Positions 1 to 64,000 of a DNA stretch of 64,000 nucleotides are shown piece by piece. The position numbers and the translations under genes are program-made. The notes under the pieces are model-generated. The model was given only the letters and a program-made list of their open reading frames with translations. It ran no database searches and was not told the DNA's origin. Origin of the DNA: a virus (taxonomy: Duplodnaviria > Caudoviricetes); the IMG/VR virus record IMGVR_UViG_3300022377_000098, positions 8,270-72,269 of that record; one strand, 5' to 3'. How positions within the stretch are numbered: position 1 is the stretch's first letter; each line of letters opens with the position of its first letter.

Positions 1-164
1 TGAACTGCAGCACGGGCGGAAGGCTTTATGCTATTTTGCCGTGCATTTGCGTCCTCTGTACCGGTAACACTGCTAATATCGCAAAACGCAGTTCGTGCCG
101 TTTCATTCGCTGTACTGCCGGTATATGTACGCTTAACCAGCGTGATTTCATCCGAAAAATACAA
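1..164 (-). CDS. head-closure/head-tail adaptor protein (5' part, runs off window)
   Basis: GGGAGG then TTG start; MYFSDEITLVKRTYTG...; follows the connector gene. Confidence 0.65.
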   Translation of the reverse strand, partial: MYFSDEITLVKRTYTGSTANETARTAFCDISSVTGTEDANARQNSIKPSARAAV

Positions 165-225
165 GTGGCTGTTTCCTCCCCTATCACGACTTACCGGGCA
201 CTGCCCGGCAGTATCGTGATTTGAT

Positions 226-519
226 TTATTCCGGCTGCCGCATCTTGCGAATGCCGTCAGCCATCAATAAGTAGTCTTCACGGTTTCGGTCTGCATCGTC
301 GCCGTTAATGCCAAACTGCCAGCGGGCAAAGCAGCGAACAGCGCCAAGAATCAGCGGATTGGCTTCATCTTCTGCAACTGCTTCCGCTACTCCCAGCCGC
401 TCCAAATCAGCGCGGCACTGCTGCACAATATCGGTCAGTTCTGCATCAACATGCGTTCCGCTGCTTCGGCGAACCGCAAAGCGGACTTTATCCAGATATT
501 CAGGAGTTACCGCTTTCAT
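226..519 (-). CDS. head-tail connector (gp6-like)
   Basis: 97 aa, follows capsid gene; VRFAVRRSS..DAELTDIV pattern. Confidence 0.75.
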   Translation of the reverse strand: MKAVTPEYLDKVRFAVRRSSGTHVDAELTDIVQQCRADLERLGVAEAVAEDEANPLILGAVRCFARWQFGINGDDADRNREDYLLMADGIRKMRQPE

Positions 520-529
520 TGGCTATGCC

Positions 530-1666
530 TCACTTGCCGGAAGCTGCTGCCGCCTGCTTAATAATCTGCATACCGTGATATACAGCAAGGTCAGCATTTG
601 CAGTTGCAAGGCCGCGAACCGCCATCAGATTCTTTGCAAAATACTCGCCGCCCTCATCAGTGGAAACTTCATAATCACCCCACATCGGCATTTTAATAGC
701 TTTCGGCTGCCCATAAAGCTGGGTACCATCTGTCAGACTGGAATTGATAGAAAATGGCACACTCAAACCACCATCTGTAATAGTGCCATTGTTTTCATCT
801 GTGAATTTAATATCGTACAGCGCACGCTTTTCATTTGTGCCGCGAACCTTGCCCAGCGTGTACAGGTCACCTTTTGTAAGGTACAGCTTTGTGCCGCCGC
901 CAACGGATTCATCCGAACCAAAACCAAGTACAACATTACGCAGATAGTCCGCATCCAGTGCAATACCGTTTCGGGTTTCAGCAAGCGCAGAAGCCAGAAC
1001 AGCCGCAACAATCTTTGCTTTTGCGGTACGGCGCAGAGCCGTGCGGGCACTGTTTTCCACATTTGCGGCATAGTTCACGTTTGTCATCTTAGCAACCTGA
1101 TTGCTGATAGTGTCCACAATACCCCAAGTGGCCGGGTTAATGGTAACGTAATCATAATCCGCTCCGGTTCCAGTAACAGCGCTGCCATCCGTCACATCTG
1201 CTGCGATGGCATCCGTCTTTTTATACGGGATTTTCCAAGAGCCGGTACCGGTCGCGTCAATCGCTTCAACATCATCCACAATGGAAGATACAGCCTGCGA
1301 CAGGTCGCCAATGGTTTCAGAAATGCCAGCAGGTGCTGCGATTTTGCCGGTAGCAAGTACAGAACGCTGCTCAATGCTCATATGTCCAGTACTGCGGAAA
1401 ACATCTGCACGCTTCTCAATTCCGGACTTCTCAGCGGCACGGCTCTGCGGGACTTTTCCGGGCTTCAGCTGGTCGGTCAAATCCATGTGGGAACGAATCT
1501 CTTTTTCCTCCGAGGCCAGCGCATCCGCTTCTGTTTTGATTGCCTGCATACGCTCTGTGGTAGCAGTCAGTTTGCCATCATCGCCTCGCTTTTCAACCTC
1601 TGTGCGAAGTGCTGTTTTACGGCTTTCGATTTCTTTCAAACGTTCCATTTCGGTTGTCATAATCAA
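530..1666 (-). CDS. HK97-family major capsid protein
   Basis: 378 aa, coiled N-terminal delta domain, position after prohead protease. Confidence 0.88.
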   Translation of the reverse strand: MIMTTEMERLKEIESRKTALRTEVEKRGDDGKLTATTERMQAIKTEADALASEEKEIRSHMDLTDQLKPGKVPQSRAAEKSGIEKRADVFRSTGHMSIEQRSVLATGKIAAPAGISETIGDLSQAVSSIVDDVEAIDATGTGSWKIPYKKTDAIAADVTDGSAVTGTGADYDYVTINPATWGIVDTISNQVAKMTNVNYAANVENSARTALRRTAKAKIVAAVLASALAETRNGIALDADYLRNVVLGFGSDESVGGGTKLYLTKGDLYTLGKVRGTNEKRALYDIKFTDENNGTITDGGLSVPFSINSSLTDGTQLYGQPKAIKMPMWGDYEVSTDEGGEYFAKNLMAVRGLATANADLAVYHGMQIIKQAAAASGK

Positions 1667-1692
1667 ATTACCTCATTTTTCAATAAAATTGT

Positions 1693-2325
1693 TTACAGGC
1701 TCAAAAGTACACCGCACTCTGCGGCCAGTTTCTCACGTTCTGCCAGATTATCAGCAAACTCCTGCTGCTCTTCTGCGGCTCTCCGCTCGCAGTAGCTTCT
1801 GGCGCTTATATTGGTAGCCGGGTTTGCAGGAATGGAAACAGCGGATACATCATACACTTTGCCGATTTTCAAAATTGTGCGTGTGTGTGTAGCTGCATCG
1901 TAGCTGTCCGCATTCACTGTAAAAGCCCAACTCATGCCCTGAATCAGTCCGGCGGAAATATCATTAAAGATGTTCCGTGCCGCATCGCTTTTGGATAGGT
2001 CAGCGGCTACAAAAATGCCGTGCGGGTCGCTCGGGTCAACCAGCAGCGTATGATTGCTCTGCCGCGCCAATACGCGTCCCTCGTGGTCGTACTGCATAAT
2101 CACATCTGACAAATCTGCTTCGTCTAATGCGTGCCGGTCAATCTGCTCTTTATAGTCCACACCGTCAATGCTGCCCAGCACATAAGGCTGGTTGTATGTA
2201 GTGGCATAACCCTCCACATAATTTTCTGTGTCAAACTTTTTATCTGCACCATCTGTCGGTGCAGCAAGAATCTGCATGACACGGTATTCACGTTCTTTCG
2301 GTTTAAACGGCATTCTCGCCATCAT
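1693..2325 (-). CDS. HK97 prohead protease
   Basis: VEGYATTYN, MQYDHEG, MSWAF, DVSAVSIPANP motifs. Confidence 0.9.
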   Translation of the reverse strand: MMARMPFKPKEREYRVMQILAAPTDGADKKFDTENYVEGYATTYNQPYVLGSIDGVDYKEQIDRHALDEADLSDVIMQYDHEGRVLARQSNHTLLVDPSDPHGIFVAADLSKSDAARNIFNDISAGLIQGMSWAFTVNADSYDAATHTRTILKIGKVYDVSAVSIPANPATNISARSYCERRAAEEQQEFADNLAEREKLAAECGVLLSL

Positions 2326-3514
2326 CCTTTCCGTTTGTTTGATGTTTGGTCATATCCTCTGCCTTGATATAATTAAGACTTACAAGGCGCTTGTCGCCGT
2401 TCTCTACCGGTGCATATCCCAGCAGTTCGCGGTATTCATTTGTAGTCAGTAAACCAAGTTCTTTAGTATCCGTTACAATATTCAGCTTCGTCTGCCAGCT
2501 TGCGCCGGTGGCTGCACCGCCAAAAATCAGAATTTTATTGCCGAAGTTCTTTTCTGATTGGCTGAACAGTGCCGTTGTAAACGCCTGACTCATAGCCAGC
2601 CAGCGTGGCTCAATAATTGCGTCATAGTAGTTCTGCATGGTTTGTTCTGATGCTGTGTTGTTCACAACTTCGCGCGGCGTACGCCAGTAACTGTAAAGCC
2701 TGTCTGTAATCTGCTGCATTTGCGCGGCGTTTGCTGCCCATGTTGACACAGACAGTGGAACATAATTTTCCGTTGCATCCAGTGAAACAATGCCGCCGTT
2801 TTTGGCCGCGTCGCTCATACGTGATACAAATTCATCCTGTGATTTCTTTACATCATCCGGTGAAAGCATGGTCTCCTTTTGCTTAATCATTCCGAAAATC
2901 TTTCCGGAAACATTGGTTGCAGAGGACAAACCTTCATCTATGTTCTGCACCATTTGAATTGTTTCAGTAACAGGTGCATTTCCATTACCCGCAATGCCCG
3001 AAGCGTCATAATGTCGGCGCAGGATTACCATATCTTCCAATGGTAAAAGGTGCTGTTCTCCGTCCATATCGTAAAACTGCACTGCGTACCCGCCGCCAAT
3101 AATTTGCCGAAATTCAAACTGCTGATAAGCAATCGGCCATATTGCTTTCGGGTTTATGGCTTCATCCCACTGAATCCACGCAAGTGCTGTGTTTTTTAAG
3201 TCCAACTGCCAACTCGTCGCATACAGGAAATCGTAAGTAGACATTAAAGGGTTTGGCTGCTGAAACAGCTTCGTGTAAGGGCTGCTGCGGTTGATTTGCT
3301 TTACACGCCCCTGTTTGTCCTGCACAACGTGGAACACTTGTGCTTTTGCCGTGTGTGTAGCATTACAATCCAAAATCGCCCGCGTGATTTCCTGCCCGTC
3401 AATAGCCCCGTTCCACAGTTTTGAATGTGCACCGATGCCAGAAATATATGTTGTTTGTTGATTTGTTTTCTTTGGAAAAAACCTGCTGAAAATTCCCACT
3501 GTATCACCTCGCAA
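2303..3514 (-). CDS. HK97-type portal protein
   Basis: 403 aa, PNPLMSTYDF motif, between terL and protease. Confidence 0.88.
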   Translation of the reverse strand: MRGDTVGIFSRFFPKKTNQQTTYISGIGAHSKLWNGAIDGQEITRAILDCNATHTAKAQVFHVVQDKQGRVKQINRSSPYTKLFQQPNPLMSTYDFLYATSWQLDLKNTALAWIQWDEAINPKAIWPIAYQQFEFRQIIGGGYAVQFYDMDGEQHLLPLEDMVILRRHYDASGIAGNGNAPVTETIQMVQNIDEGLSSATNVSGKIFGMIKQKETMLSPDDVKKSQDEFVSRMSDAAKNGGIVSLDATENYVPLSVSTWAANAAQMQQITDRLYSYWRTPREVVNNTASEQTMQNYYDAIIEPRWLAMSQAFTTALFSQSEKNFGNKILIFGGAATGASWQTKLNIVTDTKELGLLTTNEYRELLGYAPVENGDKRLVSLNYIKAEDMTKHQTNGKDDGENAV

Positions 3515-5183
3515 GACTTAAAATATACTCGGAATGATTTTGCAAGCCTACCCATGCATTCAGCAGTGAAATCATTCCATCTATGCGCCGGTTGCGGGCG
3601 CTTTTCACTGGCATAACGGAGTCTATGCCGTCTTTATTTCTGCTTTTTACAGCCGTGTTTAAAAGGCACCAGCGAAGCATTGGATTATTCTGATAAATTA
3701 CCCGGTGTTCCTCAAATGTGCCTTGCAACAGCTTCATTGGGTAAGTCCACGTAAAAGGTCCCTGCCGGATTTTTTCCATGTTAAAGCCTGCTTCCGTCAT
3801 TTGCGGTGCCCAGTAACCAGACAGCGCCGCATCATAGCACACCCTCAAAGGACGAATGTCATGCTGTTTCACCATGTCTACAAACCACGCTGTAACGGCA
3901 TTGTAGTCAACAGTTGCACCGGGGCATATCGTAAGCCATCCCAATTCTGCCCAACGCTGATAAGGCGCTTCACGGTCACTGTTGCTTGCACCACCCAACG
4001 CGTCTATTTTAGACTGCGGAATAAAATACTTTTGCAGAACGTAATAGTTTTCATCTTTCGGCTTCACAATCAGCAGTGTGGCACAGGTAAGGTCTGTTGT
4101 TGCTGACAGGTCACACCCGCCGATTGCGTAACTGTGTTCCAGATAAGACATCGGTATCACGGCTTCATTGACTGCCTGTTCAAATGTAAGCCAGCCGGTA
4201 CTGCTGTTTTCAAAAATATTGAAGTCTTTTGTCAGCAGTGTAGGGAGAAACGACGGGTCACGTTTAGCTTGTTCAACGTGTTCCCGCAGTGTTTGCAAAC
4301 TCTTAATTTGTCCAAGCCCCGGGTTTGCCTTTTCCCAGCAGTCTTCTTTTGTCCATTCATCCCGGCTGTCCAGTTCGTAAATCAGCGGAAGCGTGCGGAA
4401 ATCATGGAAACCATCATCCCACATTGCAATATGAGAAGCGAATGTATATTTATCGTCGAAGAATGCTTCCCTTCGGAAACCGTTTGTAGAAATCATCCAG
4501 TAAAGCGGCTGTTCTCGGAAAGACTGGGATTGCTTCATTACGTCATATAGTTCAGAGTCCGGTTGTTCGTGCCATTCATCCTGACAAACAAAGGAAGCGT
4601 TTAAACCGTCCAGATTGTTTGACTTTGCGGCAAGGACTTTAATGATTCCAAAATTGTGGCTGCAATAAATATCACACCGCCGCTTTCGCTCTGTATCCTT
4701 TAGAGCCGGTGACTGTGCCCGCATATTACAGACTTCCTGAAATACCTGTCCTGCTTGGTCGCGGCTGTTTGCAACGCAGTAAATTTCGGGGCCGTTCTCT
4801 TTGTCATCCAGCAGCATATCATGCAGCACTGCGGCTGTTTCTGTGGATTTCCCACACTTTCGCCCCCGCACGTCTATAACCTCACGAAAGCGCCGCAAAT
4901 TGTCCTTGTCTACCCAGCCAAAAACAAGTTGTAGTTTTGCCAGCTGAAATAATTCAAACTGGATTGGCTGACCGCCGCGCTTCCCCTTACTCTGCTTACA
5001 GAAATGCTCCATAAAGTCAATGTGGTGCTGTCCAAGTGCCGCATCAAAATGATAAGGGAAATTGGGCGGTGGATTGTCCATCCACCTGCATTCCCGCTCA
5101 TAAACAGCAGTAACTTTTTTATCAGATGCTATTTTGCCGTCTTGAATGGCTTCCAGATACTTCTTTGGCCAATTCACAATCAC
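3504..5183 (-). CDS. terL: terminase large subunit
   Basis: Walker A GRKCGKS, Walker B QDEWHE, C-terminal RIDGMIS nuclease. Confidence 0.93.
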   Translation of the reverse strand: MIVNWPKKYLEAIQDGKIASDKKVTAVYERECRWMDNPPPNFPYHFDAALGQHHIDFMEHFCKQSKGKRGGQPIQFELFQLAKLQLVFGWVDKDNLRRFREVIDVRGRKCGKSTETAAVLHDMLLDDKENGPEIYCVANSRDQAGQVFQEVCNMRAQSPALKDTERKRRCDIYCSHNFGIIKVLAAKSNNLDGLNASFVCQDEWHEQPDSELYDVMKQSQSFREQPLYWMISTNGFRREAFFDDKYTFASHIAMWDDGFHDFRTLPLIYELDSRDEWTKEDCWEKANPGLGQIKSLQTLREHVEQAKRDPSFLPTLLTKDFNIFENSSTGWLTFEQAVNEAVIPMSYLEHSYAIGGCDLSATTDLTCATLLIVKPKDENYYVLQKYFIPQSKIDALGGASNSDREAPYQRWAELGWLTICPGATVDYNAVTAWFVDMVKQHDIRPLRVCYDAALSGYWAPQMTEAGFNMEKIRQGPFTWTYPMKLLQGTFEEHRVIYQNNPMLRWCLLNTAVKSRNKDGIDSVMPVKSARNRRIDGMISLLNAWVGLQNHSEYILSLAR

Positions 5184-5563
5184 TTAGCACCGCCGCCATT
5201 GACAAAATCTATCATTTCGGCTGCTGCATCTCGGTCGCCTGTATCCGGCAGCAGTTCCAGCAGCTGTCGTGTCACAGCGCTGTATGTTTTTGTGTACCGC
5301 TCCACCAAATCGGCTGCAACGCTTTTTTTCGTGCCGGACTGGTGTTCCCCGTTCTGATAAACGTCCACAAAGCCATCACGCATGATGATTTTGTTCAGTT
5401 CGTCCAAACATACAGCCAGAAAAGCGGCCTGCTCAATCAGTCCTGCAGCAGCTTTCAGCTTCACCGCGTCTGCATCTTTCAGAATTTTCTTGAATTCGGA
5501 ACGCTTTCTTTTAATCATCTTTTCGCGCTCCGCTTCGGTATAAATATGCTCAAAATTTGCCAT
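5180..5563 (-). CDS. terminase small subunit (P27-like)
   Basis: YQNGEHQSGTKKS motif, directly upstream of terL. Confidence 0.75.
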   Translation of the reverse strand: MANFEHIYTEAEREKMIKRKRSEFKKILKDADAVKLKAAAGLIEQAAFLAVCLDELNKIIMRDGFVDVYQNGEHQSGTKKSVAADLVERYTKTYSAVTRQLLELLPDTGDRDAAAEMIDFVNGGGAK

Positions 5564-5569
5564 TTCCCA

Positions 5570-5690
5570 TCACATCCTAACTGCTTTTTACTACACCCAC
5601 GCGGCAAAATCGCAATCGGTTTTTGGGAGGAGCATTGCAACGGTCTTCTCTCTGCTTCCCAAATCCGGCACCCGGGGGGGGATAGTCATT
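5570..5690 (-). other. probable cos/packaging region of element 1
   Basis: intergenic between HNH and terS, with CCCCCCCCGGG tract typical of HNH/cos phages. Confidence 0.45.
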
Positions 5691-6006
5691 TCCTAAATTT
5701 CGTAAGTTGCCCGTTCTCATCAAAGTAATACCGCATATCGCAGTCAATGCTTTTTCTCCCATGCTCTGCCATCGTTAATGTCGTGTGGCACTTATGGCAC
5801 AGACATTGAAGATTATCAATGTTAAGTGCTATGCTCGGGTTGCCTATATTCTCCGGTGTCAGTTCCCGTATATGGTGAACCTCCGTTGCTCTGGCTCCGC
5901 AAAAAACGCAGGTAAACATATCGCGCCTTAGTGCCTGCTGCCTGACTGCTTTCCATACAGCACTGCGATAGAAAGGCTTTGCCCATTCTTTAGCCACTGG
6001 TGGCAC
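5686..6006 (-). CDS. terminase-associated HNH endonuclease
   Basis: FYRSAVW..R, CxxC, EVHHI, NLQCLCHKCH. Confidence 0.9.
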   Translation of the reverse strand: MPPVAKEWAKPFYRSAVWKAVRQQALRRDMFTCVFCGARATEVHHIRELTPENIGNPSIALNIDNLQCLCHKCHTTLTMAEHGRKSIDCDMRYYFDENGQLTKFRK

Positions 6007-6610
6007 CTTGCTTTTCAGCAGTAGCTTTCATGTTTTTGAGTGCCATTAACTTTAATTTGGAAATATAACAGCGTGACACCCCGAACTGTTTTGCAATCTC
6101 CTCCTGCGTAAATCCATAAAAGAAATCTAAAACAATTACTTGGCGTTGCTTTTCTGGAATGGCAGCAAGTAATGATTGAAGATATATCCGTTTATCACTG
6201 TTTACATAAACTTCTTCTGATTCAGTGTCAGGCAAAATATTTTCGAGCGTACCATTACCATCTTGCAGCGTCGACACATCTAAACTCGTACAATGATTTA
6301 ACGTTCGCGGCGCAAGGTTTCCTCTAATTCCTATCAGCTCATTAAAGCAATTCTTTAATGGAAGATTCAAGAACGTTGTAAACTTCCAACTGTTTTCTGG
6401 ATTGAAATCTCTTATAGCATCTAGCAACGCGAAAAATGCTGCTTGATTACAATCGTCCAATTCAACGCCACAACTTGCACATTGGTTTTTGTGAGAGTTA
6501 AAAAAAAAGTTTGCTTTCTGAAAACAAATTTTCTTCACGTTTTCCCACAGTTCCGCAATCGCTTCTTTATCTCCGCCTTTGGCTTTTATCGCCAGTTCTT
6601 CGTTTGTCAT
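5990..6610 (-). CDS. sigma-70-like regulator (probable late activator)
   Basis: MTNEELA..AKGGDKEAIAELW region 2 and C-terminal region-4 HTH (FTQEEIAKQFGVSR). Confidence 0.75.
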   Translation of the reverse strand: MTNEELAIKAKGGDKEAIAELWENVKKICFQKANFFFNSHKNQCASCGVELDDCNQAAFFALLDAIRDFNPENSWKFTTFLNLPLKNCFNELIGIRGNLAPRTLNHCTSLDVSTLQDGNGTLENILPDTESEEVYVNSDKRIYLQSLLAAIPEKQRQVIVLDFFYGFTQEEIAKQFGVSRCYISKLKLMALKNMKATAEKQGATSG

Positions 6611-6775
6611 ATTTAAAATCACCATTCGGCTAAAATCAAATTAAAGGGGCATGGAAAATACCCCACATTTGTTAAGCTGCCCTGAAAGGCTTTCGCACGC
6701 TTAGAGTGCTATCCAATTTCGCTTGGCTCTCCGTTTGCGTCCGGCTTTCACGGAAGGATACTGCCCTGCATTGTT

Positions 6776-6833
6776 TGCACTCAGTGGGAGTTGAACCCAC
6801 AACCGACTAGTGCGGCCACTCCGGTTTAAGCGC
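6776..6833 (-). ncRNA. D-armless tRNA-like RNA
   Basis: GCGCTTA/TGAGTGC acceptor stem, one central hairpin, GTGGG-TTCAACT-CCCAC T arm. Confidence 0.5.
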
Positions 6834-6944
6834 ATGGTAAGTGGTAGGTTTTATAGCAACCTGCCACCTTAAGGAGGATAAAATACAGATATAGAAAAAA
6901 GGAAACAGATTGGAGGAGCGCAGCGCTGAATTTGACGCTGCGCT

Positions 6945-7020
6945 TGGTACGCCATCGGGGACTCGAACCCCGGCTTTCCGAATTTAGAGTTCGGCGCTCT
7001 CCCAACTAAGTTAATGACGC
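6945..7020 (-). tRNA. amber suppressor tRNA(CUA), tRNA-Lys-like body (element 1)
   Basis: 76 nt GCGTCAT...CCGAA-CT-CTA-AA-TTCGG...GGTTCGAGTCC...ATGGCGT-A-CCA. Confidence 0.92.
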
Positions 7021-7082
7021 ATAAAGAAAAGAACCGAAGCAGACAGCCTATTGGCTGAAAGTTTCGGTTCTCTTAGGAACTC

Positions 7083-7235
7083 TTATTTTATGTACCCACT
7101 CTGCATATTCCCACAACGCGGGCATTTGACTTCATAGTATCCGTTAAACTCACCCAGTTTTTTGTTGCACTTTCGGCACCGGGCTTCTCTTAGGACTAAT
7201 TCCGCTTTTAAGAACGCTTTTTGCTTTTCTATCAT
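7083..7235 (-). CDS. Com-family zinc-finger regulator
   Basis: RCRKCNKKL...YEVKCPRCG; missed by ORF track (50 aa). Confidence 0.75.
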   Translation of the reverse strand: MIEKQKAFLKAELVLREARCRKCNKKLGEFNGYYEVKCPRCGNMQSGYIK

Positions 7236-7249
7236 CCCATGCACACTTT

Positions 7250-7921
7250 CTATGCCGCTTTAGAAGCAGTGAGTCTAACTTGATACGATTCAAGCAAATG
7301 CTTTCTTTGCTGGAAATCTGAAACCGAAACCAGCAACCCAACGTCTACTTTTTGCAGTAGGTCAAGCATTTTAATTTGTTCGTCTGCCAGATATGGGCGG
7401 ATGCTCTTTCCCTTTCCAATACCATTAACAAGTCTGAACTGTTTTGCCGTCATTCCAAGCACAATGCGGTTTAGCATATCAACTTCATTACTGTAATGAT
7501 ATGGTTTTGGATTGTCATACAGTAACTTGATGTTTTCGGTTAGCAAGGGAAATTCCTGTTTTGCAGCTTCCAGCGTTTTAATGAATTTCTCCATCTCGTT
7601 GAAACGATTGATGTAGAGTTCCTTGAAATGCATGGCTTTCTGCCCGGTATATCCCATCGCCAGCATGGTAAATCCGTCACGGGTCATGCAGTAGCACGGC
7701 TGCTTTTTATGCTGATTGTTGGTGTATGAGGACAGCGCAAAATTGCGCTGTCTAAATTCTTCACTCATCCCAGATGTAGGGCCAGTGATTTTGCGAATAT
7801 CGCGCAGTACCTCTTTGTGATTTTTCTCAAAGGAATCAGCCACATACAGGCTGTCTACCCTCGCTGTATCATGGGTATCTGCAAACACTCCGTACTCGTC
7901 TTTTGGAATCAGTTCATTCAA
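7250..7921 (-). CDS. Rha-family phage regulator
   Basis: DSLYVADSFEKNHKEVLRDIR, NFALSSY, CYCMTRDGFTML; ends in TAG. Confidence 0.88.
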   Translation of the reverse strand: MNELIPKDEYGVFADTHDTARVDSLYVADSFEKNHKEVLRDIRKITGPTSGMSEEFRQRNFALSSYTNNQHKKQPCYCMTRDGFTMLAMGYTGQKAMHFKELYINRFNEMEKFIKTLEAAKQEFPLLTENIKLLYDNPKPYHYSNEVDMLNRIVLGMTAKQFRLVNGIGKGKSIRPYLADEQIKMLDLLQKVDVGLLVSVSDFQQRKHLLESYQVRLTASKAA

Positions 7922-8292
7922 TATATGCATACCTCCAAAAATAATACTTAAGTAGAGGGAGCGGCAGGGGCTTATCCTGCTCATTCATTATTCCCATAAA
8001 TACTTTAAACCGTTTCGGTGCCGCTCCCGGTTCGTGCACCGTTTGCAACATATAATGGGCGGCACAGAAAGGAGTGTAAAGAGCGCCGCCCTGCTTTTAC
8101 TATATATTAATTGTACATCACAAAAAAATATTTCGCATCTAAAAAGCCATTACGAAATTGTGAACACGTACAGGAATTTTTTCTGCTTCAGCTGTCCTGT
8201 CTGAAAGCTAAACTTACTGAGAAGCCTTGGTTGAATCTTCCACTTGGGAAGTGTATACTGAAATTGAAATTATTTTAAAGAAGAGGATTACA

Positions 8293-8511
8293 ATGGGTCA
8301 ATTTATATTATTGATTATTTCGCGGCTGATAATAGGAATTGCTGATAGCATTCAGCAGAAATACCGGAAGCACAAGATGGAGCGTGTCAGGAAGAAACAC
8401 GAGAAGAGAAACACTCAATCAGGGCTGTGCAGCACAATGTGTCGTGATATTGCAAACGATGCAGTAGACACAACGCAAGCGCTGATACAGTCACAGCAAA
8501 AAGAGCAATAA
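8293..8511 (+). CDS. small hypothetical protein, paralog of N-half of 44660-45121
   Basis: shared LCSTMxRDIANDAVDTxQALIQSQ. Confidence 0.4.
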   Translation: MGQFILLIISRLIIGIADSIQQKYRKHKMERVRKKHEKRNTQSGLCSTMCRDIANDAVDTTQALIQSQQKEQ

Positions 8512-8791
8512 AAAGGGCGGCCTTGCGGTCGCCCCTCTCGTTTTTAAACTGTGCCTTTACTTGCGCCGGATTTCCGGCGGTGCGGTTTTAAAGACAGGGC
8601 AGTTATTTGCTGTAGCGCACTTTCCAAAGGCCGCCAGATCGCACTCGAATCTTCCTTTGGAAAACTTGTTGAAGTCGTCCAGCGTATGTGCATCCATATA
8701 TTCCACAAAAATTCCATGTTGAGCGTGAAGCGTTGGGCATTCCCCAAAGACTTTCAAATGCATACAAAATCATCCTCCATACTATTTTAAT

Positions 8792-9403
8792 TCATTCACC
8801 CTGCGAGTCGTCAATTTCCTGCAAAGCATCCCTGATTTCATTCAGATGGTCGAGGTTCATGTTACCGACTTCCTCCTGAATACCGGAAATTTCCTGCAAA
8901 ATCCTTTGTTCTTCCGTCAGTTCGTCAATGTCGATACTTCCAATCTGCTCCTGCAATTCCGCAATCTCCTGAAGCAAGTCGCGTTTTGCGGTTAGAGCTG
9001 CAATATCGGCATCGGGTTCAACAGCAATTTTTTGCAGGTCATGTTGCGTATCGGGGCTTGTAGTAGAATCCGCAATAACCAGTGTACCCCCTTCAATCAG
9101 CACGTCCACCATTTCAAGTTCATCGGTTCCCAGTTTCGTTTCGTGCTTAGCTTCTGGGTCGAGGTCGCGTTGCACCTGTGCCCAATCTCCGGAATTGCCA
9201 ACGGAAATAGTCAGTCCATAGATAGGCGCATCCTCCGGGGAAATCGGTTCAAGGTCAACTTCAAACACATTTTCACCGTTTGGGGCTTCATCATAACCTT
9301 CATTGGATACCAAACTTGCCGCTACAATTTCATAGCAAACTTCTGCGGATTTCCCGGTTTCGCGGTCGAATGTGGTTTTACGAATCTTTCTGAAATTAAA
9401 CAT
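8792..9403 (-). CDS. hypothetical acidic protein with coiled C-terminus
   Basis: GGAGG RBS, about 200-aa ORF. Confidence 0.55.
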   Translation of the reverse strand: MFNFRKIRKTTFDRETGKSAEVCYEIVAASLVSNEGYDEAPNGENVFEVDLEPISPEDAPIYGLTISVGNSGDWAQVQRDLDPEAKHETKLGTDELEMVDVLIEGGTLVIADSTTSPDTQHDLQKIAVEPDADIAALTAKRDLLQEIAELQEQIGSIDIDELTEEQRILQEISGIQEEVGNMNLDHLNEIRDALQEIDDSQGE

Positions 9404-9770
9404 AGTATGTACCTCCAAAAAATTAATGTAAGTTTTCCGCCAATTCGCGGCGGTTTGCGCTTATGCGGCCTGTGCGGCTCTGTGCCGCCTTTTCCTGCTT
9501 GTACTGGTAGTTTTGCTTCTGCTGTGTAAATAAGCAGTCCTGCGAATGCGCAGGCAAGAAGAAAACCTATTTCTTCAAACATCTTTCTGCCCTCCAATTT
9601 CAGAAGCCAGAGCAGCAATATTGTCGCTCAATTTTTCAATTGATGTTTCCAACACTTCGAGTGCGGCGGCGGTATCCTTATTAGATGCAAAGGCCAGCGC
9701 CCATATTAACACCCGGCATCCGTCAATCCCATGAATATTCGTGTACAGGTCACTGCCAATCAATTTCAAG

Positions 9771-10232
9771 TCACGCATGGTGTGCACCTACTCTTTCAAA
9801 CTGCCCTGCTACAGGCACACACCCCATTTTATAAACTTCAGCCGGTGTAATATCCAAAACATGTGACAGGCAAAATAGGTTGTCCAACGTAAAAACTGAT
9901 TTTCCATTCAGCTTGCGGCTAATCGTTCCGCAGGATAAATTCATTTTAACCGCTAACGAATCCTGTGTTATGCGTCTGCGCCTCATTTCTGTTTTGACTG
10001 ACCGTGCAAGCGTGTCATCGCTATAAGAACGCGCTTCCAGCATATGCATGAGCCTGCTCACTTCCTGCGCAGGAAGTGATTCAAGCAACCGTGTAGCTTC
10101 TTTCAGTTCTGCTTCACAATCAGAATTCGCTTGCTTTTTCTGTTTCGTTGTGGTATTATTTTCAAATAAAGTGTTTTTACTTGCGCCCTGTGTAGCTGTA
10201 GCTGTTGGGGCGCTTTTTTTCTGTTCACTCAT
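9771..10232 (-). CDS. XRE-family HTH protein
   Basis: ITQDSLAVKMNLSCGTISRKLNG. Confidence 0.7.
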   Translation of the reverse strand: MSEQKKSAPTATATQGASKNTLFENNTTTKQKKQANSDCEAELKEATRLLESLPAQEVSRLMHMLEARSYSDDTLARSVKTEMRRRRITQDSLAVKMNLSCGTISRKLNGKSVFTLDNLFCLSHVLDITPAEVYKMGCVPVAGQFERVGAHHA

Positions 10233-10462
10233 GATTGAATCCCTCCTTTTTTAAGTCCCGTAAGCAGTTCCAGCGCCGTTTCAAAACCTTGCTTGAAAGC
10301 ATCCTGAACACTCTGCAGGTGGCTCTTGACCATCAGGTCAACAAGTGTGTCGTTCTGCTCTGTGGAAAGCGGCAAGTCTTTCAAGTAGTCCGAAACAGCC
10401 TGAACGGTTTGTATGTATTCCGGCGTTTTTACAATTTCAAAAGTTGGCAAAGTATTATTCAT
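10229..10462 (-). CDS. hypothetical protein
   Basis: RBS GGAGG; coupled to neighbours. Confidence 0.5.
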   Translation of the reverse strand: MNNTLPTFEIVKTPEYIQTVQAVSDYLKDLPLSTEQNDTLVDLMVKSHLQSVQDAFKQGFETALELLTGLKKGGIQS

Positions 10463-10487
10463 TTTTGAGTTCCTCCGTTTTGTTTTG

Positions 10488-10703
10488 TTAAGCATTGTTT
10501 CTTCCTGCGTTTTCCACAAGCCATTTTTCCAACGATTCTTTGGGAATGATGTACCGGCAACCAACTTTCAACGCTGGAAATCCCTGAATATGGCAAAGAT
10601 TGTTTGCCGCCGGGTAACCAATTCCTAAAACGGTGCCCAGTTCTTCAACCGTGTAAGCCAGCTTTTCGGACAGGTCTGCAACGTGTGCTGTTTTCATACG
10701 CAA
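10488..10703 (-). CDS. excisionase/MerR-like HTH_17 protein
   Basis: AYTVEELGTVLGIG, FPALKVGCRYIIPK. Confidence 0.8.
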   Translation of the reverse strand: MRMKTAHVADLSEKLAYTVEELGTVLGIGYPAANNLCHIQGFPALKVGCRYIIPKESLEKWLVENAGRNNA

Positions 10704-10730
10704 TTCTTCCTTTCAAATCTGTAGTAGGTT

Positions 10731-10838
10731 TCACATTTCCGCTGCGCTTGTGGTCTGTTGTCCTTTCCTCACTATGTAGCGGTCTGTATCATCTTCCGGC
10801 TTTTCACTTGGCAACTGTCTTGTACTGACAATGTCCAT
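10731..10838 (-). CDS. 35-aa peptide copying the N-terminus of element 2 TerS
   Basis: MDIVSTRQLPSEKPEDDTDRYIVRKG identical to start of 46228-47109, same RBS. Confidence 0.55.
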   Translation of the reverse strand: MDIVSTRQLPSEKPEDDTDRYIVRKGQQTTSAAEM

Positions 10839-11059
10839 GCTTTATTATTCCTCCAAATTTTATAATCAGTGCGTGTTTGTATCTTCGTGTGTCTTTTCCC
10901 TTGACCGTGCATCCGTAAGGATGCATTGAGCAGCGCCGCAGGCGACCTTGACCTAAACATTATTGTTTCAATACGGTATGCGAACAGTAGTTGGCTTGTC
11001 TTCTGACAACTCAAAAGCTGGATGCCTGTTAGAAATCCCTTGACCTGAAAGCGAAGCGC

Positions 11060-11205
11060 CTTACTATAAGGTCTTATAATATTTAAGGTCTATAGACAAT
11101 AAGGTCTTTGTATGGACTTTTTATGCCAACGGTATGGCATTAAAATGCCAACCCTCTTACCATTTTTATGCCTACCGGTTGGACTTTTTATGCCAACGGT
11201 ATGAG
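11060..11205. promoter_or_regulatory. putative replication origin (iterons) of element 1
   Basis: GGACTTTTTATGCCAACGGTATG x2 plus partial copies, TAAGGTCT x3, immediately downstream of rep. Confidence 0.6.
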
Positions 11206-11212
11206 TCTAAAT

Positions 11213-12028
11213 TTATGGCAGATAGTCGCCTTTCCCTACTGTACTTTCTGGCTCGCGGTATTTATATCTTCCTTCATTTTCTTTGACAGCTGTTTCACAT
11301 AAATCGAGCACCTTGTCCTTTGAAAAATGATAAATTAACGTGTTTCCCGTTCGCTCTTTGGGGTAAAATGACCTGTCAAAATAGATATCAACGACTTTTC
11401 TTTCCACTCCTCCAAGTTGTTTGTTCAGCAAATCAATTCTTTCTTCTGGAATCTCGGAATGCTCTTCTGCAAAGGTTTCCTTGTACCTTTTGAAAAAGTA
11501 TTGTATTGTATCACATATAAACGGATTATTAACTTTTCCACGTTGAAAACCACTTTGAGTCGGCGATACTAATCTAGCGCTTTCCTGACCTATACTATAC
11601 TTTTCTTTCCTAACCTGACCTATACTTACCTTACCTGTGTCCGACGTTTGTAATACACTTTGTCCACATGAAGTATTTCCACTATTTAGCAATTCATAAG
11701 ACTTGGCGCTTGTCTCTGTCAACAGTGATTTTTCATCAAGGTATTGTGTTTCATTATATCGTCCTGGATTTATATAATTGTGCACTTTCCAGTGACGAAT
11801 AACACACACTCCGCTTTCAAACGGAATCAGGTATTTTTTTGAAATCAGCAATTTTATATCATCATCACTTGCCCCAACCATTCGAGTGATTTTTTTAGGA
11901 CTGCCTACAAAACCATCATCATCTGCACGAACCAACAAATCATAATACAAAAGTCTGGATGTCACAGGCATATCAAGGAAATTGTCTGTATCTACTATAC
12001 GCTTTGAAACCATCCTGCGTTCAGCCAT
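11213..12028 (-). CDS. phage replication initiator (replisome organizer)
   Basis: MAERRMVSKRIVDTDNFLDMP...ADDDGF...IRHWKVHNYI family N-terminus. Confidence 0.85.
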   Translation of the reverse strand: MAERRMVSKRIVDTDNFLDMPVTSRLLYYDLLVRADDDGFVGSPKKITRMVGASDDDIKLLISKKYLIPFESGVCVIRHWKVHNYINPGRYNETQYLDEKSLLTETSAKSYELLNSGNTSCGQSVLQTSDTGKVSIGQVRKEKYSIGQESARLVSPTQSGFQRGKVNNPFICDTIQYFFKRYKETFAEEHSEIPEERIDLLNKQLGGVERKVVDIYFDRSFYPKERTGNTLIYHFSKDKVLDLCETAVKENEGRYKYREPESTVGKGDYLP

Positions 12029-12033
12029 TCATA

Positions 12034-12231
12034 TCATACCTCCTTTAAAATTTCAGTAACATCCACACCCAGCACATCCGCAATCTTTCCGATTGTGGAC
12101 GGCTTTGCTTTTCCGTCCTTGGCCGCCCGGATTAGCGTCGGGTAGCAAATGCCCGCCTGTTCAGCTAACGCTTTCGGGTCTATGCATTTCCTCGCCATTG
12201 CAATTTCAAGTTTTGACTTGTCCAATTTCAT
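12034..12231 (-). CDS. Cro-like HTH
   Basis: 65-aa XRE, divergent from cI-like gene. Confidence 0.8.
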   Translation of the reverse strand: MKLDKSKLEIAMARKCIDPKALAEQAGICYPTLIRAAKDGKAKPSTIGKIADVLGVDVTEILKEV

Positions 12232-12355
12232 TTGAATTACCTCAATTTTAAATAAATTATTGATTATATCACGCGGTGATGCATAAGATTTATCTTATGA
12301 ACATATAATATCATAAGTATTTTATTGTGTCAATAGAAAAAACAAGATTTTTCTT

Positions 12356-12874
12356 TTGTTTTGCGAGAAAATCTGTTACTATATGTTCAGGAGGTGTTTA
12401 TCATTGACTTCTGGTGAAAAGATGCGCACGCTACGCATTGAAAAAAAATTAACACAAAAACAATTAGGGGAACGATTAGGAATATCGCAGTCCGCAGTTG
12501 GTCAACTGGAAAACAGTAAAAGGCCTATACGAATTGACACATTAGAAAAAGTATCTGCCGCTCTAGAAGTTCCAATTGTCCGCCTTTACGATGATGTGAT
12601 GCTTTCCGAATGGGACAAACAATATGAGGACACAGAAAAGTATATATTTGAAATGTACCGAGAAATATGCTCATATTTAGACACATATGCCGAGGATGCT
12701 ATTTCAAACGTTTTTGAACAAGAAACACTGCGGTGCATTTCTCAAAAATCTGGGATGCTTACGAACCAGCGCGAAGTTGATAGATTTATTGAAAAATATT
12801 CAAACTTTTTTCAGTCCAATGCTATAAACCAGTGCCATTCCTCAACAGATGACGCAAGTAATAACAACCCATAA
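12356..12874 (+). CDS. cI/Stl-like repressor
   Basis: LTQKQLGERLGISQSAVGQLENS HTH. Confidence 0.8.
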   Translation: MFCEKICYYMFRRCLSLTSGEKMRTLRIEKKLTQKQLGERLGISQSAVGQLENSKRPIRIDTLEKVSAALEVPIVRLYDDVMLSEWDKQYEDTEKYIFEMYREICSYLDTYAEDAISNVFEQETLRCISQKSGMLTNQREVDRFIEKYSNFFQSNAINQCHSSTDDASNNNP

Positions 12875-13084
12875 TATAAAAAGTACAACTTAACTTTTCA
12901 TCAGCATCTTTGGGGAAAGGTCTTAGAAGCTGTTTCTCGTAATAAGCTTTTATTTTATTAATATAATAAACAGATAAAATTTGCAACGACATAAAAGCAC
13001 ATTTGCACATATAAACAATAATCAACTACAACGTTCTGTAACATTTTGTTGAAATTAAATCAATTTCATGGAGGGATTGCTAAA

Positions 13085-14299
13085 ATGCCAAAGCGTAACG
13101 CTCCGGGCGCGGGAACCATACGGAAGCGGCCTAACGGCTCATGGGAAGCGCGCTTCACTGTTGGACGTGACCCCGGTACCGGAAAGCAGATACAAAAAAG
13201 CGTTTACGGAAGAACGCAAAAAGAAGTCCGTCAGAAACTTTCTAAGGCCACTGCTAGTATTGACGCGGGCATTTATAAAGAACCATCACGCCTGACCTTT
13301 GGGGAATGGCTGGACATCTGGACGGAAAATTATTGTCTGAATGTAAAGCCCCGCACGCTTCAAAGCTATAAGAGTTCCTGCGCCTACCGAATAAAGCCCG
13401 CTCTTGGCGCTGTACAGCTTAAAAAGCTTAAACCGCCGATTATTCAAAAGTTTATCAATGATGGCCTACAGGGCAATCTAGCAGGGCGTAAAGGCTCACT
13501 AAAGAATCGCCGGTCAGATGACAGCGCCGCGCTTGTCCCCTTGTCTGAGAAAACTATGCGGAATCTGTACGGCGTTATTCATAAGGCTTTAGAGCAGGCT
13601 GTTGCCGTGGGATACATTCCGGTTAATCCAGCCAGCGGCTGTACACTGCCACGCAAAACGAAACCGGAAATCAATCCGCTGGATGAACAGCAGACACGGG
13701 ATTTTCTGCAAGTCATTCAAGAGGATGACTATGAACTTGTTTTTAAAGTAGACTTATTCACCGGCCTGCGGGAAGGTGAAATTATTGGCTTGCCATGGGA
13801 TGCTGTGGATTTTGAAACTGGAACAATACGGATTTATCAACAGTTGCAGAATCAAGGCAAAGCCGGTTTTCACTTTGCACCGCCCAAAAACTCAAAAGAG
13901 CGCATTATTACTCCGGCACCTTTTGTTATGGAACTGCTGCGGCAGCAAAGAGCCATACAAAACCAATGGAAGCTGATTGCCGGTTCAGCTTGGGAAAATT
14001 CCGGTTTAGTTTTTACAAATCAATTAGGCGGTCATCTGTACGGCGCAACAATTTACAGACACCTGAAAGAAGCGGCGGCAGCTATCGGTTATCCAACACT
14101 CCGCTTCCACGACTTACGGCACACCTATGCAGTTGCCTCTATTCGGGCGGGTGATGACATCAAAACCATATCTGAAAATCTCGGTCATGCAACGGTCGCT
14201 TTCACATTAGACGTTTATGCCCATGTTACAGCCGACATGAGAAAAAGCAGCGCCCAGCGGATGCAAAACTATATCAACAGAATTTGCGCAACAAAATAA
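13085..14299 (+). CDS. int: tyrosine integrase
   Basis: arm-binding N-terminus, GLREGE, LRFHDLRHTYA, LGHA..YAH. Confidence 0.95.
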   Translation: MPKRNAPGAGTIRKRPNGSWEARFTVGRDPGTGKQIQKSVYGRTQKEVRQKLSKATASIDAGIYKEPSRLTFGEWLDIWTENYCLNVKPRTLQSYKSSCAYRIKPALGAVQLKKLKPPIIQKFINDGLQGNLAGRKGSLKNRRSDDSAALVPLSEKTMRNLYGVIHKALEQAVAVGYIPVNPASGCTLPRKTKPEINPLDEQQTRDFLQVIQEDDYELVFKVDLFTGLREGEIIGLPWDAVDFETGTIRIYQQLQNQGKAGFHFAPPKNSKERIITPAPFVMELLRQQRAIQNQWKLIAGSAWENSGLVFTNQLGGHLYGATIYRHLKEAAAAIGYPTLRFHDLRHTYAVASIRAGDDIKTISENLGHATVAFTLDVYAHVTADMRKSSAQRMQNYINRICATK

Positions 14300-14363
14300 C
14301 CCTTAACTCAAATCGAACTCATGCATGTGACTATATCGCACAAAAGCCAGTAGAAAATCGACA

Positions 14364-15272
14364 GTGATGCAGAAAGAAGTGATGATTTTGTCAAATGAAA
14401 AAGAGGTAAAAGAAACTATTCACGCTGAAGGAACCGATATTTCTGTAATTTCCTTTACTGATGGCAGGGACGATTATATATGTTTGACCGATTTAGCAAG
14501 ACACCGTAATCATGAATTTCCTGCTGATGTAGTGAAAAACTGGATGAGACTTAGGAGTACTGTTGAATATCTCGGTCTTTGGGAAAAATTAAATAATGCT
14601 GATTTTAAACTGGTCGAATTCGACCAGTTTAAAACTGCCTGTGGCTCAAACGCTTTTGTTCTCTCCCCTCAAAAGTGGATTAAAGAAACAAATGCCATCG
14701 GTATGATTTCTAAATCAGGAAGGTACGGCGGCGGTACTTATGCCCATAAAGATATAGCCTTTGAATTTGCGTCATGGTTATCCCCTGAATTCAAATTGTA
14801 TGTTATCAGGGACTATCAGCGGCTAAAGCAAGATGAAAATCATAGGCTGTCGCTTGACTGGAATGTAAAGCGCATTTTATCGAAAGCAAACTATCGCATT
14901 CACACAGATGCCATCAAAGAAAATCTAATTCCGCCCGAATTAACCCCAAAACAACAGGGATTTATTTATGCAGATGAAGCAGAAGTTTTGAATGTTGCCA
15001 TTTTCAATAAAACTTCTAAACAATGGAGAGCAGAGAATCCGGAAAATACTGGGAATATACGTGATTACGCGTCAATAGAACAACTTCTTGTTTTGTCAAA
15101 TCTGGAAAGCATGAACGCCTACTTAATGGAACAAAAAGTTGACCAAGCTGAACGGCTGCGCAGGCTTCGCTCAATGGCTGCAGACCAACTGACAAGGCTA
15201 ACTGGAAATAAAAGTATAGACACACTCAAGAAACTTCATGACAATCTGAAACTTCCCGGTATGGACAAATAA
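14364..15272 (+). CDS. KilA-N domain protein
   Basis: YICLTDLAR, GRYGGGTYAHKDIAFEFASWLSPEFKLY. Confidence 0.88.
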   Translation: MMQKEVMILSNEKEVKETIHAEGTDISVISFTDGRDDYICLTDLARHRNHEFPADVVKNWMRLRSTVEYLGLWEKLNNADFKLVEFDQFKTACGSNAFVLSPQKWIKETNAIGMISKSGRYGGGTYAHKDIAFEFASWLSPEFKLYVIRDYQRLKQDENHRLSLDWNVKRILSKANYRIHTDAIKENLIPPELTPKQQGFIYADEAEVLNVAIFNKTSKQWRAENPENTGNIRDYASIEQLLVLSNLESMNAYLMEQKVDQAERLRRLRSMAADQLTRLTGNKSIDTLKKLHDNLKLPGMDK

Positions 15273-15303
15273 AGCCCCGGCCGTTATGGTCGGGGCTTCT
15301 TTT
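15273..15303 (+). terminator. intrinsic terminator
   Basis: AAGCCCCGGCC-GTTAT-GGTCGGGGCTT then T-run. Confidence 0.75.
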
Positions 15304-15390
15304 TACCTGCAAAGGGTAAGTTAAAGGGTAAGCGCATTCCAATAGATATAAAAATAGCCCCGCAGGGTGCATTCCTACGGGGTTTTCCTT

Positions 15391-15438
15391 TGGAGCAGAA
15401 GACGGGAATCGAACCCGCATGACCAGCTTGGGAAGCTG
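15391..15438 (-). other. att core: 3' fragment of tRNA-Gly(CCC)
   Basis: CAGC-TT-CCC-AA-GCTG...GGTTCGATTCCC...CTTCTGC-T-CCA with no D arm or 5' acceptor strand. Confidence 0.85.
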
Positions 15439-15576
15439 TGCAATAATGGCTTACCTATGCGGAAATATTGTATTTTGACGCACCGGCTGACTCACCTATC
15501 TGTTTTTCTATTATAGTCCTGTTAAGCCAAGCAATCAACACATTACCAATTTTTTTAAAATATTTTGCAAAACCTA

Positions 15577-15605
15577 TTGACTTTTTATAGCCAAAAGGTT
15601 ATAAT
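15577..15605 (+). promoter_or_regulatory. sigmaA promoter
   Basis: TTGACT-17-TATAAT upstream of 15640 ORF. Confidence 0.7.
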
Positions 15606-15639
15606 ATATACATAAGATAAAGCAAAGGAAGTAATCAAA

Positions 15640-16017
15640 ATGAAAGCAAAAGTGATGTATCGCAATAAGCATGAGCGTAACAACATGTTTTTTACGCTCA
15701 ATCAGATTCTTGCAGCGGATAAAAAACAGTTCTTGTCTGATATTAGAGAGGGACAATATAACGATGATGTCGAATCAGAAATGGCAACAAAGAATTGTGA
15801 TCATGAAACGGCAGTAAAAAATATCCTTGATTCCATGCTTGAAAACGATATTATTACAGATGACTTTGAACAAGTAATTGTTGATGAAAGCAAAACAAAT
15901 GTTTTGTGTGATGAATTTGAAGATGATGGCACGCCAATTTATCCCGCTGATTCTGAAATCAAAAAAGCAGATGACAATGACACGCTTGAAATCGTTGATT
16001 TAACGGTCGAAGAATAA
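15640..16017 (+). CDS. hypothetical acidic protein
   Basis: promoter plus RBS, 125 aa. Confidence 0.6.
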   Translation: MKAKVMYRNKHERNNMFFTLNQILAADKKQFLSDIREGQYNDDVESEMATKNCDHETAVKNILDSMLENDIITDDFEQVIVDESKTNVLCDEFEDDGTPIYPADSEIKKADDNDTLEIVDLTVEE

Positions 16018-16144
16018 ATCTCTATGTTGTGTATGGAAATTTGAAATGTAGGCTAAAAATATTGTAGGTCAGACTTTTGGCGATGTTTTGGTACTTTCGC
16101 TGGAGAAGAAGCTGTGCTAACAGGCTATACGGGCGGGTGAAAAA

Positions 16145-16804
16145 ATGAATGATATTATTGGGAAACGTTTTGGCAAACTTACGGTTATCAAAGATAGCGG
16201 TCAACGTTATAACAAAAAAATACTGTATCTTTGCAAATGCGATTGTGGCGGGGAAAAACTGGCAATGTCGTTTCAACTAAAACGAGGACTCATAAAAAGT
16301 TGCGGTTGTTTACAGCATGAAAAATCAAACGATCTTATTGGAAAACGCTTTGGAAGCTTGGTTGTAATAAAGTGTGCTGGATCCCAAGGGAAAAATGCAA
16401 AATATCTTTGCAAATGTGATTGCGGGAATACTTGTACGGTTTTAAGAGGCTCTCTGCTGTCAGGAGACACGCAAAGTTGCGGATGCCTTAAAAAGTCAGT
16501 TTTTGATACTAAAAAATTGCATGAGTTAGCTGGGTTTAAAGATGGTTCGTCTGCTAGTATGTTCGCTAGCAAAAAAATTTCAGTGGCAAACACATCCGGA
16601 TATCGTGGCGTGACATGGGACGCCGACCGAAATGTGTGGAAAGCTCAAATAAAGTATAGGGGTAAAACTTATTTTCTTGGGCGATATCCAGATAAACAAA
16701 GCGCAGAGCATGCACGGCTGGATGCGGAAGAAAAAATTGGAATCAATTCGTTTGTGGAATGGTATAAGGAATTCAAGAAAGGACAAAAGGGGAATGGAAA
16801 TTAA
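16145..16804 (+). CDS. AP2-domain protein with tandem CxCxCG repeats
   Basis: GKRFGxLxV..CKCDCG x2; NTSGYRGVTW...YFLGRY AP2 domain. Confidence 0.8.
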   Translation: MNDIIGKRFGKLTVIKDSGQRYNKKILYLCKCDCGGEKLAMSFQLKRGLIKSCGCLQHEKSNDLIGKRFGSLVVIKCAGSQGKNAKYLCKCDCGNTCTVLRGSLLSGDTQSCGCLKKSVFDTKKLHELAGFKDGSSASMFASKKISVANTSGYRGVTWDADRNVWKAQIKYRGKTYFLGRYPDKQSAEHARLDAEEKIGINSFVEWYKEFKKGQKGNGN

Positions 16805-17249
16805 AGATTTGCTCCGCAATATGAGAACAGCGCATGGCTGGACGACAACGGAAATCGCCCAAAAAGCAGGCATGGCACAGTCCACATACTCCCGTCTGGA
16901 AAACGGCGGGCGTGTACCAAAACCTGCAACCCTGTCAAAAATAGCTGCCGCTTACGGCTTGCCTGACAATTATTTTACGTTTGAAATAGCGCGACAGCAG
17001 AGCGACACAGCGCAGTTTGGCGATACAAACAATGCTGTATTTGCGCAAATACCAGATACTCTCGCCAGTTTCTTAACATCAGACAAGCTGACAGAGGTTG
17101 CAGATTGCATTAATGCAGCTTATCACAGAGGCAAGGCCGATGCGGGCGCGGAAATGATTGACAGTAATTGTGTGTATATTAACTCAACCGGTCGCATGAT
17201 CGAGTGGGATAAAAATTTTGTTCCAAAATTTATTGATGAAAAGAGATAG
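16794..17249 (+). CDS. XRE-family HTH protein (TAG stop)
   Basis: WTTTEIAQKAGMAQSTYSRLENG. Confidence 0.75.
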   Translation: MEIKDLLRNMRTAHGWTTTEIAQKAGMAQSTYSRLENGGRVPKPATLSKIAAAYGLPDNYFTFEIARQQSDTAQFGDTNNAVFAQIPDTLASFLTSDKLTEVADCINAAYHRGKADAGAEMIDSNCVYINSTGRMIEWDKNFVPKFIDEKR

Positions 17250-17406
17250 AAAGGTAATGAAAGAAATTAATCGTACGCAAGTGCTTGAAACGCTAGAAAA
17301 AGCTTTGCTGTAATAATCGAAGATGAAGATTTGGAAGGATATCTTGATAGAGCCATTGACGGAGTGTAAAATAGCATTTGCACAGCGAAAAAAGTGCTAA
17401 ACCCTC

Positions 17407-17555
17407 TTGACAAACGTTTTTGCAGAGTGTATTATATGTTTGTCAGGAGGGAAACCTCCCGTGGATTGAAATTTTGTCATATAGTGCAATGTTAATGTAC
17501 TGTACGGAAAAGTCCCCGACTTACCAATTAAAAGGTAGGCCAGGGATTTTTTATT
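17407..17555 (+). ncRNA. putative small RNA with own promoter and terminator
   Basis: TTGACA-17-TATTAT, hairpin GGAGGGAAACCTCC, terminator-like stem and T-run; no meaningful ORF. Confidence 0.4.
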
Positions 17556-17693
17556 TCAATTTACTTTTCTGTCTGTCGTTCAGTTCTGCCCGCTTCGCGT
17601 TGTTCCAGCGGTCGGTGGTGCCAACCAAATACCCGGTGATTCGCCGTATGCGGTCAAACTTAACACCCTTGCCAACCATGCCGTTTGCTGATT

Positions 17694-17963
17694 TCACGCT
17701 TGCCCACCAGATTTCGGATTGCTGTACTGCAATGCCTGCGTACTGTCAGACACCCCGGCAGTAGTCGGGTCATTCACCACGCCAAGCAGCGTCAGCAGAC
17801 CAAACACAGTGCCTACAATCGCCAATAGCTGATTGCTCAGCCCCGCAAAGTCAACGGTAACGCCGAATAGCTGTAACACCTGCGCAACCAGCAGCAACAG
17901 TGCGGGGATAGCAGTTACCCAAAAAGCCTTGTTTTTGATTCGTACAGTCCAATTAATTTTCAT
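17694..17963 (-). CDS. holin (phi LC3 family)
   Basis: MKINWTVRIKNKAFW...GVVNDPTTAGVSDS. Confidence 0.9.
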   Translation of the reverse strand: MKINWTVRIKNKAFWVTAIPALLLLVAQVLQLFGVTVDFAGLSNQLLAIVGTVFGLLTLLGVVNDPTTAGVSDSTQALQYSNPKSGGQA

Positions 17964-17978
17964 TATGTATTACCTCCA

Positions 17979-18251
17979 TTATTTTAATTCGTCAAGTCGG
18001 TGGTGCGCTTGTTTGGCAGAACTTTCTACCGCGGTCAATCGTTCGCCATGCTCATTCAGAGTTGCATTGATTTTTACAAGTTCTGCCGTTGTACCTGACA
18101 CGCTGGATTTGATATCATCCAGTTTTGTATTTACCGTACCTTTCCACTCGCCGTCATTCGTCAGCTTTTTGTCCCGCCCACTAAGCCAGCCCGCCAAACC
18201 CACAAAACAGCCGACTACTGCAATCAGCAGTCCAATATCTATTGCACCCAT
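17979..18251 (-). CDS. lysis-cassette membrane/coiled-coil protein
   Basis: N-terminal TM helix, ERLTAVESSAKQAHHRLD. Confidence 0.7.
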   Translation of the reverse strand: MGAIDIGLLIAVVGCFVGLAGWLSGRDKKLTNDGEWKGTVNTKLDDIKSSVSGTTAELVKINATLNEHGERLTAVESSAKQAHHRLDELK

Positions 18252-18255
18252 CACA

Positions 18256-19107
18256 TCATACCACCTTAAAAACAAAAATCTTTTTGCCGCCTACAAAGAT
18301 ACCCGCCGCGCCACGCCGCTTGCCGGTCAGCTTGAAAAAATAGTCCCGGCCAGATGCGCCTGTTCGAGTAATATCCACAATAGACCCGTTGCCCGCAGTC
18401 ACAGCAGGGCATCCAGCAGCGCAGGTCAGCTTGACGGTGTAAGACTGCCCGACCGGCTTTGCCACGTCCATTGTGGTATCAGAACGCACAGCGGCAGATG
18501 CAGGAGCATACCGCAGCGTCGGCTTTGGTGCGGCAGGCACAGCAATGGGAACGCCGAAATACTTGCAGATGCCCACATAGATTCCGCGCGCGTACTTGTC
18601 CGCATTCCAGCCATTCATGTCAGTCGGGTTGTCGATAAATCCGCATTCCACAAGGCAAGCGGGCATATTTGTTTCGCGAATTACGCAAATCCAATCCCTG
18701 CCACCGTCACCGATTTTGGTTTTAACCGGTTCACCGTGTGCGGGCATACCGGTTGCGGCTTGCACTGCATTCTGAATATTCGTCGCAAGGGTAGTTGACT
18801 TTCCACCTGCAACACTGCGATAGGTTTCCACTCCATGCCCATGTCCGGCATTCAGATGGATGGACACAAAAATGTCTGCACCCCATGCGTTTGCTTCGGC
18901 GGCACGTCTGCCAAGGTCTGCGTTAGGGTTGCTGTCATTTGGTGTGTGGTTGGAACTGCGGCTCATTTTGCAGTCGAAATATTTGCTCGGCAGGAGGGCG
19001 CACACGCGCTTTGCAACGTCCAATGCACAATCTGCTTCACGTTTCCCGCACCCAGTCGCGCCGCTGTCATAGCCACCGTGTCCGGGGTCTAAATATACTT
19101 TTGCCAT
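18256..19107 (-). CDS. endolysin, N-acetylmuramoyl-L-alanine amidase (Amidase_3)
   Basis: LDPGHGGYDSGA, FVSIHLN, CLVECGFIDN. Confidence 0.92.
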   Translation of the reverse strand: MAKVYLDPGHGGYDSGATGCGKREADCALDVAKRVCALLPSKYFDCKMSRSSNHTPNDSNPNADLGRRAAEANAWGADIFVSIHLNAGHGHGVETYRSVAGGKSTTLATNIQNAVQAATGMPAHGEPVKTKIGDGGRDWICVIRETNMPACLVECGFIDNPTDMNGWNADKYARGIYVGICKYFGVPIAVPAAPKPTLRYAPASAAVRSDTTMDVAKPVGQSYTVKLTCAAGCPAVTAGNGSIVDITRTGASGRDYFFKLTGKRRGAAGIFVGGKKIFVFKVV

Positions 19108-19124
19108 TATGTATCAGCCTCCAA

Positions 19125-21146
19125 TTATTTCAGCAGTACTTTAATGTGCGTGCTGTCTAACCGTGTCATCACACGGCAGTTTGTCTTTGTATCAGATTTG
19201 GTTGCCGTGCCATCCCCTGTTGCCGCAGGCTGTGCATAACCATTGACTGCACAGGTGCCATCATCAATCAGCACCAACTTACCGAGCATACCGACCGTGC
19301 TCCACTCAGGGCGCTTTTCACGATTTTCGTACTCGTTTTCTTTTGTGGGGTCATAGTTTGGATTGACTTTAAACCTTGTTTCTGTGTGCTCTGGTATAGC
19401 GGGCATAATTTCCACACCATTTTCATCCATCTTTGCAGGCTGTGCTGGAATTGTAACTTCCTCCAAAATGCGCCGCCCGAAAACGTCACAAGCGTAACGC
19501 TCTTTCCATGAGTCAGCAGGAGAGTCACCAATAATAGCGGGTAAAGCGGACACAATCCCTAACACATCATCATCTGGTTTTGCGTAACGGATTTTTTCGC
19601 CATCCAAAGTCACAAGTCGCCCGACTCTATCCTCCTTATTCGGGTTGCCGTCAAGCCACTCGAAGTATTCTGAATAATCAGCGCCGGAGGAATTGAAAGC
19701 AGACAGGCCATAGACGGAACCATTGAATTTAACGCGAAAGCAGTTAGAACGTGCTGTATCAGATGTGCCATTACCAATCACTAAAGCATCATTAGTTGTG
19801 GAAAATTCAGATGGGTTTCCTACTGAATTTTTGTTGTATTCACCCATAGAAAATTCGGATTTATCATGAGCTACGGAACAGTAGCCTAACGCTGTGGAAC
19901 AGTAGCCTAACGCTGTGGAGCCTCCTCCTAACGCTGTGGAACAGTAGCCTGACGCTACACAACCCCATCCTGACGCTGTGGATGCATATCCTGACGTTGT
20001 GGAACCCAATCCTGACGCTGTGGAATAGTGGCCTGACGCTGTACAATCCCGCCCCATACATACAGCATGGTCACCTAAAGTTGTACCTGCTTTTTGCCCT
20101 GCTGTTGGATTTTGTGACTTTAGCTGATAATCTGTAAGACTAACACTTGTAGCTACCCATGCTGTGCCGTCCCAAACATACGCTGTACCATTAACCAGAT
20201 GCCCCTTTGTATCGCCAGTCAGGTATGCGGCTTGCAGCGCATCAACCGTTGTATACGACTCACCATACGCAAATGCCGCGCCAGTGTCGCCTTTTTCGCC
20301 TTTCCACTGGTCTGCACTGTTTTTGTACGTCTGACTTTCGGTGTCCCAATCTTTCCACACACCACTTGCATCACGCTGCGGCACATGGCTTGCTTTTTCT
20401 GTGGCAGCGTTGGCGGCAGTGATGGCAGCTTGTGAGTCTGTTTCACGCTTTGTTTCTGCTGTCTGCCGCGTTTGCTCCGCTGCTATACGTGACTGCTCTG
20501 CCGCAACTCTGCCCGACTCGGCTGTGACGCGCCCTGACTCGGCGGTTACGCGGTTGCTCTCCGCAGTGTCCATAGCTGCTTGCTTTTGCGTAATGTCTGT
20601 AATTGCTGTAGTGGCGTTTGTTACGGCTGTTTGTGAATCTGACACGGCTTTATCAGCTTTCTGCTCTGACTCCTGCACAGACCCGAGTGCCTCAGCCAGT
20701 GAAACGAACTCGCTCGTAGATACGATTGTTTGTTCCATATCGTCAGTAGCAATGTCCAGCGTAATGCCGGTAGCTTTCAGTTCCGTGCCGTTGCTGCCGA
20801 AAATTGCTACTGTGCAATGCGCATTGCCCGCCGCTGCCGTCGTCTGCTGTGTGAGAACAAATGTAACGGTATTCGGGTTTCCATCTGCTCCATTCGCAAC
20901 GATTGTGCCATTAATAAACGTTGCATTACCGTCTGGCTTTTTTGTGTACAACCGCGCCGTGCATCCGGTCAAGTCAAGCGGCTTCTGCCGGATTTCTGTC
21001 TGTTGCAGTGCAGTTACTGTCTGTACGTTTTCCACAAGGTGAAGGGTCAGCATGCGGCTGTTTTCCTCACCCTGCACGGCGAATTTATTGATTAAATTTT
21101 CTTGCGATACATTTACCTGATATTCAGGTGATTCAATTCCTGCCAT
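19125..21146 (-). CDS. tail fibre/receptor-binding protein (BppU-like N-terminus, YadA-like repeats, C-terminal autoproteolytic chaperone)
   Basis: LDLTGCTARLY, xSTAxG heptads, GADYSEYFEWLDGN. Confidence 0.82.
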   Translation of the reverse strand: MAGIESPEYQVNVSQENLINKFAVQGEENSRMLTLHLVENVQTVTALQQTEIRQKPLDLTGCTARLYTKKPDGNATFINGTIVANGADGNPNTVTFVLTQQTTAAAGNAHCTVAIFGSNGTELKATGITLDIATDDMEQTIVSTSEFVSLAEALGSVQESEQKADKAVSDSQTAVTNATTAITDITQKQAAMDTAESNRVTAESGRVTAESGRVAAEQSRIAAEQTRQTAETKRETDSQAAITAANAATEKASHVPQRDASGVWKDWDTESQTYKNSADQWKGEKGDTGAAFAYGESYTTVDALQAAYLTGDTKGHLVNGTAYVWDGTAWVATSVSLTDYQLKSQNPTAGQKAGTTLGDHAVCMGRDCTASGHYSTASGLGSTTSGYASTASGWGCVASGYCSTALGGGSTALGYCSTALGYCSVAHDKSEFSMGEYNKNSVGNPSEFSTTNDALVIGNGTSDTARSNCFRVKFNGSVYGLSAFNSSGADYSEYFEWLDGNPNKEDRVGRLVTLDGEKIRYAKPDDDVLGIVSALPAIIGDSPADSWKERYACDVFGRRILEEVTIPAQPAKMDENGVEIMPAIPEHTETRFKVNPNYDPTKENEYENREKRPEWSTVGMLGKLVLIDDGTCAVNGYAQPAATGDGTATKSDTKTNCRVMTRLDSTHIKVLLK
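19875..20045 (-). repeat. 21-bp tandem repeats encoding 7-aa head repeats
   Basis: GAACAGTAGCCTAACGCTGTG and variants. Confidence 0.8.
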
Positions 21147-21147
21147 A

Positions 21148-23544
21148 TTAATTCCACCCCGTCATAACGCCACCATTAAAGTTTATTGTTACGGTACCGC
21201 CATCAGATTTTGTCAGTGGCCCGATTGAGCCATTCCAGCCATTTGTACCGTTAATCGTAAGCCCACTACAATCTACTGTGCCACTCGTGGCAATCAATCC
21301 GTTTGCGTGCAGTTCATTCGCTTTCAGCGCGCCCATGATTACCTGTGCATAGCTGCCACTGTTACTAAAATATGTGCCATGCCCGCTTGTGGGCTGAAAG
21401 CACATATCATATGTGCCCGTTTCAGGGTTGCTGCTCACGCCCAAATGTCCCAGCTTAGAGCCGTTATAGTAAAAGTCAAATCCGTCACCAGTAAACTGTA
21501 CGGATTGGCTTGAACCGTCCTTGTGGTTGAACGCGTACACAATGGCATCTGAACTCTGCGTAATCGCTGTGCTAACAACCGAATTAACTTCTGTCCTCGA
21601 TACCTTGCTGCTGATTTCATCCGCCTGCTGTGTAATCTGCGACTGCAAACCGCCCACCTTGTCATTGACGGATGACGTGATAGAGTCGGCAGTCATTTTT
21701 ATTTCTGCGTTGGTTTTCGTTTCGGAGTTCGTCACAGACAAATCAATCGTGTTGTACAGTTGCTTAATGTCGCTCATTTCGTCACCGTGTGACACCGTGC
21801 TTTCCAGCCCGTCAGCAAGCTTCTGAATTTTGATGCGCAGTTCTTCAGATTTCGTGTTCAGCGCTTGTAATTCATCCCACAGCTTTTCGGATTCAGAATA
21901 AAAATCGGAGGAATTTTCGGCCTGCGACTTTGCTTCACAGGAGATTGCTTCGGCAGAGTTCAGCTTATAAGTCAGATTGGTAATGACTGACTTGCGTCCC
22001 TCAATGTCCACAATGTCCCCCGCTTCCAGTGCAGGGTTGCTGTAAATCGTTGCGCTGTATGGCGTAATGGTGTTGCCTATCAGGTGTGGAGCTATATTGT
22101 CCACAATCTGCTGCACATTTGCCACATCACGGTGCTGCCGGACTGTTACCAGTCTGCCGGGTAAATCCGAAAAATCAGCAGACGTCAGCAGCTTGCCTTT
22201 GTACTCAATCTTTGCCGCATCAATTCCAGCAAAGCAACTATCCGACTGCAAGCGTGCAATGTCGTTATACAACACATCTACCAGCGCATTTATGCACGTC
22301 CATGCGTTTGTGCCGCTTTCCTTGTCCGTCTTTTTTGTGATATATCCTAAGTCAGCGGTTAAGTCCGCTTCTTCCTGTGCCATGCTTGACTGCGCAGTTT
22401 CGTAATAACTGGTAATGTACTTTGTCAATCCGTCTGGCAAGTCCTGCTTTGGCTCAAATGCGGCCGTTGCAACAGTTTTCGCACTGTCCTTTAGGTATGC
22501 AATGCAGGACTTCACATCTGAATCATACTGTTTTGCGCTGTCCACAAAGGTTTTACGCTCCGCGTCCGTGGGATTGTATGTACCGCCGTACCGGCTGCAA
22601 TAGTTTTGCAGTTCCACGCACTGCGATTTGATTCCCGCCAGTCGCGCAGGTACATCCGTATCCTTGCTTTTGATGGCGGAGTTGATGTTGACCGCCCATT
22701 CGTCGCAAATAACCTGTTCATATATTGCAGCTTGCAGTAGCTTATTGTCAGAATCTTTCAGGGTAATTACATACCCATCGTTGCCGGACTTCGCGTCAAC
22801 ATTTTTACTGTCAATCTTAACGCCGGTCACGGTAATATTGTCTTTTGCAGGCTCATACTTCTGGTAACTGCTGATATTGTACGGTGCGGTTGAATAGTCA
22901 AACCACTTGAATTCAAGTTCTCCGTCCGCATTGCATTGCGCATAACATCCTGCCAACTGTGCAATGTTCGCAATCACATCGTGATATGTGGAAGATGAAT
23001 ACTGCGGGTCTCTGAAAATCTGATAATCACTATTATGAAAAGTTTTAGTTTTCAGTGAAATTCCGCACTTGTCACAAACCTGCTGTGCAAGGTTTCCCAA
23101 TGTGACCGGATAAGTAACATCCATGTCAACTTTGCTGTCTGACTTAGAGAGATTTCCATATGCAGAAACCGTTATTGTATTGCGACCCTTGTAGTCATAT
23201 GCGTTGTATACACCTTGCTTCACCCATTCTACCGTGTCGCCGGTATAATCGCGCTTGACAACCATGCCAATGTACACGGTAATGCTTGCTTTGCAGAAAT
23301 CGCACTGCGTAAACTTTCCGTCAAAGTTATTCAGCATGATTGTACATAAGTCTGTAATCGCGGAGCCTACTGTATAATCAGACTTTGAAGAAACTCCGCT
23401 ATCAATGGTTACACTGCCTTGCATGATGTCTGCATCTTTTAGCGGGAATTCTGTTCCGTTTGCCAACTTCACATCTGCTTTGAAGTGGAATTCTCTGCCA
23501 TTTAGCAGAACAAATTTCTAAAAATCATCCGATACTGGTTTCAA
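21148..23544 (-). CDS. tail protein/baseplate hub; in-frame TAG at codon 9
   Basis: AAGGTGG RBS, TTG start, MKPVSDDF*KFV...KADVKLANG continuous with ORF-track call. Confidence 0.8.
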
Positions 23545-23557
23545 TCTATCGCCACCT

Positions 23558-23935
23558 TTACACTTCGACAAAGTCAAATTTTATGTTTGAAATCATGGAC
23601 TGGCTAAACCGCCCATTTTGCTTCACAAAATAATTGACTGGCGCGCTTCTGTCACCCACATAAAATGTTGCTGTGCGGTATCCTCCAAGCCTTATGTCCG
23701 GATATGTCAGCAGGAATGTTTCTGGCTGAACGTGCTGTAACAGCACAGATGCTCTTGCTTCCGTCATAGGAGCCCATGTGCAAGTAAGCTTCACCTACTG
23801 TGCCACTCTATCTTTGTGCATTAACCCCTACTGGTCGCGCCCTGCTTCTGAATCTGATATGTCTTGCAATGCCCATTCCATGGACTGCGGGGTTTCAATG
23901 GTGTTTCCGTTTACCATCAATGTTGACTGTGCCAT
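23558..23935 (-). CDS. distal-tail-like protein (DUF6711-like); TAG at codons 36 and 47
   Basis: MAQSTLMVNG...QDISDSEAGRDQ*GLMHKDRVAQ*VKLTCTW. Confidence 0.8.
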
Positions 23936-24041
23936 TCAGCTTCACCGTCCTTTACAATAAAAAAAGAGTATCACACTCATTTCTGAATATGACGCTCTTA
24001 TGGCGCTCTATGAAAACATAAATTTTTTTAATTATATTTTT

Positions 24042-24079
24042 ATTTTAGCATGCTTGAACTGATTTCGTCACTCAAAACC
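24042..24079 (-). promoter_or_regulatory. conserved phage promoter motif, copy 1
   Basis: GGTTTTGAGTGACGAAAT-14-TAAAAT. Confidence 0.65.
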
Positions 24080-24111
24080 TGTGAACTCAATGTTAATAGT
24101 TGCTTCCATTT

Positions 24112-24245
24112 GGTAGTCAATTTTTTTGACTAGGTGGTCTAATTTCTTGACTAGGGGTAGTCAAATAATTTGACTAGGGTAGTCTAGTTTCTTGACTACC
24201 TCTAATCCTTTATTTAAATATAATATAATTATAATATATATAAAG
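24112..24245. repeat. four tandem 22-23 bp imperfect palindromes plus AT-rich tract
   Basis: GGTAGTCAA-N5-TTGACTAGG x4. Confidence 0.75.
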
Positions 24246-24365
24246 CGCGGAGTTTTTAAAAAAATCTCCACGCAAAATCTAAAAAACGCTTCGCAAAAAA
24301 AATTCTGGTCAAAGGGAAAAAGACAAAAGAAAAGACCCACTTGAAAAATCAAGTGAGCCTAATCG

Positions 24366-27300
24366 TTAATGAGTTGGAACGTAACGTCTACTATCGATTG
24401 CTTTGTAATTTTGAGTTGAATCGTAAATGCTCTTGCCGTCAAGGTCTGCTGTAACATGAAGTTGAATTGGTTTTCCGCTGTTACTTTGCAGAATTGCAAG
24501 GATTGCGCCAACCTGATTTACAAGTTCATTCTGATTGGATGAATTTGCTGAATTGCCATTTGTCTGCTGTTCAGCAATGCCCTGTGCAATCTCTGCATAG
24601 GACTCTTTACGCATTGGTAAAGCGGCTTCTTTTCCTTTTTCACCTATGCCTATCAGCGTAGGTGCGTCATAGATGCCTCCATTTGCGTTCCAACCGCCCC
24701 AATCGATGTTTCCGATACCTTTTGCGTATCCGTGTCCTTGTCCCCACACGCCGTCAGGAGAACCATAACGCGCCCATGTGTAACGGATGGACGCGAGGAT
24801 GTTTGATAACGGGTCAAGAATGTTCGTGTTGTATCCGGGCAAAGCGTAAGTCGAAAATGTTTCAGGGATTAATTGCATCAAGCCTTTAGACGGATGCCCA
24901 GCGTAATAATTTACGTCATGCAGGTCTGACGGGTCGACCTGCCCACTGGATTCAGTGTTCATCTGTGCCAGCAGCAAATCCACATTGTGCGTGGAATAAT
25001 GTCCAGTCATCATAAGCGCCTTAGATGCAAGGCTTCTCCACTGTTCAACTCCAGAGCCAACATTTGCAACCGCACTCATTGCAACTTCCATTGCACTCTT
25101 GAAGTTCGGAATGCCATAGCCAAGAATGTTTCCAGAGTTTGAATTGCGATGCTTTCTGAATACACCCTCTGCGCCATCGCTTCCACTTGTGTTGCCCTCA
25201 ATCGTATTTACAAGACCGCTTGCAATGCTCTCAACGATGCCGATATGGTCGGCGGTACCGTTCTTGTCCCAATCATAGAAAATCAAATCGCCGCGTGCAG
25301 GATTGTTAGTCCAGCGGTTGGCTGACTTGAAATGGCTCATGGAATCCTCGCAGGAAGCAGATAGATATTCATCCACTCCCGCACGTTTCAAACACCAAGA
25401 CACGAACATATCGCACCAAGCGGCACCGTTCATTCCGAAGTCGCGCCCAAACTTTGTGAAGTCTGCATGACCGGCATTGGCTGCTTTATCGTCCAGACTG
25501 CTGTTTGAACCTTTTTCGAGATAGCCCAATTCCGATTCTGCAATCTTTAGGAATGCTTCCACGGTGCCGTTTCCGGGTGCTGTAAACTCTGCGAGTTGCT
25601 TTTTGATGAAGTCAACGGAATGACTTGTCAAGAACTGTACTGTGCTCTTTTCCATCTCGTTCCATGGGAAGTTAATGGATTGCATAGCCGTGTTTTTGTC
25701 TATAGCGGCGTGTAAGAGCATTTCGGGTTTGTCTAGGTAATTCCATATGTTTGTAGAAAAAGTGTCTAGAACGGCCTTAGAAGTGCCGAAAAAGTCGCCT
25801 ATACCGTTCGCATAGTGTGGGAACATCTGCTTTGTCTGTTTTGCAGGCAGTACAGACGAACCGGCAGGCAAATCAGGAATCAGCACATTGCGCCCTTGCG
25901 GAATAAATGCGTGACCGTTTGGGAGCTGAACCATTTCGCGATAAGTAGAGCCGGATTGGTCGTTGACAAGTGCTGCTCCGCCCGGATGATGCCCTGAACC
26001 ATAGGCATAGTGTTTGATGCTGATTGGCTTTACAGTTGCTTTAGAACCGACCGCAGACAGCACAGAGTTGATGCCCGCCACTACACCATTAATTGCGCCA
26101 CCAATTTTATCAGCAACATTGTTGTTGATGGCTTTGGAATGCTGATTCACAATGTTGTCAGAATCGCTCATGTAAATCTGTGCCGACTGTTTCACTTTAC
26201 TGAAATAAGTACTTGCATCAGATGAAATTGCTTTGAATTTACCGGAAGCATTGCTGTACATGCTGGAAGCTTTGGAACTCACATCACGTTCAGCAGACGC
26301 AAAGTTGCTCTGTTCAAAAGACTTTGCAGCAGAGAAATTTGCATTTGCACTTTTGGAAATCCCACTGAACTTTCCATCAATGAATGTGCTAATCCCATTC
26401 CACTTTGTGTTTGTGTCTGTCTGGATAGTGGCAGATGTATCAGAAACATTTGCACTGATTCCTTTCAGAAGCGTAGGCACAGAATTGTTCAGGCTTGCAG
26501 AGATTTCCTGATACTTTTTTGCGGTATAGTCTGTTTCGTCTGAAACAATTTTCTTGCGGGTGTCGGCAGAAGTGCGAAGATTGTCTGTAATCTGCTTAAC
26601 CTTTGCACCGGATTCTCCCAAAATGCTGGAATCGGTCTTTCCATTAACATTGAACACATTAGCAATAACTGTGCTTCCACTTTCGCCAGACGTTTTAGAA
26701 TTTTCCACAATTCCCTTTGCGAGAGCGGAAAACGTGCTGCTGTTCAATGGTAAAATAGCTTCGGAACCGGCCTCACCGACAACAGATAAAATTGGAGATG
26801 TTGTAATGCCACCCCTTGCTGAAAATGCAACACCAAGCAATTTAAGGATTTTGGGTATTGCCCCACTTATTAATCCTGCTCCACCAAGAGCGCCAGCTAA
26901 ATCAGAACCGGCTTTTGGCGGGTTTGTCTTTTGTATGGCTGCAGTCTGCTTTCCAGCCGAGTTCCACGCTTGACTAAACCAGTTTCCCACACTTTGCAGT
27001 GCTTTCCCAATGTTCTGAAATACAGTTGAAAAAGCAGTAAGCTGATACTGACAAGTCTTTTGCGTGTTGGTCTGCAGATTTGTTCCAAACTTTGCAAAAT
27101 CGTCTGATATGCCTTTCAGCTTTGCGTTAACCCGGTTGTGAGTTTCTCCGAGATAATATGATGCACTTGTGAGCACAGCTAACCATGTTGTTTTTGCCAA
27201 AGTCGGTATGCTTTTTGCGATATCCTGAAAACTCTGATTTGCGCCTTTTGAAAAGGCACTTACCTTATTGCCTGTTTGAGAATTGAGTTTTGATGACGTT

Positions 27301-29480
27301 TGAGAAAGTACGCTTTGCCACATTGCACTTGTAGCAGCAGTGACAGTACTTTCCATTCCACTAAATATCGATTCTGAATTTGCACTAAATCCAGATAACT
27401 TTTTTTGTGCTGACTGTGACTTTAGGCTCGTTTCAGAGTCAATATGGCTCCACGACTGCGCCCATGATGCTGCCATTGCAGTACCTGCCGCTCCAAATGA
27501 AACCTGCATATTGGTTGATAGAGAATTTACTTTTTCTTCTACAGGCTCAAATGATGGCAGAAATAAAGAAGAATCGAGCGCTGGAATTACTGCCGGCTGT
27601 ACTTCTGGAGCGGAAATTGGCTGCTGATACAAAGCTTTACCATATAGAAAATAATCAAGCACAACCGCAGGAGCGATCAGAGGTTCAAATACTGGTGCTG
27701 CTACAGGCTCCTGATACCTGCCTTTTGACTTCTGGTAATCTCCATCATCCAGAGGCGGCACATACACTGGAGGAATTTCAAGGCTAGGAACCGGAATCTG
27801 CTGAACTGCTTTTGCAACAGCTTCTGCTCCCTCTTTAACCTTTTGAGTAACGGTTTCAACGCTTTTCTTAGTTGCCTTTTCTTCCTTATCCCTTTTGTCG
27901 TCAATCTTGTCAAAAACACCTTTAATGTTCTTGAAAAGGTCGTTAAAATTCCAGTTTGACTTTGGAGTAGGAATTGTTTTGAACATTTTACTATAGTCAG
28001 GGTCACTACTCTTTTTACTGTCAGAATCAGAGGACTCTTTTTTATTCAGAACATTCAGTTCATCAAACCCCATAACCGTTCTCTGGAGTTCTTTTACTTT
28101 CTTCTTTGCCTTATCAGCACTGTCGCCTGTTTTGTCAAGTGAAGCAGCATAGTCAACATTCGTCTTTGTTGCAATAGTGACAGTCTTTTGCCCTGTAATC
28201 TGTGCAATGAAAATTGCAAGCTTATTAGCCGCTGCCGCAATCCCGTCTACAATATTAGTTATTGCCGGAGAAATTGCTTTCAATATTGCTAAAAGCGGTG
28301 CTGCAATCGCATTTTTTAGGTAGGTGAAACTGCTCATATACTTTGACAAAGTATCATTTGCGTCTTTATTACCTAGCGCAGCGTCTTTGAACCCTTCTGT
28401 AATACTGTTAAGTACGCCCTGAAACGCAGTGAATGCAATCATTCCAGTCATCATGTGCTTGATAATCGTTAGAGTGCTTTGGCCTGCGCCTTTTGCTTTG
28501 TTCCCCGCTCTTTCTGATTTATTACCAAACTTATCCATAGCAGAACCAGCTTCATTCGTAGTGGAAGCAATCTGCTCCATCTTCTCCGCAACTTTCTGCT
28601 GCTTTGCGGTTAGGCTGTTCATGGAATTTCCAGCCTTTAATACTCTGCTTTCCAGCTTTAAGTATTCCTCACTGCCAACGCCCTTTGAAGCGCCTGCTTC
28701 TTGTGCCTTTACTTTCAGATTTTGGTACGCAGTGGCGGCATTGTCAATCTGTGCAGCAAGTGACCGCAACTGTGCTTCAAGATTTGCAAATTGTGCGGCA
28801 GAATCACCAGAAATACCATTCATAGAGGATTTCAGACGTTCAATATACTGCGTCACTTCCTCAATGGCTTTTGTAGAATGGCTCGTGTTAACTTGCGCTT
28901 GCGTAGGCTGGCTCATAGCCTTTCTCAAATCAGAAACGTTCGGTTGCATAGAATGGTTTGCACTCACAGATTCACTTGCTTGACGCTGCAACGCAGACTG
29001 TGCAGCTTCGGTTGACATTTTATCAGTGCCACCATTGACATATCTGTCTACGGCTTTTGCCGCTAAATCAGTAATGGAATTGTCAGAATCCGCCATAAAT
29101 TTTTTAGCCTGCGCCGTCTTTTCAAGAGCAGCAGACAATTTTTCTGCTTGAATCTGTGAGCGTTGCATGGACACGTTTGCACGGTCAAGGCGCGCCTGAT
29201 ACATAGCCATGTTTGATTCTGCTTTTTTGGTGGCCTGCACATTTTTGTTTGTAACGTCTGCCCCCTCTTTTTCTGTATCATAGAACTTTTTAAGAGAAGC
29301 AAACGCTTTTGAAGATGATGCAATTTTGTCCATTTCTGCCGTAAAAGATTTCAGTGCAGGAATTGACTTAGTTAATGATGATTGGAAAGACTCAATCTTA
29401 GCAATCAGTTTGTCTAATGCACTATTTGCTTTTGTGGCAGAAGCCTATATTTCAATGTCAAGGCTGTTATCTTCTCCCAT
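24366..29480 (-). CDS. tape measure protein with C-terminal CHAP and SLT domains; TAG at codon 12
   Basis: MGEDNSLDIEI*ASATKAN...; WCDMFVSWC/HIGIVE CHAP; TESSG/GLMQL SLT. Confidence 0.9.
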
Positions 29481-29544
29481 AAATAATCACACTCCATCTA
29501 TATAAAAATAGGGATACAGCACGTCTGCCATACCCCTGTTTTCG

Positions 29545-29916
29545 TTAACATCTTCGTTCTCCCGTAATGACTTTGGGAGCAGTGCCGTTAAGCATTTTAT
29601 CAATCTCCTCTGACCGCTTACGGAAGTATGTTTCCATTGACTGTTGCTGCTCTTTTACAGACTCTTGCTTGCTCTTGGGAGCAAGCATTGATTCTGGCTT
29701 TGTCGGATACTGTACGCTGTCAGTTAAACAAGCGCCAACAGCCTGCATTACATAGTAGCCTTGCAACCATGCAGCCGTATCAGCCCGCTGCTGCCATAAC
29801 TCAATTTCAGCTTCATGCTTTATGTTGTAGGCATTCACATAAAGCCAAAACAATTCTGGTTCAGCGTTCCAAAACTCGTCATAGCTACACCCTGCTATTA
29901 CGGCCAATGGGAACAA
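29545..29916 (-). CDS. tail assembly chaperone, C-terminal part (probably a -1 frameshift product)
   Basis: SYDEFW motif, no RBS; -1 frame open back into the upstream chaperone gene. Confidence 0.6.
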   Translation of the reverse strand: MFPLAVIAGCSYDEFWNAEPELFWLYVNAYNIKHEAEIELWQQRADTAAWLQGYYVMQAVGACLTDSVQYPTKPESMLAPKSKQESVKEQQQSMETYFRKRSEEIDKMLNGTAPKVITGERRC

Positions 29917-29966
29917 TTCACATTCAAATTGTTCAGTTGCAGTTTTGTACTGCTTTTGCGGTTCTG

Positions 29967-30302
29967 TTACGCTGTTTTCTTCGGAGCCACGAGAAATGTC
30001 TTGCTCTTTGCAGACTTCCCGCCCTCGGTAAAAACCTCCATGAAAGGCTCTACCAGAGCACTGTAAATTTCATCCACTCCGAATTCTTCGATTGCCTTAT
30101 CGGAAATTTCAACAGCTTCGGAATAGCTGATATTCGGGTGGAACTTACCAAGCCCGCAGTAAAACAGTTTGTCGGCAGAAGTGTAGATTTTGTCCTACAG
30201 GTCGGAAACATTGCCGCCGATGCTCTCAAACTTACGAACAGAAGCGCGGTCATAGAACAGTTTGTAGGTCTTTTCACCCACATTTACATCAAAAGAATTC
30301 AT
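29967..30302 (-). CDS. tail assembly chaperone; TAG at codon 36
   Basis: MNSFDVNVGEKTYKLFYDRASVRKFE...SDL*DKIY. Confidence 0.78.
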
Positions 30303-30344
30303 ATTGTTATACCTCCGTTACATTCCTTAAAATTTTAGTTTCTG

Positions 30345-30782
30345 TTAAACAGTAGCAATCATTGTGCTTGTGTCTGCTACATGGTCGTGACTGGAAACGT
30401 TGACTGCCAGAGAGCACTTGCCTGCCTGCCCAGCAGAATAACCACTAATCCATGTTGCACCGGTTCCGACAAAGTGTTCGCCGCTGCCATCCTGATAGAC
30501 AATGAGAAAATCCTTTGGAATTTTCAAACTTACATATCCGCTTACAGCCGTATAGTTTGCTTCGGTGTGGTTGTACTCGAAATCATATGTAGGCGTGTCG
30601 GGACGGTCGGAAACGTACTGCTTGTATTCACTGTCCAATGTGGTAACTTCCAGTTTGTTAGGAGTGCCACCGGTGTCAGGAGTCTTAACAACGGATACCA
30701 GCTTTTCATACTAGCCAGCATCGTTCTTTTTCATCAGTTTAATGCCAATATCAGTAAGTGCAATAACATTTGCATCAGCCAT
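30345..30782 (-). CDS. major tail protein; TAG at codon 24
   Basis: KNDAG*YEKLV...PDTGGTPNKLEVTTLDS. Confidence 0.82.
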
Positions 30783-30799
30783 ATTTTATACCTCCGTAT

Positions 30800-31198
30800 T
30801 TACGAATAGATTTTGTTTCGGTAAGCGTCATACCGGCATGAATACCGCATAACGTACCTATAAATTGTCGTGTCTGAAACGTTCTGCATTGTGCCGGAAA
30901 ACTCGCACTTCATGTGCAAGTCATTTTCCAGAGAATCAGCAATAGCAGAACGGATTTTCATAGCTGTGGTTTCAGCAGTGCCGCCTTTAGTGTAAATCTC
31001 AATTTGGCAGGTAAATGAATACTTGCGTTCTCCATAATCAAGCGTGTGCTCAATTTCAGGGAAGTCAACATTCTGCACTGTGACATACGGGAATTGTGTG
31101 GACTGATTCTGAAAAGGCTTTACAACCAGTGCAGCAGGACATACAGAAAGTACCGCTTTCTTGACATATGTATAAACTGCATTTGTAAGGTCAACCAT
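30800..31198 (-). CDS. tail terminator-like protein
   Basis: FPYVTVQN, position before major tail protein. Confidence 0.65.
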   Translation of the reverse strand: MVDLTNAVYTYVKKAVLSVCPAALVVKPFQNQSTQFPYVTVQNVDFPEIEHTLDYGERKYSFTCQIEIYTKGGTAETTAMKIRSAIADSLENDLHMKCEFSGTMQNVSDTTIYRYVMRYSCRYDAYRNKIYS

Positions 31199-31682
31199 TC
31201 ACAATCACTCTCAATTCCTTATCGGTTAGTTCTTTTGCACGTTGTTTCAAATACTGTGCCGTCTTGTAAACAAAAGCGTTAGCAGGTTGTCCTTGCGTCC
31301 AACGTAGTTTCTGCGCCTTTTCATCAAAGTACCACCATCCGGCAGTGCCATGACTGTTTGAATCATACACCCATCCGGGAGCAGGATTAGGATGTGGACT
31401 GGTTGCGCCTTTAATCCCGGTTCCATACTCAACAAAGATAGCGTAGTCTGAACCAACCGAAATTCTTCCAGTACAGGTTGATTCATCAAACGTGCTGGAA
31501 ATGCTGTCTGACAGTTCCCCCGTAGAGCGTTTGACGACTGACTTCATGTAATCGCGCCCCTCTTGCGTAAGCTGCGAAATCACGCTTGCAAGGGTAGAAT
31601 CAACCTTGGAATTCAGACTTTCCAGTTGCTTTTTTGCTTCTTCCACAGACTATGGAGAAAGTGCATCAAAAGAGATTTTCAT
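31191..31682 (-). CDS. HK97 gp10-like neck protein; TAG at codon 11
   Basis: MKISFDALSP*SVEEA; YAIFVEYGTG, TQGQPANAFVY. Confidence 0.8.
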
Positions 31683-32083
31683 GTTTCTGTGCCTGCGACC
31701 TTTTTAATGTACACAGCATACTGCCAACCAGTGAAAATTACCTGTTTGACTGTATAGTTGTTGTTCATCGGGTGCTCTGCATCATCGTCCCGCAAGTTTC
31801 CGTTTGGTGTGACTCCGTACCATGCCGCTTCAAATTCCTCTGGAGAATACCCCTCAACATCAAACGGTGTGAACACGCATTTCTGCATTTTGGAAACGTC
31901 AGCGCCGTACTCTTGAATGTCTGCCGTATCGGTTATTGGCTGCACGTTCACATGGAATTCGGCAGGTTCGTCATAGCAGGAAATCATGTTCCCTGTTTCG
32001 AGCCCATTTTCGTCTTTTTCAGGAACAGGCGGCAGTTTCTTCGCAAACCAGATTGACTTTTTATCTTTGTTCAGGCTTCTCAT
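31679..32083 (-). CDS. head-closure protein
   Basis: position in neck module, 134 aa. Confidence 0.6.
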   Translation of the reverse strand: MRSLNKDKKSIWFAKKLPPVPEKDENGLETGNMISCYDEPAEFHVNVQPITDTADIQEYGADVSKMQKCVFTPFDVEGYSPEEFEAAWYGVTPNGNLRDDDAEHPMNNNYTVKQVIFTGWQYAVYIKKVAGTET

Positions 32084-32400
32084 GAAACCATCACCGCCAT
32101 AGGAATGACTTCTTTCAGCAGGGAATCAGGAATATCAGCATTTTCATAAGAGCGGTTGACTCCGTTCTCATTGTGAGCCGTTTCCCCCTCCGCTCCTTGC
32201 TTGTTATAAAGAAAAATTGCAATCTGAATTTGCAGTTCGTTATATTGGCTTTCCAGTGGAGCGTCAGGCGGTGACCGTCTGCGCTCTTTAATTCTCGACT
32301 CTGCCCGGTCAAGCATAAGGTTCAGCTTTTCATCCTAGGAAGTGTCGATTACTGGAATATCAAGCCATACTTTCAGCTAATCAAGCTGTGTAGTAGTCAT
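32080..32400 (-). CDS. head-tail connector; TAG at codons 8 and 22
   Basis: MTTTQLD*LKVWLDIPVIDTS*DEKLNLML; YNKQGAEGETAHNENGVNRSY. Confidence 0.85.
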
Positions 32401-32557
32401 TGATATTATCCTTTCCGCGTTACTCGTTTCTTCTCTGTGACGGCTTCTGCTACAGCGGGCTTAGAATCTGTATGCACCGGCTGTTTTACCGGCACATCTT
32501 CACCCGCCATATAAAACTTGTCACCATGTTTTACAATGTGGTCGAATTTCACAGCAA

Positions 32558-33637
32558 TCAAGCCACCTTTGCAACATAGACTTCGTCCATACGCTCATAG
32601 GACGGCGCAAGGATTTCGGAAGCGGTGGTAATGGTCTGGTACGGCGCTTCTTTTGTGGTACTTACGGTGATGGTGATACCTGTGTTGAAGATAGCAAGCT
32701 GGTTGCCAGCCTGACGTGCAGAGCGTTCCTCCGGTGTCATGCCATACCACATAGTGCCAACGGAGCCGCCAGCGGGCAGGAAAGTAACATAACCATCCGG
32801 CATAAACGGATGTGCAGTGCCATCAATGCCCTTGTACATCTTATCGTAGACAATAATATCAATGCCGCACTTGATACGTAAGAACTGTGCAAGCAGATTA
32901 TCATCCATGAAGATGTTTGCAGTAGCGTTCTGCGCCAGAATTGCAGACTTAATCTGTGCATTCTCCGGCAGATTATCAAACGTTGCCTGTGACATAATGG
33001 CAGTGGACAGCACTGTTCCGTTCTCTTTCAGAGCATTGCGCTTGATGGTACGAATGTCAGATAGCGGCTTAGAATTAGCCGTATCACTCCACAGGTTTGT
33101 GCCGGTCAAAGCAGTGTAGTGCTTTGCTTTCCATGTGCCGTCAGCATCATAGTTCATGGTGTAACTTGCACCATCTTTTCCAGTCAAATTGATAATGGGA
33201 CTTCCGTCAACTGGTGCAAGCAGACTGAATGCCATAATTTCAGGCACTACCATAGCACCATCACGCAAAGTACCAGCATCATCAAAGATGCGGTTCAAAA
33301 CGTCCTGCACAAACGGGTCGTTTGCATCACGATTCTGCACTTCCATCAAATCCTGAATGTCCTTTTCTTTGACAATCATAGACTCACGGAAGAATGCCAG
33401 TTCCGTTTCAGAACGGCTCACACCTGCACGGTCGCGGAATGTCGGCTTTGCATCAAAGCTAGACAGATTGATTGCAACCGGAAGTCCCTTTGTGCCTTTC
33501 AGCCAAGACACAGTTAGCCCGGTTTTCTTTCGCGGTGCGAAGAAAGCACTGCCAAGATACGGGATTTCATTGGAATACGCAGTTGTCCAATCGTTTGCAA
33601 CTGCATTTGCCGTAAAAATGTCCTAAAGTTCAGCCAT
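32558..33637 (-). CDS. major capsid protein (capsid E family); TAG at codon 5
   Basis: GGAGG RBS, MAEL*DIFTANAVA...LSSFDAKPTFRDR. Confidence 0.88.
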
Positions 33638-33652
33638 ATTTTATTCCTCCTA

Positions 33653-33967
33653 TTAGCCGATAAACTGAATATCTTTCAGTGCGGTTTTTGCTTCTGCTGC
33701 CGGTGCTGCCGGAAGTGCCGCGCTTTTGATAAATCCGTGGATAACAATAGTTGCGGTGCGGTCACCATCTGTAACATTTGTGTCAAACAGCAACACACCC
33801 TCTGCTGTTGCATCGTTTGCGGGGAGAATTGTGCCAGCCGGTACAATCTTTTTTCCCTCTGAATTCGCGGTTACGCCAGTAGCACTAACGGTGTACGGCT
33901 TGCCAACATAATGGTCGTTGTACAAAATTTCTTTTGTTGCAGTAACCGTTTCAGTTTTTACATTCAT
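33653..33967 (-). CDS. head decoration protein
   Basis: KKIVPAGTILPANDATAEGVLLFD. Confidence 0.72.
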   Translation of the reverse strand: MNVKTETVTATKEILYNDHYVGKPYTVSATGVTANSEGKKIVPAGTILPANDATAEGVLLFDTNVTDGDRTATIVIHGFIKSAALPAAPAAEAKTALKDIQFIG

Positions 33968-34650
33968 TTATTTGTACCTCCCAATCTGTAGTGGTCGATT
34001 GCGGACTTTGCTGCTTTTGCGTGTTCAGTAGTGTCCCTACCTAGCACTTTGAGAATGTTAGTAGAAGAATCACCTGCAGGCTTACTGTCCGCATTCCCTG
34101 CTTTTGGCGGCTTTGCGCTCGCCATTTCAGCCTTGATTTTATCATTGGCAATCTTTTCCGACTGCGCCTTAATAACGTCAATCACGGACTTCACGGCTGC
34201 ATCAGTGGTATCCTTGTCGGCTGTTACAACCGTGTCAAGAATCTTCGAGTATGCCTTTTCATCAACGCCTGCAAGCACGAACTGGCGCTCTGCTGAAAGC
34301 CTGTTGCGGTCTTTCGCAAGGCCGTTCTTTGCGGCTTCAATTTCCGCTTTTGCATCATCAATCTGCTTTTTAGCCAACTGGTCTGCGGTCATTTTGGACT
34401 CTACTTCCATTTGACTCTTGATTTCTTCGCGCAGATTGGTTTCGCGGGTTTTCAATGCCTGCTGAATCGCGCGGTCATAATCTCCCTGTGATTCAAAAGT
34501 CTTAAAAGGCTCTGACTTTACTGTAATTCCGTCTGCTTTTTGCGTTACAACCGTTGAATCGCCTGTTGATGCATTAGCAACGGCGCTTACATTTGCGTCA
34601 GCGCTGGACTGAACAGCGGTTCCGACTGCTGTATTAGCTTCTTCTGCCAT
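33964..34650 (-). CDS. scaffolding protein (DUF4355-like)
   Basis: FESQGDYDRAIQQALKTRE; upstream of capsid gene. Confidence 0.75.
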   Translation of the reverse strand: MAEEANTAVGTAVQSSADANVSAVANASTGDSTVVTQKADGITVKSEPFKTFESQGDYDRAIQQALKTRETNLREEIKSQMEVESKMTADQLAKKQIDDAKAEIEAAKNGLAKDRNRLSAERQFVLAGVDEKAYSKILDTVVTADKDTTDAAVKSVIDVIKAQSEKIANDKIKAEMASAKPPKAGNADSKPAGDSSTNILKVLGRDTTEHAKAAKSAIDHYRLGGTNK

Positions 34651-34764
34651 TTTTCTTTCCTCCGTTGTGCCGCACCGTAACAGATATATAGTCCTCATAA
34701 GTGTTCAATCTGTGCCGTTGCGTCTGATTGTTTTTGATTTATAAGTAAGTGGAATCCCACATAC

Positions 34765-35151
34765 TCACGAATTTAAATAGTCTGCGATTTCAGACAAACT
34801 CTTGAAATATTTTCCACCATTTCGCTGAACCATAAGGCCAACCCTATCAAGGGATTTATACTGTCCAATGCTGAACTTCAAATCTGGTTCATCAATAAAG
34901 GCGAATACGGTCTTTTCAGGGCGTTTGTTGCTATCGTCAACGACTTCTGCAATGCTGTAAACTCCCTGCATTCGTGGAGTGATAACGTACAAGCAAAAAT
35001 CATCATTTGTGCGCTCCTGCAATTCCTACTGATAGCATTCTTCTGTCCAGTCAGGTACAACCGGATTGAAATAATCAATCTACAGCATTGAAATCAGTTT
35101 TTTACGCCATTTGCTTTCTGCACAGGTGCCGCCTAAAAACACTTTCTACAT
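34765..35151 (-). CDS. nucleoside 2-deoxyribosyltransferase-like protein; TAG at codons 2, 24, 42
   Basis: M*KVFLGGTC...WR...L*IDYFNPVVPDW...YSIAEVVDDSNKRPEKT. Confidence 0.8.
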
Positions 35152-35169
35152 ACTGTTATGTCCTCAATT

Positions 35170-35976
35170 TTATAGACAAGCGGAAAATTTCTTCCGTGTG
35201 CCGTCTAGGTAAATTATCGGTGTATCTTTTGAAGATGGTTTGAATTCACCAGTCTGCCCATAGCCACCATAATCAAGGCAAGCAGACGTGTTTACAAATA
35301 GCTTGTCTACCGATGACACGGTGCTATTGCGAATGTCTGCCCTAAAGAAAGATTCTTTTAATACCATAGGCAAGTGCGTATGGCTATGAATGTAAACGTC
35401 TGCATCAACAATGCTTTCCATATCAGCAAGGCGATTTATCTTTGAACCCTCTTTGCGGCCACCACCACTTCCATGCGTGGCATAAATGGTGTAGCATACC
35501 ATTCTACTTTTGCCACTTCCATTGGTTTCCTTGTGGCCGTCAGACGTACTCCCAAATCTAAGGAATATGAAGTTTCCCTCTGCACAATATCTATCTTCTA
35601 TGCCGAGTTCCCTCGCAATCAGCCTTGAAATATCAACACCATCCTGCCGGTAAACTCTCCGTTCGTGATTTCCGTCCTGCATAGAAACAATCTTGTCTTT
35701 TATTGGAAAAAGCAAGTTGCAGCATTCTTCAATCTCTTGCATTGGGGAGAGCCTTTCAGCATAGCAATCTGATACGCTTGTTTTAGTTGCCGTGTTCATT
35801 AGGTCGCCATTAAGAATGCAATATGCATTTTCGGTGTCATGAATATGGTCTATGCGTTGCTGAATCAGCTTCCTGTCACAGGCTTTATCACCAATATGTA
35901 GGTCGCCTATTACATTCAATTCAACCGAACTTAGATTTCGTGAAAGGTCTGCTTTAACAATGTGAATTCTAATCAC
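35170..35976 (-). CDS. calcineurin-like metallophosphoesterase
   Basis: GDLHIG, NGDL, GNHE, HG, HTH motifs. Confidence 0.85.
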   Translation of the reverse strand: MIRIHIVKADLSRNLSSVELNVIGDLHIGDKACDRKLIQQRIDHIHDTENAYCILNGDLMNTATKTSVSDCYAERLSPMQEIEECCNLLFPIKDKIVSMQDGNHERRVYRQDGVDISRLIARELGIEDRYCAEGNFIFLRFGSTSDGHKETNGSGKSRMVCYTIYATHGSGGGRKEGSKINRLADMESIVDADVYIHSHTHLPMVLKESFFRADIRNSTVSSVDKLFVNTSACLDYGGYGQTGEFKPSSKDTPIIYLDGTRKKFSACL

Positions 35977-36001
35977 TTCCTTTGCTTATGGTTCTATAAC
36001 A

Positions 36002-36075
36002 TGGAGCGAATAACCAGAATCGAACTGGCACCGTCTGATTGGAAGTCAGAAGTTCTACCGTTGAACTATATCCGC
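36002..36075 (-). tRNA. tRNA-Gly(TCC)
   Basis: GCGGATA...TCTGA-CT-TCC-AA-TCAGA...CGCTCCA. Confidence 0.92.
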
Positions 36076-36142
36076 ATAAGTGAATAGCTTTACCGCACGC
36101 TGTGGCGGTCGTTTTGCAGGCAGTAGGCTATTAGACTTGCCG

Positions 36143-36228
36143 TGGTGGAAGATTGAGGAATCGAACCTCACTTCATGTGCACACCTTTTCTTCCATAAAG
36201 CGGCATTTCAGCCGCAATGATTTCTTCC
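36143..36228 (-). pseudogene. degenerate tRNA-Ser-like RNA lacking D arm
   Basis: GGAAGA/TCTTCC acceptor, TTCGATT T loop, CCA, hairpin GCGGC-TGAAAT-GCCGC. Confidence 0.5.
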
Positions 36229-36358
36229 AATTTGCAGAAGCGTTTGCTTTTTGATTTCTTGCAGCCGTTCAAGTTCTGCAATCTGCTCTGCGTTTGGGCG
36301 TGGCAAAGAGCGGATGTTATCTATCTGCTTATTTACATCACGCCACTGTTTCACGCTG

Positions 36359-36583
36359 TCATTCATCTGCTTTTGTAAGGTCGATGTCTTTTAAAAACTT
36401 TTCAAAGCTGTCACGATAACGAGCAATTATAATTGTCATTGCCACATATGCCACGGCAAAGAATGCAGTTACAACAATCAGGGGCAAGAATACTACCGCC
36501 CACGGAATAGCAGGAAGTGCAAGCAGCTTCAAGAGCAAAATCAGCGCTGTAAGAACCGAAGTTGGAATATAAATCTCTTTCAT
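36359..36583 (-). CDS. small membrane protein
   Basis: two hydrophobic segments. Confidence 0.55.
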   Translation of the reverse strand: MKEIYIPTSVLTALILLLKLLALPAIPWAVVFLPLIVVTAFFAVAYVAMTIIIARYRDSFEKFLKDIDLTKADE

Positions 36584-36813
36584 TTTTTCTCCTTTTCCAC
36601 ATTAGCTCGCAATTTCTTGATATAAGCGTCAGATAAGCTTGTTTCGCAATTTGTTGCATTGAGTTCAAGTTTTAGTATGGGAAGCGAATGGACGGAATCC
36701 TGCAAGAGCGTAAAAGACCTTACGTCATGAATCTCATGTCCATCTATGAAGATGCGGGTAATTGCGCAGTTGGTCTTAGCTTGAACCTCACCTTTAATCT
36801 GAATATTTTGCAT
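36580..36813 (-). CDS. hypothetical protein
   Basis: GGAGG RBS, 77 aa. Confidence 0.55.
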   Translation of the reverse strand: MQNIQIKGEVQAKTNCAITRIFIDGHEIHDVRSFTLLQDSVHSLPILKLELNATNCETSLSDAYIKKLRANVEKEKK

Positions 36814-36891
36814 TTTAAATACCTCCGTTAATTAAAAAATAGCCGAAGCAGACAGCCTATTGGCTGCAAGTTTCGGTTCTCTTAGGAACTC

Positions 36892-37059
36892 TTATTTTAT
36901 GTACCCACTCTGCATATTCCCACAACGCGGGCATTTGACTTCATAGTATCCGTTAAACTCACCCAGTTTTTTGTTGCACTTTCGGCACCGGGCTTCCTTT
37001 AGATTCGGTGTTGTTTGTTGGATTCGCAAGTTGTTTGCTGTCTGAACTTCCTTTAGCAT
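36892..37059 (-). CDS. Com-family zinc finger overlapping the portal 3' end
   Basis: same RCRKC...CPRC DNA as 7083-7187. Confidence 0.7.
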   Translation of the reverse strand: MLKEVQTANNLRIQQTTPNLKEARCRKCNKKLGEFNGYYEVKCPRCGNMQSGYIK

Positions 37060-38560
37060 CTGATTCCTCATTTCCTGTAGGAATTGTGTTGTTTGTAGGC
37101 GCAAGCATAGCCGCCGCTTCATCCGTTTTCTGCTTCCAATATTCTTCTCCACGCTTTGCCATTTCGTTAGGCATTTCTGTAAAGTTGGAAAGCTCAATCG
37201 CATCTGTAGGAGTAAGAACTTTAGTCGCCATCAAAGTTGAAAGTGTCTGCGACTTGTTAAGCATATTGTTTGTGCGGTTACGGACAAAGTTTACCTCAAC
37301 ATCCATCGGCTTGATGTCAATGTTGCTGAATCGCTTTAAAATCTTGCAAACCATACGGAGCATTTGCTTTTCTGACTTCTTGAAATTTCTCTGCTTACAC
37401 CGTGCTACAACTTCAAGGCTCTGGTATCCGTCACGCAGATAAACTGCATCCCCTGTGTCGCCAGTGCCGCCGCCCTTTGCCTTACGGTCAGGAATTCCGG
37501 TAATGGCGTACACATAGTCAATCAAAGTCTGTGCAAGCGTTTCAGCTTCGTTCTGATTGACGCCGGAATTTACATACTTCACGTCTGCTGGATTCTGCTG
37601 GTCGGAAGTCATTTCAAGAGCCATGCCTTGCTTCATCTTTTCAAAATCAGAAGTCCCACCATTCTCTTTTGCCGTTTTCAAGTGGCAGTTCACAAACACA
37701 AGCAGGCTGTTTACAAGCTGTTCAACACTGTTTACACGGTCACTGTGCAGCTTGTTCAACGCGTCAAGAATTGTCAACACGGATTCAAAGTCGCCCATAC
37801 GGCACTGATTGTTTTTGTACTCCACAATTGGAACAGCACCAAGCAAATGTGCTTTTGGATATCCGCTTACAAGGTCTTTTGCAGTAATAGTTGTCTGTAC
37901 TCCAGCGACTTCATACTGATATTGGTATGTGTTGTCATACACCGTGTACACTCTGCCGGTTGCGTTTCCGTAATCATCTAAAATATCAGAGAACGTAACG
38001 CCAAGTACAGGCTTTTTTACAGAATCAGTGGAATAAATGACGAATGTTGAACGTGCATCAAGTGTCGGAATCTCAAATGGTGCTTCATCCTCATCGCATT
38101 TTTCATCCACCGCAACAAGACGATATCCAACGCCACAAACGGAAGCACTTTCGCCAACGTCCATGTCGTTTGCGGCTTTATCTTCGCTGTCCATATACTC
38201 ATTTAGAGAGTCAATATCGCTGCGCTCTTTATCGCTACCGCCTTTTGAAGTGTACTTGATTGGCTCGCCGAGGAAATAGCCGTTTGCGTTACGCACAATA
38301 GCCAGAGCGTTGTTAATCACGATGCGGTTATTGATTTCCGGCCTAACCTTTTTTTCGCGGTAAATGATTGGCTGATTGCCTTTGTAGTAATTATACAGAT
38401 ATTCAATTTCCTGCTGATTATTTGCAAACTGTACCATAGCGCCGTTTACGATTCCCGGTATGGTTTCTTCACTGATTTCATTTGAAGTGCATAATTCCTA
38501 TCTACCTAAAAATGTATGGTCTTCACCATACCATGCAGTGGATAGAATATCTTCAATCAT
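36959..38560 (-). CDS. SPP1-type portal protein; TAG at codon 21
   Basis: MIEDIL...FLGR*ELCTS...YLYNYYKGNQ, NGYFLGEP. Confidence 0.88.
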
Positions 38561-38794
38561 TTATTCTTCACTTCCTTTAAGTCTATCTGGTGGACAAGTC
38601 TTACATTTCCCATCATCATCAAGGACTATGTAAAATCCGGCTGGAGCGCTGTATCTGGTGAATTTGTTGCCAGCTTCACACCATCCGTCTGTCTTGAAGA
38701 TAACGTTTCCTGCGTCAACAAGAGATTTTACCCATTCAGGAACTGGTTTGCTCCCAATTTCGTATGACTTCAACAAATCACCTGAATATTTTTT

Positions 38795-38870
38795 TGGTGC
38801 GCCATCTGCGGCTCGAACGCAGGCCACCCGGATTTAGAGTCCGGTGCTCTTCCAACTAAGTTAATGGCGC
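38795..38870 (-). tRNA. amber suppressor tRNA(CUA), tRNA-Lys-like body (element 2)
   Basis: 76 nt GCGCCAT...CCGGA-CT-CTA-AA-TCCGG...GTTCGAGC...ATGGCGC-A-CCA. Confidence 0.92.
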
Positions 38871-39057
38871 ATATAATAGCGGTATGGCATAATTGGACGG
38901 CGCAAAATTGCGCTGTCTAAATTCTTCACTCAATCCAGATTTGGTGTCAGTGATTTTTGATAATTATTTTAAACTGGTCGATTTCGACCACTTTAAATTC
39001 AGAGTACCTATCATGGTGAGAATTATTAATAGACGCGATAGGCTTTCCTAAAGACTT

Positions 39058-39114
39058 TGGTGAGATACCCCGGTCACGACCCGGCGGACACGTCCTATTG
39101 GACTGCCGTAACTC
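39058..39114 (-). ncRNA. D-armless tRNA-like RNA with encoded CCA
   Basis: GAGTTAC/GTATCTC-A-CCA, central hairpin GTCC-AATA-GGAC, T-like arm. Confidence 0.45.
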
Positions 39115-39273
39115 ATAATAAGCGGGCTTTATTCCATGTGCCTGCTAGTCATGGTCAAACTTTCTAGGTAAGTTTGCGAATCCAATCCAGTTCGCATGGA
39201 CTAGCGCCCTGTTGACGGGGACTAGCATATTTCAGCTATAATATTCACCCTGTACGCCATCAGCTTTGGGAAT

Positions 39274-39361
39274 TGGCGGAAGATAGAGGATTCGAACTCC
39301 TGTTGCGTTACCGCTTACCTGCTTTCAAGGCAGGCTCTTTAAACCGCTCGGACAATCTTCC
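39274..39361 (-). tRNA. tRNA-Ser(TGA)
   Basis: 88 nt, long variable arm, CCTGC-CT-TGA-AA-GCAGG. Confidence 0.92.
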
Positions 39362-39412
39362 ACAAAGATACCCGCCATTGTGCACATTGTTAAGAGGTGA
39401 GGTGGGTTTGTT

Positions 39413-39488
39413 TGGATGCGGATGCAGGATTCGAACCTGCGACTTCTAACTCATGGGGCTAGCGAGCTGACCACTGCTCTAATCCGCA
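39413..39488 (-). tRNA. tRNA-Met(CAT), initiator-like D arm
   Basis: GAGCAGTGGTCAGCTC, CTAGC-CC-CAT-GA-GTTAG, CCA. Confidence 0.85.
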
Positions 39489-39551
39489 ATATATTGGGCG
39501 GCTACCTGCGCCGCCCGCTGCCAGTTTTCATGGCAAAGTTTCAAGAATTGG

Positions 39552-40310
39552 TTATGCCGCTTTTGATTCTCTTTCAATTACAGGAAGTATTCCATGCTTT
39601 TTGAGCAACTCGTAAAGGAACAGTCGGCCTTTTTGTGTCCATCTGGTGTGAAGCACACTTCCGGGCGTTCCATCGTGATGGATTATCTGCTTTGTTGTAC
39701 TCTTTGTATAGCCCTCATGCTGATATTTGCCGTACAAGAGCCATTGCCCACCCAATTTGTACTGTATGCCTTTATCATGGAGCAACTTATTCATACTTTC
39801 GCCACTCATGCCGTAATCTTTGGCAATTTGGGTGATGTTCACTGCATCCCTGCTGCTAAGTATTTCGTCAACATAGTTTGCCTTTGGCTCATACTCCGCG
39901 ATTAACTGCTTTTGCTGTGTATTCTCTAAGCTAAGCGACTTTATGGTATCGTTAGCAATTTGCAAAGCGCGTGCCATAACCTTTTCAGGGCTGTTCCAGT
40001 TTTTCTCAATCTGCAAGAAATACTGTCGTGCTTGCTTTCCACGTTCCGTGCGCTGAATCATGCAGAGTTCTTTTGCCATGTCAATAGAGAGCGAATAGTC
40101 TGTGATTTCAGTCCATGGATTTTTAGGATTATTGGTCGGACATTTTTGTCCGGGCAATTTTGCAAAGTCCACATTTTCTAAAAATCCATATTCGCACATT
40201 CTCGAAAACCAATGTGGAAAGTCTGTTTTGACTTCAATGAACTTATGCAGTTCCCGTGCCGAAACTGCCGGTCTGTCGTTCTCATACTTGATTGGAATTA
40301 GTTCGTTCAT
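39552..40310 (-). CDS. antirepressor (AntA/AntB plus KilAC)
   Basis: VSARELH, LSIDMAKELCM, ITQIAKDYG, WTQKGRLFLY. Confidence 0.9.
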   Translation of the reverse strand: MNELIPIKYENDRPAVSARELHKFIEVKTDFPHWFSRMCEYGFLENVDFAKLPGQKCPTNNPKNPWTEITDYSLSIDMAKELCMIQRTERGKQARQYFLQIEKNWNSPEKVMARALQIANDTIKSLSLENTQQKQLIAEYEPKANYVDEILSSRDAVNITQIAKDYGMSGESMNKLLHDKGIQYKLGGQWLLYGKYQHEGYTKSTTKQIIHHDGTPGSVLHTRWTQKGRLFLYELLKKHGILPVIERESKAA

Positions 40311-40529
40311 TTTATAGGTACCTCCAAAAATAATGTTCACATGGAGGGAATGGCAGGGGTTTATCCTGCTCGTTCGTTATTCCCATAAATCTTCAAACCG
40401 TTTCGGTGCCACTTTCGGTTCATACGCCGTCTGTGGCATATTTAGCGGCACTGTTGCGAAATACAGTACCGCTTTTCTTTACCGGCTGCATCCGGTAGCT
40501 GTGCTTCATGCAGTTGCACAGGTTGTAAT

Positions 40530-40597
40530 TGCCAATTCCCGGATTCCAACCGAGGTCTCCCAATCAAATGGCGCTCTCTCAACTAAGCTACATTGGC
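40530..40597 (-). pseudogene. tRNA-like element with shrunken anticodon arm
   Basis: GCCAAT/ATTGGC acceptor, D arm like the suppressors, 12-nt anticodon arm. Confidence 0.5.
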
Positions 40598-40663
40598 ATA
40601 TTAGACGGCGCAGAAAGGAGTGTAAAGAGCGCCGCCCCATAAGAAATTTCTTACTCTATTTAT

Positions 40664-40701
40664 ATTTTAACGTCTGAAAAGAAATTTCGTCACTCAAAAC
40701 C
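40664..40701 (-). promoter_or_regulatory. conserved phage promoter motif, copy 2
   Basis: GGTTTTGAGTGACGAAAT-14-TAAAAT upstream of the ant/tRNA/portal operon. Confidence 0.65.
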
Positions 40702-40719
40702 TGTTACAGAATTATGAAC

Positions 40720-43458
40720 TCACAGAGGAATTTGACTTCTATCTATCATCCGTATGCTGTAGGCAGTCAGATTCTTTACAAGGTTGCTCAACATGGACAG
40801 TGCATCCGGTGCATCATCATGCTTTGCTTTTCCGTTCGTGGTAAAACTGCACACGTTGCGCATGAAAGCCTTATATTCTCTGCTCTGCTTTGACGGTTGA
40901 AGGAAAACGAAGTGCTTTATGATGTAGTCCGACTCTGTAACAATACGTGTGATTTTATTGGTAGATGAAAAGAACGTCCTGACGGATGTATTGCCGTTGC
41001 CTTGTGAAATCATGTCACTAACGCTTTCGGCATAGTACCCGCCACCGTTGTTCACCTCAACATCAAGCCGTGATACTTTATTCCTGACGCATAGTTTTGC
41101 AACCATAGGCTTTGTGACATCTGGCAAACCGTTATTGAATACCAAATCGCGTATGTACACCGTATCGCCGTAAACATAGCCACAAATTGCTGCCACATAG
41201 TCTTTACCCTGATTTTTAGAGTCGCAGACCGCCACAATGGAATCAGGTTTTGCATCTGGCGGCAGTTTGCCATCAAAATAGTGGAAATCGTCCTCATGAT
41301 AAAGCACGCCCTCACGCTCTATTGGCCTTTGCTGATAGATTGCACCCCATGAGATATCGTCCATATTGTCACGGATATCCTCAAAATAGTCCCGTGAGAA
41401 TCCAACATCATAATCATAGTCAAAATTTGAACTTCCATCCTCATTTAGTGCAGGGATACGCACGAACTTGCTATATCCGTCACCCTCATACCTTGATTCA
41501 AGCCGCCCCAGCGGGTCATATACAGACCAACGAGTGCCAATAATCAACATCTTGCAGCCCATTTTCATACGGCTCATAAGGTCATTCGTGAACTTATACC
41601 ATAGCGTGTCCATGCGGTCACGGTTCATTGCTTCCTCAATACCGGAAACCATATCATCCGCATACAGCAAGCTTTCACAACGTGTGGCGCCGGTCAAGCC
41701 GCCATCAATAGAGCGGCAAGTAAGCGTTTTAAACCGGTGCTGATTCCGTAAGTCGAGCGTTTCCTCTTTTGAGTTTGTGTTTACCAGCTTTGAACCCGGA
41801 AAGATGTCTTTGTAAGTGTATTCATCATCTTTAATAAGCTGCAGCACGCCAGTGTAGAAAGAATTTGTCAGCTTGTCTGCATAAGCGGATGCCAAGCAAG
41901 GCATATCAGGATGTTTTCCAATCACCCATGCCATGAAAAATATACCTAGAGTGGTATTGTGCGTAATGATGTAATCATCCGTCACATAAAGCTGTGAGGG
42001 GTCGTCAACCATAATGCACTGGCACTCTTGTTTTCCAACATATTCCACCCTGTCAATGAATTTTTTGAATACTTTCCGCTTAGGAGAAAACTTATTTGCT
42101 TTTCGTGGCAAGTAAAACGGATGTGCAGAGCTGTTGAATTCAATGACAATTCTGTACACCAACTTGCCAAATACTTTTTCCCCTGCTTGATTTCTGTAAT
42201 AATTTCCGTGCTTTTCTTTTACGTTTGCTTTGCCACCTAAAGAACGCACCAATTCCAACATCCCATCTCTCAACATAGGAGAAACGGTTGTGTATTCTAT
42301 ATCATTTCCGTCTGTATAACCATCTGTATCAAGCAACCCGCGTAAAAGTTCCCACCGACTCTATGTATCCGCATATTGATAGTCTTGCGGGATAAACTTT
42401 GTTTCGCTGTTTTTGCCTATGAGTCCATAATGTAAAAGTGCTTGTTGCGTTTTGGACTTTATCATATATCCGTGGCTGTCACGAACAGTGTTATCCACTT
42501 TGCAAATATTGTATCCATATTTTGAAGTCCTTTTGTGTAGCGTATCCCCCTCTGGAAGAAGGCTCTTTAACCTTTCAACGAGTTCCGGGTCTGCGCTTGT
42601 AATATCAAGGTTTCCACTAGTAAGGCTTCCATCCCCAAGCAAAGCGCCAACAATATACGGATGAAGCATAAGATCTCTATGATGAAATTCAACAGGGCTT
42701 ACGTAATCAATGGAATAGTTATTACGTTTGCCATGTTCAACTCGCAAGTTTTCCATCATATCTTGAAGCTGAATATCTCTGTACTTATTCCCTCTAACCC
42801 TATCATCACGGGTCTGTACGTGCCAAATGTGTTCTTTGCAACATTCCGTGGATGTTCCATCGTTAAACACAACACGGTATACGTCTTTTACGCCTTGAGG
42901 AAATACGCCGATAACATTGCATTCGTTTCCAGAGCCGGATATAATTCTATCTCCGACTTCTACATTACCCATCTTTTTGAATCCGGTTGGTGTCAACACC
43001 TTGCAATACAAAGGCTGTGCTTTGCCAGCGCCCGGAGGAACTGAAAGCCCAAACCGCTTTAGTTTCCCATCTTCTAAGTTTTGCAAGTCTTGCACGATTG
43101 GCCGCAGCACACGCTCACGCGGCGGGTAGAATTTCTTGTCAGGTTCCCTGTTCCTCTCCATATAAATCAAGTAGGAGTGGAAGTCATACGGAGCTGCAAA
43201 AAGAAATGTCTACCAATATTTATCTGTGTAGTTCTGCATCTGCACCGGTTTTAGTCCCTTTGGATTGCTCAAAATGATGTTTAGCGCTTTTCGCAGCCCC
43301 TCATTCTCCAACAGTGCCGCAGGCATATTATTTTCTTTGTGATAAATTGACCGCAACGCTTCTCGCTTCAATGCCAATTCAGGCGCATCCATATCGTACA
43401 TATGATATTTGACGTCATGTACCAGTTGCTTCTTTGCCCTTGTATAATCTACTGCCAT
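40720..43458 (-). CDS. terL: terminase large subunit with intein; TAG at codons 83 and 366
   Basis: three ORF-track pieces in one frame joined by TAG; PPGAGK|intein|TT Walker A, YADD, KHDDAPDALS. Confidence 0.9.
41956..43020 (-). mobile_element. class 3-like intein with LAGLIDADG endonuclease (355 aa)
   Basis: starts AQPL, EHIW, ALLGDGS and GLLDTDG motifs, CIMV, ends ITHN before Thr. Confidence 0.88.
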
Positions 43459-43507
43459 AAAAAAAGAACGCCTCCATATTGGTAGGCGCTCTAGGCACTC
43501 TATTTTT

Positions 43508-43750
43508 CTATTTCTTTCTTCCAAGTGGTTCATCCAGTATATCAAATATTGAGCAGCCGAGTGCTTTTGCTACTTTCAGCAAGGATGATATTGACGGTTC
43601 ACACACGCCGCACTCAATTTTTGCAAACCATTGTCTTGTAACTCCGATTTTTTCAGCGGCTTCCCTGCCACTCATTCCAGCCTTTTCTCTAAGCTGTTTT
43701 ACTTTAAGCCCTATCGCTTTGGACAAGAATTCGCTCCCTGCTTGTTTCAT
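43508..43750 (-). CDS. XRE-family HTH (ends at TAG)
   Basis: MSGREAAEKIGVTRQWFAKIECG. Confidence 0.75.
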   Translation of the reverse strand: MKQAGSEFLSKAIGLKVKQLREKAGMSGREAAEKIGVTRQWFAKIECGVCEPSISSLLKVAKALGCSIFDILDEPLGRKK

Positions 43751-44031
43751 AGTTGCAACTCCATTCTTCTTGAATTATATCATGTTAATTTGGAGTTGTC
43801 AACTAATAAGTGTTGCTTATTTTATGAATTTGAAACGGTTATATGAATATATATGCATAAATTTATGAATAATTGTATTTTGCGTTTGTTTTTTGAGGGT
43901 GGTGAGGGACGTCCTCCCGCCGAAAGAATAGGCTTGAAATAGGGGTACGCCCTGCATCTGTCAGTTGAATGTGTGCGTGCGACTGCTCTGTACCGGGCAA
44001 AAAAATAATTGAAAAAATATGCAAAAATCTA

Positions 44032-44060
44032 TTGACAACCAATGAGTTGACGACTATAAT
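44032..44060 (+). promoter_or_regulatory. sigmaA promoter
   Basis: TTGACA-17-TATAAT. Confidence 0.75.
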
Positions 44061-44136
44061 AAATCATATAATCAAGACATACAAAAGCAGCTGCCCCGGA
44101 AGAACCGGAACGGCACAACTGAAAGGCGGTATTGAT

Positions 44137-44625
44137 ATGACATTGATTAACGCGTTGGAAGAGCTGAAAGCGAATGGTGTTACAAGGCTGGTTGGCATGG
44201 CAGGGATAACCGACATTGACACATACATTGAGCATGCCACAGAGAACCATAAGAACGCCGTAACGTACGCCGCCAAGGGTATACAGACTTGGCAGTACGA
44301 GCTTGACCATGAGGACGATAGCTACATAGTAGATATGGCAGACGGACATCACATCATTGCCACACACTACGGTACATTTGACATGGCAACATACAGCGAC
44401 TACGAAACCGAAGAAGAAATGAATACGGCATTTGACGCATGGGAAATCGCGCAGCAGGCCGCAGAAATTGCAGATGAGAAAGTAAAGCAAGGCAGTTCGC
44501 TCCCCCGTGAAGCATGGATACTCGTTGCCACTGCCGAACTCACTGCGGTAAGAAATGCCGCTGCAGCAGAGTTTGAACGCACATACTGCAAAAAGCAGCT
44601 GCAAAGCGTGCAACGTGCGCAATAA
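44137..44625 (+). CDS. hypothetical protein
   Basis: downstream of strong promoter with RBS. Confidence 0.6.
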   Translation: MTLINALEELKANGVTRLVGMAGITDIDTYIEHATENHKNAVTYAAKGIQTWQYELDHEDDSYIVDMADGHHIIATHYGTFDMATYSDYETEEEMNTAFDAWEIAQQAAEIADEKVKQGSSLPREAWILVATAELTAVRNAAAAEFERTYCKKQLQSVQRAQ

Positions 44626-44659
44626 TGCAATGGCGCGGTAGCCCAGTGGAGGCGATGCA

Positions 44660-45121
44660 ATGGGCGGCGTATTGCTATTAGTAATAGCACGGATGCTGCT
44701 GGGACTGATTGACAGCATCCAGCAGGAGCACAAGCAGCGCAAACAAAAGCGCGGGGAAAAGAGACAGCATAAGGAGAACGGAACTCAACAATTAGGGCTG
44801 TGCAGCACAATGTACCGTGATATTGCAAATGATGCAGTAGACACAATGCAAGCGCTAATACAGTCACAACGACAGCCGGACGACAAACCGGCAGGAGGTA
44901 ACACAATGAGGACAGCTATCGCAACGATTGACACAGATGCAGGCACAATGACTATCTACTATAACGGCAAGGGCGAGGCACTCACAGCGGAGACAGCAGA
45001 CGGCAACACAGTAGATGAGTGTGAGTACACAGCACAGAGCTTGCAGGATGCGCGTGACGCGGCACGCATGATGTGGGGATATGATGGCGGCAATGTATGG
45101 GGGTATCAGGAGATTGCATAA
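44660..45121 (+). CDS. hypothetical protein (internal RBS and ATG at 44906)
   Basis: N-half homologous to 8293-8511. Confidence 0.45.
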   Translation: MGGVLLLVIARMLLGLIDSIQQEHKQRKQKRGEKRQHKENGTQQLGLCSTMYRDIANDAVDTMQALIQSQRQPDDKPAGGNTMRTAIATIDTDAGTMTIYYNGKGEALTAETADGNTVDECEYTAQSLQDARDAARMMWGYDGGNVWGYQEIA

Positions 45122-45217
45122 GCACAACGTTCCAGCGGGTTACCAGTGTAGCCCGCTTCCATTGCCCCTATTTCAATTCACGCTCCCGCACAGGGAGCGA
45201 CACAAAAAAATAAACGC

Positions 45218-45454
45218 ATGAAGCACAAACAGGAGGAAAAACAAATGGAGCGTTACAACATAACAGCGGTCAAGGATAATGACATAATCTATTTGTCGGT
45301 CATGGCTGATTGCCATGAGCAACACATCTGGAGCGAGGACATCTTGGTAGGAGTATCTAAGCGGGGTGCAAAAAAGCTTGACGCCTTAGCCGAGGCCGGA
45401 TACTCAATGATAGATGATACTCCATACCGTCCTAAGGTTGTTGGTTGGAGGTAG
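45218..45454 (+). CDS. hypothetical protein (TAG stop followed by terminator)
   Basis: hairpin CACCCCCTGTGGGTG plus T-run right after the TAG. Confidence 0.55.
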   Translation: MKHKQEEKQMERYNITAVKDNDIIYLSVMADCHEQHIWSEDILVGVSKRGAKKLDALAEAGYSMIDDTPYRPKVVGWR

Positions 45455-46227
45455 GATAAACACCCCCTGTGGGTGCTTTTTTATGCCCAAATGTTGGTGT
45501 ATGAGGACGGCGCAAAATTGCGCAGTCATACATTTAGCAGCCGCTGCAGGCTGCTTTTTTATTGCCTAACCGTCTGCCCGTGTTTTGCTATGCTTTAATA
45601 CAATGCCCTGCAATCGATTCTAAGCCGCTTTTATTTGAGTGCGTAAAGTTAATTATGAGCGTCAAAACGTTGCACAGCGGCTTTGCAAGCCTGCTTTATT
45701 CGTGCCGTGTAGCGTTGTCCACATCTCATTCAGCCGAATGCAACTTCATTTTGTCTGTAAACTTTCTCTTATAATTCAAATTCTCATTCCAATTTTCAAA
45801 AATTTTTCGCTGAATTTTTTCTTTCACAGCGGTTCCTCTTACTGCGATTTGCTCTTACTGCAAAAAGCATGCTTACTTTCTCCTGCATATTCATTCGTAC
45901 TGGAAAGCACACTTATTTCTCAATGCATACAGGCTTACTGCCTGAAAAGTCTTGAAAGTGGCTTATTTACTGGGCTTTTCTAATTATACAAAATGAGCAT
46001 TTTGGATAATATGCAGATTATATACAGAAAAAGCCGCCCAAACAGGCGGTTTTATTCATTTATGCAGTTTTTCCTAGCAAGTTAAGGATTCAGCAACTTA
46101 CTGCATCCAAAAAATCTATGCAGCGGTATACATTTTCCCCTCCTCATGCTCTTTCCCTTTACAATGTTGCGCGTACGCATATATTACTATATATAATATA
46201 TATACAGTAATAGTGCAAGTTCTTGCA

Positions 46228-47109
46228 TTACTTCGGCAGGTTACCGGCAGCAGCTAATATCTCACCATCATCCATATCCATGTTTGTTCGCGGCGCTTCC
46301 AGTGCAACTTCCTGCCTATCAGTGTAATGCATGGTCGCTCCACACTTGTTTTTCAGCATGAAAATTGGCAATGCTGGGTTCCTCATGTTATAACCTTTTG
46401 AAAGGGTCGCTTGCTCAAGCAATCCCATAGTTGGTGCCATTACATCTTGGTAAGTCAGCGTGCTATAGCTTTCCTTTATAATACCTTTATCTATAGCTAA
46501 CGAGACTTTCATAGAACTTCCAGCGATTATGCTTTCTTGCTTTCCATTTTCCTCTGTGTTCGTTTTTTCTTCATTTCCGGTTAGTTTACCGCTATCACTT
46601 TTTTCTTCGCTTACAGACGGTTCTAGCACGTCCTTCTTACTTACTGGCAAATCATCAACAATGTAATGCGTTTCTGCAAACCTATCCACTTTATCCTGAC
46701 TAACAGAAGAAAACACATATTCCCCTGTTTCTGCATCTGTCAGAGTGATTACTTCAAATGTTTCCGTATTCCTTGCATAAGACAATAAATCATTCTTTGA
46801 TATGTTCAGATACAAAGCCAAAGAAACGAAAGACGGTACAATGTTTTTTTCTATCGTCCATTGTTCAAATCCCTGTATAGATGCAGCCATCTGTACTGGG
46901 TTCTCGAATGTCTTTCTCCCCATTCCTCTGGCTACACTCATAATCATTTTGTCCGTTCCTAAATTTAGTGGAGCATTTTCTCCTCTTTGTGCTATACAAG
47001 TTGCATTAACCTTTGACTCGTTATCTGCATGTCCTTTTCTTACTATGTACCGGTCTGTATCATCTTCCGGCTTTTCACTTGGTAACTGTCTTGTACTGAC
47101 AATGTCCAT
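46228..47109 (-). CDS. terminase small subunit (gp3 DNA-packaging-like)
   Basis: PSFVSLALYLNISK and IFMLKN..YTDRQEV match this family pattern. Confidence 0.65.
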   Translation of the reverse strand: MDIVSTRQLPSEKPEDDTDRYIVRKGHADNESKVNATCIAQRGENAPLNLGTDKMIMSVARGMGRKTFENPVQMAASIQGFEQWTIEKNIVPSFVSLALYLNISKNDLLSYARNTETFEVITLTDAETGEYVFSSVSQDKVDRFAETHYIVDDLPVSKKDVLEPSVSEEKSDSGKLTGNEEKTNTEENGKQESIIAGSSMKVSLAIDKGIIKESYSTLTYQDVMAPTMGLLEQATLSKGYNMRNPALPIFMLKNKCGATMHYTDRQEVALEAPRTNMDMDDGEILAAAGNLPK

Positions 47110-47115
47110 GCTTTA

Positions 47116-47886
47116 TTATTCCTCCATTTCAGTTCTAACATCTTCGTCTGCTCTTTTTACTCTGTTCTTCAATATCCCTGTAACTGCAAATAGAAATATT
47201 CCTCCGTCCCCATGGTCTTGACTCAAAAAGAATTCTTTTGCTGCCGCTTCCAAGTCACTTTCATCAAGTCCTAGTTCTTTCATGCTCTTTTCAATTTTCA
47301 GCATTGCTGCTCTACCTGATGCTGGGTTAAGTACCATTTTGCTTCCGGTATGTTCTTTGTATAGCTTTGGATACGTTGACTTTACGAATTTTACTACTTC
47401 ATTTGAAATCCCATTGAAAATTTCATCGTCACTGGAGCTACATTTATTAGCTCCGGTGCATTGTAAGTTTTTTAATTCATAAGTACAGTTATTAGTAACT
47501 AGTGCTTCATTTTCCGTTTTCGCATTTTCCGTTTTCGCGTTTTGCATAAACGGAGAATGTGGTTTCGGAATTTCATCGTTTTCTTTGCTATAAGCGTGGT
47601 CGTAAACATCATACTCATATCCTGCGAACTTGCTTCCATCTCGCATTTTTCTGCGGACTATGTAGCCTTTCTCAATGAGTTCCTTGATTCCTGAACTGAT
47701 TGACCGGTTACCGTCTGAAAATTCGGAAGCAATCGCTGACTCGTAAAACTTCCAGTCATCTGGCTTTGCTAGCATTTGAAGCAATATGCCTTTTGCCTTT
47801 GCCGATAGTGACTTGTCCTCAATGAATGTTTCTTTCAACTGAATGTGCAAATAATTCATTGCGCTATTCTTGCTGTGATGAATCAA
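47116..47886 (-). CDS. HTH replication-initiator-like protein
   Basis: DKSLSAKAKGILL..KPDDWKFY; internal 15-bp repeat (NAKTENAKTEN). Confidence 0.7.
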   Translation of the reverse strand: MIHHSKNSAMNYLHIQLKETFIEDKSLSAKAKGILLQMLAKPDDWKFYESAIASEFSDGNRSISSGIKELIEKGYIVRRKMRDGSKFAGYEYDVYDHAYSKENDEIPKPHSPFMQNAKTENAKTENEALVTNNCTYELKNLQCTGANKCSSSDDEIFNGISNEVVKFVKSTYPKLYKEHTGSKMVLNPASGRAAMLKIEKSMKELGLDESDLEAAAKEFFLSQDHGDGGIFLFAVTGILKNRVKRADEDVRTEMEE

Positions 47887-48554
47887 TCTGCTTTTCCTCC
47901 GCTGACTACGTGAATACGAACAAATGCAGAATTTAGAAAATACCATATTTCCTTATGCTGCTGGCTGTTAAGCAACAGAAAAGTTTCTGCTCCTGCTTTA
48001 ATGCTATCAATAGTGGCAAGGCCACATTCAATCAGCCCCGATATAAGTGTAATACACGTATCGTCATTCTCTCTGGAATATTCGGTTCCGGTCACTTTTG
48101 TGTACGCGTCCGGATATGTATGGTACACAAATTCTTTTATTTCAAGCTTCACCTGTGGGTTAACTTTTCCCATACCGTTGTTCCTTTTGGCCTGCTGGTT
48201 GAAACCGTAAATTGTGTTGTTCAATGTGTTTCATCGCCTTTTAAGTGATTAACTTTGCGGGATTCGCTAACCAGATACTTCCCATACTTCTTTTGCAAAT
48301 GCTGCATTTGCTCTTTTGTGACGACTGGAATGTTTTCAGCTTGTTCCTCTGGAACTATGAAAACATGATTCTGCGCAAGCTGTTCCATATCCAATTCGCC
48401 ACAAGGAACTCCATTAATCATTGGCTCATGCTTTCCCTCAATCCATTCAATTCCCATTTCGTCACAAAGCTGTTTCATCAATTTTTCTTCGCGCAAAATC
48501 ATTTCTCCTTCCCCCCTGATTGCTTCCTGTATTTGATGTTCTTAACGCTCGTTG

Positions 48555-48878
48555 TCATCCTTCCTTTCTCAACTCAAACAATCTGTCAAAGTTTTCTCCG
48601 GGTGCGAACATAGCAAATGTTCCACCATCTCTTACTGTCAAATGCTTCAGCACTCCTGCATCAACCAATCTCTTTATTGGGAACTTTTGGAGTGATTGCT
48701 TTTTCATTCGCAGAGTCGGTAAATCGTCAAGAATTTTCTGGTACTGAATACTTTTATAATCAGTACCATGTGTATTAAAATACTGTCTGAACCATGTTGC
48801 AACTGCTAAATCATTCATGGATAGATTCAATTCAAAAGCTGTCTGTTGGTTCACGTTTATTCTTACTCTTTTTCGCAT
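48555..48878 (-). CDS. hypothetical wHTH-like protein
   Basis: coupled ORF in operon. Confidence 0.45.
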   Translation of the reverse strand: MRKRVRINVNQQTAFELNLSMNDLAVATWFRQYFNTHGTDYKSIQYQKILDDLPTLRMKKQSLQKFPIKRLVDAGVLKHLTVRDGGTFAMFAPGENFDRLFELRKEG

Positions 48879-49204
48879 TGTTCACCGTCCATTTTTGCAC
48901 CGCACTGCGGGCAGTAATGCGAACCTGCAAACGCCAACGGATTTATTTTTGTGTTTGCTGGCAAGTTGTTATTCCTCGTGTGGCAGTTTGAACAAAGATA
49001 AGCACCGAGTCCCCAATCAATTCCGTCTTTGTCGTACTCCCAGTGTGCGTGTACTACTGGCGCATATTCACTGGATGCAATCTTTCTAAGACAATTGATT
49101 GCTGTATTAATGGCATCACAATAATTAACGTTGTTCCTGATATCATCCAAGCATAGCATGTAATTCAGCAGTTTAATTGCTTCTTTCGGTGTAAGGTCAA
49201 GCAT
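48863..49204 (-). CDS. Zn-ribbon phage protein
   Basis: HAHWE, CSNC, YCPQCGAKMD. Confidence 0.65.
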   Translation of the reverse strand: MLDLTPKEAIKLLNYMLCLDDIRNNVNYCDAINTAINCLRKIASSEYAPVVHAHWEYDKDGIDWGLGAYLCSNCHTRNNNLPANTKINPLAFAGSHYCPQCGAKMDGEQCEKE

Positions 49205-49469
49205 TATTATCCTCCATTTCTGCCCTCAAAGTATTCCAGCCGTCAGGGTCATTTGCAAAAATTTCTCCGAAATCCGTTTCGTCGCCATATTCAAAATAGC
49301 GGTGCATATATTCTTGACATGTTTTGCACCAATAGCACCCATCTACGGAACCATCCTCCGCATATGCAGCACTAACCATTTTCGATCCGGCAGGATATGC
49401 CTTTCCACATCCGAAACAACGGTGTGGCTTTCGTGTAGTTCGTTCCTCCCAATGAAGAATTTCGCTCAT
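49197..49469 (-). CDS. Cys-rich hypothetical protein
   Basis: KPHRCFGC...WCKTC. Confidence 0.55.
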   Translation of the reverse strand: MSEILHWEERTTRKPHRCFGCGKAYPAGSKMVSAAYAEDGSVDGCYWCKTCQEYMHRYFEYGDETDFGEIFANDPDGWNTLRAEMEDNNA

Positions 49470-49647
49470 TTCTTTTCCTCCTTTACTTCAATAAGTTGGA
49501 ATGTAATAAGCTCTAAATTTTCTTTTCTGCGTGACCTTATAATAGCCTTTTCACAAGTTCCTCTTTTTTCCCAAAACTTATGACGAGGATTAGTAATATT
49601 GCTTACAAGTTTCCCTGTAATTTTGTCACGGGCACCATAAAGATACA

Positions 49648-50187
49648 TCACGTTTTATTCGCTTCCTCCTGCTCCTGTGCCTGCTGAATGTAATGATTCA
49701 CAAATTCTGAAACTGGGCTGTCTTCCACATGCGGAAATATTCCCATCTCCTGCAATTTGTGCATAGCATCAATAATTGATTGTGATTCCAATTCCAATGC
49801 CTTTTTCAGCGTGGCAATCTTATCATCTTTAGCAGACTTTTCAAGAATCAATTTCACAATCTTGTCTTTGTCTGCTGGGTCGTACCCATTCTGAATAACG
49901 GACTCTTGGATCATGGAATTTGCTCTCCAACCTTGATTCTCCTTTTGCAGCCGTTCCACCTCGGCAAGCAGTTCAGGAACATCGGTACGAGAATGGGCGA
50001 TAAATTCAGCATCTTCATGTTTGAGCCAACATTCACGACCTTTTACGTGTGATACAATCGGAGTATAACGAGCGCCACGTGCATTTTCATGTGAATTTAC
50101 AATTTCATCTTCAAATGCAATCCATTCTCCTGCTGTTGCTTTTTCGCACCGTGCCTTGATTTCTTCCAGATATTTAGCGTCCATCAT
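49648..50187 (-). CDS. Ead/Ea22-like hypothetical protein
   Basis: LEEIKARCEKATAGEW, DAEFIAHSRTDVPELLAEV. Confidence 0.6.
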   Translation of the reverse strand: MMDAKYLEEIKARCEKATAGEWIAFEDEIVNSHENARGARYTPIVSHVKGRECWLKHEDAEFIAHSRTDVPELLAEVERLQKENQGWRANSMIQESVIQNGYDPADKDKIVKLILEKSAKDDKIATLKKALELESQSIIDAMHKLQEMGIFPHVEDSPVSEFVNHYIQQAQEQEEANKT

Positions 50188-50591
50188 TGTCCCTCCTTTC
50201 TATAATTATCAATCGCTTTCTGTGCTGCTTCCTCAAAGTTTGGGAAAGGCTTTGAAAGCTGCACCAGCAAAATGATTTTATCTCCTGTGTCCGGCACAAT
50301 TTGAACCAGTTTCATCTTTACTGTGCTTGCCAATGTTGCGACTATGCTTTCATCTGCGCAATTTGCCATCACCAGATAAATATGCATCCGGTTTTTACGC
50401 ATAAAAGAAACCGATGTTTCGTTGAAAGCATTTTTATCCATCACAGCCAAATATTGTCCGTTCCCTTTTGGACTCTTGGCCATTTTCACGTCGAAAAGGA
50501 TTACTGGATTTCCGAACTTTTTGAACCTTTTCTTCTTGCAAAACTCATAAGAAATATCCGTGTAATCATCCCCATAATTATTTTTCTACAT
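50184..50591 (-). CDS. hypothetical protein; ATG TAG AAA start (TAG at codon 2)
   Basis: in frame with ORF-track 50184-50489, directly after promoter copy 3. Confidence 0.6.
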
Positions 50592-50595
50592 ATAT

Positions 50596-50633
50596 ATTGT
50601 ATATAATTTGAACGGATTTCGTCACTGAAAACC
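50596..50633 (-). promoter_or_regulatory. conserved phage promoter motif, copy 3
   Basis: GGTTTTCAGTGACGAAAT-14-TACAAT. Confidence 0.65.
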
Positions 50634-50981
50634 CATGAACAGGATGTGAAGTGGTAAAGAAAAGGCACCCATTTCTGAGTGCTAATTCATTACCACAAAT
50701 ACCATTCGTAATCAACATACTTCTGATATCCGCCGTAATTCGGAATATTTGAAGTGTGCCTGATTTTTCTGTTAGTTGTGTTTTTCGCAAGTGACCTGCA
50801 TCCACTAATGTACATTTGCTTCAAACGGTTGTCACTGCTATAGATGTAATAGCAGCCCTGTGCCTTTAGCTTTTCAATTCTATGCTTGTCCTCAACCGTT
50901 CTTGCATGTCCGTTGCCCTTCTTCCAGTGAACCATATGTGCCTCCTTTACGGCGGATGAATGTGTATGTACCGGCTCTTAC

Positions 50982-51329
50982 TCACAGCTTCTTGCCGCCA
51001 TGACGATACGGTCTTGACTTGTTGTAAATATCTTTCTGTTTGACGATTGATTCCATGTCAATGCCGTTTTGCCCTGCCCAGTCCAAAATGCGGATAAGGC
51101 AATCAGCCATTTCCACGGCGACTCCATCCGGTTTGCCTGAATTGTGTCCTGTACCATCTTGAATCCAATAATAATTTGGCTGTCCCTCTCTGTACGCCTG
51201 CAACGCTTCTGAAAGTTCGCTGTGACAGAGTGCCACAACTTCACCGAATGACGGTTCCTTGTCCGGCTCGTGCCATCCGTGCTCGGTTGCTGTTTTGTTT
51301 ACTTCTTTAGACCATTCTGTAAGATTCAT
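50982..51329 (-). CDS. MazG-like (dUTPase/NTP-PPase fold) protein
   Basis: ALCHSELSEALQ, EMADCLIRILD, NKSRPYRHGGK. Confidence 0.72.
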   Translation of the reverse strand: MNLTEWSKEVNKTATEHGWHEPDKEPSFGEVVALCHSELSEALQAYREGQPNYYWIQDGTGHNSGKPDGVAVEMADCLIRILDWAGQNGIDMESIVKQKDIYNKSRPYRHGGKKL

Positions 51330-51393
51330 GTATTATTTTCCTCCATATATTTTGGCCTGTACCACCACACCCACCCAGCCAAACTATTCTACT

Positions 51394-51831
51394 TTAGAAA
51401 GGCAAATCCGAGTCATCCGGCAGACTTTCAAAGTCGCCCGAATTGTTGCCTTTACTGCGCTCTGACTTTGGCTGTGTAGCTGCCTTTTGCGGAGCGGGTG
51501 AACTGTTACCACCATTGCCTTTAGAGCCACAGAATGACACGTTATCCGCGACAACTTCTGTTTTTTTACGCTTGTTTCCATCCTTGTCGGTGTATGTATC
51601 TGTGTGCAAATGCCCCTGAATTGCAATCATGGAGCCTTTGTCAAAGTACCGACTGATAAATTCCGCTGTCTGCCGCCATGCTGTGCAGTCGATAAAGTCT
51701 GCTAGTGAATCTTTCTTCATACCGTCAACGGCCAGTGAGAAACTGCACACTGCAATGTCGCTCTGCGTGTGACGAAGTTCCGGGTCTGCTGTAAGTCTGC
51801 CGGTCAATGCTACAACGTTCAAATTACTCAT
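51394..51831 (-). CDS. ssb: single-stranded DNA-binding protein
   Basis: LTGRLTADPELR, ADFIDCTAWRQTAE, acidic DLPF tail. Confidence 0.93.
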   Translation of the reverse strand: MSNLNVVALTGRLTADPELRHTQSDIAVCSFSLAVDGMKKDSLADFIDCTAWRQTAEFISRYFDKGSMIAIQGHLHTDTYTDKDGNKRKKTEVVADNVSFCGSKGNGGNSSPAPQKAATQPKSERSKGNNSGDFESLPDDSDLPF

Positions 51832-51903
51832 TATTATTTATTACCCCCAAAATGTTTTAGTACACATTCATGTGCGCTGTGTGTTAGGTAATGCGCGCAT
51901 GAG

Positions 51904-52134
51904 CTATTCAACTTCATCCGACTCTTTTTCGATTGGCATTACTTTGTCGAGATACCACTTCGCTTTTTCAAGGTCTTGCGTACCACCTTTGTCTTTCCAT
52001 CGAAAAAGATACTTGATAGCGTTACCGATGCAGAATCCCTCAAATCCATTACAATGTGCCACTGCTGATTCAATAGCATCAATGCACTCGACTTTTCCTG
52101 CATTGTATCGGTCTGGATGATTTACTTCGCTCAT
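51904..52134 (-). CDS. DUF3310-like protein
   Basis: VNHPDRY, ECID, GNAIKYLFR, DLEKAKWYL. Confidence 0.8.
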   Translation of the reverse strand: MSEVNHPDRYNAGKVECIDAIESAVAHCNGFEGFCIGNAIKYLFRWKDKGGTQDLEKAKWYLDKVMPIEKESDEVE

Positions 52135-52734
52135 TTGTCCATCACCTCATAATTTTCTTTTGGAAGCAGGTCTCCCAATCTCAATTCTTCATGGCACACC
52201 GTGTCAACGTGCTCCCAAAATATTTCATCTTCCTGCCGCTCATCTGCCATCTGCACGAACTCGTTCAAAATGGTTCTGCATTTCTCTCCGTCAAACTCAT
52301 ACTTATCACGCAGAGCCACGCAGAACATTTTCATAGTGCGTCTGGCCGTGTCCTGCTTAATCTGTTCTGCACGCTCGTTTACGTACTTTTCACACTCGCG
52401 TGAAATTGTGGATTTCAGCTGCTTTGACGGTCTGTTACATATGTTTGCTTTCAATGCTTTATCACCTACTTTTTATTTGCATTTTATGTGCTTGCCGTGG
52501 CAGCCCAGTGCGCGCCGCTGGCAGAGATAGCAGGCGTTGTCCGGCGCGGTCATGGGGTAGGCTCCTTTTTAGCCTCTCTGAATCCCAAGAAATACGCAGT
52601 TGAATCTTTAACTGTTTCATAATTAGCGCAGCTTGAAGCATCTGTGCTTTCTAAGTTTCCGCAATTCCACGCAGAGCAAGCGTTTATATGTATACATTCG
52701 GAACACGTTTTCAGCGGAATGTGCTTTTTCCTAT

Positions 52735-53172
52735 TCATCCCTTTTCACCTTCTTCCGGCGGGCGGACGTAGGCTTTCCGGCCATCTGCTAATACATCATC
52801 CAGCCATTCCCACCCGTGCGCAAAACCAACAACGTAGCGATATATTGGTTTGCCATCATCGTCAGCATCAACGCCTTTACGTCCAAGTATCCCGTACCGA
52901 TTCCACCCGCTTATCCATACCGACTCCCCGTCCATCTGCCGGAGCTGTTCCAGCGTCAGTGGTTCGTTCGGCTGCTGGGCGCGGCGGTTCCATGCTTCTG
53001 CTGCTTGGATTTTCATGGAGTTTTCTATTGCTATCGGGCTAGTAAAAACGGGTGCCGCTGCTCCACATTGTTCACAATCGTAGCCAACAAGTATGCATTC
53101 CTGTAACAACTGCTTTCTGTTATAACGTGCTTCCCCACCGCAAAACGGGCAAGGCTTCAATTCTTCACTCAT
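52735..53172 (-). CDS. Lar-family restriction alleviation-like protein
   Basis: ELKPCPFCGGEA, AAEAWNRR. Confidence 0.7.
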   Translation of the reverse strand: MSEELKPCPFCGGEARYNRKQLLQECILVGYDCEQCGAAAPVFTSPIAIENSMKIQAAEAWNRRAQQPNEPLTLEQLRQMDGESVWISGWNRYGILGRKGVDADDDGKPIYRYVVGFAHGWEWLDDVLADGRKAYVRPPEEGEKG

Positions 53173-53182
53173 TGGTTTCCTC

Positions 53183-53446
53183 CTATCGTAACTCGTTGTA
53201 AATTATTATGCTTAACTTTTCTCCCAGCCAATTCAAACCTTCGTGTGTAAGCCAGCAACTACCTTTCCCATCATCTGCTGCATAACCAGCGTCAACCATC
53301 ACTTTCCACGCTTCATCTAACTTTTCTCCGCAATCAAAGTAATTCCGGTACGGCTTGTAAAACGCTTTGCCATGCCGATGATAAGGCTTCTTATAGTCAA
53401 GTCCGATGCAGTGCTTTGCAAGTTCAATGTACTCACTTTCAGGCAT
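53183..53446 (-). CDS. hypothetical protein; TAG end may be read through to TGA at 53165
   Basis: KHCIGLDYKKPY..YRNYF; readthrough gives EETNE overlapping the next ATG. Confidence 0.6.
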   Translation of the reverse strand: MPESEYIELAKHCIGLDYKKPYHRHGKAFYKPYRNYFDCGEKLDEAWKVMVDAGYAADDGKGSCWLTHEGLNWLGEKLSIIIYNELR

Positions 53447-53921
53447 TATTTTCCTCCTTCGGCGCTTCCGGCAGTGGCATCCAATATAAAACCGTGCTCA
53501 TTAAACGCCCTCCATCTTCATATTTAAATTCCTTTGATTCCTTACCAAACTTAACTGGATATACATCTCCATCTTCGTCACAGATAATAATAGGAATGAA
53601 GATATCTTCGGCATAATCTGGTAAATCTTCGTCAACTTCCGGCAGCCTGTCCTTAACGCTAATCCAGTGCGGGACCTGCTGTGCCAGCCGGGTATTTTCG
53701 GCAAGCGCGGCTTTGAGCTTGTCCCTGTAAGCATCACGCTCGGCGGCAAGGGATTCCAGTGCGTCGGCGGTAGCAAGATTCATACGTTCTGTGTAATCCA
53801 TCACGGTTACCCCAAATGGACAGTCTTTCTGCCCGGTAACGCAGGTTTCACCATTTTTTGTTTTCTCGGCACACAGGCGCATTGCCTTAACCAGTTCTTC
53901 TACGGTCAATTCTTCGCTCAT
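53439..53921 (-). CDS. DUF551-like protein
   Basis: WISVKDRLPE, YWMPLPEAP. Confidence 0.7.
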   Translation of the reverse strand: MSEELTVEELVKAMRLCAEKTKNGETCVTGQKDCPFGVTVMDYTERMNLATADALESLAAERDAYRDKLKAALAENTRLAQQVPHWISVKDRLPEVDEDLPDYAEDIFIPIIICDEDGDVYPVKFGKESKEFKYEDGGRLMSTVLYWMPLPEAPKEENNA

Positions 53922-54192
53922 TATTTACTCGCTTTCTGGCACTCCAGTGCCTTAATCAGCGTCGGAACATCCATCATTGAATCAAAAATAGCGTTCACAG
54001 ATGCACCTCTTTGCCTTGCCTTTTCAAAGCGCATCTTTATGGCAAGTAACTGCTTTTCATCCATTGAAAGCCCTCCTGATTCTTCTCCAAGCGCATTCAA
54101 ACCAGCTATCCCATGCACTGCATTTGTGATGGTCGTTGCACCCTGCATTCTTAATTGGACACGTTGCACATGGGTAGATACTCTCAATCCAC

Positions 54193-55452
54193 TCACGCAA
54201 TTTGTTTTCCATTTGGTTCACCCGCTTTCGCATCAATCCATGTAAATCTCTGAAAATCCCCATTGAACGAAAAAGGTATTTTCCCAATCCTACCTTTCTT
54301 GTTCTTAACAATGCACAAGTCGCGCTTGTCCGGCTGCTTATCATCATAGTTAAGCAACATGATTGCATCTGCGTCCTGCTCAATTTGTCCAGACTCTCTT
54401 AGGTCTGTCATTTTCGGGTCTGCAGCACCGGCTCTGTTTAACTGTGACAGCGCAACAATCAATACGTTATCTGCCTGTGCCATTGTGTGCAAGTCAATAG
54501 AAATGTTTGTTGCTTTCTCCACGCGGTCTTTACCGTAGCTTTTTAGCAGTTGCAAGTAGTCAATAAAGATAATGTCATATCCTTTTACAATCGTTTCTGA
54601 CCGTACCTTTTCAACACTCCAACCAGCCGCTGGAATCACCTCAAACTGCAATTTCATGAAGCTATCGCCGGATTCCGTCATAGCAATGAAATCTTCATCA
54701 TCCATTTTGCCAGTTTGAATTGCATTGTAAGAAATCCGTGCATAGTTTGAAATCAGTCTGTCGGCAACAGTCTTTTTCCCGGTTTCCAGAGAAAAATATC
54801 CAACCTTATATGGCCTATCGTTTTTCTTTGGGTTTGCCATGTGCAGCATTAGCTGCAAAGTGAAAGCCGTTTTGCCTGCGGACGGTCTACCACCAACGAC
54901 TACATAGTCTCCTTTGTCCATAAATATGTAATCATCCAGCTTTTTGAATCCACTTGAAATATGATGTTGCTCCCCTTGATGGTCTGCCCGGTGCGTAAAA
55001 TCAATGAACAATTCTGCGGCGCTTGACGCTTTGGAGTCTGACCGGTCAACAAACGATTTTGTAATTTCTGCCGCCATCTTTCGGCAATCGTCAACTGGTG
55101 TAGACTCGTCAATTCCAGAAAGCATATTAGCAGCTTTCGTGTACGCTTCCTGCTTCTCTGAACGTTCTCGCACTTGCTGAATGTACTCTGCCGTATGACT
55201 AAGTGTGGGTACGCTTTGTGATGCCTCCAAAAGCACTTGCCTGTATTCTGGAGTTAGGTGTGACATGACAGTGACAAAATCAATCGCCGTTCCTGCTTTG
55301 TAAAGTTCCTCACAAACGGAATACGCCGTGTGGAACTCTGGTACAAGAAAATCATCACTTGACAAATGCATTGCAGCAAGTGGCATAGTCTTTTTTGAGT
55401 CAAGGAACAGTGCGCCAATAACTGCCTGCTCTGCTTCGTAATTAGGTTTCAA
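54193..55452 (-). CDS. DnaB-like replicative helicase
   Basis: GGRPSAGKT, FSLE, FIDYLQL, LSQLNR, LRESGQIEQDAD. Confidence 0.92.
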   Translation of the reverse strand: MKPNYEAEQAVIGALFLDSKKTMPLAAMHLSSDDFLVPEFHTAYSVCEELYKAGTAIDFVTVMSHLTPEYRQVLLEASQSVPTLSHTAEYIQQVRERSEKQEAYTKAANMLSGIDESTPVDDCRKMAAEITKSFVDRSDSKASSAAELFIDFTHRADHQGEQHHISSGFKKLDDYIFMDKGDYVVVGGRPSAGKTAFTLQLMLHMANPKKNDRPYKVGYFSLETGKKTVADRLISNYARISYNAIQTGKMDDEDFIAMTESGDSFMKLQFEVIPAAGWSVEKVRSETIVKGYDIIFIDYLQLLKSYGKDRVEKATNISIDLHTMAQADNVLIVALSQLNRAGAADPKMTDLRESGQIEQDADAIMLLNYDDKQPDKRDLCIVKNKKGRIGKIPFSFNGDFQRFTWIDAKAGEPNGKQIA

Positions 55453-56072
55453 GGCAGATAATCACCTACCCCAACTGTACTTTTCGGTTCTTCTTTCTGA
55501 CGATAGCTGCTGTAACCGCCATTGTTGCTTCCCCCTCTGTCCTGTTTGCGCGACAACCATGAATTTGCAAACCGTACAATGCCTTTTCTGGTTTTGCGCT
55601 TTGTAGGATTTGAGTCAAGCCAGCCTTTCATGTTGCGTAATTCCTGCATTACATCAACCGCCGGATACAACTGATACCATTCGTCAACTTGCTTTTGCGT
55701 AACGCCAAACTCCGATTTGTCATTCAGCATAAGAGTAATCACAGGCGGTTCTTTTGACTTCTGCTCCGGCTCTGCTTCGGATAATTGTGGTTTAGATTCA
55801 CAGTTTGCAACGGCTTTGTAGTCATAAAGCGTTACTCCACTTGCAGTTCGTTCGGACTTTTCAAGCAGTCCTGCATCCGTCAAGGCTTTCAGTGCGGAAA
55901 TAACTCCCTGCCTGCTTCCTCCGGTGCAGTTCTGCAAATAAGTAATGCTTCCGCTGAACCGGCTACAACCGTCTTTTGAAAATCCATAAATGATTGCATA
56001 CACCTGCAATTTCAGGCCGGACAGATGCAGCTTACTAATCATCCACGAATGGATAATGAAAAATGTTTCCAT
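55449..56072 (-). CDS. phage replication initiator
   Basis: wHTH N-terminus; W..LYPAVDV..EL..M..WL..NP.KRKT..G..RF..SWL C-terminus. Confidence 0.82.
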   Translation of the reverse strand: METFFIIHSWMISKLHLSGLKLQVYAIIYGFSKDGCSRFSGSITYLQNCTGGSRQGVISALKALTDAGLLEKSERTASGVTLYDYKAVANCESKPQLSEAEPEQKSKEPPVITLMLNDKSEFGVTQKQVDEWYQLYPAVDVMQELRNMKGWLDSNPTKRKTRKGIVRFANSWLSRKQDRGGSNNGGYSSYRQKEEPKSTVGVGDYLP

Positions 56073-56081
56073 GTTTTCACC

Positions 56082-56954
56082 TCACCATAGAGAAGTTTGC
56101 TCGGCTTCTGTAACGCCTTTGCAGTTGCGTACTGCCTGTTGATACCATGTAGGCTTTAGCTCCACTCCAACGGCTCTGCGCCCATTTTGCAGTGCTACAT
56201 ACGCTTCACTTCCGATTCCCATAAACGGCGTAAGAACTGTGTCACCTTTGTTTGTCCACAAATTGATTGCACGGCGAATAACCGTAAGTTGTAAAGGACA
56301 AATATGCTTTTCATCCTTATCATCGCGGCAAGATGAAGCATTCAGCGTGTCAGACGGGTTAATGTCCATCCAAATTGGGCTTGCATATCGTTGCCATATT
56401 GCCACTGGAAACGACTCGTTTGTATGAGTCACACGCTCTGGATTGTCACCGGGCTTACGCATTGTGACAAGATAGTCTGGAATGCCTTGCCTGCTCATGC
56501 AGGAATCTTTTTTAATCTGTTTGTGCAATAGTCCCAGTGCTTTTGTACGCTGCATAGCAATCACAGGGTCTTTCCAAATGCACACTTCGCTGTGATAGAT
56601 AAATCCTGCCTGCTGAAACAAGCGAATCAGATCTCCGCGAAAATCTTCAATTCCAATGTATCCATCACGTTCTTTGCTGGTAGGCAAGTTCATACAATGT
56701 ACGCTCATAAGTCTGCCGGGAATAAGCACCCGGTATAGTTCTTGGACAATAAATGCAAACTGTTCAAAAAATTCAGCTTTTGTACGGCAGTTTCCTAAAT
56801 CTCGTTCGCTGTTGCTGTATGTATACAGACTTGCGAATGGTGGAGAATAAATTTCAAAATGTACACTGTTTGACGGGATACCGGTCAACACTTCGCAGCT
56901 GTCGCCATTGTAAAGTGCCATTCTATCATCAATGTACTGGTCTGTTACATTCAT
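56082..56954 (-). CDS. N4/N6 DNA methyltransferase
   Basis: YSPPF motif IV, TPFMGIGSE motif I. Confidence 0.88.
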   Translation of the reverse strand: MNVTDQYIDDRMALYNGDSCEVLTGIPSNSVHFEIYSPPFASLYTYSNSERDLGNCRTKAEFFEQFAFIVQELYRVLIPGRLMSVHCMNLPTSKERDGYIGIEDFRGDLIRLFQQAGFIYHSEVCIWKDPVIAMQRTKALGLLHKQIKKDSCMSRQGIPDYLVTMRKPGDNPERVTHTNESFPVAIWQRYASPIWMDINPSDTLNASSCRDDKDEKHICPLQLTVIRRAINLWTNKGDTVLTPFMGIGSEAYVALQNGRRAVGVELKPTWYQQAVRNCKGVTEAEQTSLW

Positions 56955-58348
56955 GCTGCTCCTCCTAACCATGCAGGCGTTTCCATTTTATCCGATGCAA
57001 CGTAATTCTCTGTAATTCTTGTGGTTTGATGGATATCTGCCTGCAAAATTGCTTTTGTATACTTCACTAATTCATGAGTCATGTGTTGTGCATTTTCCTG
57101 TTTCCGCTGAATGTTGGCTTTTACTGCTCCCTCTGCTTCCGAAGTAATAACGTGAACATCTACCGGCATAACTTGTCCAAATCTCCAGCATCTCCGCACA
57201 GCCTGATAATAGGCTTCAAAAGAATCTGAAAGCCCTGCAAATATGACGTTGTGGCAGTTCTGCCAGTTCATTCCGAACCCGCACAGCGACGGCTTGCTAA
57301 TAAGCACGCGCGCTTTCCCGTCTGTAAAATCAAGCATTGATTGGCGTTTGAAATCTGGACTGTCAGCACCACATACTTCTACTGCGTCTGGAATCAGCTT
57401 TTTCAGTTCGTGACTTTCATCGTTCAAGTCGCACCAAATCAACATCTGCTCACTCATGCTGTTTGCAATATCTGCCGCCGTTTTGCAACGGCCTTGCAGC
57501 GATTCTCTGCGTACTTTTCTCCGCTCTGAAAGTGTCTGCGTTGCCTGTGCAAATAAGAGTTGCTGACCGTCTGCATCTACCATGTTGTTTGACTTCACGG
57601 TATCCTGAATGATGTTCAACGGTGGCAGGTTGTATCCTGCGTCGTCATATCCCAAATCTGCAGGAGAAGTCATGCAACAAGCCCATGATGCAACCCACTC
57701 AAAAAACTTTTCTGTTGCGTGGCCTTTCAGCCGCCAGTCTTTCGTACTACCACCATCATGTACAAAGAACGTTGCAAGCATTTCTGCGCGGCTCATAATT
57801 CCTAAGAATTCTGCATGGTTGCCAAGTTCCGTGAAATCATTTGGGGACGGTGTCGCAGTACAGCATAGCTTGTATGGAGTGCTTCTGAACATTTCAATAA
57901 GAGCAATTTTTGTGCGGCTGGAAAAGTTCTTCAAAATGCTGCTTTCGTCAAGCACCACTCCTACAAACTGTGAAGCGTCAAAATTTTCCAACATTTCATA
58001 GTTGGTAATGTTCAGCAGCGCTGTGGCTGCATCCTGTGAGCGACAATAATTTACATGATATCCGAACTTGTTACCCTCGCGTACCGTCTGACCGGCTACA
58101 GCAAGCGGTGCAACAATCAAGATTTTCCCGCCAGTGTGTTGTGCCACTGCGTCAGCCCACATAAGCTGTTGTATTGACTTTCCAAGTCCGCAATCCTCAA
58201 ACAGTGCAGCTTTGCCCTTTTTAAGCGCCCATGCAACAATATCTTTTTGCCAGTCGAATGCTTTTGCATTAAGAATTCGCTTTTCAATATCAAATCCGCA
58301 GACAGGAGTTGTAATCTGCTTTTGCTTTAAAAATTCGTAATAGTCCAC
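56951..58348 (-). CDS. SNF2-like helicase
   Basis: DCGLGKS, LDESS, TATP, QAVRRCWRFGQ. Confidence 0.85.
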   Translation of the reverse strand: MDYYEFLKQKQITTPVCGFDIEKRILNAKAFDWQKDIVAWALKKGKAALFEDCGLGKSIQQLMWADAVAQHTGGKILIVAPLAVAGQTVREGNKFGYHVNYCRSQDAATALLNITNYEMLENFDASQFVGVVLDESSILKNFSSRTKIALIEMFRSTPYKLCCTATPSPNDFTELGNHAEFLGIMSRAEMLATFFVHDGGSTKDWRLKGHATEKFFEWVASWACCMTSPADLGYDDAGYNLPPLNIIQDTVKSNNMVDADGQQLLFAQATQTLSERRKVRRESLQGRCKTAADIANSMSEQMLIWCDLNDESHELKKLIPDAVEVCGADSPDFKRQSMLDFTDGKARVLISKPSLCGFGMNWQNCHNVIFAGLSDSFEAYYQAVRRCWRFGQVMPVDVHVITSEAEGAVKANIQRKQENAQHMTHELVKYTKAILQADIHQTTRITENYVASDKMETPAWLGGAA

Positions 58349-58362
58349 TGTAGCACCGCCAA

Positions 58363-58809
58363 TCAGTACGGCAGATTTGGTGAGCCAACATAATCAGGAC
58401 TATCAAAGTCAGGCACGATTTCTGCGCCCTGCCTGTCTGTAAGAATCTGCTTTACGGAAAACGTGTTGAAATACCGATTTCCGTATTTGTGCACATTGTA
58501 GTCGCACAGTGCATCAAACCATCCGCCAACTTTGAATGTGCTGCTGATAACTTCCGCAACGTCATTCCATGCAGTACAATACAGGTGCGCACCGGGAAAG
58601 CGTTCTTTCGTTTCTGGATTTACCTTTCCGAAAGAAGAAACGATAAAGCTAATGCTTTTTCTCCCGCTGTCGTACTCTTTCATCTCTTTCATCTCGAAAA
58701 TCTTTCCATGAACAATGCAGGGGATGCCTGCCGCCGAGCCGTCATACATGACTTTTCCGTTATTGGTAATCGTCATATGCCAACGCGCTTTTTTCTTTAT
58801 GTCAGCCAT
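58363..58809 (-). CDS. OB-fold/SSB-like protein
   Basis: LYCTAWND; acidic NLPY tail. Confidence 0.45.
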   Translation of the reverse strand: MADIKKKARWHMTITNNGKVMYDGSAAGIPCIVHGKIFEMKEMKEYDSGRKSISFIVSSFGKVNPETKERFPGAHLYCTAWNDVAEVISSTFKVGGWFDALCDYNVHKYGNRYFNTFSVKQILTDRQGAEIVPDFDSPDYVGSPNLPY

Positions 58810-59224
58810 TATTAACCTCCGTAATCTCAACTTTGACTTCTGCCACTTCTCCGTATCGCTTCTGTACCGAAAGATTGACTACCTGTGTATCATCTGTATA
58901 AGCGACACCATTCAAAGCGTCCAGAACAATTTTTGCGATATTGTCCGCATCTGGTTTCTTCGTGGGGTAAATGCACCCATTCAAAGCATCCGCTCTCCTT
59001 GCCTTTGAAAACGACTTAGGAATTCCGAATACCGATTCAATGCAGACTGTGACAGGCTTTTTGTCCGTGAAAGCAGGCTGTGCACCATACTTTAATTGAT
59101 AAGCTGTAACAACTTGCTTCTCATAATTTACCGTCTATGCAGGCGTATAAGCGTGTCCACCTCGTGTAAAACGCGGTCTGCCTTTTCCAACCGGCTCACC
59201 AGAAACAGCAAAAGAAACGCTCAT
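58802..59224 (-). CDS. rusA: RusA Holliday junction resolvase; TAG at codon 30
   Basis: GKGRPRF..AYTPA*TVNYE...KKPDADNIAK.VLDALNGVAYTDDTQV. Confidence 0.9.
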
Positions 59225-59736
59225 TCGTTGGCACCACCATTCGCAGCAGGCTTTAACTGTTTAATTATCAAGCTACCATCCGTATTGATTCCAATAAGAG
59301 TATTGACATTTTGAAATTCAGAGCCTATACTCTTACCATAAGTATTTTTGTAACCGCTGTTCTCGGTGTCACCAGCACTGGGCGCGGTTTCTTTTTGGTC
59401 TGGAACGTAATTCTCTAGGACGACGTACGCTGAATCATCAATATAAATTACTGAACCTACTATCACACCATAGCTTCCACATCTTGAGACTTTTAGAATA
59501 TCTCCATTTTCATATCTGCAATCAGCGGAGTTCACAATCTTGATGTATTCCCCCACCTTTGCATGTCGTTTTACCTCTCGCACCTGTGACGGTTCCTCAA
59601 ATTTCCAAAGAGTTGGAATTTCAATTCTAAATTTACATTCGTCCTCTGACTCTCTGAAATATTCGCAACCAGAGCATCCTCTTTCAGAACAGTAATCGTG
59701 CATTTCTTTCAACGTCATATTTGGATTAAGTTTCAT
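59221..59736 (-). CDS. hypothetical protein
   Basis: Cys-rich N-terminus; EVKRHAKVGEYIKIV. Confidence 0.5.
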   Translation of the reverse strand: MKLNPNMTLKEMHDYCSERGCSGCEYFRESEDECKFRIEIPTLWKFEEPSQVREVKRHAKVGEYIKIVNSADCRYENGDILKVSRCGSYGVIVGSVIYIDDSAYVVLENYVPDQKETAPSAGDTENSGYKNTYGKSIGSEFQNVNTLIGINTDGSLIIKQLKPAANGGANE

Positions 59737-59781
59737 ATAACCTCCGTATTCCTCCCACCCACCACGTCATAATTTATTTGT

Positions 59782-60384
59782 TTAGAGTGTGCTTTCATCT
59801 AAATGTGTAGCTTTCATATCTGCAATGTGTAGCAGAAGCGCAAGCGGGTATTTATCGTAAGCGTCGCCCTCTGCAAAGCAGCCGCCGCGTACTGCATCAT
59901 CAAAGCCTCCCATGTGCCAGCGGATAGCAACCGCTTCATCAACGTGCAACCGCATGAACCGTTCAATGAGGAACACGCTCTTTTCGCCATGGCCGTATGG
60001 AAACTGGTCTGCAACCTGATAAAATGGCTGTTTTTCCCACTGCCCGGTTTCATCATTCTTGACGTTTCGCATAGACACGCTGTAAAAGTTTGCTTTGCAC
60101 ACATCATGCAGAAGTCCACAAATTGCAATGGATTCAGCGTTCATTTTTGCATCATCCGTGTTGGAAAGTGCTTTCTTTATGTACCAGTCGTACTCATCTG
60201 AAAGTTCGTGAAACACATTCAGGACGTGCTCCACAAGTCCACCCTCATGTGCTCCATGAAATCGTGTGCTTGCCGGTGCAGTGAAAAAGTCGGTTGTTTT
60301 CAGCCATGCAAGAAGTTTGTCTGCACCCTGCCGCTGGATATTGGCGTTGTATGCTTCAATGAACTTGTCTACTGATTCGCTCAT
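59782..60384 (-). CDS. HD-domain hydrolase
   Basis: APASTRFHGA..GGLVEH, LLHD, GHGEKS, ADMKAT. Confidence 0.85.
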   Translation of the reverse strand: MSESVDKFIEAYNANIQRQGADKLLAWLKTTDFFTAPASTRFHGAHEGGLVEHVLNVFHELSDEYDWYIKKALSNTDDAKMNAESIAICGLLHDVCKANFYSVSMRNVKNDETGQWEKQPFYQVADQFPYGHGEKSVFLIERFMRLHVDEAVAIRWHMGGFDDAVRGGCFAEGDAYDKYPLALLLHIADMKATHLDESTL

Positions 60385-61334
60385 TATTCCTCCTGCGATT
60401 CAAGAATGGCAGTGAAAGACTCAATCGAATCTGCCGGAACTTCATTCAGCGTCTTTACTCCGAATACTTCACAAGCCTTTGCGACCTTTCCTCCACCGTA
60501 CTTTTCAAGCATTGCATTCTGCTGCTCTCCGGTAAGAAACTGTTGTGGTGCTTCTGGCTCGTCATTGTCAACATAATCAATCGTTTCTTCGCCGGTGTCA
60601 AAGTCTGTGTCAATCTTCGACTGGTCTACCTTAACTGCCGCCTGCATTTCGGTGCTCATTGCTCCATAATGGGAAATCAGATATTTCAGCACGGTTTTAC
60701 AAGCCATTGCATCAAAATCGCTTACCCACGGGCTTTCCTTGTTACCAGAGCGTGAAGCACTTGTGCTTGCACCATGCGTCTTATAGTACCGATAGCCCTG
60801 TGAGAACCGTTCCGCATGTTCCTCAACCTGCTGCTTTGTCCAGTAAATGGTTTTGGAATAGCCATTTACCGTCTTGAAACCGGCAAAATATCCGATTGTT
60901 TCTTTTCCAGAGCGCTCATTTTCTGGCAGCCATTTGATAATTGGGTCGCCCAAAAAGTCACGCCCCTCAAATTCTCCCTCTTTGACTTCCATTGCATTGA
61001 TTCCGGCATACTGGCCGGAACGAACTGCAAGCTGTGTGATTCCCCTTGCTCCAATCTGGAACTGTGCGGAATAACTGCCATCCTTGTTCTTGTAAGGTAC
61101 TGCCCAACTTTGCCCCAATGCAGGGTCGAACGCAAGGTTAAGGGAAGCGGATTTCAGTGCGCAGGAAAGCAGGCTGTTCCGGTCGCATTTTTTCAACTGA
61201 TAAGAAGAACTTGCAAGCTGCGTCAATGCGTTAATGAACTGCGGTGCACGTTCACCCAGCATACTGTGAACATAGGAATTGATAGACGGCTGAGAAAGGT
61301 ATTTGCTCATGGAGACAATCTGTGTGTTTGCCAT
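60384..61334 (-). CDS. recT: RecT-family recombinase
   Basis: AQFQIGARG, GQY..INA, MACKTVLKYLI. Confidence 0.85.
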   Translation of the reverse strand: MANTQIVSMSKYLSQPSINSYVHSMLGERAPQFINALTQLASSSYQLKKCDRNSLLSCALKSASLNLAFDPALGQSWAVPYKNKDGSYSAQFQIGARGITQLAVRSGQYAGINAMEVKEGEFEGRDFLGDPIIKWLPENERSGKETIGYFAGFKTVNGYSKTIYWTKQQVEEHAERFSQGYRYYKTHGASTSASRSGNKESPWVSDFDAMACKTVLKYLISHYGAMSTEMQAAVKVDQSKIDTDFDTGEETIDYVDNDEPEAPQQFLTGEQQNAMLEKYGGGKVAKACEVFGVKTLNEVPADSIESFTAILESQEE

Positions 61335-61347
61335 TATTTGTCCTCCT

Positions 61348-62007
61348 TTAGGCTCTCACTGATAATACTTGCTCTTTGTGGAACTCAATGCCCGGAATTT
61401 CAAGCGTTGGATTCAGCCTGTGCAACTGCATGATTGCTTTTGCGTCCACTGTGCGAATGGCAAAACCGTTAATGTATGCTGGCACTTTTGCATCATCTGT
61501 CACGGCCACGACTTCCTTTGTTCGCGTTGAAACACCGCTGACTTTCGGCTTTTCCACGGTCACGACCGGCGTTACTGTACTGATTGTTTCAGCCTGATGC
61601 ATCTTGATTGCGGCTTCAAGTACATTGCCTGACTGTTCTGCTTCCGCTGCTTCTGCAAGAATCTTGTCCGACTCCTGCTGTGCCAAACGCTGTGCTTCTG
61701 CTTCTGCTACTCTGCGCTTTTCATCCTGTGCCTGCTGATATGTAAGCATTTTGGCTTTAATAATGGATTCTGCATGGTCGCAAATATCAGTCATTGCTTT
61801 GCGTTTTGCGGTAAGTTCCTTGTGCGTTTTGTCTGCCGCTGCAATGGCAGGCTTCCAATAGTCTGTAACCTGCTTCTTTGTACTCTTGACCTGCTTCAAC
61901 AGGTTTGCAGCAGATTCAAATTGTTCATTGTCTGCAATGGAAATGCCCTGCGCCGCCTGCACCATCTGGTTTGTTTCCTGCTGTACGGTCAATTCAGTTT
62001 CACTCAT
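61348..62007 (-). CDS. coiled-coil phage protein (Gam/Gp157-like)
   Basis: coiled coil, KVSGVSTR, IPGIEF; between exonuclease and recT. Confidence 0.5.
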   Translation of the reverse strand: MSETELTVQQETNQMVQAAQGISIADNEQFESAANLLKQVKSTKKQVTDYWKPAIAAADKTHKELTAKRKAMTDICDHAESIIKAKMLTYQQAQDEKRRVAEAEAQRLAQQESDKILAEAAEAEQSGNVLEAAIKMHQAETISTVTPVVTVEKPKVSGVSTRTKEVVAVTDDAKVPAYINGFAIRTVDAKAIMQLHRLNPTLEIPGIEFHKEQVLSVRA

Positions 62008-62585
62008 TCCACGTCCTCCTTGAAGTTGTGGATTTGTAGGCACGCAAGAAACGTGCTGAAATCCGGTTTAAGTTCGTACCATGTGTAAGTGCCATCCTTT
62101 TTTAGATGGATAACGCCCACCTTATGAATTAAAGTGCTGTCAAAGGATTTCAAGCCTTCTGCATATGCCGCAAGCTGAACCGCCCACATTTTCCGGTGTA
62201 CTGCTTGTGTTGTCTTTACATCAGCAAGAATGTTGACTTCTCCATCCTGCATAATTAAGTCACACGTTCCGGAATACATAAAAGCTTTGTGATAGAAACG
62301 TTTTTCGGAAGCAATCACTTCTAGTGAGAAGTCATGCTTGAATTGCAAGTAAGCGTCAAAGTAAGGCTTGCAATCTTCATCCGCAGACTTGAACCCGAAC
62401 TTCTCATACTGCTCAATGCTTCTATGTACTCTGGTTCCCCTGTCTGCCGCTTTCTCCATTGTCATAGGTGATATGTCTGTGCCGTACACTTTATCGTGAA
62501 GTGGCTGCATCACCTGTGTAACTGACGGAAAAATAATGCCGCCCATTTTGTATTGGTGCAACGCTTCATCAAATTCTAATTCCAT
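62004..62585 (-). CDS. PD-(D/E)XK exonuclease
   Basis: PSVTQV, RGTRVH, YSGTCD, ADVKT, QLAAY. Confidence 0.82.
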   Translation of the reverse strand: MELEFDEALHQYKMGGIIFPSVTQVMQPLHDKVYGTDISPMTMEKAADRGTRVHRSIEQYEKFGFKSADEDCKPYFDAYLQFKHDFSLEVIASEKRFYHKAFMYSGTCDLIMQDGEVNILADVKTTQAVHRKMWAVQLAAYAEGLKSFDSTLIHKVGVIHLKKDGTYTWYELKPDFSTFLACLQIHNFKEDVE

Positions 62586-63069
62586 GAATGCACCTCGGAG
62601 AAGAACAAGCAATCTTACGGTTGGGCTTGTCCACATAACGGCACCATACGCAATGCTTGCACTGTGCCATCTTTACATCTTCTGCAAGCAACTTTTGGGT
62701 TTTCTTGCGCTCTGCCTGCAAGTTCTCTCGCAACATCCCGACACGCTGACGCATGGGAATGTCAGGATTCATTACCCGCAATAAATCTCTGCATCTTTCG
62801 CAGAGTTCCACTTCTCCATCTGCAAGCGGGTTGTCGCAACATCTGCACTTGTTATTCACGCTCTCCCACCTCCACTCTTCTCTGCAAATATGCAACGAAC
62901 ATATCGCACTGCGCTATCTGCTCTTTGTAATCGTCAAGCACTTCAACAGCAAGCGGGCGGTTGAAATATGTAGTAGCATCAAGCCGTTTCTTAATGGAAT
63001 CGCGCTCTTTGCAAATGTCACAGCGCTTTCTCTGAACCCGCACAATGCGACTTTGTAATGTTTCATCTT

Positions 63070-63444
63070 TCATGTTCCGTACTTCTCCTTCACATAAGTT
63101 GAGAAGTCAAATAGATGTTTCAGGCAGTAATCAAACATGACTTCTTTTGCTACGTCTGTGCAGCAGGATTCTGATTGTAGAAGTATCTCTGCTGCCTGTA
63201 CTTTTTCAGATGGAGTGAGATTCCTCCACAAAGTCTCTGCAAATTCTGAACCACTGGTTTTTATGTATTCCGGCGCATACTGTTCATAATTGGTGCGACA
63301 GTAATCTTGCAAGCAGTCATTGCACACAATATCATTTCCAATAATCGTGTATTCTTCGTTTCTGTCAGCTGGAATCATACCTCCGCACATACAACATTCA
63401 AATGTATACGGCTTCTCTGTTTCGGTAGGAAGTTCGTCAATCAT
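63070..63444 (-). CDS. Cys-rich hypothetical protein
   Basis: CCMC...CNDC. Confidence 0.5.
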   Translation of the reverse strand: MIDELPTETEKPYTFECCMCGGMIPADRNEEYTIIGNDIVCNDCLQDYCRTNYEQYAPEYIKTSGSEFAETLWRNLTPSEKVQAAEILLQSESCCTDVAKEVMFDYCLKHLFDFSTYVKEKYGT

Positions 63445-64000
63445 CTTTGTTCACTTCCACAATTTTTCCGCTTTCCAAACGATAGAACGTATCTGGCTTG
63501 ATTTTTTCACCATCAACTTCTACGGCTTTCCATTCCTTAATTCCGTAATCGCTATTATTTTCTTCACATATCACAAGAATTGCGCCTATACCGCCTTTAG
63601 CTTTAACTCCGTTGCCACGGACAAGACCAACTCCATTCTCTCCAACGCTGACTGTTCCTCTAGCTGTGGCTGCACCGGATTCACCTGCTGTGGCTGCACC
63701 GGATTCACCGGCTGTGGCTGCACCGTAATTACCGGCTGTGGCTGCACCGGATTCACCGGCTGTGGCTGCACCGTAATTACCGGCTGTGGCTGCACCGTGA
63801 TAACCGGCTGTGGCTGCACCGTGATAACCGGCTGTGGCTGCACCGGATTCACCGGCTGTGGCTGCACCGTAATTACCGGCTGTGGCTGCACCGTAATTAC
63901 CGGCTGTGGCTGCACCGGATTCACCGGCTGTGGCTGCACCGTAATTACCGGCTGTGGCTGCACCGTGATAACCGGCTGTGGCTGCACCGTGATAACCGGC
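63437..64000 (-). CDS. GAATAGxx octapeptide-repeat phage protein (3' part; frame differs from ORF track)
   Basis: (AGNYGAAT/AGESGAAT/AGYHGAAT)n then KAVEVDGEKIKPDTFYRLESGKIVEV, TGA coupled to next ATG. Confidence 0.8.
   Translation of the reverse strand, partial: AGYHGAATAGYHGAATAGNYGAATAGESGAATAGNYGAATAGNYGAATAGESGAATAGYHGAATAGYHGAATAGNYGAATAGESGAATAGNYGAATAGESGAATAGESGAATARGTVSVGENGVGLVRGNGVKAKGGIGAILVICEENNSDYGIKEWKAVEVDGEKIKPDTFYRLESGKIVEVNKDD
63664..64000. repeat. 24-bp tandem repeat array
   Basis: CCGGCTGTGGCTGCACC plus GTAATTA/GGATTCA/GTGATAA variants. Confidence 0.95.

What the first reader, a model, noticed from the sequence alone, without database searches (positions are those of the whole stretch)
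21148..59224. Prophage reads UAG as sense, probably as lysine rather than glutamine
Seen: 18 in-frame TAGs in 13 otherwise intact genes with proper RBS and start. Positions (cta on + strand): 23518, 23795, 23828, 29445, 30195, 30711, 31650, 32335, 32377, 33623, 35026, 35080, 35146, 38498, 42361, 43210, 50586, 59135. These genes include capsid, portal, TerL, tape measure and major tail. I found no TAA/TGA or frameshift breaks in them. From remembered family consensus, several TAGs sit at Lys-favoured positions: RusA YTPA*TVNYE (consensus YTPxKT), NDT-like M*KVFLGG and ML*IDYF (MKKVFLGG, LKIDYF), a second M*K start, portal GR* (GR[KR]), distal tail AQ*VKL (xxKRKL), neck LSP*S. Known phage amber recoding is UAG=Gln (code 15); I am not aware of a described UAG=Lys phage. 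The amino acid identity is inference.
Basis: partly seen in the sequence, partly recalled or inferred. Interest (0 to 1): 0.96.

Follow-up and report, generated by a model that had tools for sequence, protein, structure and literature searches.

The report
Prophage reads UAG as lysine
A roughly 56-kb prophage of a Bacillota bacterium has a UAG stop codon near the start of most of its virion genes and carries its own UAG-reading tRNA derived from a lysine tRNA, so it most likely reads UAG as lysine, an assignment I found in no paper on phages (only glutamine is described).

Summary
All 18 TAG positions exist and are in frame. Seventeen lie in well-supported genes; the codon-2 TAG of 50184-50591 has no support.

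Read-through is required. Family matches and full-length standard-code relatives span the TAGs, and TerL is interrupted at residues 112 and 395. A relative about 88% identical in DNA keeps 10 of 12 comparable TAGs.

The phage carries tRNA(CUA) at 38795-38870. Its acceptor stem and A73 are identical to phage tRNA-Lys(CUU). Outside the anticodon it is 78% identical to that tRNA, 75% to the host's tRNA-Lys(UUU), and 40-58% to tRNA-Gln.

A calibrated homologue-column tally over 16 TAG sites gives Lys +15.2, Gln -1.1 and Arg -2.0 (log-odds). The Lys-minus-Gln difference falls inside the range of true-Lys sites and far outside that of true-Gln sites. One column disagrees: at TerL residue 112 the nearest relatives have Gln.

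Sixteen of 18 TAGs lie within the first 47 codons (P about 9e-14). Early genes still end in TAG. This looks like a sparse 5' "amber lock" on virion genes rather than genome-wide recoding.

I found no paper describing UAG=Lys in phages. Other first readers of this scan made the same notes on this genome; none had been checked. The amino acid remains an inference until peptides are seen.

The parts
38795..38870 (-). Suppressor tRNA(CUA) 'SupA', lysine-type, in the late region between TerL/antirepressor and portal
   Evidence: ARAGORN and Rfam tRNA model, 56 bits. The cloverleaf is intact, with A73 and loop CUCUAAA. The acceptor stem is identical to phage tRNA-Lys(CUU). Outside the anticodon it is 78% identical to that tRNA and 75% to host tRNA-Lys(UUU).
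21148..23577 (-). Tail (Tal-like) gene; TAG at 23518-23520 (codon 9 from the likely TTG start at 23544)
   Evidence: phrog_6616 match to residues 14-275 spans the TAG. Start context.
23558..23935 (-). DUF6711/Dit-like gene; TAGs at codons 36 (23828) and 47 (23795)
   Evidence: phrog_1194 match to residues 3-125. In alignment A1, codon 47 is K in all 20 homologues, and K in 28 of 30 overall.
24366..29480 (-). Tape measure protein; TAG at codon 12 (29445)
   Evidence: Tape-measure PHROGs. Relatives have T, G or E at this column.
29967..30302 (-). 111-aa tail-assembly-chaperone-like gene; TAG at codon 36 (30195)
   Evidence: Full-length homologues in L024 and L106-L109 span the site with K, K, R, Q, G.
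30345..30782 (-). Major tail protein; TAG at codon 24 (30711)
   Evidence: phrog_158. Four of five 40-49%-identical relatives have AAA (Lys).
31191..31682 (-). Tail completion/Neck1 gene; TAG at codon 11 (31650)
   Evidence: phrog_5 and PF04883. Relatives have K, K, S, S, N.
32080..32400 (-). Head-tail adaptor; TAGs at codons 8 (32377) and 22 (32335)
   Evidence: PF05135 match to residues 4-95 spans both. Codon 8 is K in three of five relatives; codon 22 is K2, Q2, Y1.
32558..33637 (-). Major capsid protein; TAG at codon 5 (33623)
   Evidence: PF03864. Homologues align from residue 1. A strong AGGAGG site precedes the ATG. Relatives have S or T at this column.
34765..35151 (-). Nucleoside 2-deoxyribosyltransferase-like gene; TAGs at codons 2, 24 and 42 (35146, 35080, 35026)
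   Evidence: PF15891 match to residues 3-70. Columns from 150 representatives: codon 2 K9/22; codon 24 E37 K36; codon 42 E55 R47 K10 Q8.
36959..38560 (-). SPP1-type portal; TAG at codon 21 (38498)
   Evidence: PF05133. Column counts are R38, K15, Q5. Four of six closer relatives have AAA.
40720..43545 (-). Large terminase with a 354-aa LAGLIDADG intein (about 41956-43017); TAGs at residue 112 (43210, extein) and residue 395 (42361, intein)
   Evidence: TerL PHROGs on both sides, plus PF14528 and PF05204. Intein-less relatives align to residues 28-176 and 531-941. Column 112 is Q in 25 of the 30 nearest relatives and R23/K16 in distant ones.
58802..59224 (-). RusA resolvase (early region); TAG at codon 30 (59135)
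   Evidence: PF05866 match to residues 9-135. Column counts are K50, G19, E16, A13, Q2 of 119.
50184..50591 (-). Hypothetical gene with a claimed TAG at codon 2 (50586); unsupported
   Evidence: No ribosome-binding site, no Pfam or PHROG family and no phage homologue. Public gene calls start downstream.
6945..7020 (-). Second lysine-type tRNA(CUA) 'SupB', in the neighbouring 23.6-kb integrated element
   Evidence: ARAGORN and Rfam. It is 81% identical to SupA, with changes on both sides of stem pairs 30-40 and 50-64. The head genes of that element have no in-frame TAG.

Best explanation
Context (shown): this is a temperate siphophage of about 56 kb. It spans window 15439 to about 7 kb beyond the window's right end, and it is integrated at the host tRNA-Gly(CCC) gene of a Bacillota bacterium that uses the standard code.

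Decoding (inferred): the phage encodes a tRNA(CUA) that descends from tRNA-Lys(CUU) by one anticodon change, U36 to A. The host lysyl-tRNA synthetase most likely charges it, because U35 and the A73 discriminator are retained. It then inserts lysine at UAG in competition with release factor 1.

Placement (shown): one to three UAG codons sit in 10 virion genes, from TerL to the tail tip, and also in a deoxyribosyltransferase-like gene and RusA. Sixteen of the 18 lie within the first 47 codons.

Function (inferred): without enough suppressor tRNA, as in the lysogen or early in infection, any leaky translation of these genes ends after a short peptide. Once the late region that contains the tRNA gene is transcribed, UAG is read through and full-length proteins are made.

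Early and lysogeny genes (shown): they carry no in-frame UAG apart from RusA. Four of them still use UAG as their stop, each with a backup stop 5-11 codons further on.

Shown versus inferred: the TAGs, the need for read-through, the tRNA and its lysine ancestry, the Lys-favouring columns, the 5' bias and the integration are shown. Charging with Lys, the timing of tRNA expression and the lock function are inferred.
For: Need for read-through:
- Family matches and full-length standard-code relatives span the TAGs.
- TerL is interrupted at residues 112 and 395.
- Only TAG interrupts these genes.
- 10 of 12 comparable TAGs are shared with a phage about 88% identical in DNA that has the same tRNA.

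tRNA identity:
- The nearest annotated phage tRNAs are almost all tRNA-Lys and none is tRNA-Gln.
- The two best full-length hits have anticodon CUU.
- The acceptor stem GCGCCAU/AUGGCGC plus A73 is identical to theirs, and the loop is CUCUAAA against CUCUUAA.
- Outside the anticodon SupA is 78% identical to phage tRNA-Lys(CUU), 75% to the host's own tRNA-Lys(UUU), and 40-58% to tRNA-Gln.

Column tally over 16 sites:
- Log-odds are K +15.2, Q -1.1, R -2.0.
- In the earlier run on the smaller homologue set, K also won every leave-one-out and the unweighted count, and its score (+13.1) exceeded all 10,000 random 16-site sets.
- K minus Q is 16.3. That lies within the true-Lys range of 15.3 to 43.3 and outside the true-Gln range of -33.4 to -7.8.
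- A TAG private to the relative (portal codon 310) is AAG in the window, in a column with K27, R27, L23.

5' bias: 16 of 18 TAGs lie in the first 47 codons, P = 9e-14.

Host and integration:
- The attB site is empty in L110/L112 and occupied in L111; host genes end in TAG in 2 of 32 cases.
- att repeats are mapped.

No aminoacyl-tRNA synthetase or release factor domain appears in the precomputed Pfam tables of the prophage genes.

From memory of established genetics: E. coli supG/supL (tRNA-Lys UUA) and engineered tRNA-Lys(CUA) insert lysine.
Against: - TerL residue 112 is Gln in 25 of the 30 nearest TerL homologues and in 5 of 6 syntenic relatives. More distant relatives have R or K there.
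- Several sites show neither K nor Q in relatives: capsid codon 5 is S/T, tape measure codon 12 is T/G, and the intein site is E/D.
- The K-minus-Q score sits at the low end of the true-Lys range.
- Amber suppressors are known to be mischarged with Gln in E. coli (from memory), and all three suppressors carry an unusual A10.C25 mismatch whose effect on identity is unknown.
- There is no peptide, aminoacylation or expression evidence.
Confidence: 0.72

Rival explanations
1. This is ordinary code 15. The same phage tRNA(CUA) suppresses UAG but is charged, wholly or largely, with glutamine. This could happen through recognition of the CUA anticodon by GlnRS, or the tRNA could accept both Lys and Gln.
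For: TerL residue 112 is Gln in the nearest relatives. Q also occurs at adaptor codon 22, portal codon 21 and the 111-aa gene's codon 36. Every phage UAG reassignment described so far is Gln. Gln mischarging of amber suppressors is known in E. coli (from memory).
Against: - Summed log-odds are Q -1.1 against K +15.2, and K minus Q lies outside the range of true-Gln site sets.
- Q is absent or rare at the most constrained sites: Dit codon 47 0 of 30, RusA 2 of 119, NDT codon 2 0 of 22.
- The tRNA has A73, G1-C72, C2-G71, A10 and A38. It therefore lacks the E. coli GlnRS elements G73, a weak 1-72 pair, G2-C71, G10 and U38 (sequence; the rules are from memory).
- It is only 40-58% identical to phage tRNA-Gln.
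Confidence: 0.15
2. UAG is read through but as another residue, such as Arg or Glu, or the residue at these sites does not matter and the columns only reflect tolerant surface positions rich in charged residues.
For: R or E are the commonest residues at portal codon 21, NDT codons 24 and 42, and in distant TerL homologues. True-Arg site sets can also give a positive K-minus-Q score.
Against: K beats R by about 17 and E by about 22 log-odds units. Calibration picked the right residue in 91-100% of resampled sets. In the earlier run on the smaller homologue set, random site sets never reached the observed K score. The tRNA body is lysine-type.
Confidence: 0.06
3. The TAGs are real stops. Either the prophage is decaying, or the proteins start at internal start codons downstream of the TAGs.
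For: Most TAGs are close to the 5' end, so N-terminally shortened proteins are conceivable for some genes. One site (50586) has no support for the upstream start.
Against: - TerL has TAGs at residues 112 and 395, inside conserved sequence.
- Homologues align across or from before the TAGs in Dit, adaptor, NDT, capsid, major tail, portal and RusA.
- No TAA, TGA or frameshift breaks occur.
- The TAGs are kept in a diverged relative together with the tRNA.
- Ribosome-binding sites sit before the upstream ATGs.
Confidence: 0.03

Closest known systems
TAG-recoded ('code 15') phages with phage-encoded suppressor tRNA: crAss-like, Lak, and the Garnet and Topaz prophages (Borges et al., bioRxiv 10.1101/2021.08.26.457843; Peters et al., PMC9523058)
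   Same: In-frame TAG in structural genes, a phage tRNA(CUA), a standard-code host, integrase free of in-frame TAG, and a proposed role in timing lytic genes or in a lysogeny switch.
   Different: - Those phages read TAG as Gln, and the authors state that they saw only TAG to Gln and TGA to Trp. Here the tRNA and the columns point to Lys.
- Those genomes are heavily fragmented by many TAGs. Here there are only 18 TAGs against 404 AAA/AAG codons in the same genes, nearly all within the first 47 codons.
- The lysis genes here carry no TAG.
- No theta ribozyme or other Rfam family besides tRNA was found in the window.
Isotype survey of phage suppressor tRNAs (Kienbeck et al. 2024, PMC10879173)
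   Same: It classifies phage tRNA(CUA) genes by the body of the tRNA.
   Different: Among 180 suppressors it reports Gln 69%, Trp 19%, Ile 10% and Tyr 1%, and no Lys.
Laboratory lysine-inserting nonsense suppressors: E. coli supG/supL (tRNA-Lys UUA), engineered tRNA-Lys(CUA), B. subtilis sup-3 (from memory, not checked here)
   Same: A tRNA-Lys with position 36 changed to A is still charged by LysRS and inserts Lys at a stop codon.
   Different: Those are chromosomal mutants or constructs. This is a natural phage gene paired with conserved in-frame TAGs in essential phage genes.
Lys-like tRNA(CUA) genes in standard-code phages (earlier scan note e1-5342501; seven further IMG/VR contigs L115-L121)
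   Same: A lysine-type body with a CUA anticodon, carried by phages.
   Different: No target genes were identified for those. Here the targets are the phage's own virion genes. I did not analyse L115-L121 for in-frame TAGs.

Membership tests
Stop-codon-recoded phage with suppressor tRNA (general kind) | In-frame stop codons of one type in otherwise intact essential genes | tested here: met
   17 supported TAGs in 12 genes and no TAA or TGA breaks.
Stop-codon-recoded phage with suppressor tRNA (general kind) | Phage-encoded tRNA with the matching anticodon | tested here: met
   tRNA(CUA) at 38795-38870.
Stop-codon-recoded phage with suppressor tRNA (general kind) | The host uses the standard code | tested here: met
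   Host flank genes end in TAA 20, TGA 10, TAG 2. This is a small sample from one contig region.
NCBI genetic code 15 (TAG = Gln) | TAG positions align with Gln in standard-code homologues | tested here: not met
   Summed log-odds are Q -1.1 against K +15.2. Only TerL residue 112 is Gln-dominated.
NCBI genetic code 15 (TAG = Gln) | The suppressor tRNA has a tRNA-Gln body | tested here: not met
   40-58% identity to phage tRNA-Gln against 75-78% to tRNA-Lys, with A73 and a Lys-type acceptor stem.
tRNA-Lys lineage | Sequence descent from tRNA-Lys | tested here: met
   The acceptor stem is identical to phage tRNA-Lys(CUU). The nearest annotated phage tRNAs are tRNA-Lys. Identity to host tRNA-Lys(UUU) is 74-75%.
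tRNA-Lys lineage | Charged with lysine by LysRS | not testable with these tools
   U35 and A73 are retained. Aminoacylation needs an experiment.
tRNA-Lys lineage | Scores best with the Lys isotype-specific model (tRNAscan-SE) | not tested
tRNA-Pyl (ARAGORN's label) | Atypical Pyl-type cloverleaf (short D-loop, 3-nt variable loop, no G18G19/T-loop consensus) and pyl genes | tested here: not met
   The cloverleaf is canonical, with G18G19, TTCGA and a 5-nt variable loop. No pyl-type domain appears among the scanned or precomputed families. ARAGORN's label rests on the anticodon alone.

The most novel reading that the evidence does not exclude
A natural UAG=Lys code variant in a temperate Bacillota phage. 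Amber codons are placed deliberately in the first few dozen codons of virion genes, forming a translational lock that only the phage's own tRNA-Lys(CUA) opens. The neighbouring 23.6-kb integrated element carries its own copy of the key tRNA although its head genes have no in-frame UAG. That copy could let it unlock, or ride on, the larger phage's late gene expression.
Probability: 0.35. Interest if true: 0.9.

Novelty: new variant of a known kind. Interest (0 to 1): 0.8.

Why it matters
- Published surveys of recoded phages report only UAG to Gln and UGA to Trp. They took this to mean that GlnRS and TrpRS are the synthetases phages can hijack. A UAG to Lys phage would add LysRS to that list.
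- Pipelines that translate such genomes with code 15 would put the wrong residue at every recoded site.
- The strong 5' bias gives a directly testable form of the 'recoding as a lytic/lysogenic safety switch' idea: replace the TAGs by AAG, or delete the tRNA, and measure induction and lysogen fitness.
- A natural, host-compatible tRNA-Lys(CUA) with conserved D-arm changes may also interest people who build amber suppression systems for Gram-positive bacteria.

Tried and rejected
- Close relatives for codon-level comparison were scarce. Capsid-based scans of viral, metagenome and genome contigs gave only one near relative, in two samples, plus distant ones.
- The genome search could not be used on 'relatives' (the record is a virus record) or on the JGI contig.
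- Minimum-free-energy folding of single tRNAs did not reproduce the cloverleaf. I relied instead on ARAGORN, Rfam and explicit pair counting.
- Six-frame ORF coverage does not discriminate between codes on short loci.
- 43822-44742, where a TAG at 44029 is kept in the relative, has no family. Whether that TAG is a stop or a nineteenth in-frame site is open.
- The extension of 58363-58830 through a TAG at 58879 was rejected because it would overlap RusA by 110 nt.
- Pyrrolysine was rejected (see the membership test).
- The promoter scan gave no clear promoter dedicated to the tRNA.

Full report
**What the record is.** The window is the last 64,000 bases of a 72,269-base virus record.

It holds two elements integrated in tandem at a host tRNA-Gly(CCC) gene. 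A 54-56-nt att repeat lies at the contig's left end and at window 15383-15438.

The same host gene neighbourhood occurs with an empty site in two other metagenome contigs (L110, L112). It is occupied in a 333-kb JGI contig (L111).

The larger prophage runs from about 15439 to about 7 kb past the window's end. Its own integrase, repressor, Rha and sigma genes lie there.

Host flank genes end in TAA 20, TGA 10 and TAG 2. A host ABC transporter points to Bacillota; this is only a lead. The nearest cultured relatives infect Eggerthella and Clostridium innocuum.

**The observation.** All 18 positions are CTA on the + strand and in frame in minus-strand ORFs that are otherwise open.

PHROGs and Pfam identify these genes:
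- tail, DUF6711/Dit-like, tape measure and major tail;
- Neck1, head-tail adaptor, major capsid and portal;
- a deoxyribosyltransferase-like gene;
- TerL with a LAGLIDADG intein;
- RusA.

The family matches span the TAGs in tail, Dit, adaptor, NDT, major tail, TerL and RusA.

Four syntenic standard-code relatives, found through their TerL proteins, have uninterrupted genes of the same lengths. They align across or from before each TAG. Ribosome-binding sites precede the upstream ATGs.

A phage about 88% identical in DNA (L001/L002) keeps 10 of 12 comparable in-frame TAGs and the same tRNA.

One site, codon 2 of 50184-50591, is unsupported. The tail gene probably starts at TTG 23544.

**The tRNA.** ARAGORN and Rfam find tRNA(CUA) at 38795-38870 and a paralogue at 6945-7020. 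ARAGORN's 'Pyl' label rests on the anticodon alone.

Both fold into canonical cloverleaves with A73, G18G19, a 5-nt variable loop and anticodon loop CUCUAAA. The two copies differ by changes on both sides of stem pairs.

BLAST against 50,697 phage records returns almost only annotated tRNA-Lys and no tRNA-Gln. The two best full-length hits carry anticodon CUU, and their acceptor stem and discriminator are identical to SupA.

By good fortune the host contig carries a tRNA-Lys(UUU) gene, which allows a direct comparison. Outside the anticodon, SupA's identity to other tRNAs is:

| Compared tRNA | Identity to SupA |
|---|---|
| Phage tRNA-Lys(CUU) | 78% |
| Host tRNA-Lys(UUU) | 75% |
| Phage tRNA-Gln | 40-58% |

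All three suppressors share an A10.C25 mismatch and a U13.G22 pair that the Lys tRNAs lack. I cannot explain this.

**Which amino acid.** I translated TAG as X and collected homologues from these sources:
- 20 Dit proteins;
- 119 RusA proteins;
- 30 TerL proteins;
- 150 NDT representatives;
- 80 IMG/VR loci found with a portal alignment;
- seven GenBank phage records;
- four syntenic contigs.

Sequences were down-weighted by 70% identity clusters, and column log-odds were summed over the 16 sites that had homologues. The result is K +15.2, Q -1.1, R -2.0, T -4.5.

The robustness checks below were run on the earlier, smaller homologue set, which lacked the four syntenic contigs. There K scored +13.1:
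- K won every leave-one-out and the unweighted tally.
- Its score exceeded all 10,000 random 16-site sets.

Resampling real K, Q, R and E positions from the same alignments recovered the true residue in 91-100% of sets.

The observed K-minus-Q score is 16.3. That lies inside the true-Lys interval of 15.3 to 43.3 and far outside the true-Gln interval of -33.4 to -7.8.

Column counts at the more informative sites:

| Site | Residues in homologues |
|---|---|
| Dit codon 47 | K 28 of 30 |
| RusA codon 30 | K 50, Q 2 of 119 |
| NDT codon 2 | K 9 of 22, Q 0 |
| Major tail codon 24 | AAA in 4 of 5 close relatives |
| Adaptor codon 8 | K in 3 of 5 |
| Portal codon 21 | K in 4 of 6 close relatives; R 38, K 15, Q 5 overall |

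The contrary site is TerL residue 112. It is Q in 25 of the 30 nearest homologues, and R 23, K 16 in distant ones.

Some sites show neither residue: capsid codon 5 is S/T and tape measure codon 12 is T/G. This is expected if the TAGs were selected for position rather than drifting from AAG.

**Pattern of use.** Sixteen of 18 TAGs lie within the first 47 codons of genes totalling 5,399 codons (P = 9e-14). Each gene has one to three.

The same genes hold 404 AAA/AAG codons, so TAG is a rare, placed codon rather than a general synonym.

Late genes end in TAA or TGA. Four early or lysogeny genes end in TAG, each with a backup stop 5-11 codons on. The lysis genes and the last tail gene have no TAG.

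The tRNA gene sits inside the late region, between TerL/antirepressor and portal, next to tRNA-Met and tRNA-Ser. These features fit a translational lock on virion genes that opens when the phage tRNA accumulates. Timing was not tested.

**Literature.** The main survey states that only TAG to Gln and TGA to Trp were seen in phages with a code unlike their host's. It also proposes recoding as a lysogeny switch in the Garnet and Topaz prophages.

An isotype survey of 180 phage suppressors lists Gln, Trp, Ile and Tyr, but no Lys. Five full-text searches found no UAG=Lys phage.

First readers of this scan made the same suggestions on this genome, and none had been followed up. A follow-up on another genome reported a Lys-type suppressor without targets.

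**Verdict.**
- Real suppressor-dependent read-through of UAG: about 0.95.
- Lysine as the main inserted residue: about 0.8.
- 5' amber lock as the function: plausible, about 0.6.

This is a new variant of a known kind.

Noticed in passing
window 1-15438 (plus contig bases before the window): A second integrated element of about 23.6 kb lies between att repeats. It has an HK97-type capsid (530-1666), prohead protease (1693-2325), portal (2303-3514), TerL (3504-5183), sigma factor (5990-6625), Rha (7250-7984), a cI-like repressor (12356-12874), integrase (13046-14299) and KilA-N (14364-15272). It carries its own Lys-type tRNA(CUA) at 6945-7020, yet its head genes have no in-frame TAG. Whether it is a satellite that uses the tRNA on its neighbour is open.
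   Followed up: partly
window 7027-7193 and 36836-37002: A 167-bp block is 97% identical between the two elements. It encodes a Com-like CxxC...CxxC zinc-finger peptide. In the small element it lies directly upstream of the suppressor tRNA; in the large prophage it overlaps the 3' end of the portal gene.
   Followed up: partly
window 41956-43017: A 354-aa LAGLIDADG intein sits in TerL after residue 176. It is absent from the 88%-identical relative L001 and present at the same site in more distant relatives (L024, P0150, P0160). The intein itself holds one of the in-frame TAGs.
   Followed up: partly
window 43774-43802 (-) and 44032-44060 (+): Two divergent, perfect sigma-70 consensus promoters (TTGACA-17-TATAAT) lie upstream of the HTH gene and TerL block; the minus-strand one has an extended TG. 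These are pattern matches only.
   Followed up: no
tRNAs at 38795-38870, 6945-7020 and L001:4523-4598: All three suppressors share an A10.C25 mismatch and a U13.G22 wobble in the D stem. Their tRNA-Lys relatives have G10-C25 and C13-G22. This may bear on suppression efficiency or identity; it is unexplained.
   Followed up: no
L115-L121 (IMG/VR contigs): Seven further viral contigs, GC 25-58%, carry Lys-like tRNA(CUA) genes that match a D-arm and anticodon-loop pattern. Three low-GC contigs have two CUA tRNAs in tandem. I did not examine them for in-frame TAGs.
   Followed up: no
window 43822-44742: A 237-aa ORF ends at a TAG (44029) that the relative L001 also keeps. The frame stays open for 68 more codons, and that stretch is 82% conserved in DNA. 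This is either a true stop or a nineteenth read-through site; no family was found.
   Followed up: partly
the 18 TAG sites: The base after TAG is a purine at 15 of 18 sites (A 7, G 8, T 2, C 1), read from the contexts. This is only marginally above the usual purine bias at first codon positions.
   Followed up: no
L106-L108: Three of the four syntenic standard-code relatives (L106-L108) carry a tRNA-Gln(UUG); in L107 and L108 it lies just downstream of the portal gene. They have no suppressor and no in-frame TAG.
   Followed up: no

Follow-up and report, generated by a model that had tools for sequence, protein, structure and literature searches.

Sense UAG codons, most likely read as lysine, cluster at the starts of virion genes in a temperate siphophage and may gate their expression

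The late operon of a temperate siphophage, an Oscillospiraceae prophage with a close relative in the fermentation bacterium Caproicibacterium amylolyticum, contains 16 in-frame TAG codons, of which 14 lie within codons 2–47 of their genes. The DNA analysed here (the window) is 64,000 nucleotides long, and the late operon was taken as the minus-strand genes from the large terminase (TerL) to the endolysin, i.e., 19 genes and 7158 codons (Table 1). The early placement of these codons is real and far from random. It is proposed that UAG encodes lysine in the late genes, that selection favors its early placement and that the arrangement gates expression; taken as a whole, this explanation seems to us evenly poised between right and wrong.

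Table 1. Features of the window: late genes with the codon positions of their in-frame TAGs, and the suppressor tRNA genes.
Feature	Coordinates	Strand	TAG codons	Supporting observations
Large terminase (TerL), 912 aa	40723..43458	-	83, 366	PHROG terminase matches
tRNA(CUA) copy B	38795..38870	-		ARAGORN; Rfam tRNA, 56 bits; A73, encoded CCA
Portal (SPP1 type)	36962..38560	-	21	phrog_64; L016 aligns from its own Met
Nucleoside 2-deoxyribosyltransferase-like gene	34768..35151	-	2, 24, 42	PF15891 over residues 2-70
Major capsid	32561..33637	-	5	Strong AGGAGG RBS upstream of ATG
Head-tail adaptor	32083..32400	-	8, 22	phrog_132 over residues 2-97; aligned to L015/L016
Neck / HK97 gp10-like	31194..31682	-	11	ATG overlaps upstream TGA
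Major tail protein	30348..30782	-	24	phrog_158 over residues 18-116
Tail assembly chaperone (upstream frame)	29970..30302	-	36	61% identity to L016 orthologue (R there)
Tape measure, 1704 aa	24369..29480	-	12 (single)	PHROG tape-measure matches; L016 has Q there
DUF6711 distal-tail gene	23561..23935	-	36, 47	phrog_1194 over residues 3-125 (E = 5e-33); PF20458
Tail hub	21151..23544	-	9	TTG start; RBS AAAGGTGG
TAG-free end of late operon	17694..21146	-	none	Appendage, endolysin, two holin-like ORFs
BppU/Peptidase_G2 appendage	19128-21146	-	none	
Endolysin	18259-19107	-	none	
Two holin-like ORFs	17982-18251, 17694-17963	-	none	
tRNA(CUA) copy A	6945..7020	-		In neighbouring 23.6-kb element

The binomial probability of finding 14 of the 16 late-operon TAGs within codons 2–47 is 5e-11, and their placement also departs from that of the lysine codons AAA and AAG (Fisher P = 3.5e-10). 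Expressed per 1000 codons, TAG is found 14.7 times among the first 50 positions of the genes and 0.3 times later, a 45-fold enrichment, and 16% of the N-terminal lysine codons are TAG. Between 21148 and 38560 all the TAGs (14, in 10 of 15 genes with 5038 codons) are confined to codons 2–47 (binomial P = 2.6e-12), and the two that are not early both belong to TerL. The cut-off follows absolute distance from the start: the tape measure gene, with 1704 codons, has its TAG at codon 12, and the DUF6711 gene, with 125, has one as late as codon 47. Within codons 2–47 the early TAGs are spread roughly uniformly. An earlier note on this DNA had described the same clustering and had placed the TAGs of tape measure, portal, capsid and tail hub at exactly the codons found here, although its totals (16 early TAGs of 18, in 13 genes of roughly 5370 codons) were not reproduced. 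Its claim of one early stop per structural gene was not supported, since 8 of the 19 late genes carry no TAG, among them those for scaffold, decoration protein, tail terminator, receptor-binding appendage, holins and endolysin, and the 10 genes with at least one early TAG match the roughly 9.9 expected under a Poisson distribution of 14 TAGs over 19 N-terminal windows. That holin and endolysin are free of TAG, as the same note stated, holds for the endolysin and for both holin-like ORFs.

Since standard gene callers do set starts downstream of such codons, it might be asked if the TAGs simply lie upstream of the true starts, or if a decaying prophage has collected nonsense mutations. The start of each gene was set from its ribosome-binding site (RBS) and from homology. 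PHROG and Pfam profiles and standard-code relatives align across all 16 TAG sites; the alignments with these relatives begin at their own methionine and cover every TAG, so the TAGs are not wrongly assigned starts. In the tail hub the phrog_6616 profile starts at position 3, two codons past the TTG start. The upstream ATGs of TAG-bearing genes are preceded by strong RBSs, and no RBS was found at the candidate starts past the TAGs. Decay, for its part, is rejected: the late ORFs are interrupted by TAG only and never by TAA, TGA or a frameshift, the core sites compared are shared with relatives, identical sites recur in four assemblies, one TAG in relatives stands at an invariant catalytic lysine and both suppressor tRNAs are intact. 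Judged from the sequence, the TAG sites are coding, and the artefact-or-decay explanation is scarcely credible. Its one favorable point, the behavior of gene callers, had been raised in the earlier note and is borne out by the GenBank annotation of the C. amylolyticum genome (CP060696.1), where the portal is given as 497 aa (vs. 533), TerL as 404 (vs. 558) and the tail tube as 97 (vs. 145).

The codon is most likely read as lysine, as the sequences of the terminase, the portal and the suppressor tRNA suggest. In the window, TerL residues of about 148–501 belong to a LAGLIDADG intein, which interrupts the protein after the Walker-A GK (Pfam LAGLIDADG_3 and Hom_end matches at 357–440), and TAG 366 lies inside it. 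In intein-less relatives TAG stands at the Walker-A lysine (codon 146): the motif reads G-TAG-S-T in L001 and the sister prophage G001, whereas four standard-code terminases have G-K-S/T and the window has AAA at this position. TAG310 of the L001 portal corresponds to AAG in the window, and portal TAG 21 sits in a conserved F-L-G-R-x-I-Y-T-S motif where homologues have mostly K or R. The window carries two tRNA(CUA) genes (Rfam 56–57 bits), with orthologues in L001, L002 and G001. The tRNA occurs in three variants within the clade, whose differences are compensatory changes in the stems, and copy B has a tRNA-Lys-like body with tRNA-Lys(UUU) as its best overall matches. The TAG at the Walker-A lysine, the TAG310–AAG correspondence and the tRNA-Lys-like body with A73 lead us to reject code 15, in which TAG is Gln. 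No report of a UAG-to-lysine assignment was found for any virus or bacterium.

Recoding appears limited to the late genes, and the early genes follow the standard code. TAG is never the terminator of the 19 late genes but terminates two early genes (53183–53446 and 51904–52134) and an HTH gene (43511–43750); at least two TAG-terminated early genes have strong RBSs. Across the early region (46–64 kb) no supported in-frame TAG was found, an ATG-TAG at 50591 having been rejected for want of an RBS. The C. amylolyticum genome that holds the sister prophage encodes prfA (RF1; 526.6 bits, above the curated cut-off). On the evidence of that genome the host is a standard-code bacterium that terminates at UAG, and because it has RF1, 11 late proteins would never reach full length without the phage tRNA(CUA), in line with the suppressor dependence claimed earlier.

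TAG sites are inherited across related phages. Four independent assemblies have TAG at the same sites, one of them the prophage in the complete C. amylolyticum genome; G001 has 13 TAGs, 11 of them early, and its tape measure orthologue (1895 aa) again carries a single TAG at codon 12. All eight core sites compared are shared with L001 and all eight with G001. The L001 comparison is underpowered: at a synonymous divergence of 29% from the window, with AAA/AAG switching at 24% and four-fold transversions at 13%, its 8/8 retention is not significant. TAG turnover is seen in the deoxyribosyltransferase-like gene, with codons 2, 24 and 42 in the window vs. 2 and 45 in L001/L002, all before codon 50. 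Orthologues in L016, L003–L011 and L187/L188 have no N-terminal TAG, and both in-frame TAG and suppressor are missing from the closest relatives with the standard code, whose capsid identity is 68%. At the window TAG sites L016 has E, S, R, Q, K, K, R and Q, i.e., hypervariable polar positions. In L211 the ORF that comes after a tRNA(CUA) gene has TAG at codon 3.

How might such an arrangement work? In the proposed gate, the phage would read UAG as lysine in late genes by its own tRNA-Lys-derived tRNA(CUA), where host RF1 would otherwise terminate. Selection would confine UAG almost entirely to the first ~50 codons, by absolute distance whatever the length of the gene, and eleven packaging, head and tail proteins would start normally and abort after 1–46 residues (82 in the terminase) unless the suppressor suffices. 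Because the tRNA gene is in the late operon itself, virion-protein output would depend both on mRNA level and on accumulated tRNA, a feed-forward filter that would mute leaky late transcription in the lysogen and sharpen the switch. Early placement would make failed attempts cheap, since the peptides released would be too short to fold or to interfere with assembly. That gating of expression is what maintains the arrangement is our inference, as are the timing of tRNA expression and the efficiency of suppression. The dozen or so UAG(Lys) codons, which lie either at a catalytic lysine or among the first ~50 codons of core virion genes, can further be read as a minimal lock-and-key code, in which virion assembly would be the AND of late transcription and tRNA-Lys(CUA) accumulation, early placement an evolved design rule and the neighboring element the holder of a spare key; this fuller version is tentative, its odds falling a little short of even.

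Several observations weigh against the gate. The eight unlocked late genes include the holins, and premature holin would hurt a lysogen more than premature capsid. The Poisson-like gene count gives no sign of one TAG per gene, and the conservation of the eight sites in L001 is not significant. Copy B, with TerL, Ant, tRNA-Met and tRNA-Ser genes on one side and the portal gene on the other, lacks a convincing promoter and terminator for itself; since it lies within the late operon, the suppressor is apparently co-transcribed with the locked genes and is not obviously an independent key. Finally, mid-gene TAGs affect only products that are made in few copies or can be dispensed with (TerL at 83 and 146, the intein endonuclease at 366 and one portal allele at 310), which matches the prediction of harm minimisation. 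The lock of the earlier note is not strictly N-terminal, in view of TerL 83, Walker-A 146 of the relatives and portal 310, and its lock interpretation is partly supported as a whole.

Several of these observations favor a neutral ratchet combined with position-dependent purifying selection, with dependence on the tRNA as a by-product and not a selected lock. A tRNA-Lys(CUA) would have been acquired for some other reason, an essential TAG such as that at the Walker-A lysine would have made it indispensable, and AAG-to-TAG changes would have drifted in wherever incomplete suppression is cheapest, i.e., in the first ~50 codons, where truncated products would be short and non-toxic and slow decoding would cause no ribosome collisions within an ORF under heavy translation. 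This view, that TAG is tolerated at early positions only, competes seriously with the gate. The Poisson-like count of genes, the roughly uniform spread within codons 2–47, the hypervariable polar nature of the sites, the restriction of mid-gene TAGs, the unlocked lysis genes, the tRNA within the same operon and the TAG turnover in a non-essential gene all fit it. Against it, 16% of N-terminal lysine codons are TAG in this clade while the 68%-identity relatives have none, TAG is present in the genes of the most abundant proteins (capsid and tail tube), where loss of yield costs most, and the eight core sites persist in L001 despite the synonymous divergence, albeit not significantly. We regard the ratchet as possible, though on balance doubtful.

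The gate is not the only regulatory reading. UAG, slow in competition with RF1, could act as an extreme rare codon, a throttle or ramp in the first 30–50 codons that sets ribosome spacing and protein ratios with no on/off switch. Codons 2–47 indeed coincide with the published length of codon ramps. Borges et al. call recoded stops an extreme form of codon-based regulation (bioRxiv 10.1101/2021.08.26.457843). Yet TAG number is unrelated to expected copy number (one in the capsid gene, three in that of a small accessory enzyme, none in those of the high-copy scaffold and decoration proteins), and a codon that terminates when unread is a costly brake on ribosomes, which makes the throttle improbable. 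Less probable still is a genetic firewall, by which early TAGs would render virion genes useless to recombinants or competitors lacking the tRNA, the neighbor keeping a key copy to exploit late proteins. The neighboring element (window about 1–15,400) does carry the paralogous copy A, while its own terminase, portal, protease and other long head-module ORFs are free of in-frame TAG, and the prophage locus of C. amylolyticum lacks this element; the firewall, however, leaves the early position of the TAGs unexplained.

Virion genes made conditional by a single UAG and a suppressor tRNA recall laboratory amber (sus) mutants, in which early nonsense codons have polar effects and leave only short, inert fragments. 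Such mutants carry one artificial change each and are rescued by a host tRNA, whereas here about a dozen natural, inherited sites depend on a phage-borne one. Natural counterparts are the recoded phages of Borges et al. (code 15 crAss-like, Lak, Garnet and Topaz of Oscillospiraceae), for which recoding was hypothesised to gate late genes and the lysis-lysogeny switch, nothing being stated in the text on stop position within genes (bioRxiv 10.1101/2021.08.26.457843). They share with the present phage an own tRNA(CUA), TAG in late genes only, standard-code early genes with TAG as stop, a standard-code host and a prophage in an Oscillospiraceae chromosome. They differ in having many TAGs per gene, read as Gln, against 13–16 in about 50 kb, aligned with Lys, here. 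Topaz genomes of about 22–24 kb are highly fragmented under the standard code, unlike these genes with TAGs nearly all in codons 2–47. Lysis genes were preferentially recoded in the two virulent lineages tested (crAss-like and Agate); here the endolysin and holin-like ORFs lack TAG, and a lysis-timing model built on a recoded lysis cassette does not fit this phage. phAss-1 (OQ749652, code 15) likewise has TAG-interrupted virion genes and tRNA-SUP-CTA genes, but its 212 TAGs, assigned to Gln, are distributed over the full length of the long ORFs, and only 13 fall before codon 51 in the ORFs scanned. This scatter accords with the earlier argument that drift would disperse the codons and that the bias needs selection.

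The widely quoted idea that recoding regulates late genes was built on enrichment at the level of genes, in phages that are uncultured and heavily recoded. In the present phage recoding is reduced to 13–16 codons whose placement is not explicable by drift, and a close relative resides in the complete genome of a named bacterium, apparently an isolate; for both reasons the hypothesis is directly testable. The apparent reading of UAG as lysine would be a new entry among natural code variants. If general, the positional rule would provide an annotation signature for sparsely recoded prophages whose genes are silently shortened by standard gene callers, and may guide the placement of amber codons in amber-dependent phage engineering and biocontainment.

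With start codons picked from ribosome-binding sites (RBS) and alignment to relatives, 14 in-frame TAGs were found in ten genes of the interval 21148-38560, at codons 2, 5, 8, 9, 11, 12, 21, 22, 24, 24, 36, 36, 42 and 47, and beyond those there is none in 5038 codons of this interval (P = 2.6e-12). When the whole late operon is considered, the large terminase gene (TerL) adds TAGs at codons 83 and 366, so that 14 of 16 are early, i.e., within codons 2-47 (P = 5e-11). The rate is 14.7 per 1000 codons within the first 50 codons vs. 0.3 per 1000 beyond; had the N-terminal rate continued, ~91 TAGs would lie further on, against two observed. The bias holds when conditioned on the locations of lysine codons (P = 3.5e-10), the cut-off is set by absolute distance from the start codon and not by a fraction of gene length, and this positional rule demands selection. 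The early placement claimed in the earlier note is thus confirmed with high significance, and it placed the TAGs of tape measure (codon 12), portal (21), capsid (5) and tail hub (9) exactly; the 18 TAGs in 13 genes that it counted were not reproduced in the same coordinates. In-frame start codons follow each TAG after gaps of 0-39 codons, in which inspection showed no remarkable depletion of starts, and the purine excess at position +4 (11 of 14 vs. ~65% expected) is not significant.

Over-extension of the reading frames upstream was rejected, since standard-code relatives align from their own initiator methionine across the TAG positions. This was seen for the capsid, portal, adaptor, neck, tail-tube, chaperone and tape-measure proteins against L015 and L016, which come from a fermentation metagenome and, at 68% capsid identity, were the closest standard-code relatives found. 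Orthologues in standard-code relatives have no such N-terminal TAGs, and TAG serves there as a true stop. In the DUF6711, tail-hub and deoxyribosyltransferase-like genes the TAGs are covered by PHROG or Pfam profiles, and strong RBSs precede the upstream ATGs. Sequencing error and decay were likewise rejected, because identical sites are present in two IMG/VR contigs, one metagenome contig and an isolate chromosome; the prophage of Caproicibacterium amylolyticum (G001) has a tape measure of 1895 aa, again with one TAG, at codon 12. An ATG-TAG start in the early gene 50184-50621 was discarded for its AT-rich surroundings and missing RBS. That gene callers hide the pattern, as had been proposed, is borne out by the deposited C. 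amylolyticum annotation (CP060696.1, 1056864-1078424), in which the genes with TAGs are cut short or split: portal has 497 aa vs. 533 at full length, TerL 404 vs. 558, tail tube 97 vs. 145 and adaptor 81 vs. 106.

The codon is very probably read as lysine in this phage, judging from aligned sites and from the tRNA body. In the intein-less TerL of the relative L001 (1127-2800) and of G001 (L186:7040-8713), the Walker-A motif reads P-P-G-S-G-TAG-S-T, with TAG at the invariant lysine; four standard-code terminases have G-K-S/T at this site and the window TerL (40723-43458) has AAA. Codon 310 of the L001 portal is an extra TAG that corresponds to AAG in the window, and most of the portal homologues inspected have K or R at site 21. 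The tRNA(CUA) has A73, a body nearest to tRNA-Lys(UUU) and an anticodon loop one change from tRNA-Lys(CUU). Substitutions in the acceptor and T stems separate its three variants in the recoded clade and are compensatory, a sign that the tRNA is functional. RF1 is encoded in the host genome, hence UAG is a stop unless the phage tRNA acts. TAG terminates none of the late genes, but it is the stop of at least two early genes and of the helix-turn-helix (HTH) gene upstream of TerL. An assignment of UAG to lysine was not found in the literature searched; the nearest known case is reportedly a ciliate in which UAA is lysine. The window TerL also holds a LAGLIDADG-type intein directly after the Walker-A GK, which is absent from L001 and G001 and has a TAG of its own (codon 366) within the homing-endonuclease domain.

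The window covers bases 8270-72269 of the 72,269-bp record and holds two elements, of which the larger, a siphophage, runs from ~15,400 to the window end and matches the C. amylolyticum CP060696.1 prophage (~1,038,874-1,089,961) with 82-98% nucleotide identity, block by block. Behind the promoter, its late operon, on the minus strand, comprises the HTH gene, TerL, an Ant-like gene, tRNA-Met, tRNA-Ser, tRNA(CUA), then portal, head, neck and tail genes, and finally endolysin and holin-like genes near 17,700. Were the HTH stop read through, the product would gain 31 residues, encoded across the TerL start; this frame has two TAGs, three codons apart, in L001 and G001. Two terminator-like hairpins with 12-bp stems bracket the tape-measure gene, one just upstream of the RBS and the other just past the stop. 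In portal, a terminator-like 7-bp hairpin with a T-run lies immediately before TAG codon 21, and no such hairpin was seen at the other TAG sites. Beside the tRNA genes, an Rfam search gave neither a ribozyme nor any other RNA. An ORF at the record edge consists of ~24-nt tandem repeats (V-Q-P-Q-P-V-I-T units), ends in TAG and differs from the G001 prophage in repeat number.

Features of the two elements, in window coordinates
Feature	Coordinates	Strand	Remark
Late-operon promoter, TTGACA-17-TATAAT	43802-43774	-	perfect sigma-70 consensus
Cro/C1-type HTH gene	43511-43750	-	directly behind the promoter; TAG stop just before TerL
TerL intein	41956-43017		residues ~148-501
tRNA(CUA) of larger phage	38795-38870	-	within late operon, before portal
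Portal hairpin	38531-38514	-	codons 10-16
Tape-measure hairpins	29537-29510 and 24360-24333	-	terminator-like
Repeat ORF	63586-63993	-	record edge
Second phage-like element, 23.6 kb	1 to ~15,400		genome 55-23,651; own gene set
Paralogous tRNA(CUA) of second element	6945-7020		
Block upstream of paralogous tRNA(CUA)	7027-7191		~165 bp

The second element encodes its own large terminase, portal, protease, sigma factor, Rha-type regulator, repressor, DnaD-like protein and tyrosine integrase, and its own head genes have no in-frame TAG. It is flanked by a 54-bp repeat, which marks its insertion site, and is missing at the C. amylolyticum prophage locus. The block upstream of its tRNA(CUA) shares 94% identity with sequence from the 3′ end of the G001 portal gene (host 1068317-1068480), which by synteny corresponds to ~36820-36996 in the window. 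This element may be a satellite or a neighbour with a spare key, and a firewall or conflict role involving this spare tRNA is an unlikely explanation of the early TAGs.

Capsid and portal queries against IMG/VR, JGI/ENA metagenomes, a set of 5.8 billion proteins, 301 host-family genomes and 12 genus genomes returned only one narrow recoded clade of five members (the window phage, L001, L002, L014 and G001). A further portal match (P0002, 71% identity), available as protein sequence only, is N-terminally short. Two phages suspected from truncated portal calls (L187, L188) were rejected, as they turned out to use the standard code with TTG/GTG starts. Within the clade all core TAG sites are retained at 29% synonymous difference at identical-residue codons (window vs. 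L001), a retention that is not significant because the expected loss is too low. More telling is the turnover in the accessory deoxyribosyltransferase-like gene (codons 2, 24 and 42 vs. 2 and 45), where the TAGs are still early. A scan of IMG/VR for tRNA(CUA) genes with a similar body returned 19 loci of mixed kinds, chiefly from large phages and, as sequence with uncalled genes, too noisy for positional statistics. In three unrelated IMG/VR phages (L211:2832-3477, plus strand; L208; L224) a 191-codon ORF with TAG as the third codon after a candidate start lies directly behind the tRNA(CUA).

Recoding of TAG has been described for Topaz prophages in Oscillospiraceae, with heavily recoded genomes and an assumed glutamine reading, and was proposed to act as a switch for late genes and lysogeny (Borges et al., bioRxiv 10.1101/2021.08.26.457843). 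The same text is silent on TAG position within genes, and the preference for lysis genes was shown there for virulent crAss-like and Agate lineages. The window phage belongs to this known class of late-gene stop-codon recoding as a distinct form, with sparse start-proximal TAGs, apparent lysine and TAG-free lysis genes. In the code-15 phage phAss-1, by contrast, TAGs lie evenly along long ORFs.

Dependence of the virion genes on the suppressor tRNA is predicted as a direct consequence of these features: without it translation would end after 1-46 residues (82 in TerL), so that 11 late genes would need tRNA(CUA). What, then, keeps the TAGs early? Two readings agree with the data and may hold together. 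In the best one, in which our confidence is evenly balanced, TAG codons would be kept because virion synthesis then needs a build-up of tRNA(CUA) in addition to late mRNA. In the other, which is possible if somewhat doubtful, the tRNA became indispensable after one essential TAG and more TAGs drifted in where incomplete suppression hurts least. Such drift agrees with the Poisson-like spread of TAGs over genes, with the eight of 19 late genes left unlocked, among them the holins and endolysin, and with the restriction of mid-gene TAGs to products that are dispensable or made in few copies (TerL, intein endonuclease, one portal allele). Of the N-terminal lysine codons, 16% are TAG, vs. none in the nearest standard-code relatives found, and the two most abundant virion proteins each carry one; both points count for conditional synthesis. 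A ramp or throttle role is an unlikely alternative. The earlier note, in which one early stop per structural gene locks virion production to suppressor expression, is therefore upheld in part: suppressor dependence and selection on position speak for it, the Poisson-like spread and the unlocked genes against it, and the holins and endolysin are indeed TAG-free, as it had said.

If synthesis is kept conditional, early placement would be a cheap and safe construction of the gate and, since the tRNA gene sits in the late operon, the arrangement would form a feed-forward filter damping leaky late transcription in the lysogen. With a relative in a named bacterial genome, that of C. amylolyticum, decisive experiments are feasible.

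Follow-up and report, generated by a model that had tools for sequence, protein, structure and literature searches.

A phage-borne derivative of tRNA-Lys(CUU), a likely suppressor inserting lysine at amber codons near the start of virion genes in a temperate Clostridia phage

Only two types of stop codon reassignment, TAG to Gln and TGA to Trp, were observed in phages by Borges et al. (10.1101/2021.08.26.457843). Phages that use code 15 and carry suppressor tRNAs have been described (crAss-like, Lak, Garnet, Amethyst, Topaz prophages; 10.1101/2021.08.26.457843; PMC9523058), and the phage reported here resembles them in encoding a tRNA(CUA), in having in-frame TAG codons in structural and late genes, and in the gating of late genes that can be proposed on this basis. 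Like the code 15 prophages, it is temperate, and its host presumably belongs to the standard-code Firmicutes. Unlike the code 15 phages, it carries a Lys-derived tRNA, its TAG codons occupy positions that fit Lys, and these codons are few, with one to three per gene, almost all of them located in the first 50 codons. Synthetic amber suppressors combining the same tRNA-Lys body, A73, and a CUA anticodon date from 1990 and insert Lys, according to the account given in PMC9976931. In comparison to these synthetic molecules, the tRNA described here is a natural, phage-borne derivative of Clostridia tRNA-Lys(CUU) whose D stem displays additional conserved changes (G10A and C13U) and for which the phage genome itself provides target codons. 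In the ciliate Oligohymenophorea sp. PL0344, UAA is read as Lys and UAG as Glu (PMC10553269, as cited in PMC11687900). As presented there, that code likewise involves conversion of a stop codon to lysine by a mutated suppressor of the tRNA-Lys type, but it is eukaryotic and nuclear, concerns UAA, extends to the whole genome, and has no proposed regulatory role. The literature searched contained no phage or bacterial case of UAG = Lys, the ciliate UAA being the only stop-to-Lys assignment that we met. The association of a phage suppressor tRNA with amber codons in late genes is known; the origin of the tRNA and the proposed amino acid assignment are new.

The window, i.e., the whole stretch of 64,000 nucleotides that was analyzed, corresponds to bases 8270 to 72269 of a 72,269-bp IMG/VR provirus record and contains two phage-like elements. 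The first element (window positions ~1 to 12,300 plus an integrase gene at 13046 to 14299) comprises HK97-type head genes, a PF03354 terminase, and the first of two CUA tRNA genes. The second, larger element, on the minus strand, is a temperate siphovirus of gut-type Clostridia with an amidase endolysin, tail genes, a CHAP tape measure, a capsid-E-type head, an SPP1-type portal, a T7-like terminase, and a replication/recombination module. The five tRNA genes that ARAGORN identified in the window lie without exception on the minus strand: two with a CTA anticodon plus Gly(TCC), Ser(TGA), and Met(CAT). The tRNA genes considered here are the following.

38795 to 38870, minus strand: amber suppressor tRNA(CUA), derived from tRNA-Lys(CUU) (ARAGORN, Rfam, relatives, and anticodon-masked tree)
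39274 to 39488, minus strand: tRNA-Ser(UGA) and tRNA-Met(CAU), just upstream of the suppressor and in the same orientation (ARAGORN and Rfam)
6945 to 7020, minus strand: second, homologous tRNA(CUA), in the neighboring phage-like element (ARAGORN, Rfam, and tree)

The suppressor gene is located in the packaging/head operon of the siphovirus, 400 nt downstream of the tRNA-Ser and tRNA-Met genes, with the terminase/antirepressor genes on one side and the portal gene on the other. The neighboring element has a copy of the tRNA of its own even though its head genes do not require one: under code 11, its genes for the capsid, protease, portal, terminase, and tape measure are uninterrupted, and TAG serves as the stop codon of its chaperone and Rha genes. 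Additional features were observed in the vicinity of the suppressor gene. A 63-bp stretch just upstream (38895 to 38957) is 89% identical to a portion of the rha gene of the other element (7730 to 7792). A 32- to 36-bp palindrome at 38966 to 39002 matches one located inside kilA-N (14599 to 14634), and a 19-bp piece recurs at 45505 to 45523. Between the tRNA-Met and tRNA-Ser genes, the abiF RNA motif RF03085 gave a subthreshold match (39370 to 39406, minus strand; 32.2 bits versus a gathering threshold of 37; E = 0.0015).

The tRNA encoded at 38795 to 38870 is 76 nt long and scored 56.1 bits against RF00005 (E = 2e-9) over model positions 1 to 71 of 71; it exceeds the gathering threshold of 29 bits and forms the full cloverleaf, the two features on which membership in that family was judged. 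Its acceptor stem (GCGCCAU/AUGGCGC) consists of seven Watson-Crick pairs, U8 and A9 are present, and the D loop (AGUUGGAA), which includes G18 and G19, is followed by GAGC. The anticodon stem (CCGGA/UCCGG) carries the loop CU-CUA-AA, the variable loop (GUGGC) contains 5 nt, the T arm reads CUGCG-UUCGAGC-CGCAG, and the 3' end is formed by A73 and an encoded CCA. ARAGORN, Rfam, and direct reading of the sequence agree on the cloverleaf, anticodon loop, acceptor stem, A73, and D loop that the preliminary description had put forward. The bases engaged in tertiary interactions are all intact in the suppressor tRNA copies. The D stem is unusual, since it is weakened by an A10.C25 mismatch and a U13.G22 pair on either side of C11-G24 and U12-A23. 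The mismatch, initially noticed as common to the two CUA tRNAs of the window, was also found in the copy of a related phage. We propose that the conserved weakening of the D stem, including the loss of G10, might help decoding or deter GlnRS, and that the succession A36-A37-A38 would presumably make the tRNA a substrate of MiaA.

tRNA-Pyl (pylT) likewise reads UAG, and pyrrolysine is a derivative of lysine, but the "tRNA-Pyl" label that ARAGORN applies is a mere name for any CUA tRNA. The special architecture of tRNA-Pyl (3-nt variable loop, 6-bp anticodon stem, small D loop devoid of G18 and G19, and no TPsiC consensus) is absent here, and this identity was ruled out on the basis of the length of the variable loop, the 5-bp anticodon stem, the presence of G18 and G19, and the T loop UUCGAGC. 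A Glu identity was likewise rejected based on the architecture of the tRNA.

BLAST comparison of the 76 nt with 400 Clostridia genomes revealed matches in 74 of these, mostly full length, and ARAGORN was used to extract the tRNAs of the 30 best loci along with those of one reference Eubacteriales genome. Among the best 30 loci, the top matches were all tRNA-Lys(CTT), with 82 to 86% identity, A73 and CCA in every case, and an identical acceptor stem in most. The next isotypes were Met (72%) and Phe (71%), and identity to tRNA-Gln was at most 63%. In an anticodon-masked tree, the three suppressors compared formed a single clade (support of 0.97) inside tRNA-Lys(CUU). Both the comparison with other isotypes and the phylogeny therefore agree with the tRNA-Lys scaffold that had been recognized in the preliminary description, and the one substitution that separates Lys(CUU) from CUA can be identified as U36A. 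The other changes with respect to host-type tRNA-Lys are G10A and C13U, both of which weaken the D stem, plus drift in the stems. The molecule is not a Lys isoacceptor, which would have the anticodon YUU and read AAR, since its CUA anticodon makes it a suppressor derivative; it belongs to the tRNA-Lys lineage by descent, as judged from its nearest relatives and its position in the masked tree. The LysRS identity elements A73, U35, and A31-U39 are all present. A suppressor of the tRNA-Gln type would be recognized by U1-A72, G73, and a Gln-type D arm; comparison with the extracted Clostridia tRNA-Gln genes bore out the reported lack of U1-A72, the suppressor having G1-C72 along with A73. At the level of sequence, these results establish that the suppressor arose from the tRNA-Lys(CUU) lineage of Clostridia through replacement of anticodon base U36 by A.

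Three copies of the suppressor were compared, the two copies of the window and one copy present in a relative of the siphovirus (IMGVR_UViG_3300045596_000317, designated G001), which is 80 to 91% identical to the window phage at the nucleotide level. Compensatory double changes were found between copies at three pairs of the anticodon and T stems (30-40, 50-64, and 52-62), and the A31-U39 pair, U35, and A73 were invariant in the three copies. The occurrence of compensatory changes in the two diverged copies argues that both have been kept functional. Relative G001 carries the same TAG codons in addition to the homologous CUA tRNA, and this is also the case for G403, which is nearly identical to G001, the two being assemblies from sister samples. 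Exact-pattern scans of viral contigs for the suppressor tRNA gave no match, and a looser tRNA pattern recovered only G001 and G403 from these contigs. No match was obtained by megablast against GenBank phages. Genome contigs searched with the portal yielded a single distant prophage, in an uncultured Eubacteriales MAG, and when the capsid protein was the sole query for related loci, nothing beyond the relatives already known was recovered. In the collections searched, the recoding system was found in only two independent phage genomes. Nineteen metagenome contigs contained CUA tRNAs with a similar D arm of the Lys/Phe type; these loci were not assigned to the suppressor family, none being close to it (58 to 80% identity). 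Several of these environmental contigs carry two different CUA tRNAs in tandem. The G001 prophage adjoins a tRNA-Leu(CAG) gene (contig L081, positions 532 to 618), which is likely the attachment site, and a 365-residue open reading frame beside it (654 to 1751) is probably the integrase gene. The host flank of G001 was absent from the five genomes with the closest tRNA-Lys.

In-frame TAG codons were located in the following genes of the window.

40723 to 43458, minus strand: TerL, TAG at codon 83 (43210-43212) and codon 366 (42361-42363); Pfam PF22530 and PF14528
36962 to 38560, minus strand: SPP1-type portal, TAG at codon 21 (38498-38500); PF05133; ribosome-binding site (RBS) and start present
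34768 to 35151, minus strand: nucleoside 2-deoxyribosyltransferase-like protein (Ndt), TAG at codons 2, 24, and 42 (35146, 35080, and 35026); PF15891
32561 to 33637, minus strand: major capsid protein, TAG at codon 5 (33623-33625); PF03864; RBS and start present, conserved in G001
32083 to 32400, minus strand: gp6-like head-tail connector, TAG at codons 8 and 22 (32377 and 32335); PF05135 over residues 4 to 94
31194 to 31682, minus strand: HK97-gp10-like protein, TAG at codon 11 (31650-31652)
30348 to 30782, minus strand: probable major tail protein, TAG at codon 24 (30711-30713); RBS and start present, conserved in G001
29970 to 30302, minus strand: tail assembly chaperone, TAG at codon 36 (30195-30197); third-position mismatch periodicity
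24369 to 29480, minus strand: tape measure protein, TAG at codon 12 (29445-29447)
23561 to 23935, minus strand: DUF6711 distal-tail-like protein, TAG at codons 36 and 47 (23828 and 23795)
21151 to 23544, minus strand: tail hub, TAG at codon 9 (23518-23520); RBS and TTG start; thin evidence from homologs
58805 to 59224, minus strand: RusA resolvase, TAG at codon 30 (59135-59137); PF05866 matched at full length across the TAG

A credible RBS and start codon lie ahead of every TAG in this list, and the TAG is conserved in G001 wherever the genomes could be compared. Under code 11, TerL is split into three in-frame pieces, which upon read-through form a full-length homolog of proteins of ~555 residues; TerL homologs align across the first TAG and intein-bearing homologs across the second. 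Alignments with homologs of other listed genes likewise continue through the TAG positions, and Pfam models also span several of the in-frame TAGs. Mismatches between the window and G001 concentrate at third codon positions around the TAGs, which are the sole disruptions in the genes that contain them. Comparison of the TerL exteins of the window and G001 gave a dS of 0.71 and a dN/dS of 0.04, indicating that this is a working gene. The late genes that were examined end in TAA or TGA, and none ends in TAG. This comparative evidence shows that the TAGs of the listed genes are to be read as sense codons. Three early or small genes do end in TAG (53183-53446, 51871-52146, and 43418-43774, minus strand), with the next stop codon located 5, 11, and ~30 sense codons further, respectively; their products would gain short C-terminal tails if the suppressor were active. 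The presence of TAG at the end of a few early genes suggests that decoding may be partial or timed.

Other TAGs were discarded as sense codons: those associated with the gene at 62572-63069 lie ahead of its real start, those in the frame at 43822-44784 belong to a frame that is not protein-like, and another TAG precedes the start at 50205. A possible ATG-TAG-AAA start was observed at 50586-50594 (minus strand), ahead of an open reading frame of 135 residues and with no clear RBS; this Met-TAG-Lys opening is the same as that of the Ndt-like gene. The TerL gene of the window is interrupted by a LAGLIDADG intein-like insert of 355 residues (41956-43020), which directly follows the Walker-A Lys and contains the TAG at codon 366. 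The insert starts with Ala (AQPLY...), ends with ...THN, and is followed by T. G001 TerL is devoid of this insert and has TAG as the Lys codon at precisely this junction.

The amino acid encoded by TAG was investigated by alignment with homologs. TerL of G001 reads PPGSG-TAG-ST and the window has AAA at this position, which is that of the Walker-A Lys conserved in 95 of 96 homologs. G403 and G001 differ by a single A/T difference in 19,171 bp, at portal codon 311, which is TAG in G403 (contig L169, position 8803) and AAG in both G001 and the window. Lys was the only residue found at chaperone codon 36 (four of four homologs) and the most common residue at connector codon 8, Ndt codons 2 and 24, RusA codon 30 (K4 Q2 A D S), and codon 45 of G001 Ndt; the closest homologs also have Lys at portal codon 21 and major tail protein codon 24. 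Several sites were occupied mostly by other residues, including TerL codon 83 (Gln in 23 of 50 homologs, its commonest residue), intein codon 366 (mostly Glu or Asp), gp10-like codon 11 (mostly Ser), capsid codon 5 (Thr, Ser, or Phe), and Ndt codon 42, at which an alignment with 120 homologs revealed Glu, Arg, or Gln and never Lys. The columns were combined in a Codetta-like likelihood based on observed frequencies and BLOSUM62 pseudocounts, for 17 sites of TerL, portal, capsid, connector, tail genes, and RusA in three genomes (the phage and its two close relatives). Lys obtained the highest log likelihood (-37.1), ahead of Glu (-47.9), Arg (-50.5), and Gln (-52.7), i.e., with leads of 10.8 nats over Glu and 15.6 nats over Gln; the lead of Lys was 6.9 nats upon removal of the Walker-A site. 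In control draws of 17 random sense codon sites from the same genes, the right residue was recovered at a frequency of at least 92%, except for Cys and Met. The margin obtained for TAG was less than half of that of ordinary AAA/AAG codons (~25 nats), because several sites are mostly occupied by other residues in homologs. This smaller margin fits young codons at weakly conserved N-terminal positions, and, once TAG is read as Lys, single-base changes from CAG, GAG, and TCG are ordinary substitutions to Lys. In these alignments, Lys is shown to be the residue that best fits the in-frame TAGs, which supports the same assignment independently of the ancestry of the tRNA.

Mischarging of the suppressor with Gln, by GlnRS or by GluRS and GatCAB, would make this phage a user of code 15 (TAG = Gln), and we consider it improbable. 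The published phage TAG reassignments are all to Gln (10.1101/2021.08.26.457843), and CUA anticodons are prone to recognition by GlnRS in E. coli (PMC1483225). Besides TerL codon 83, the closest Ndt homologs have Gln at codons 42 and 45. The phage does combine in-frame TAGs with a CUA tRNA in the manner of code 15 phages, but its TAGs do not align with Gln, which is the most frequent residue at just one site out of 17 and has the likelihood deficit reported above. In addition, the TerL gene with a TAG at the Walker-A position in G001 is under strong purifying selection. Replacement of the Walker-A lysine by Gln is expected to inactivate a P-loop ATPase. The features of the tRNA itself also argue against Gln: G1-C72 in place of U1-A72, A73, A10, A31-U39, and the low identity to Clostridia tRNA-Gln. 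The A31-U39 pair is preferred by E. coli LysRS and disfavored by GlnRS (PMC1483225). U35 and A73 are Lys determinants, and amber suppressors containing U35 insert Lys; replacement of A73 by G73 turns a tRNA-Lys amber suppressor into a partly Gln-inserting tRNA, whereas A73 keeps Lys insertion (PMC9976931).

Searches of the 72-kb record for LysRS-type synthetase domains of class II or class I and for the RF-1 domain were negative, in keeping with the initial observation that the window contains no visible synthetase or release factor gene. Since the record encodes neither, we infer that charging with lysine is performed by the LysRS of the host, on the basis of the retained identity elements U35, A73, and A31-U39. 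U36 is also a LysRS determinant (PMC9976931), and its replacement by A implies that charging may be inefficient.

The distribution of the TAG codons suggests a role for lysine insertion at these positions. Fifteen of the 17 TAGs of the window are located within the first 50 codons of their genes versus 4.8 expected, and none of 200,000 simulations reached 15 (P below 1e-5; pooled binomial, 9e-13). This clustering suggests a translational lock on late genes rather than neutral recoding. Without the suppressor, the proteins encoded by TAG-containing genes would end after 1 to 46 residues. A search for a dedicated promoter of the suppressor gene detected only weak consensus matches, and the location of the gene inside the late operon suggests that the tRNA is produced with the late transcripts. 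In the model that we propose, transcription of the late operon would be followed by processing of the suppressor tRNA, with its CCA already encoded, and by its charging with lysine by the host LysRS, the acceptor stem, A73, C34, U35, and A31-U39 of the parental tRNA having been kept. The charged tRNA would then insert Lys at UAG in the terminase, portal, capsid, connector, tail, and RusA genes, thereby acting as a key that licenses translation of the virion genes, nearly all UAGs being in the first 50 codons. The timing of expression and the gating role are deduced from gene order and codon position and should be regarded as putative.

Decoding might also be ambiguous or inefficient, with partial read-through or a mixture containing Lys, so that the TAGs would mainly attenuate the output of late proteins. 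The termination of a few early genes by TAG, the loss of one LysRS determinant through U36A (PMC9976931), the lack of an encoded RF1 countermeasure, and the location of most TAG sites at weakly conserved N-terminal positions are all in line with attenuation. We nonetheless rate this explanation as marginally less probable than charging with Gln, because TerL, portal, capsid, and tape measure, which are essential and encoded by single-copy genes, can be produced only by read-through, a specific residue is required at the Walker-A TAG, and no late gene examined ends in TAG. Finally, it is very improbable that the tRNA is a decayed, nonfunctional copy of a host tRNA-Lys and that the TAG-containing genes are pseudogenes of defective prophages, as might be argued from the D-stem mismatch and from the fact that the three records are all metagenomic proviruses with no evidence of activity, since two stems display compensatory changes, the bases for tertiary interactions are all intact, the TAGs are the sole disruptions of their genes and cluster nonrandomly in the first 50 codons, and they are conserved across ~15% nucleotide divergence, with mismatches biased toward third positions and a dN/dS of 0.04. 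Thus, we consider it very likely that the gene at 38795 to 38870 encodes a functional amber suppressor that is derived from tRNA-Lys(CUU), is charged with Lys, and licenses virion genes. With somewhat less assurance, we also regard as likely the broader proposal of a natural UAG = Lys code variant in temperate Clostridia phages, in which a captured host tRNA-Lys(CUU), converted to tRNA-Lys(CUA), would be used as an N-terminal "amber lock," with virion genes translated only in the presence of the tRNA of the phage.

The pattern of phage recoding known so far, limited to Gln and Trp, has been attributed to the ease with which two host synthetases, GlnRS and TrpRS, can be hijacked. If the lysine assignment is true, LysRS can be recruited for phage recoding as well, and UAG would have acquired a stop-to-Lys assignment that is absent from published code tables and from the literature searched. 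Gene callers relying on code 11, 4, or 15 would mistranslate such phages, for example by placing Gln at the Walker-A lysine. Genetic work on Gram-positive bacteria could also make use of this tRNA as a natural amber suppressor that inserts Lys. With one tRNA and ~17 codons, mostly at gene starts, the phage would offer a clean model for the onset of a code change, and the same small system would serve as a model for translational gating of the lytic program.
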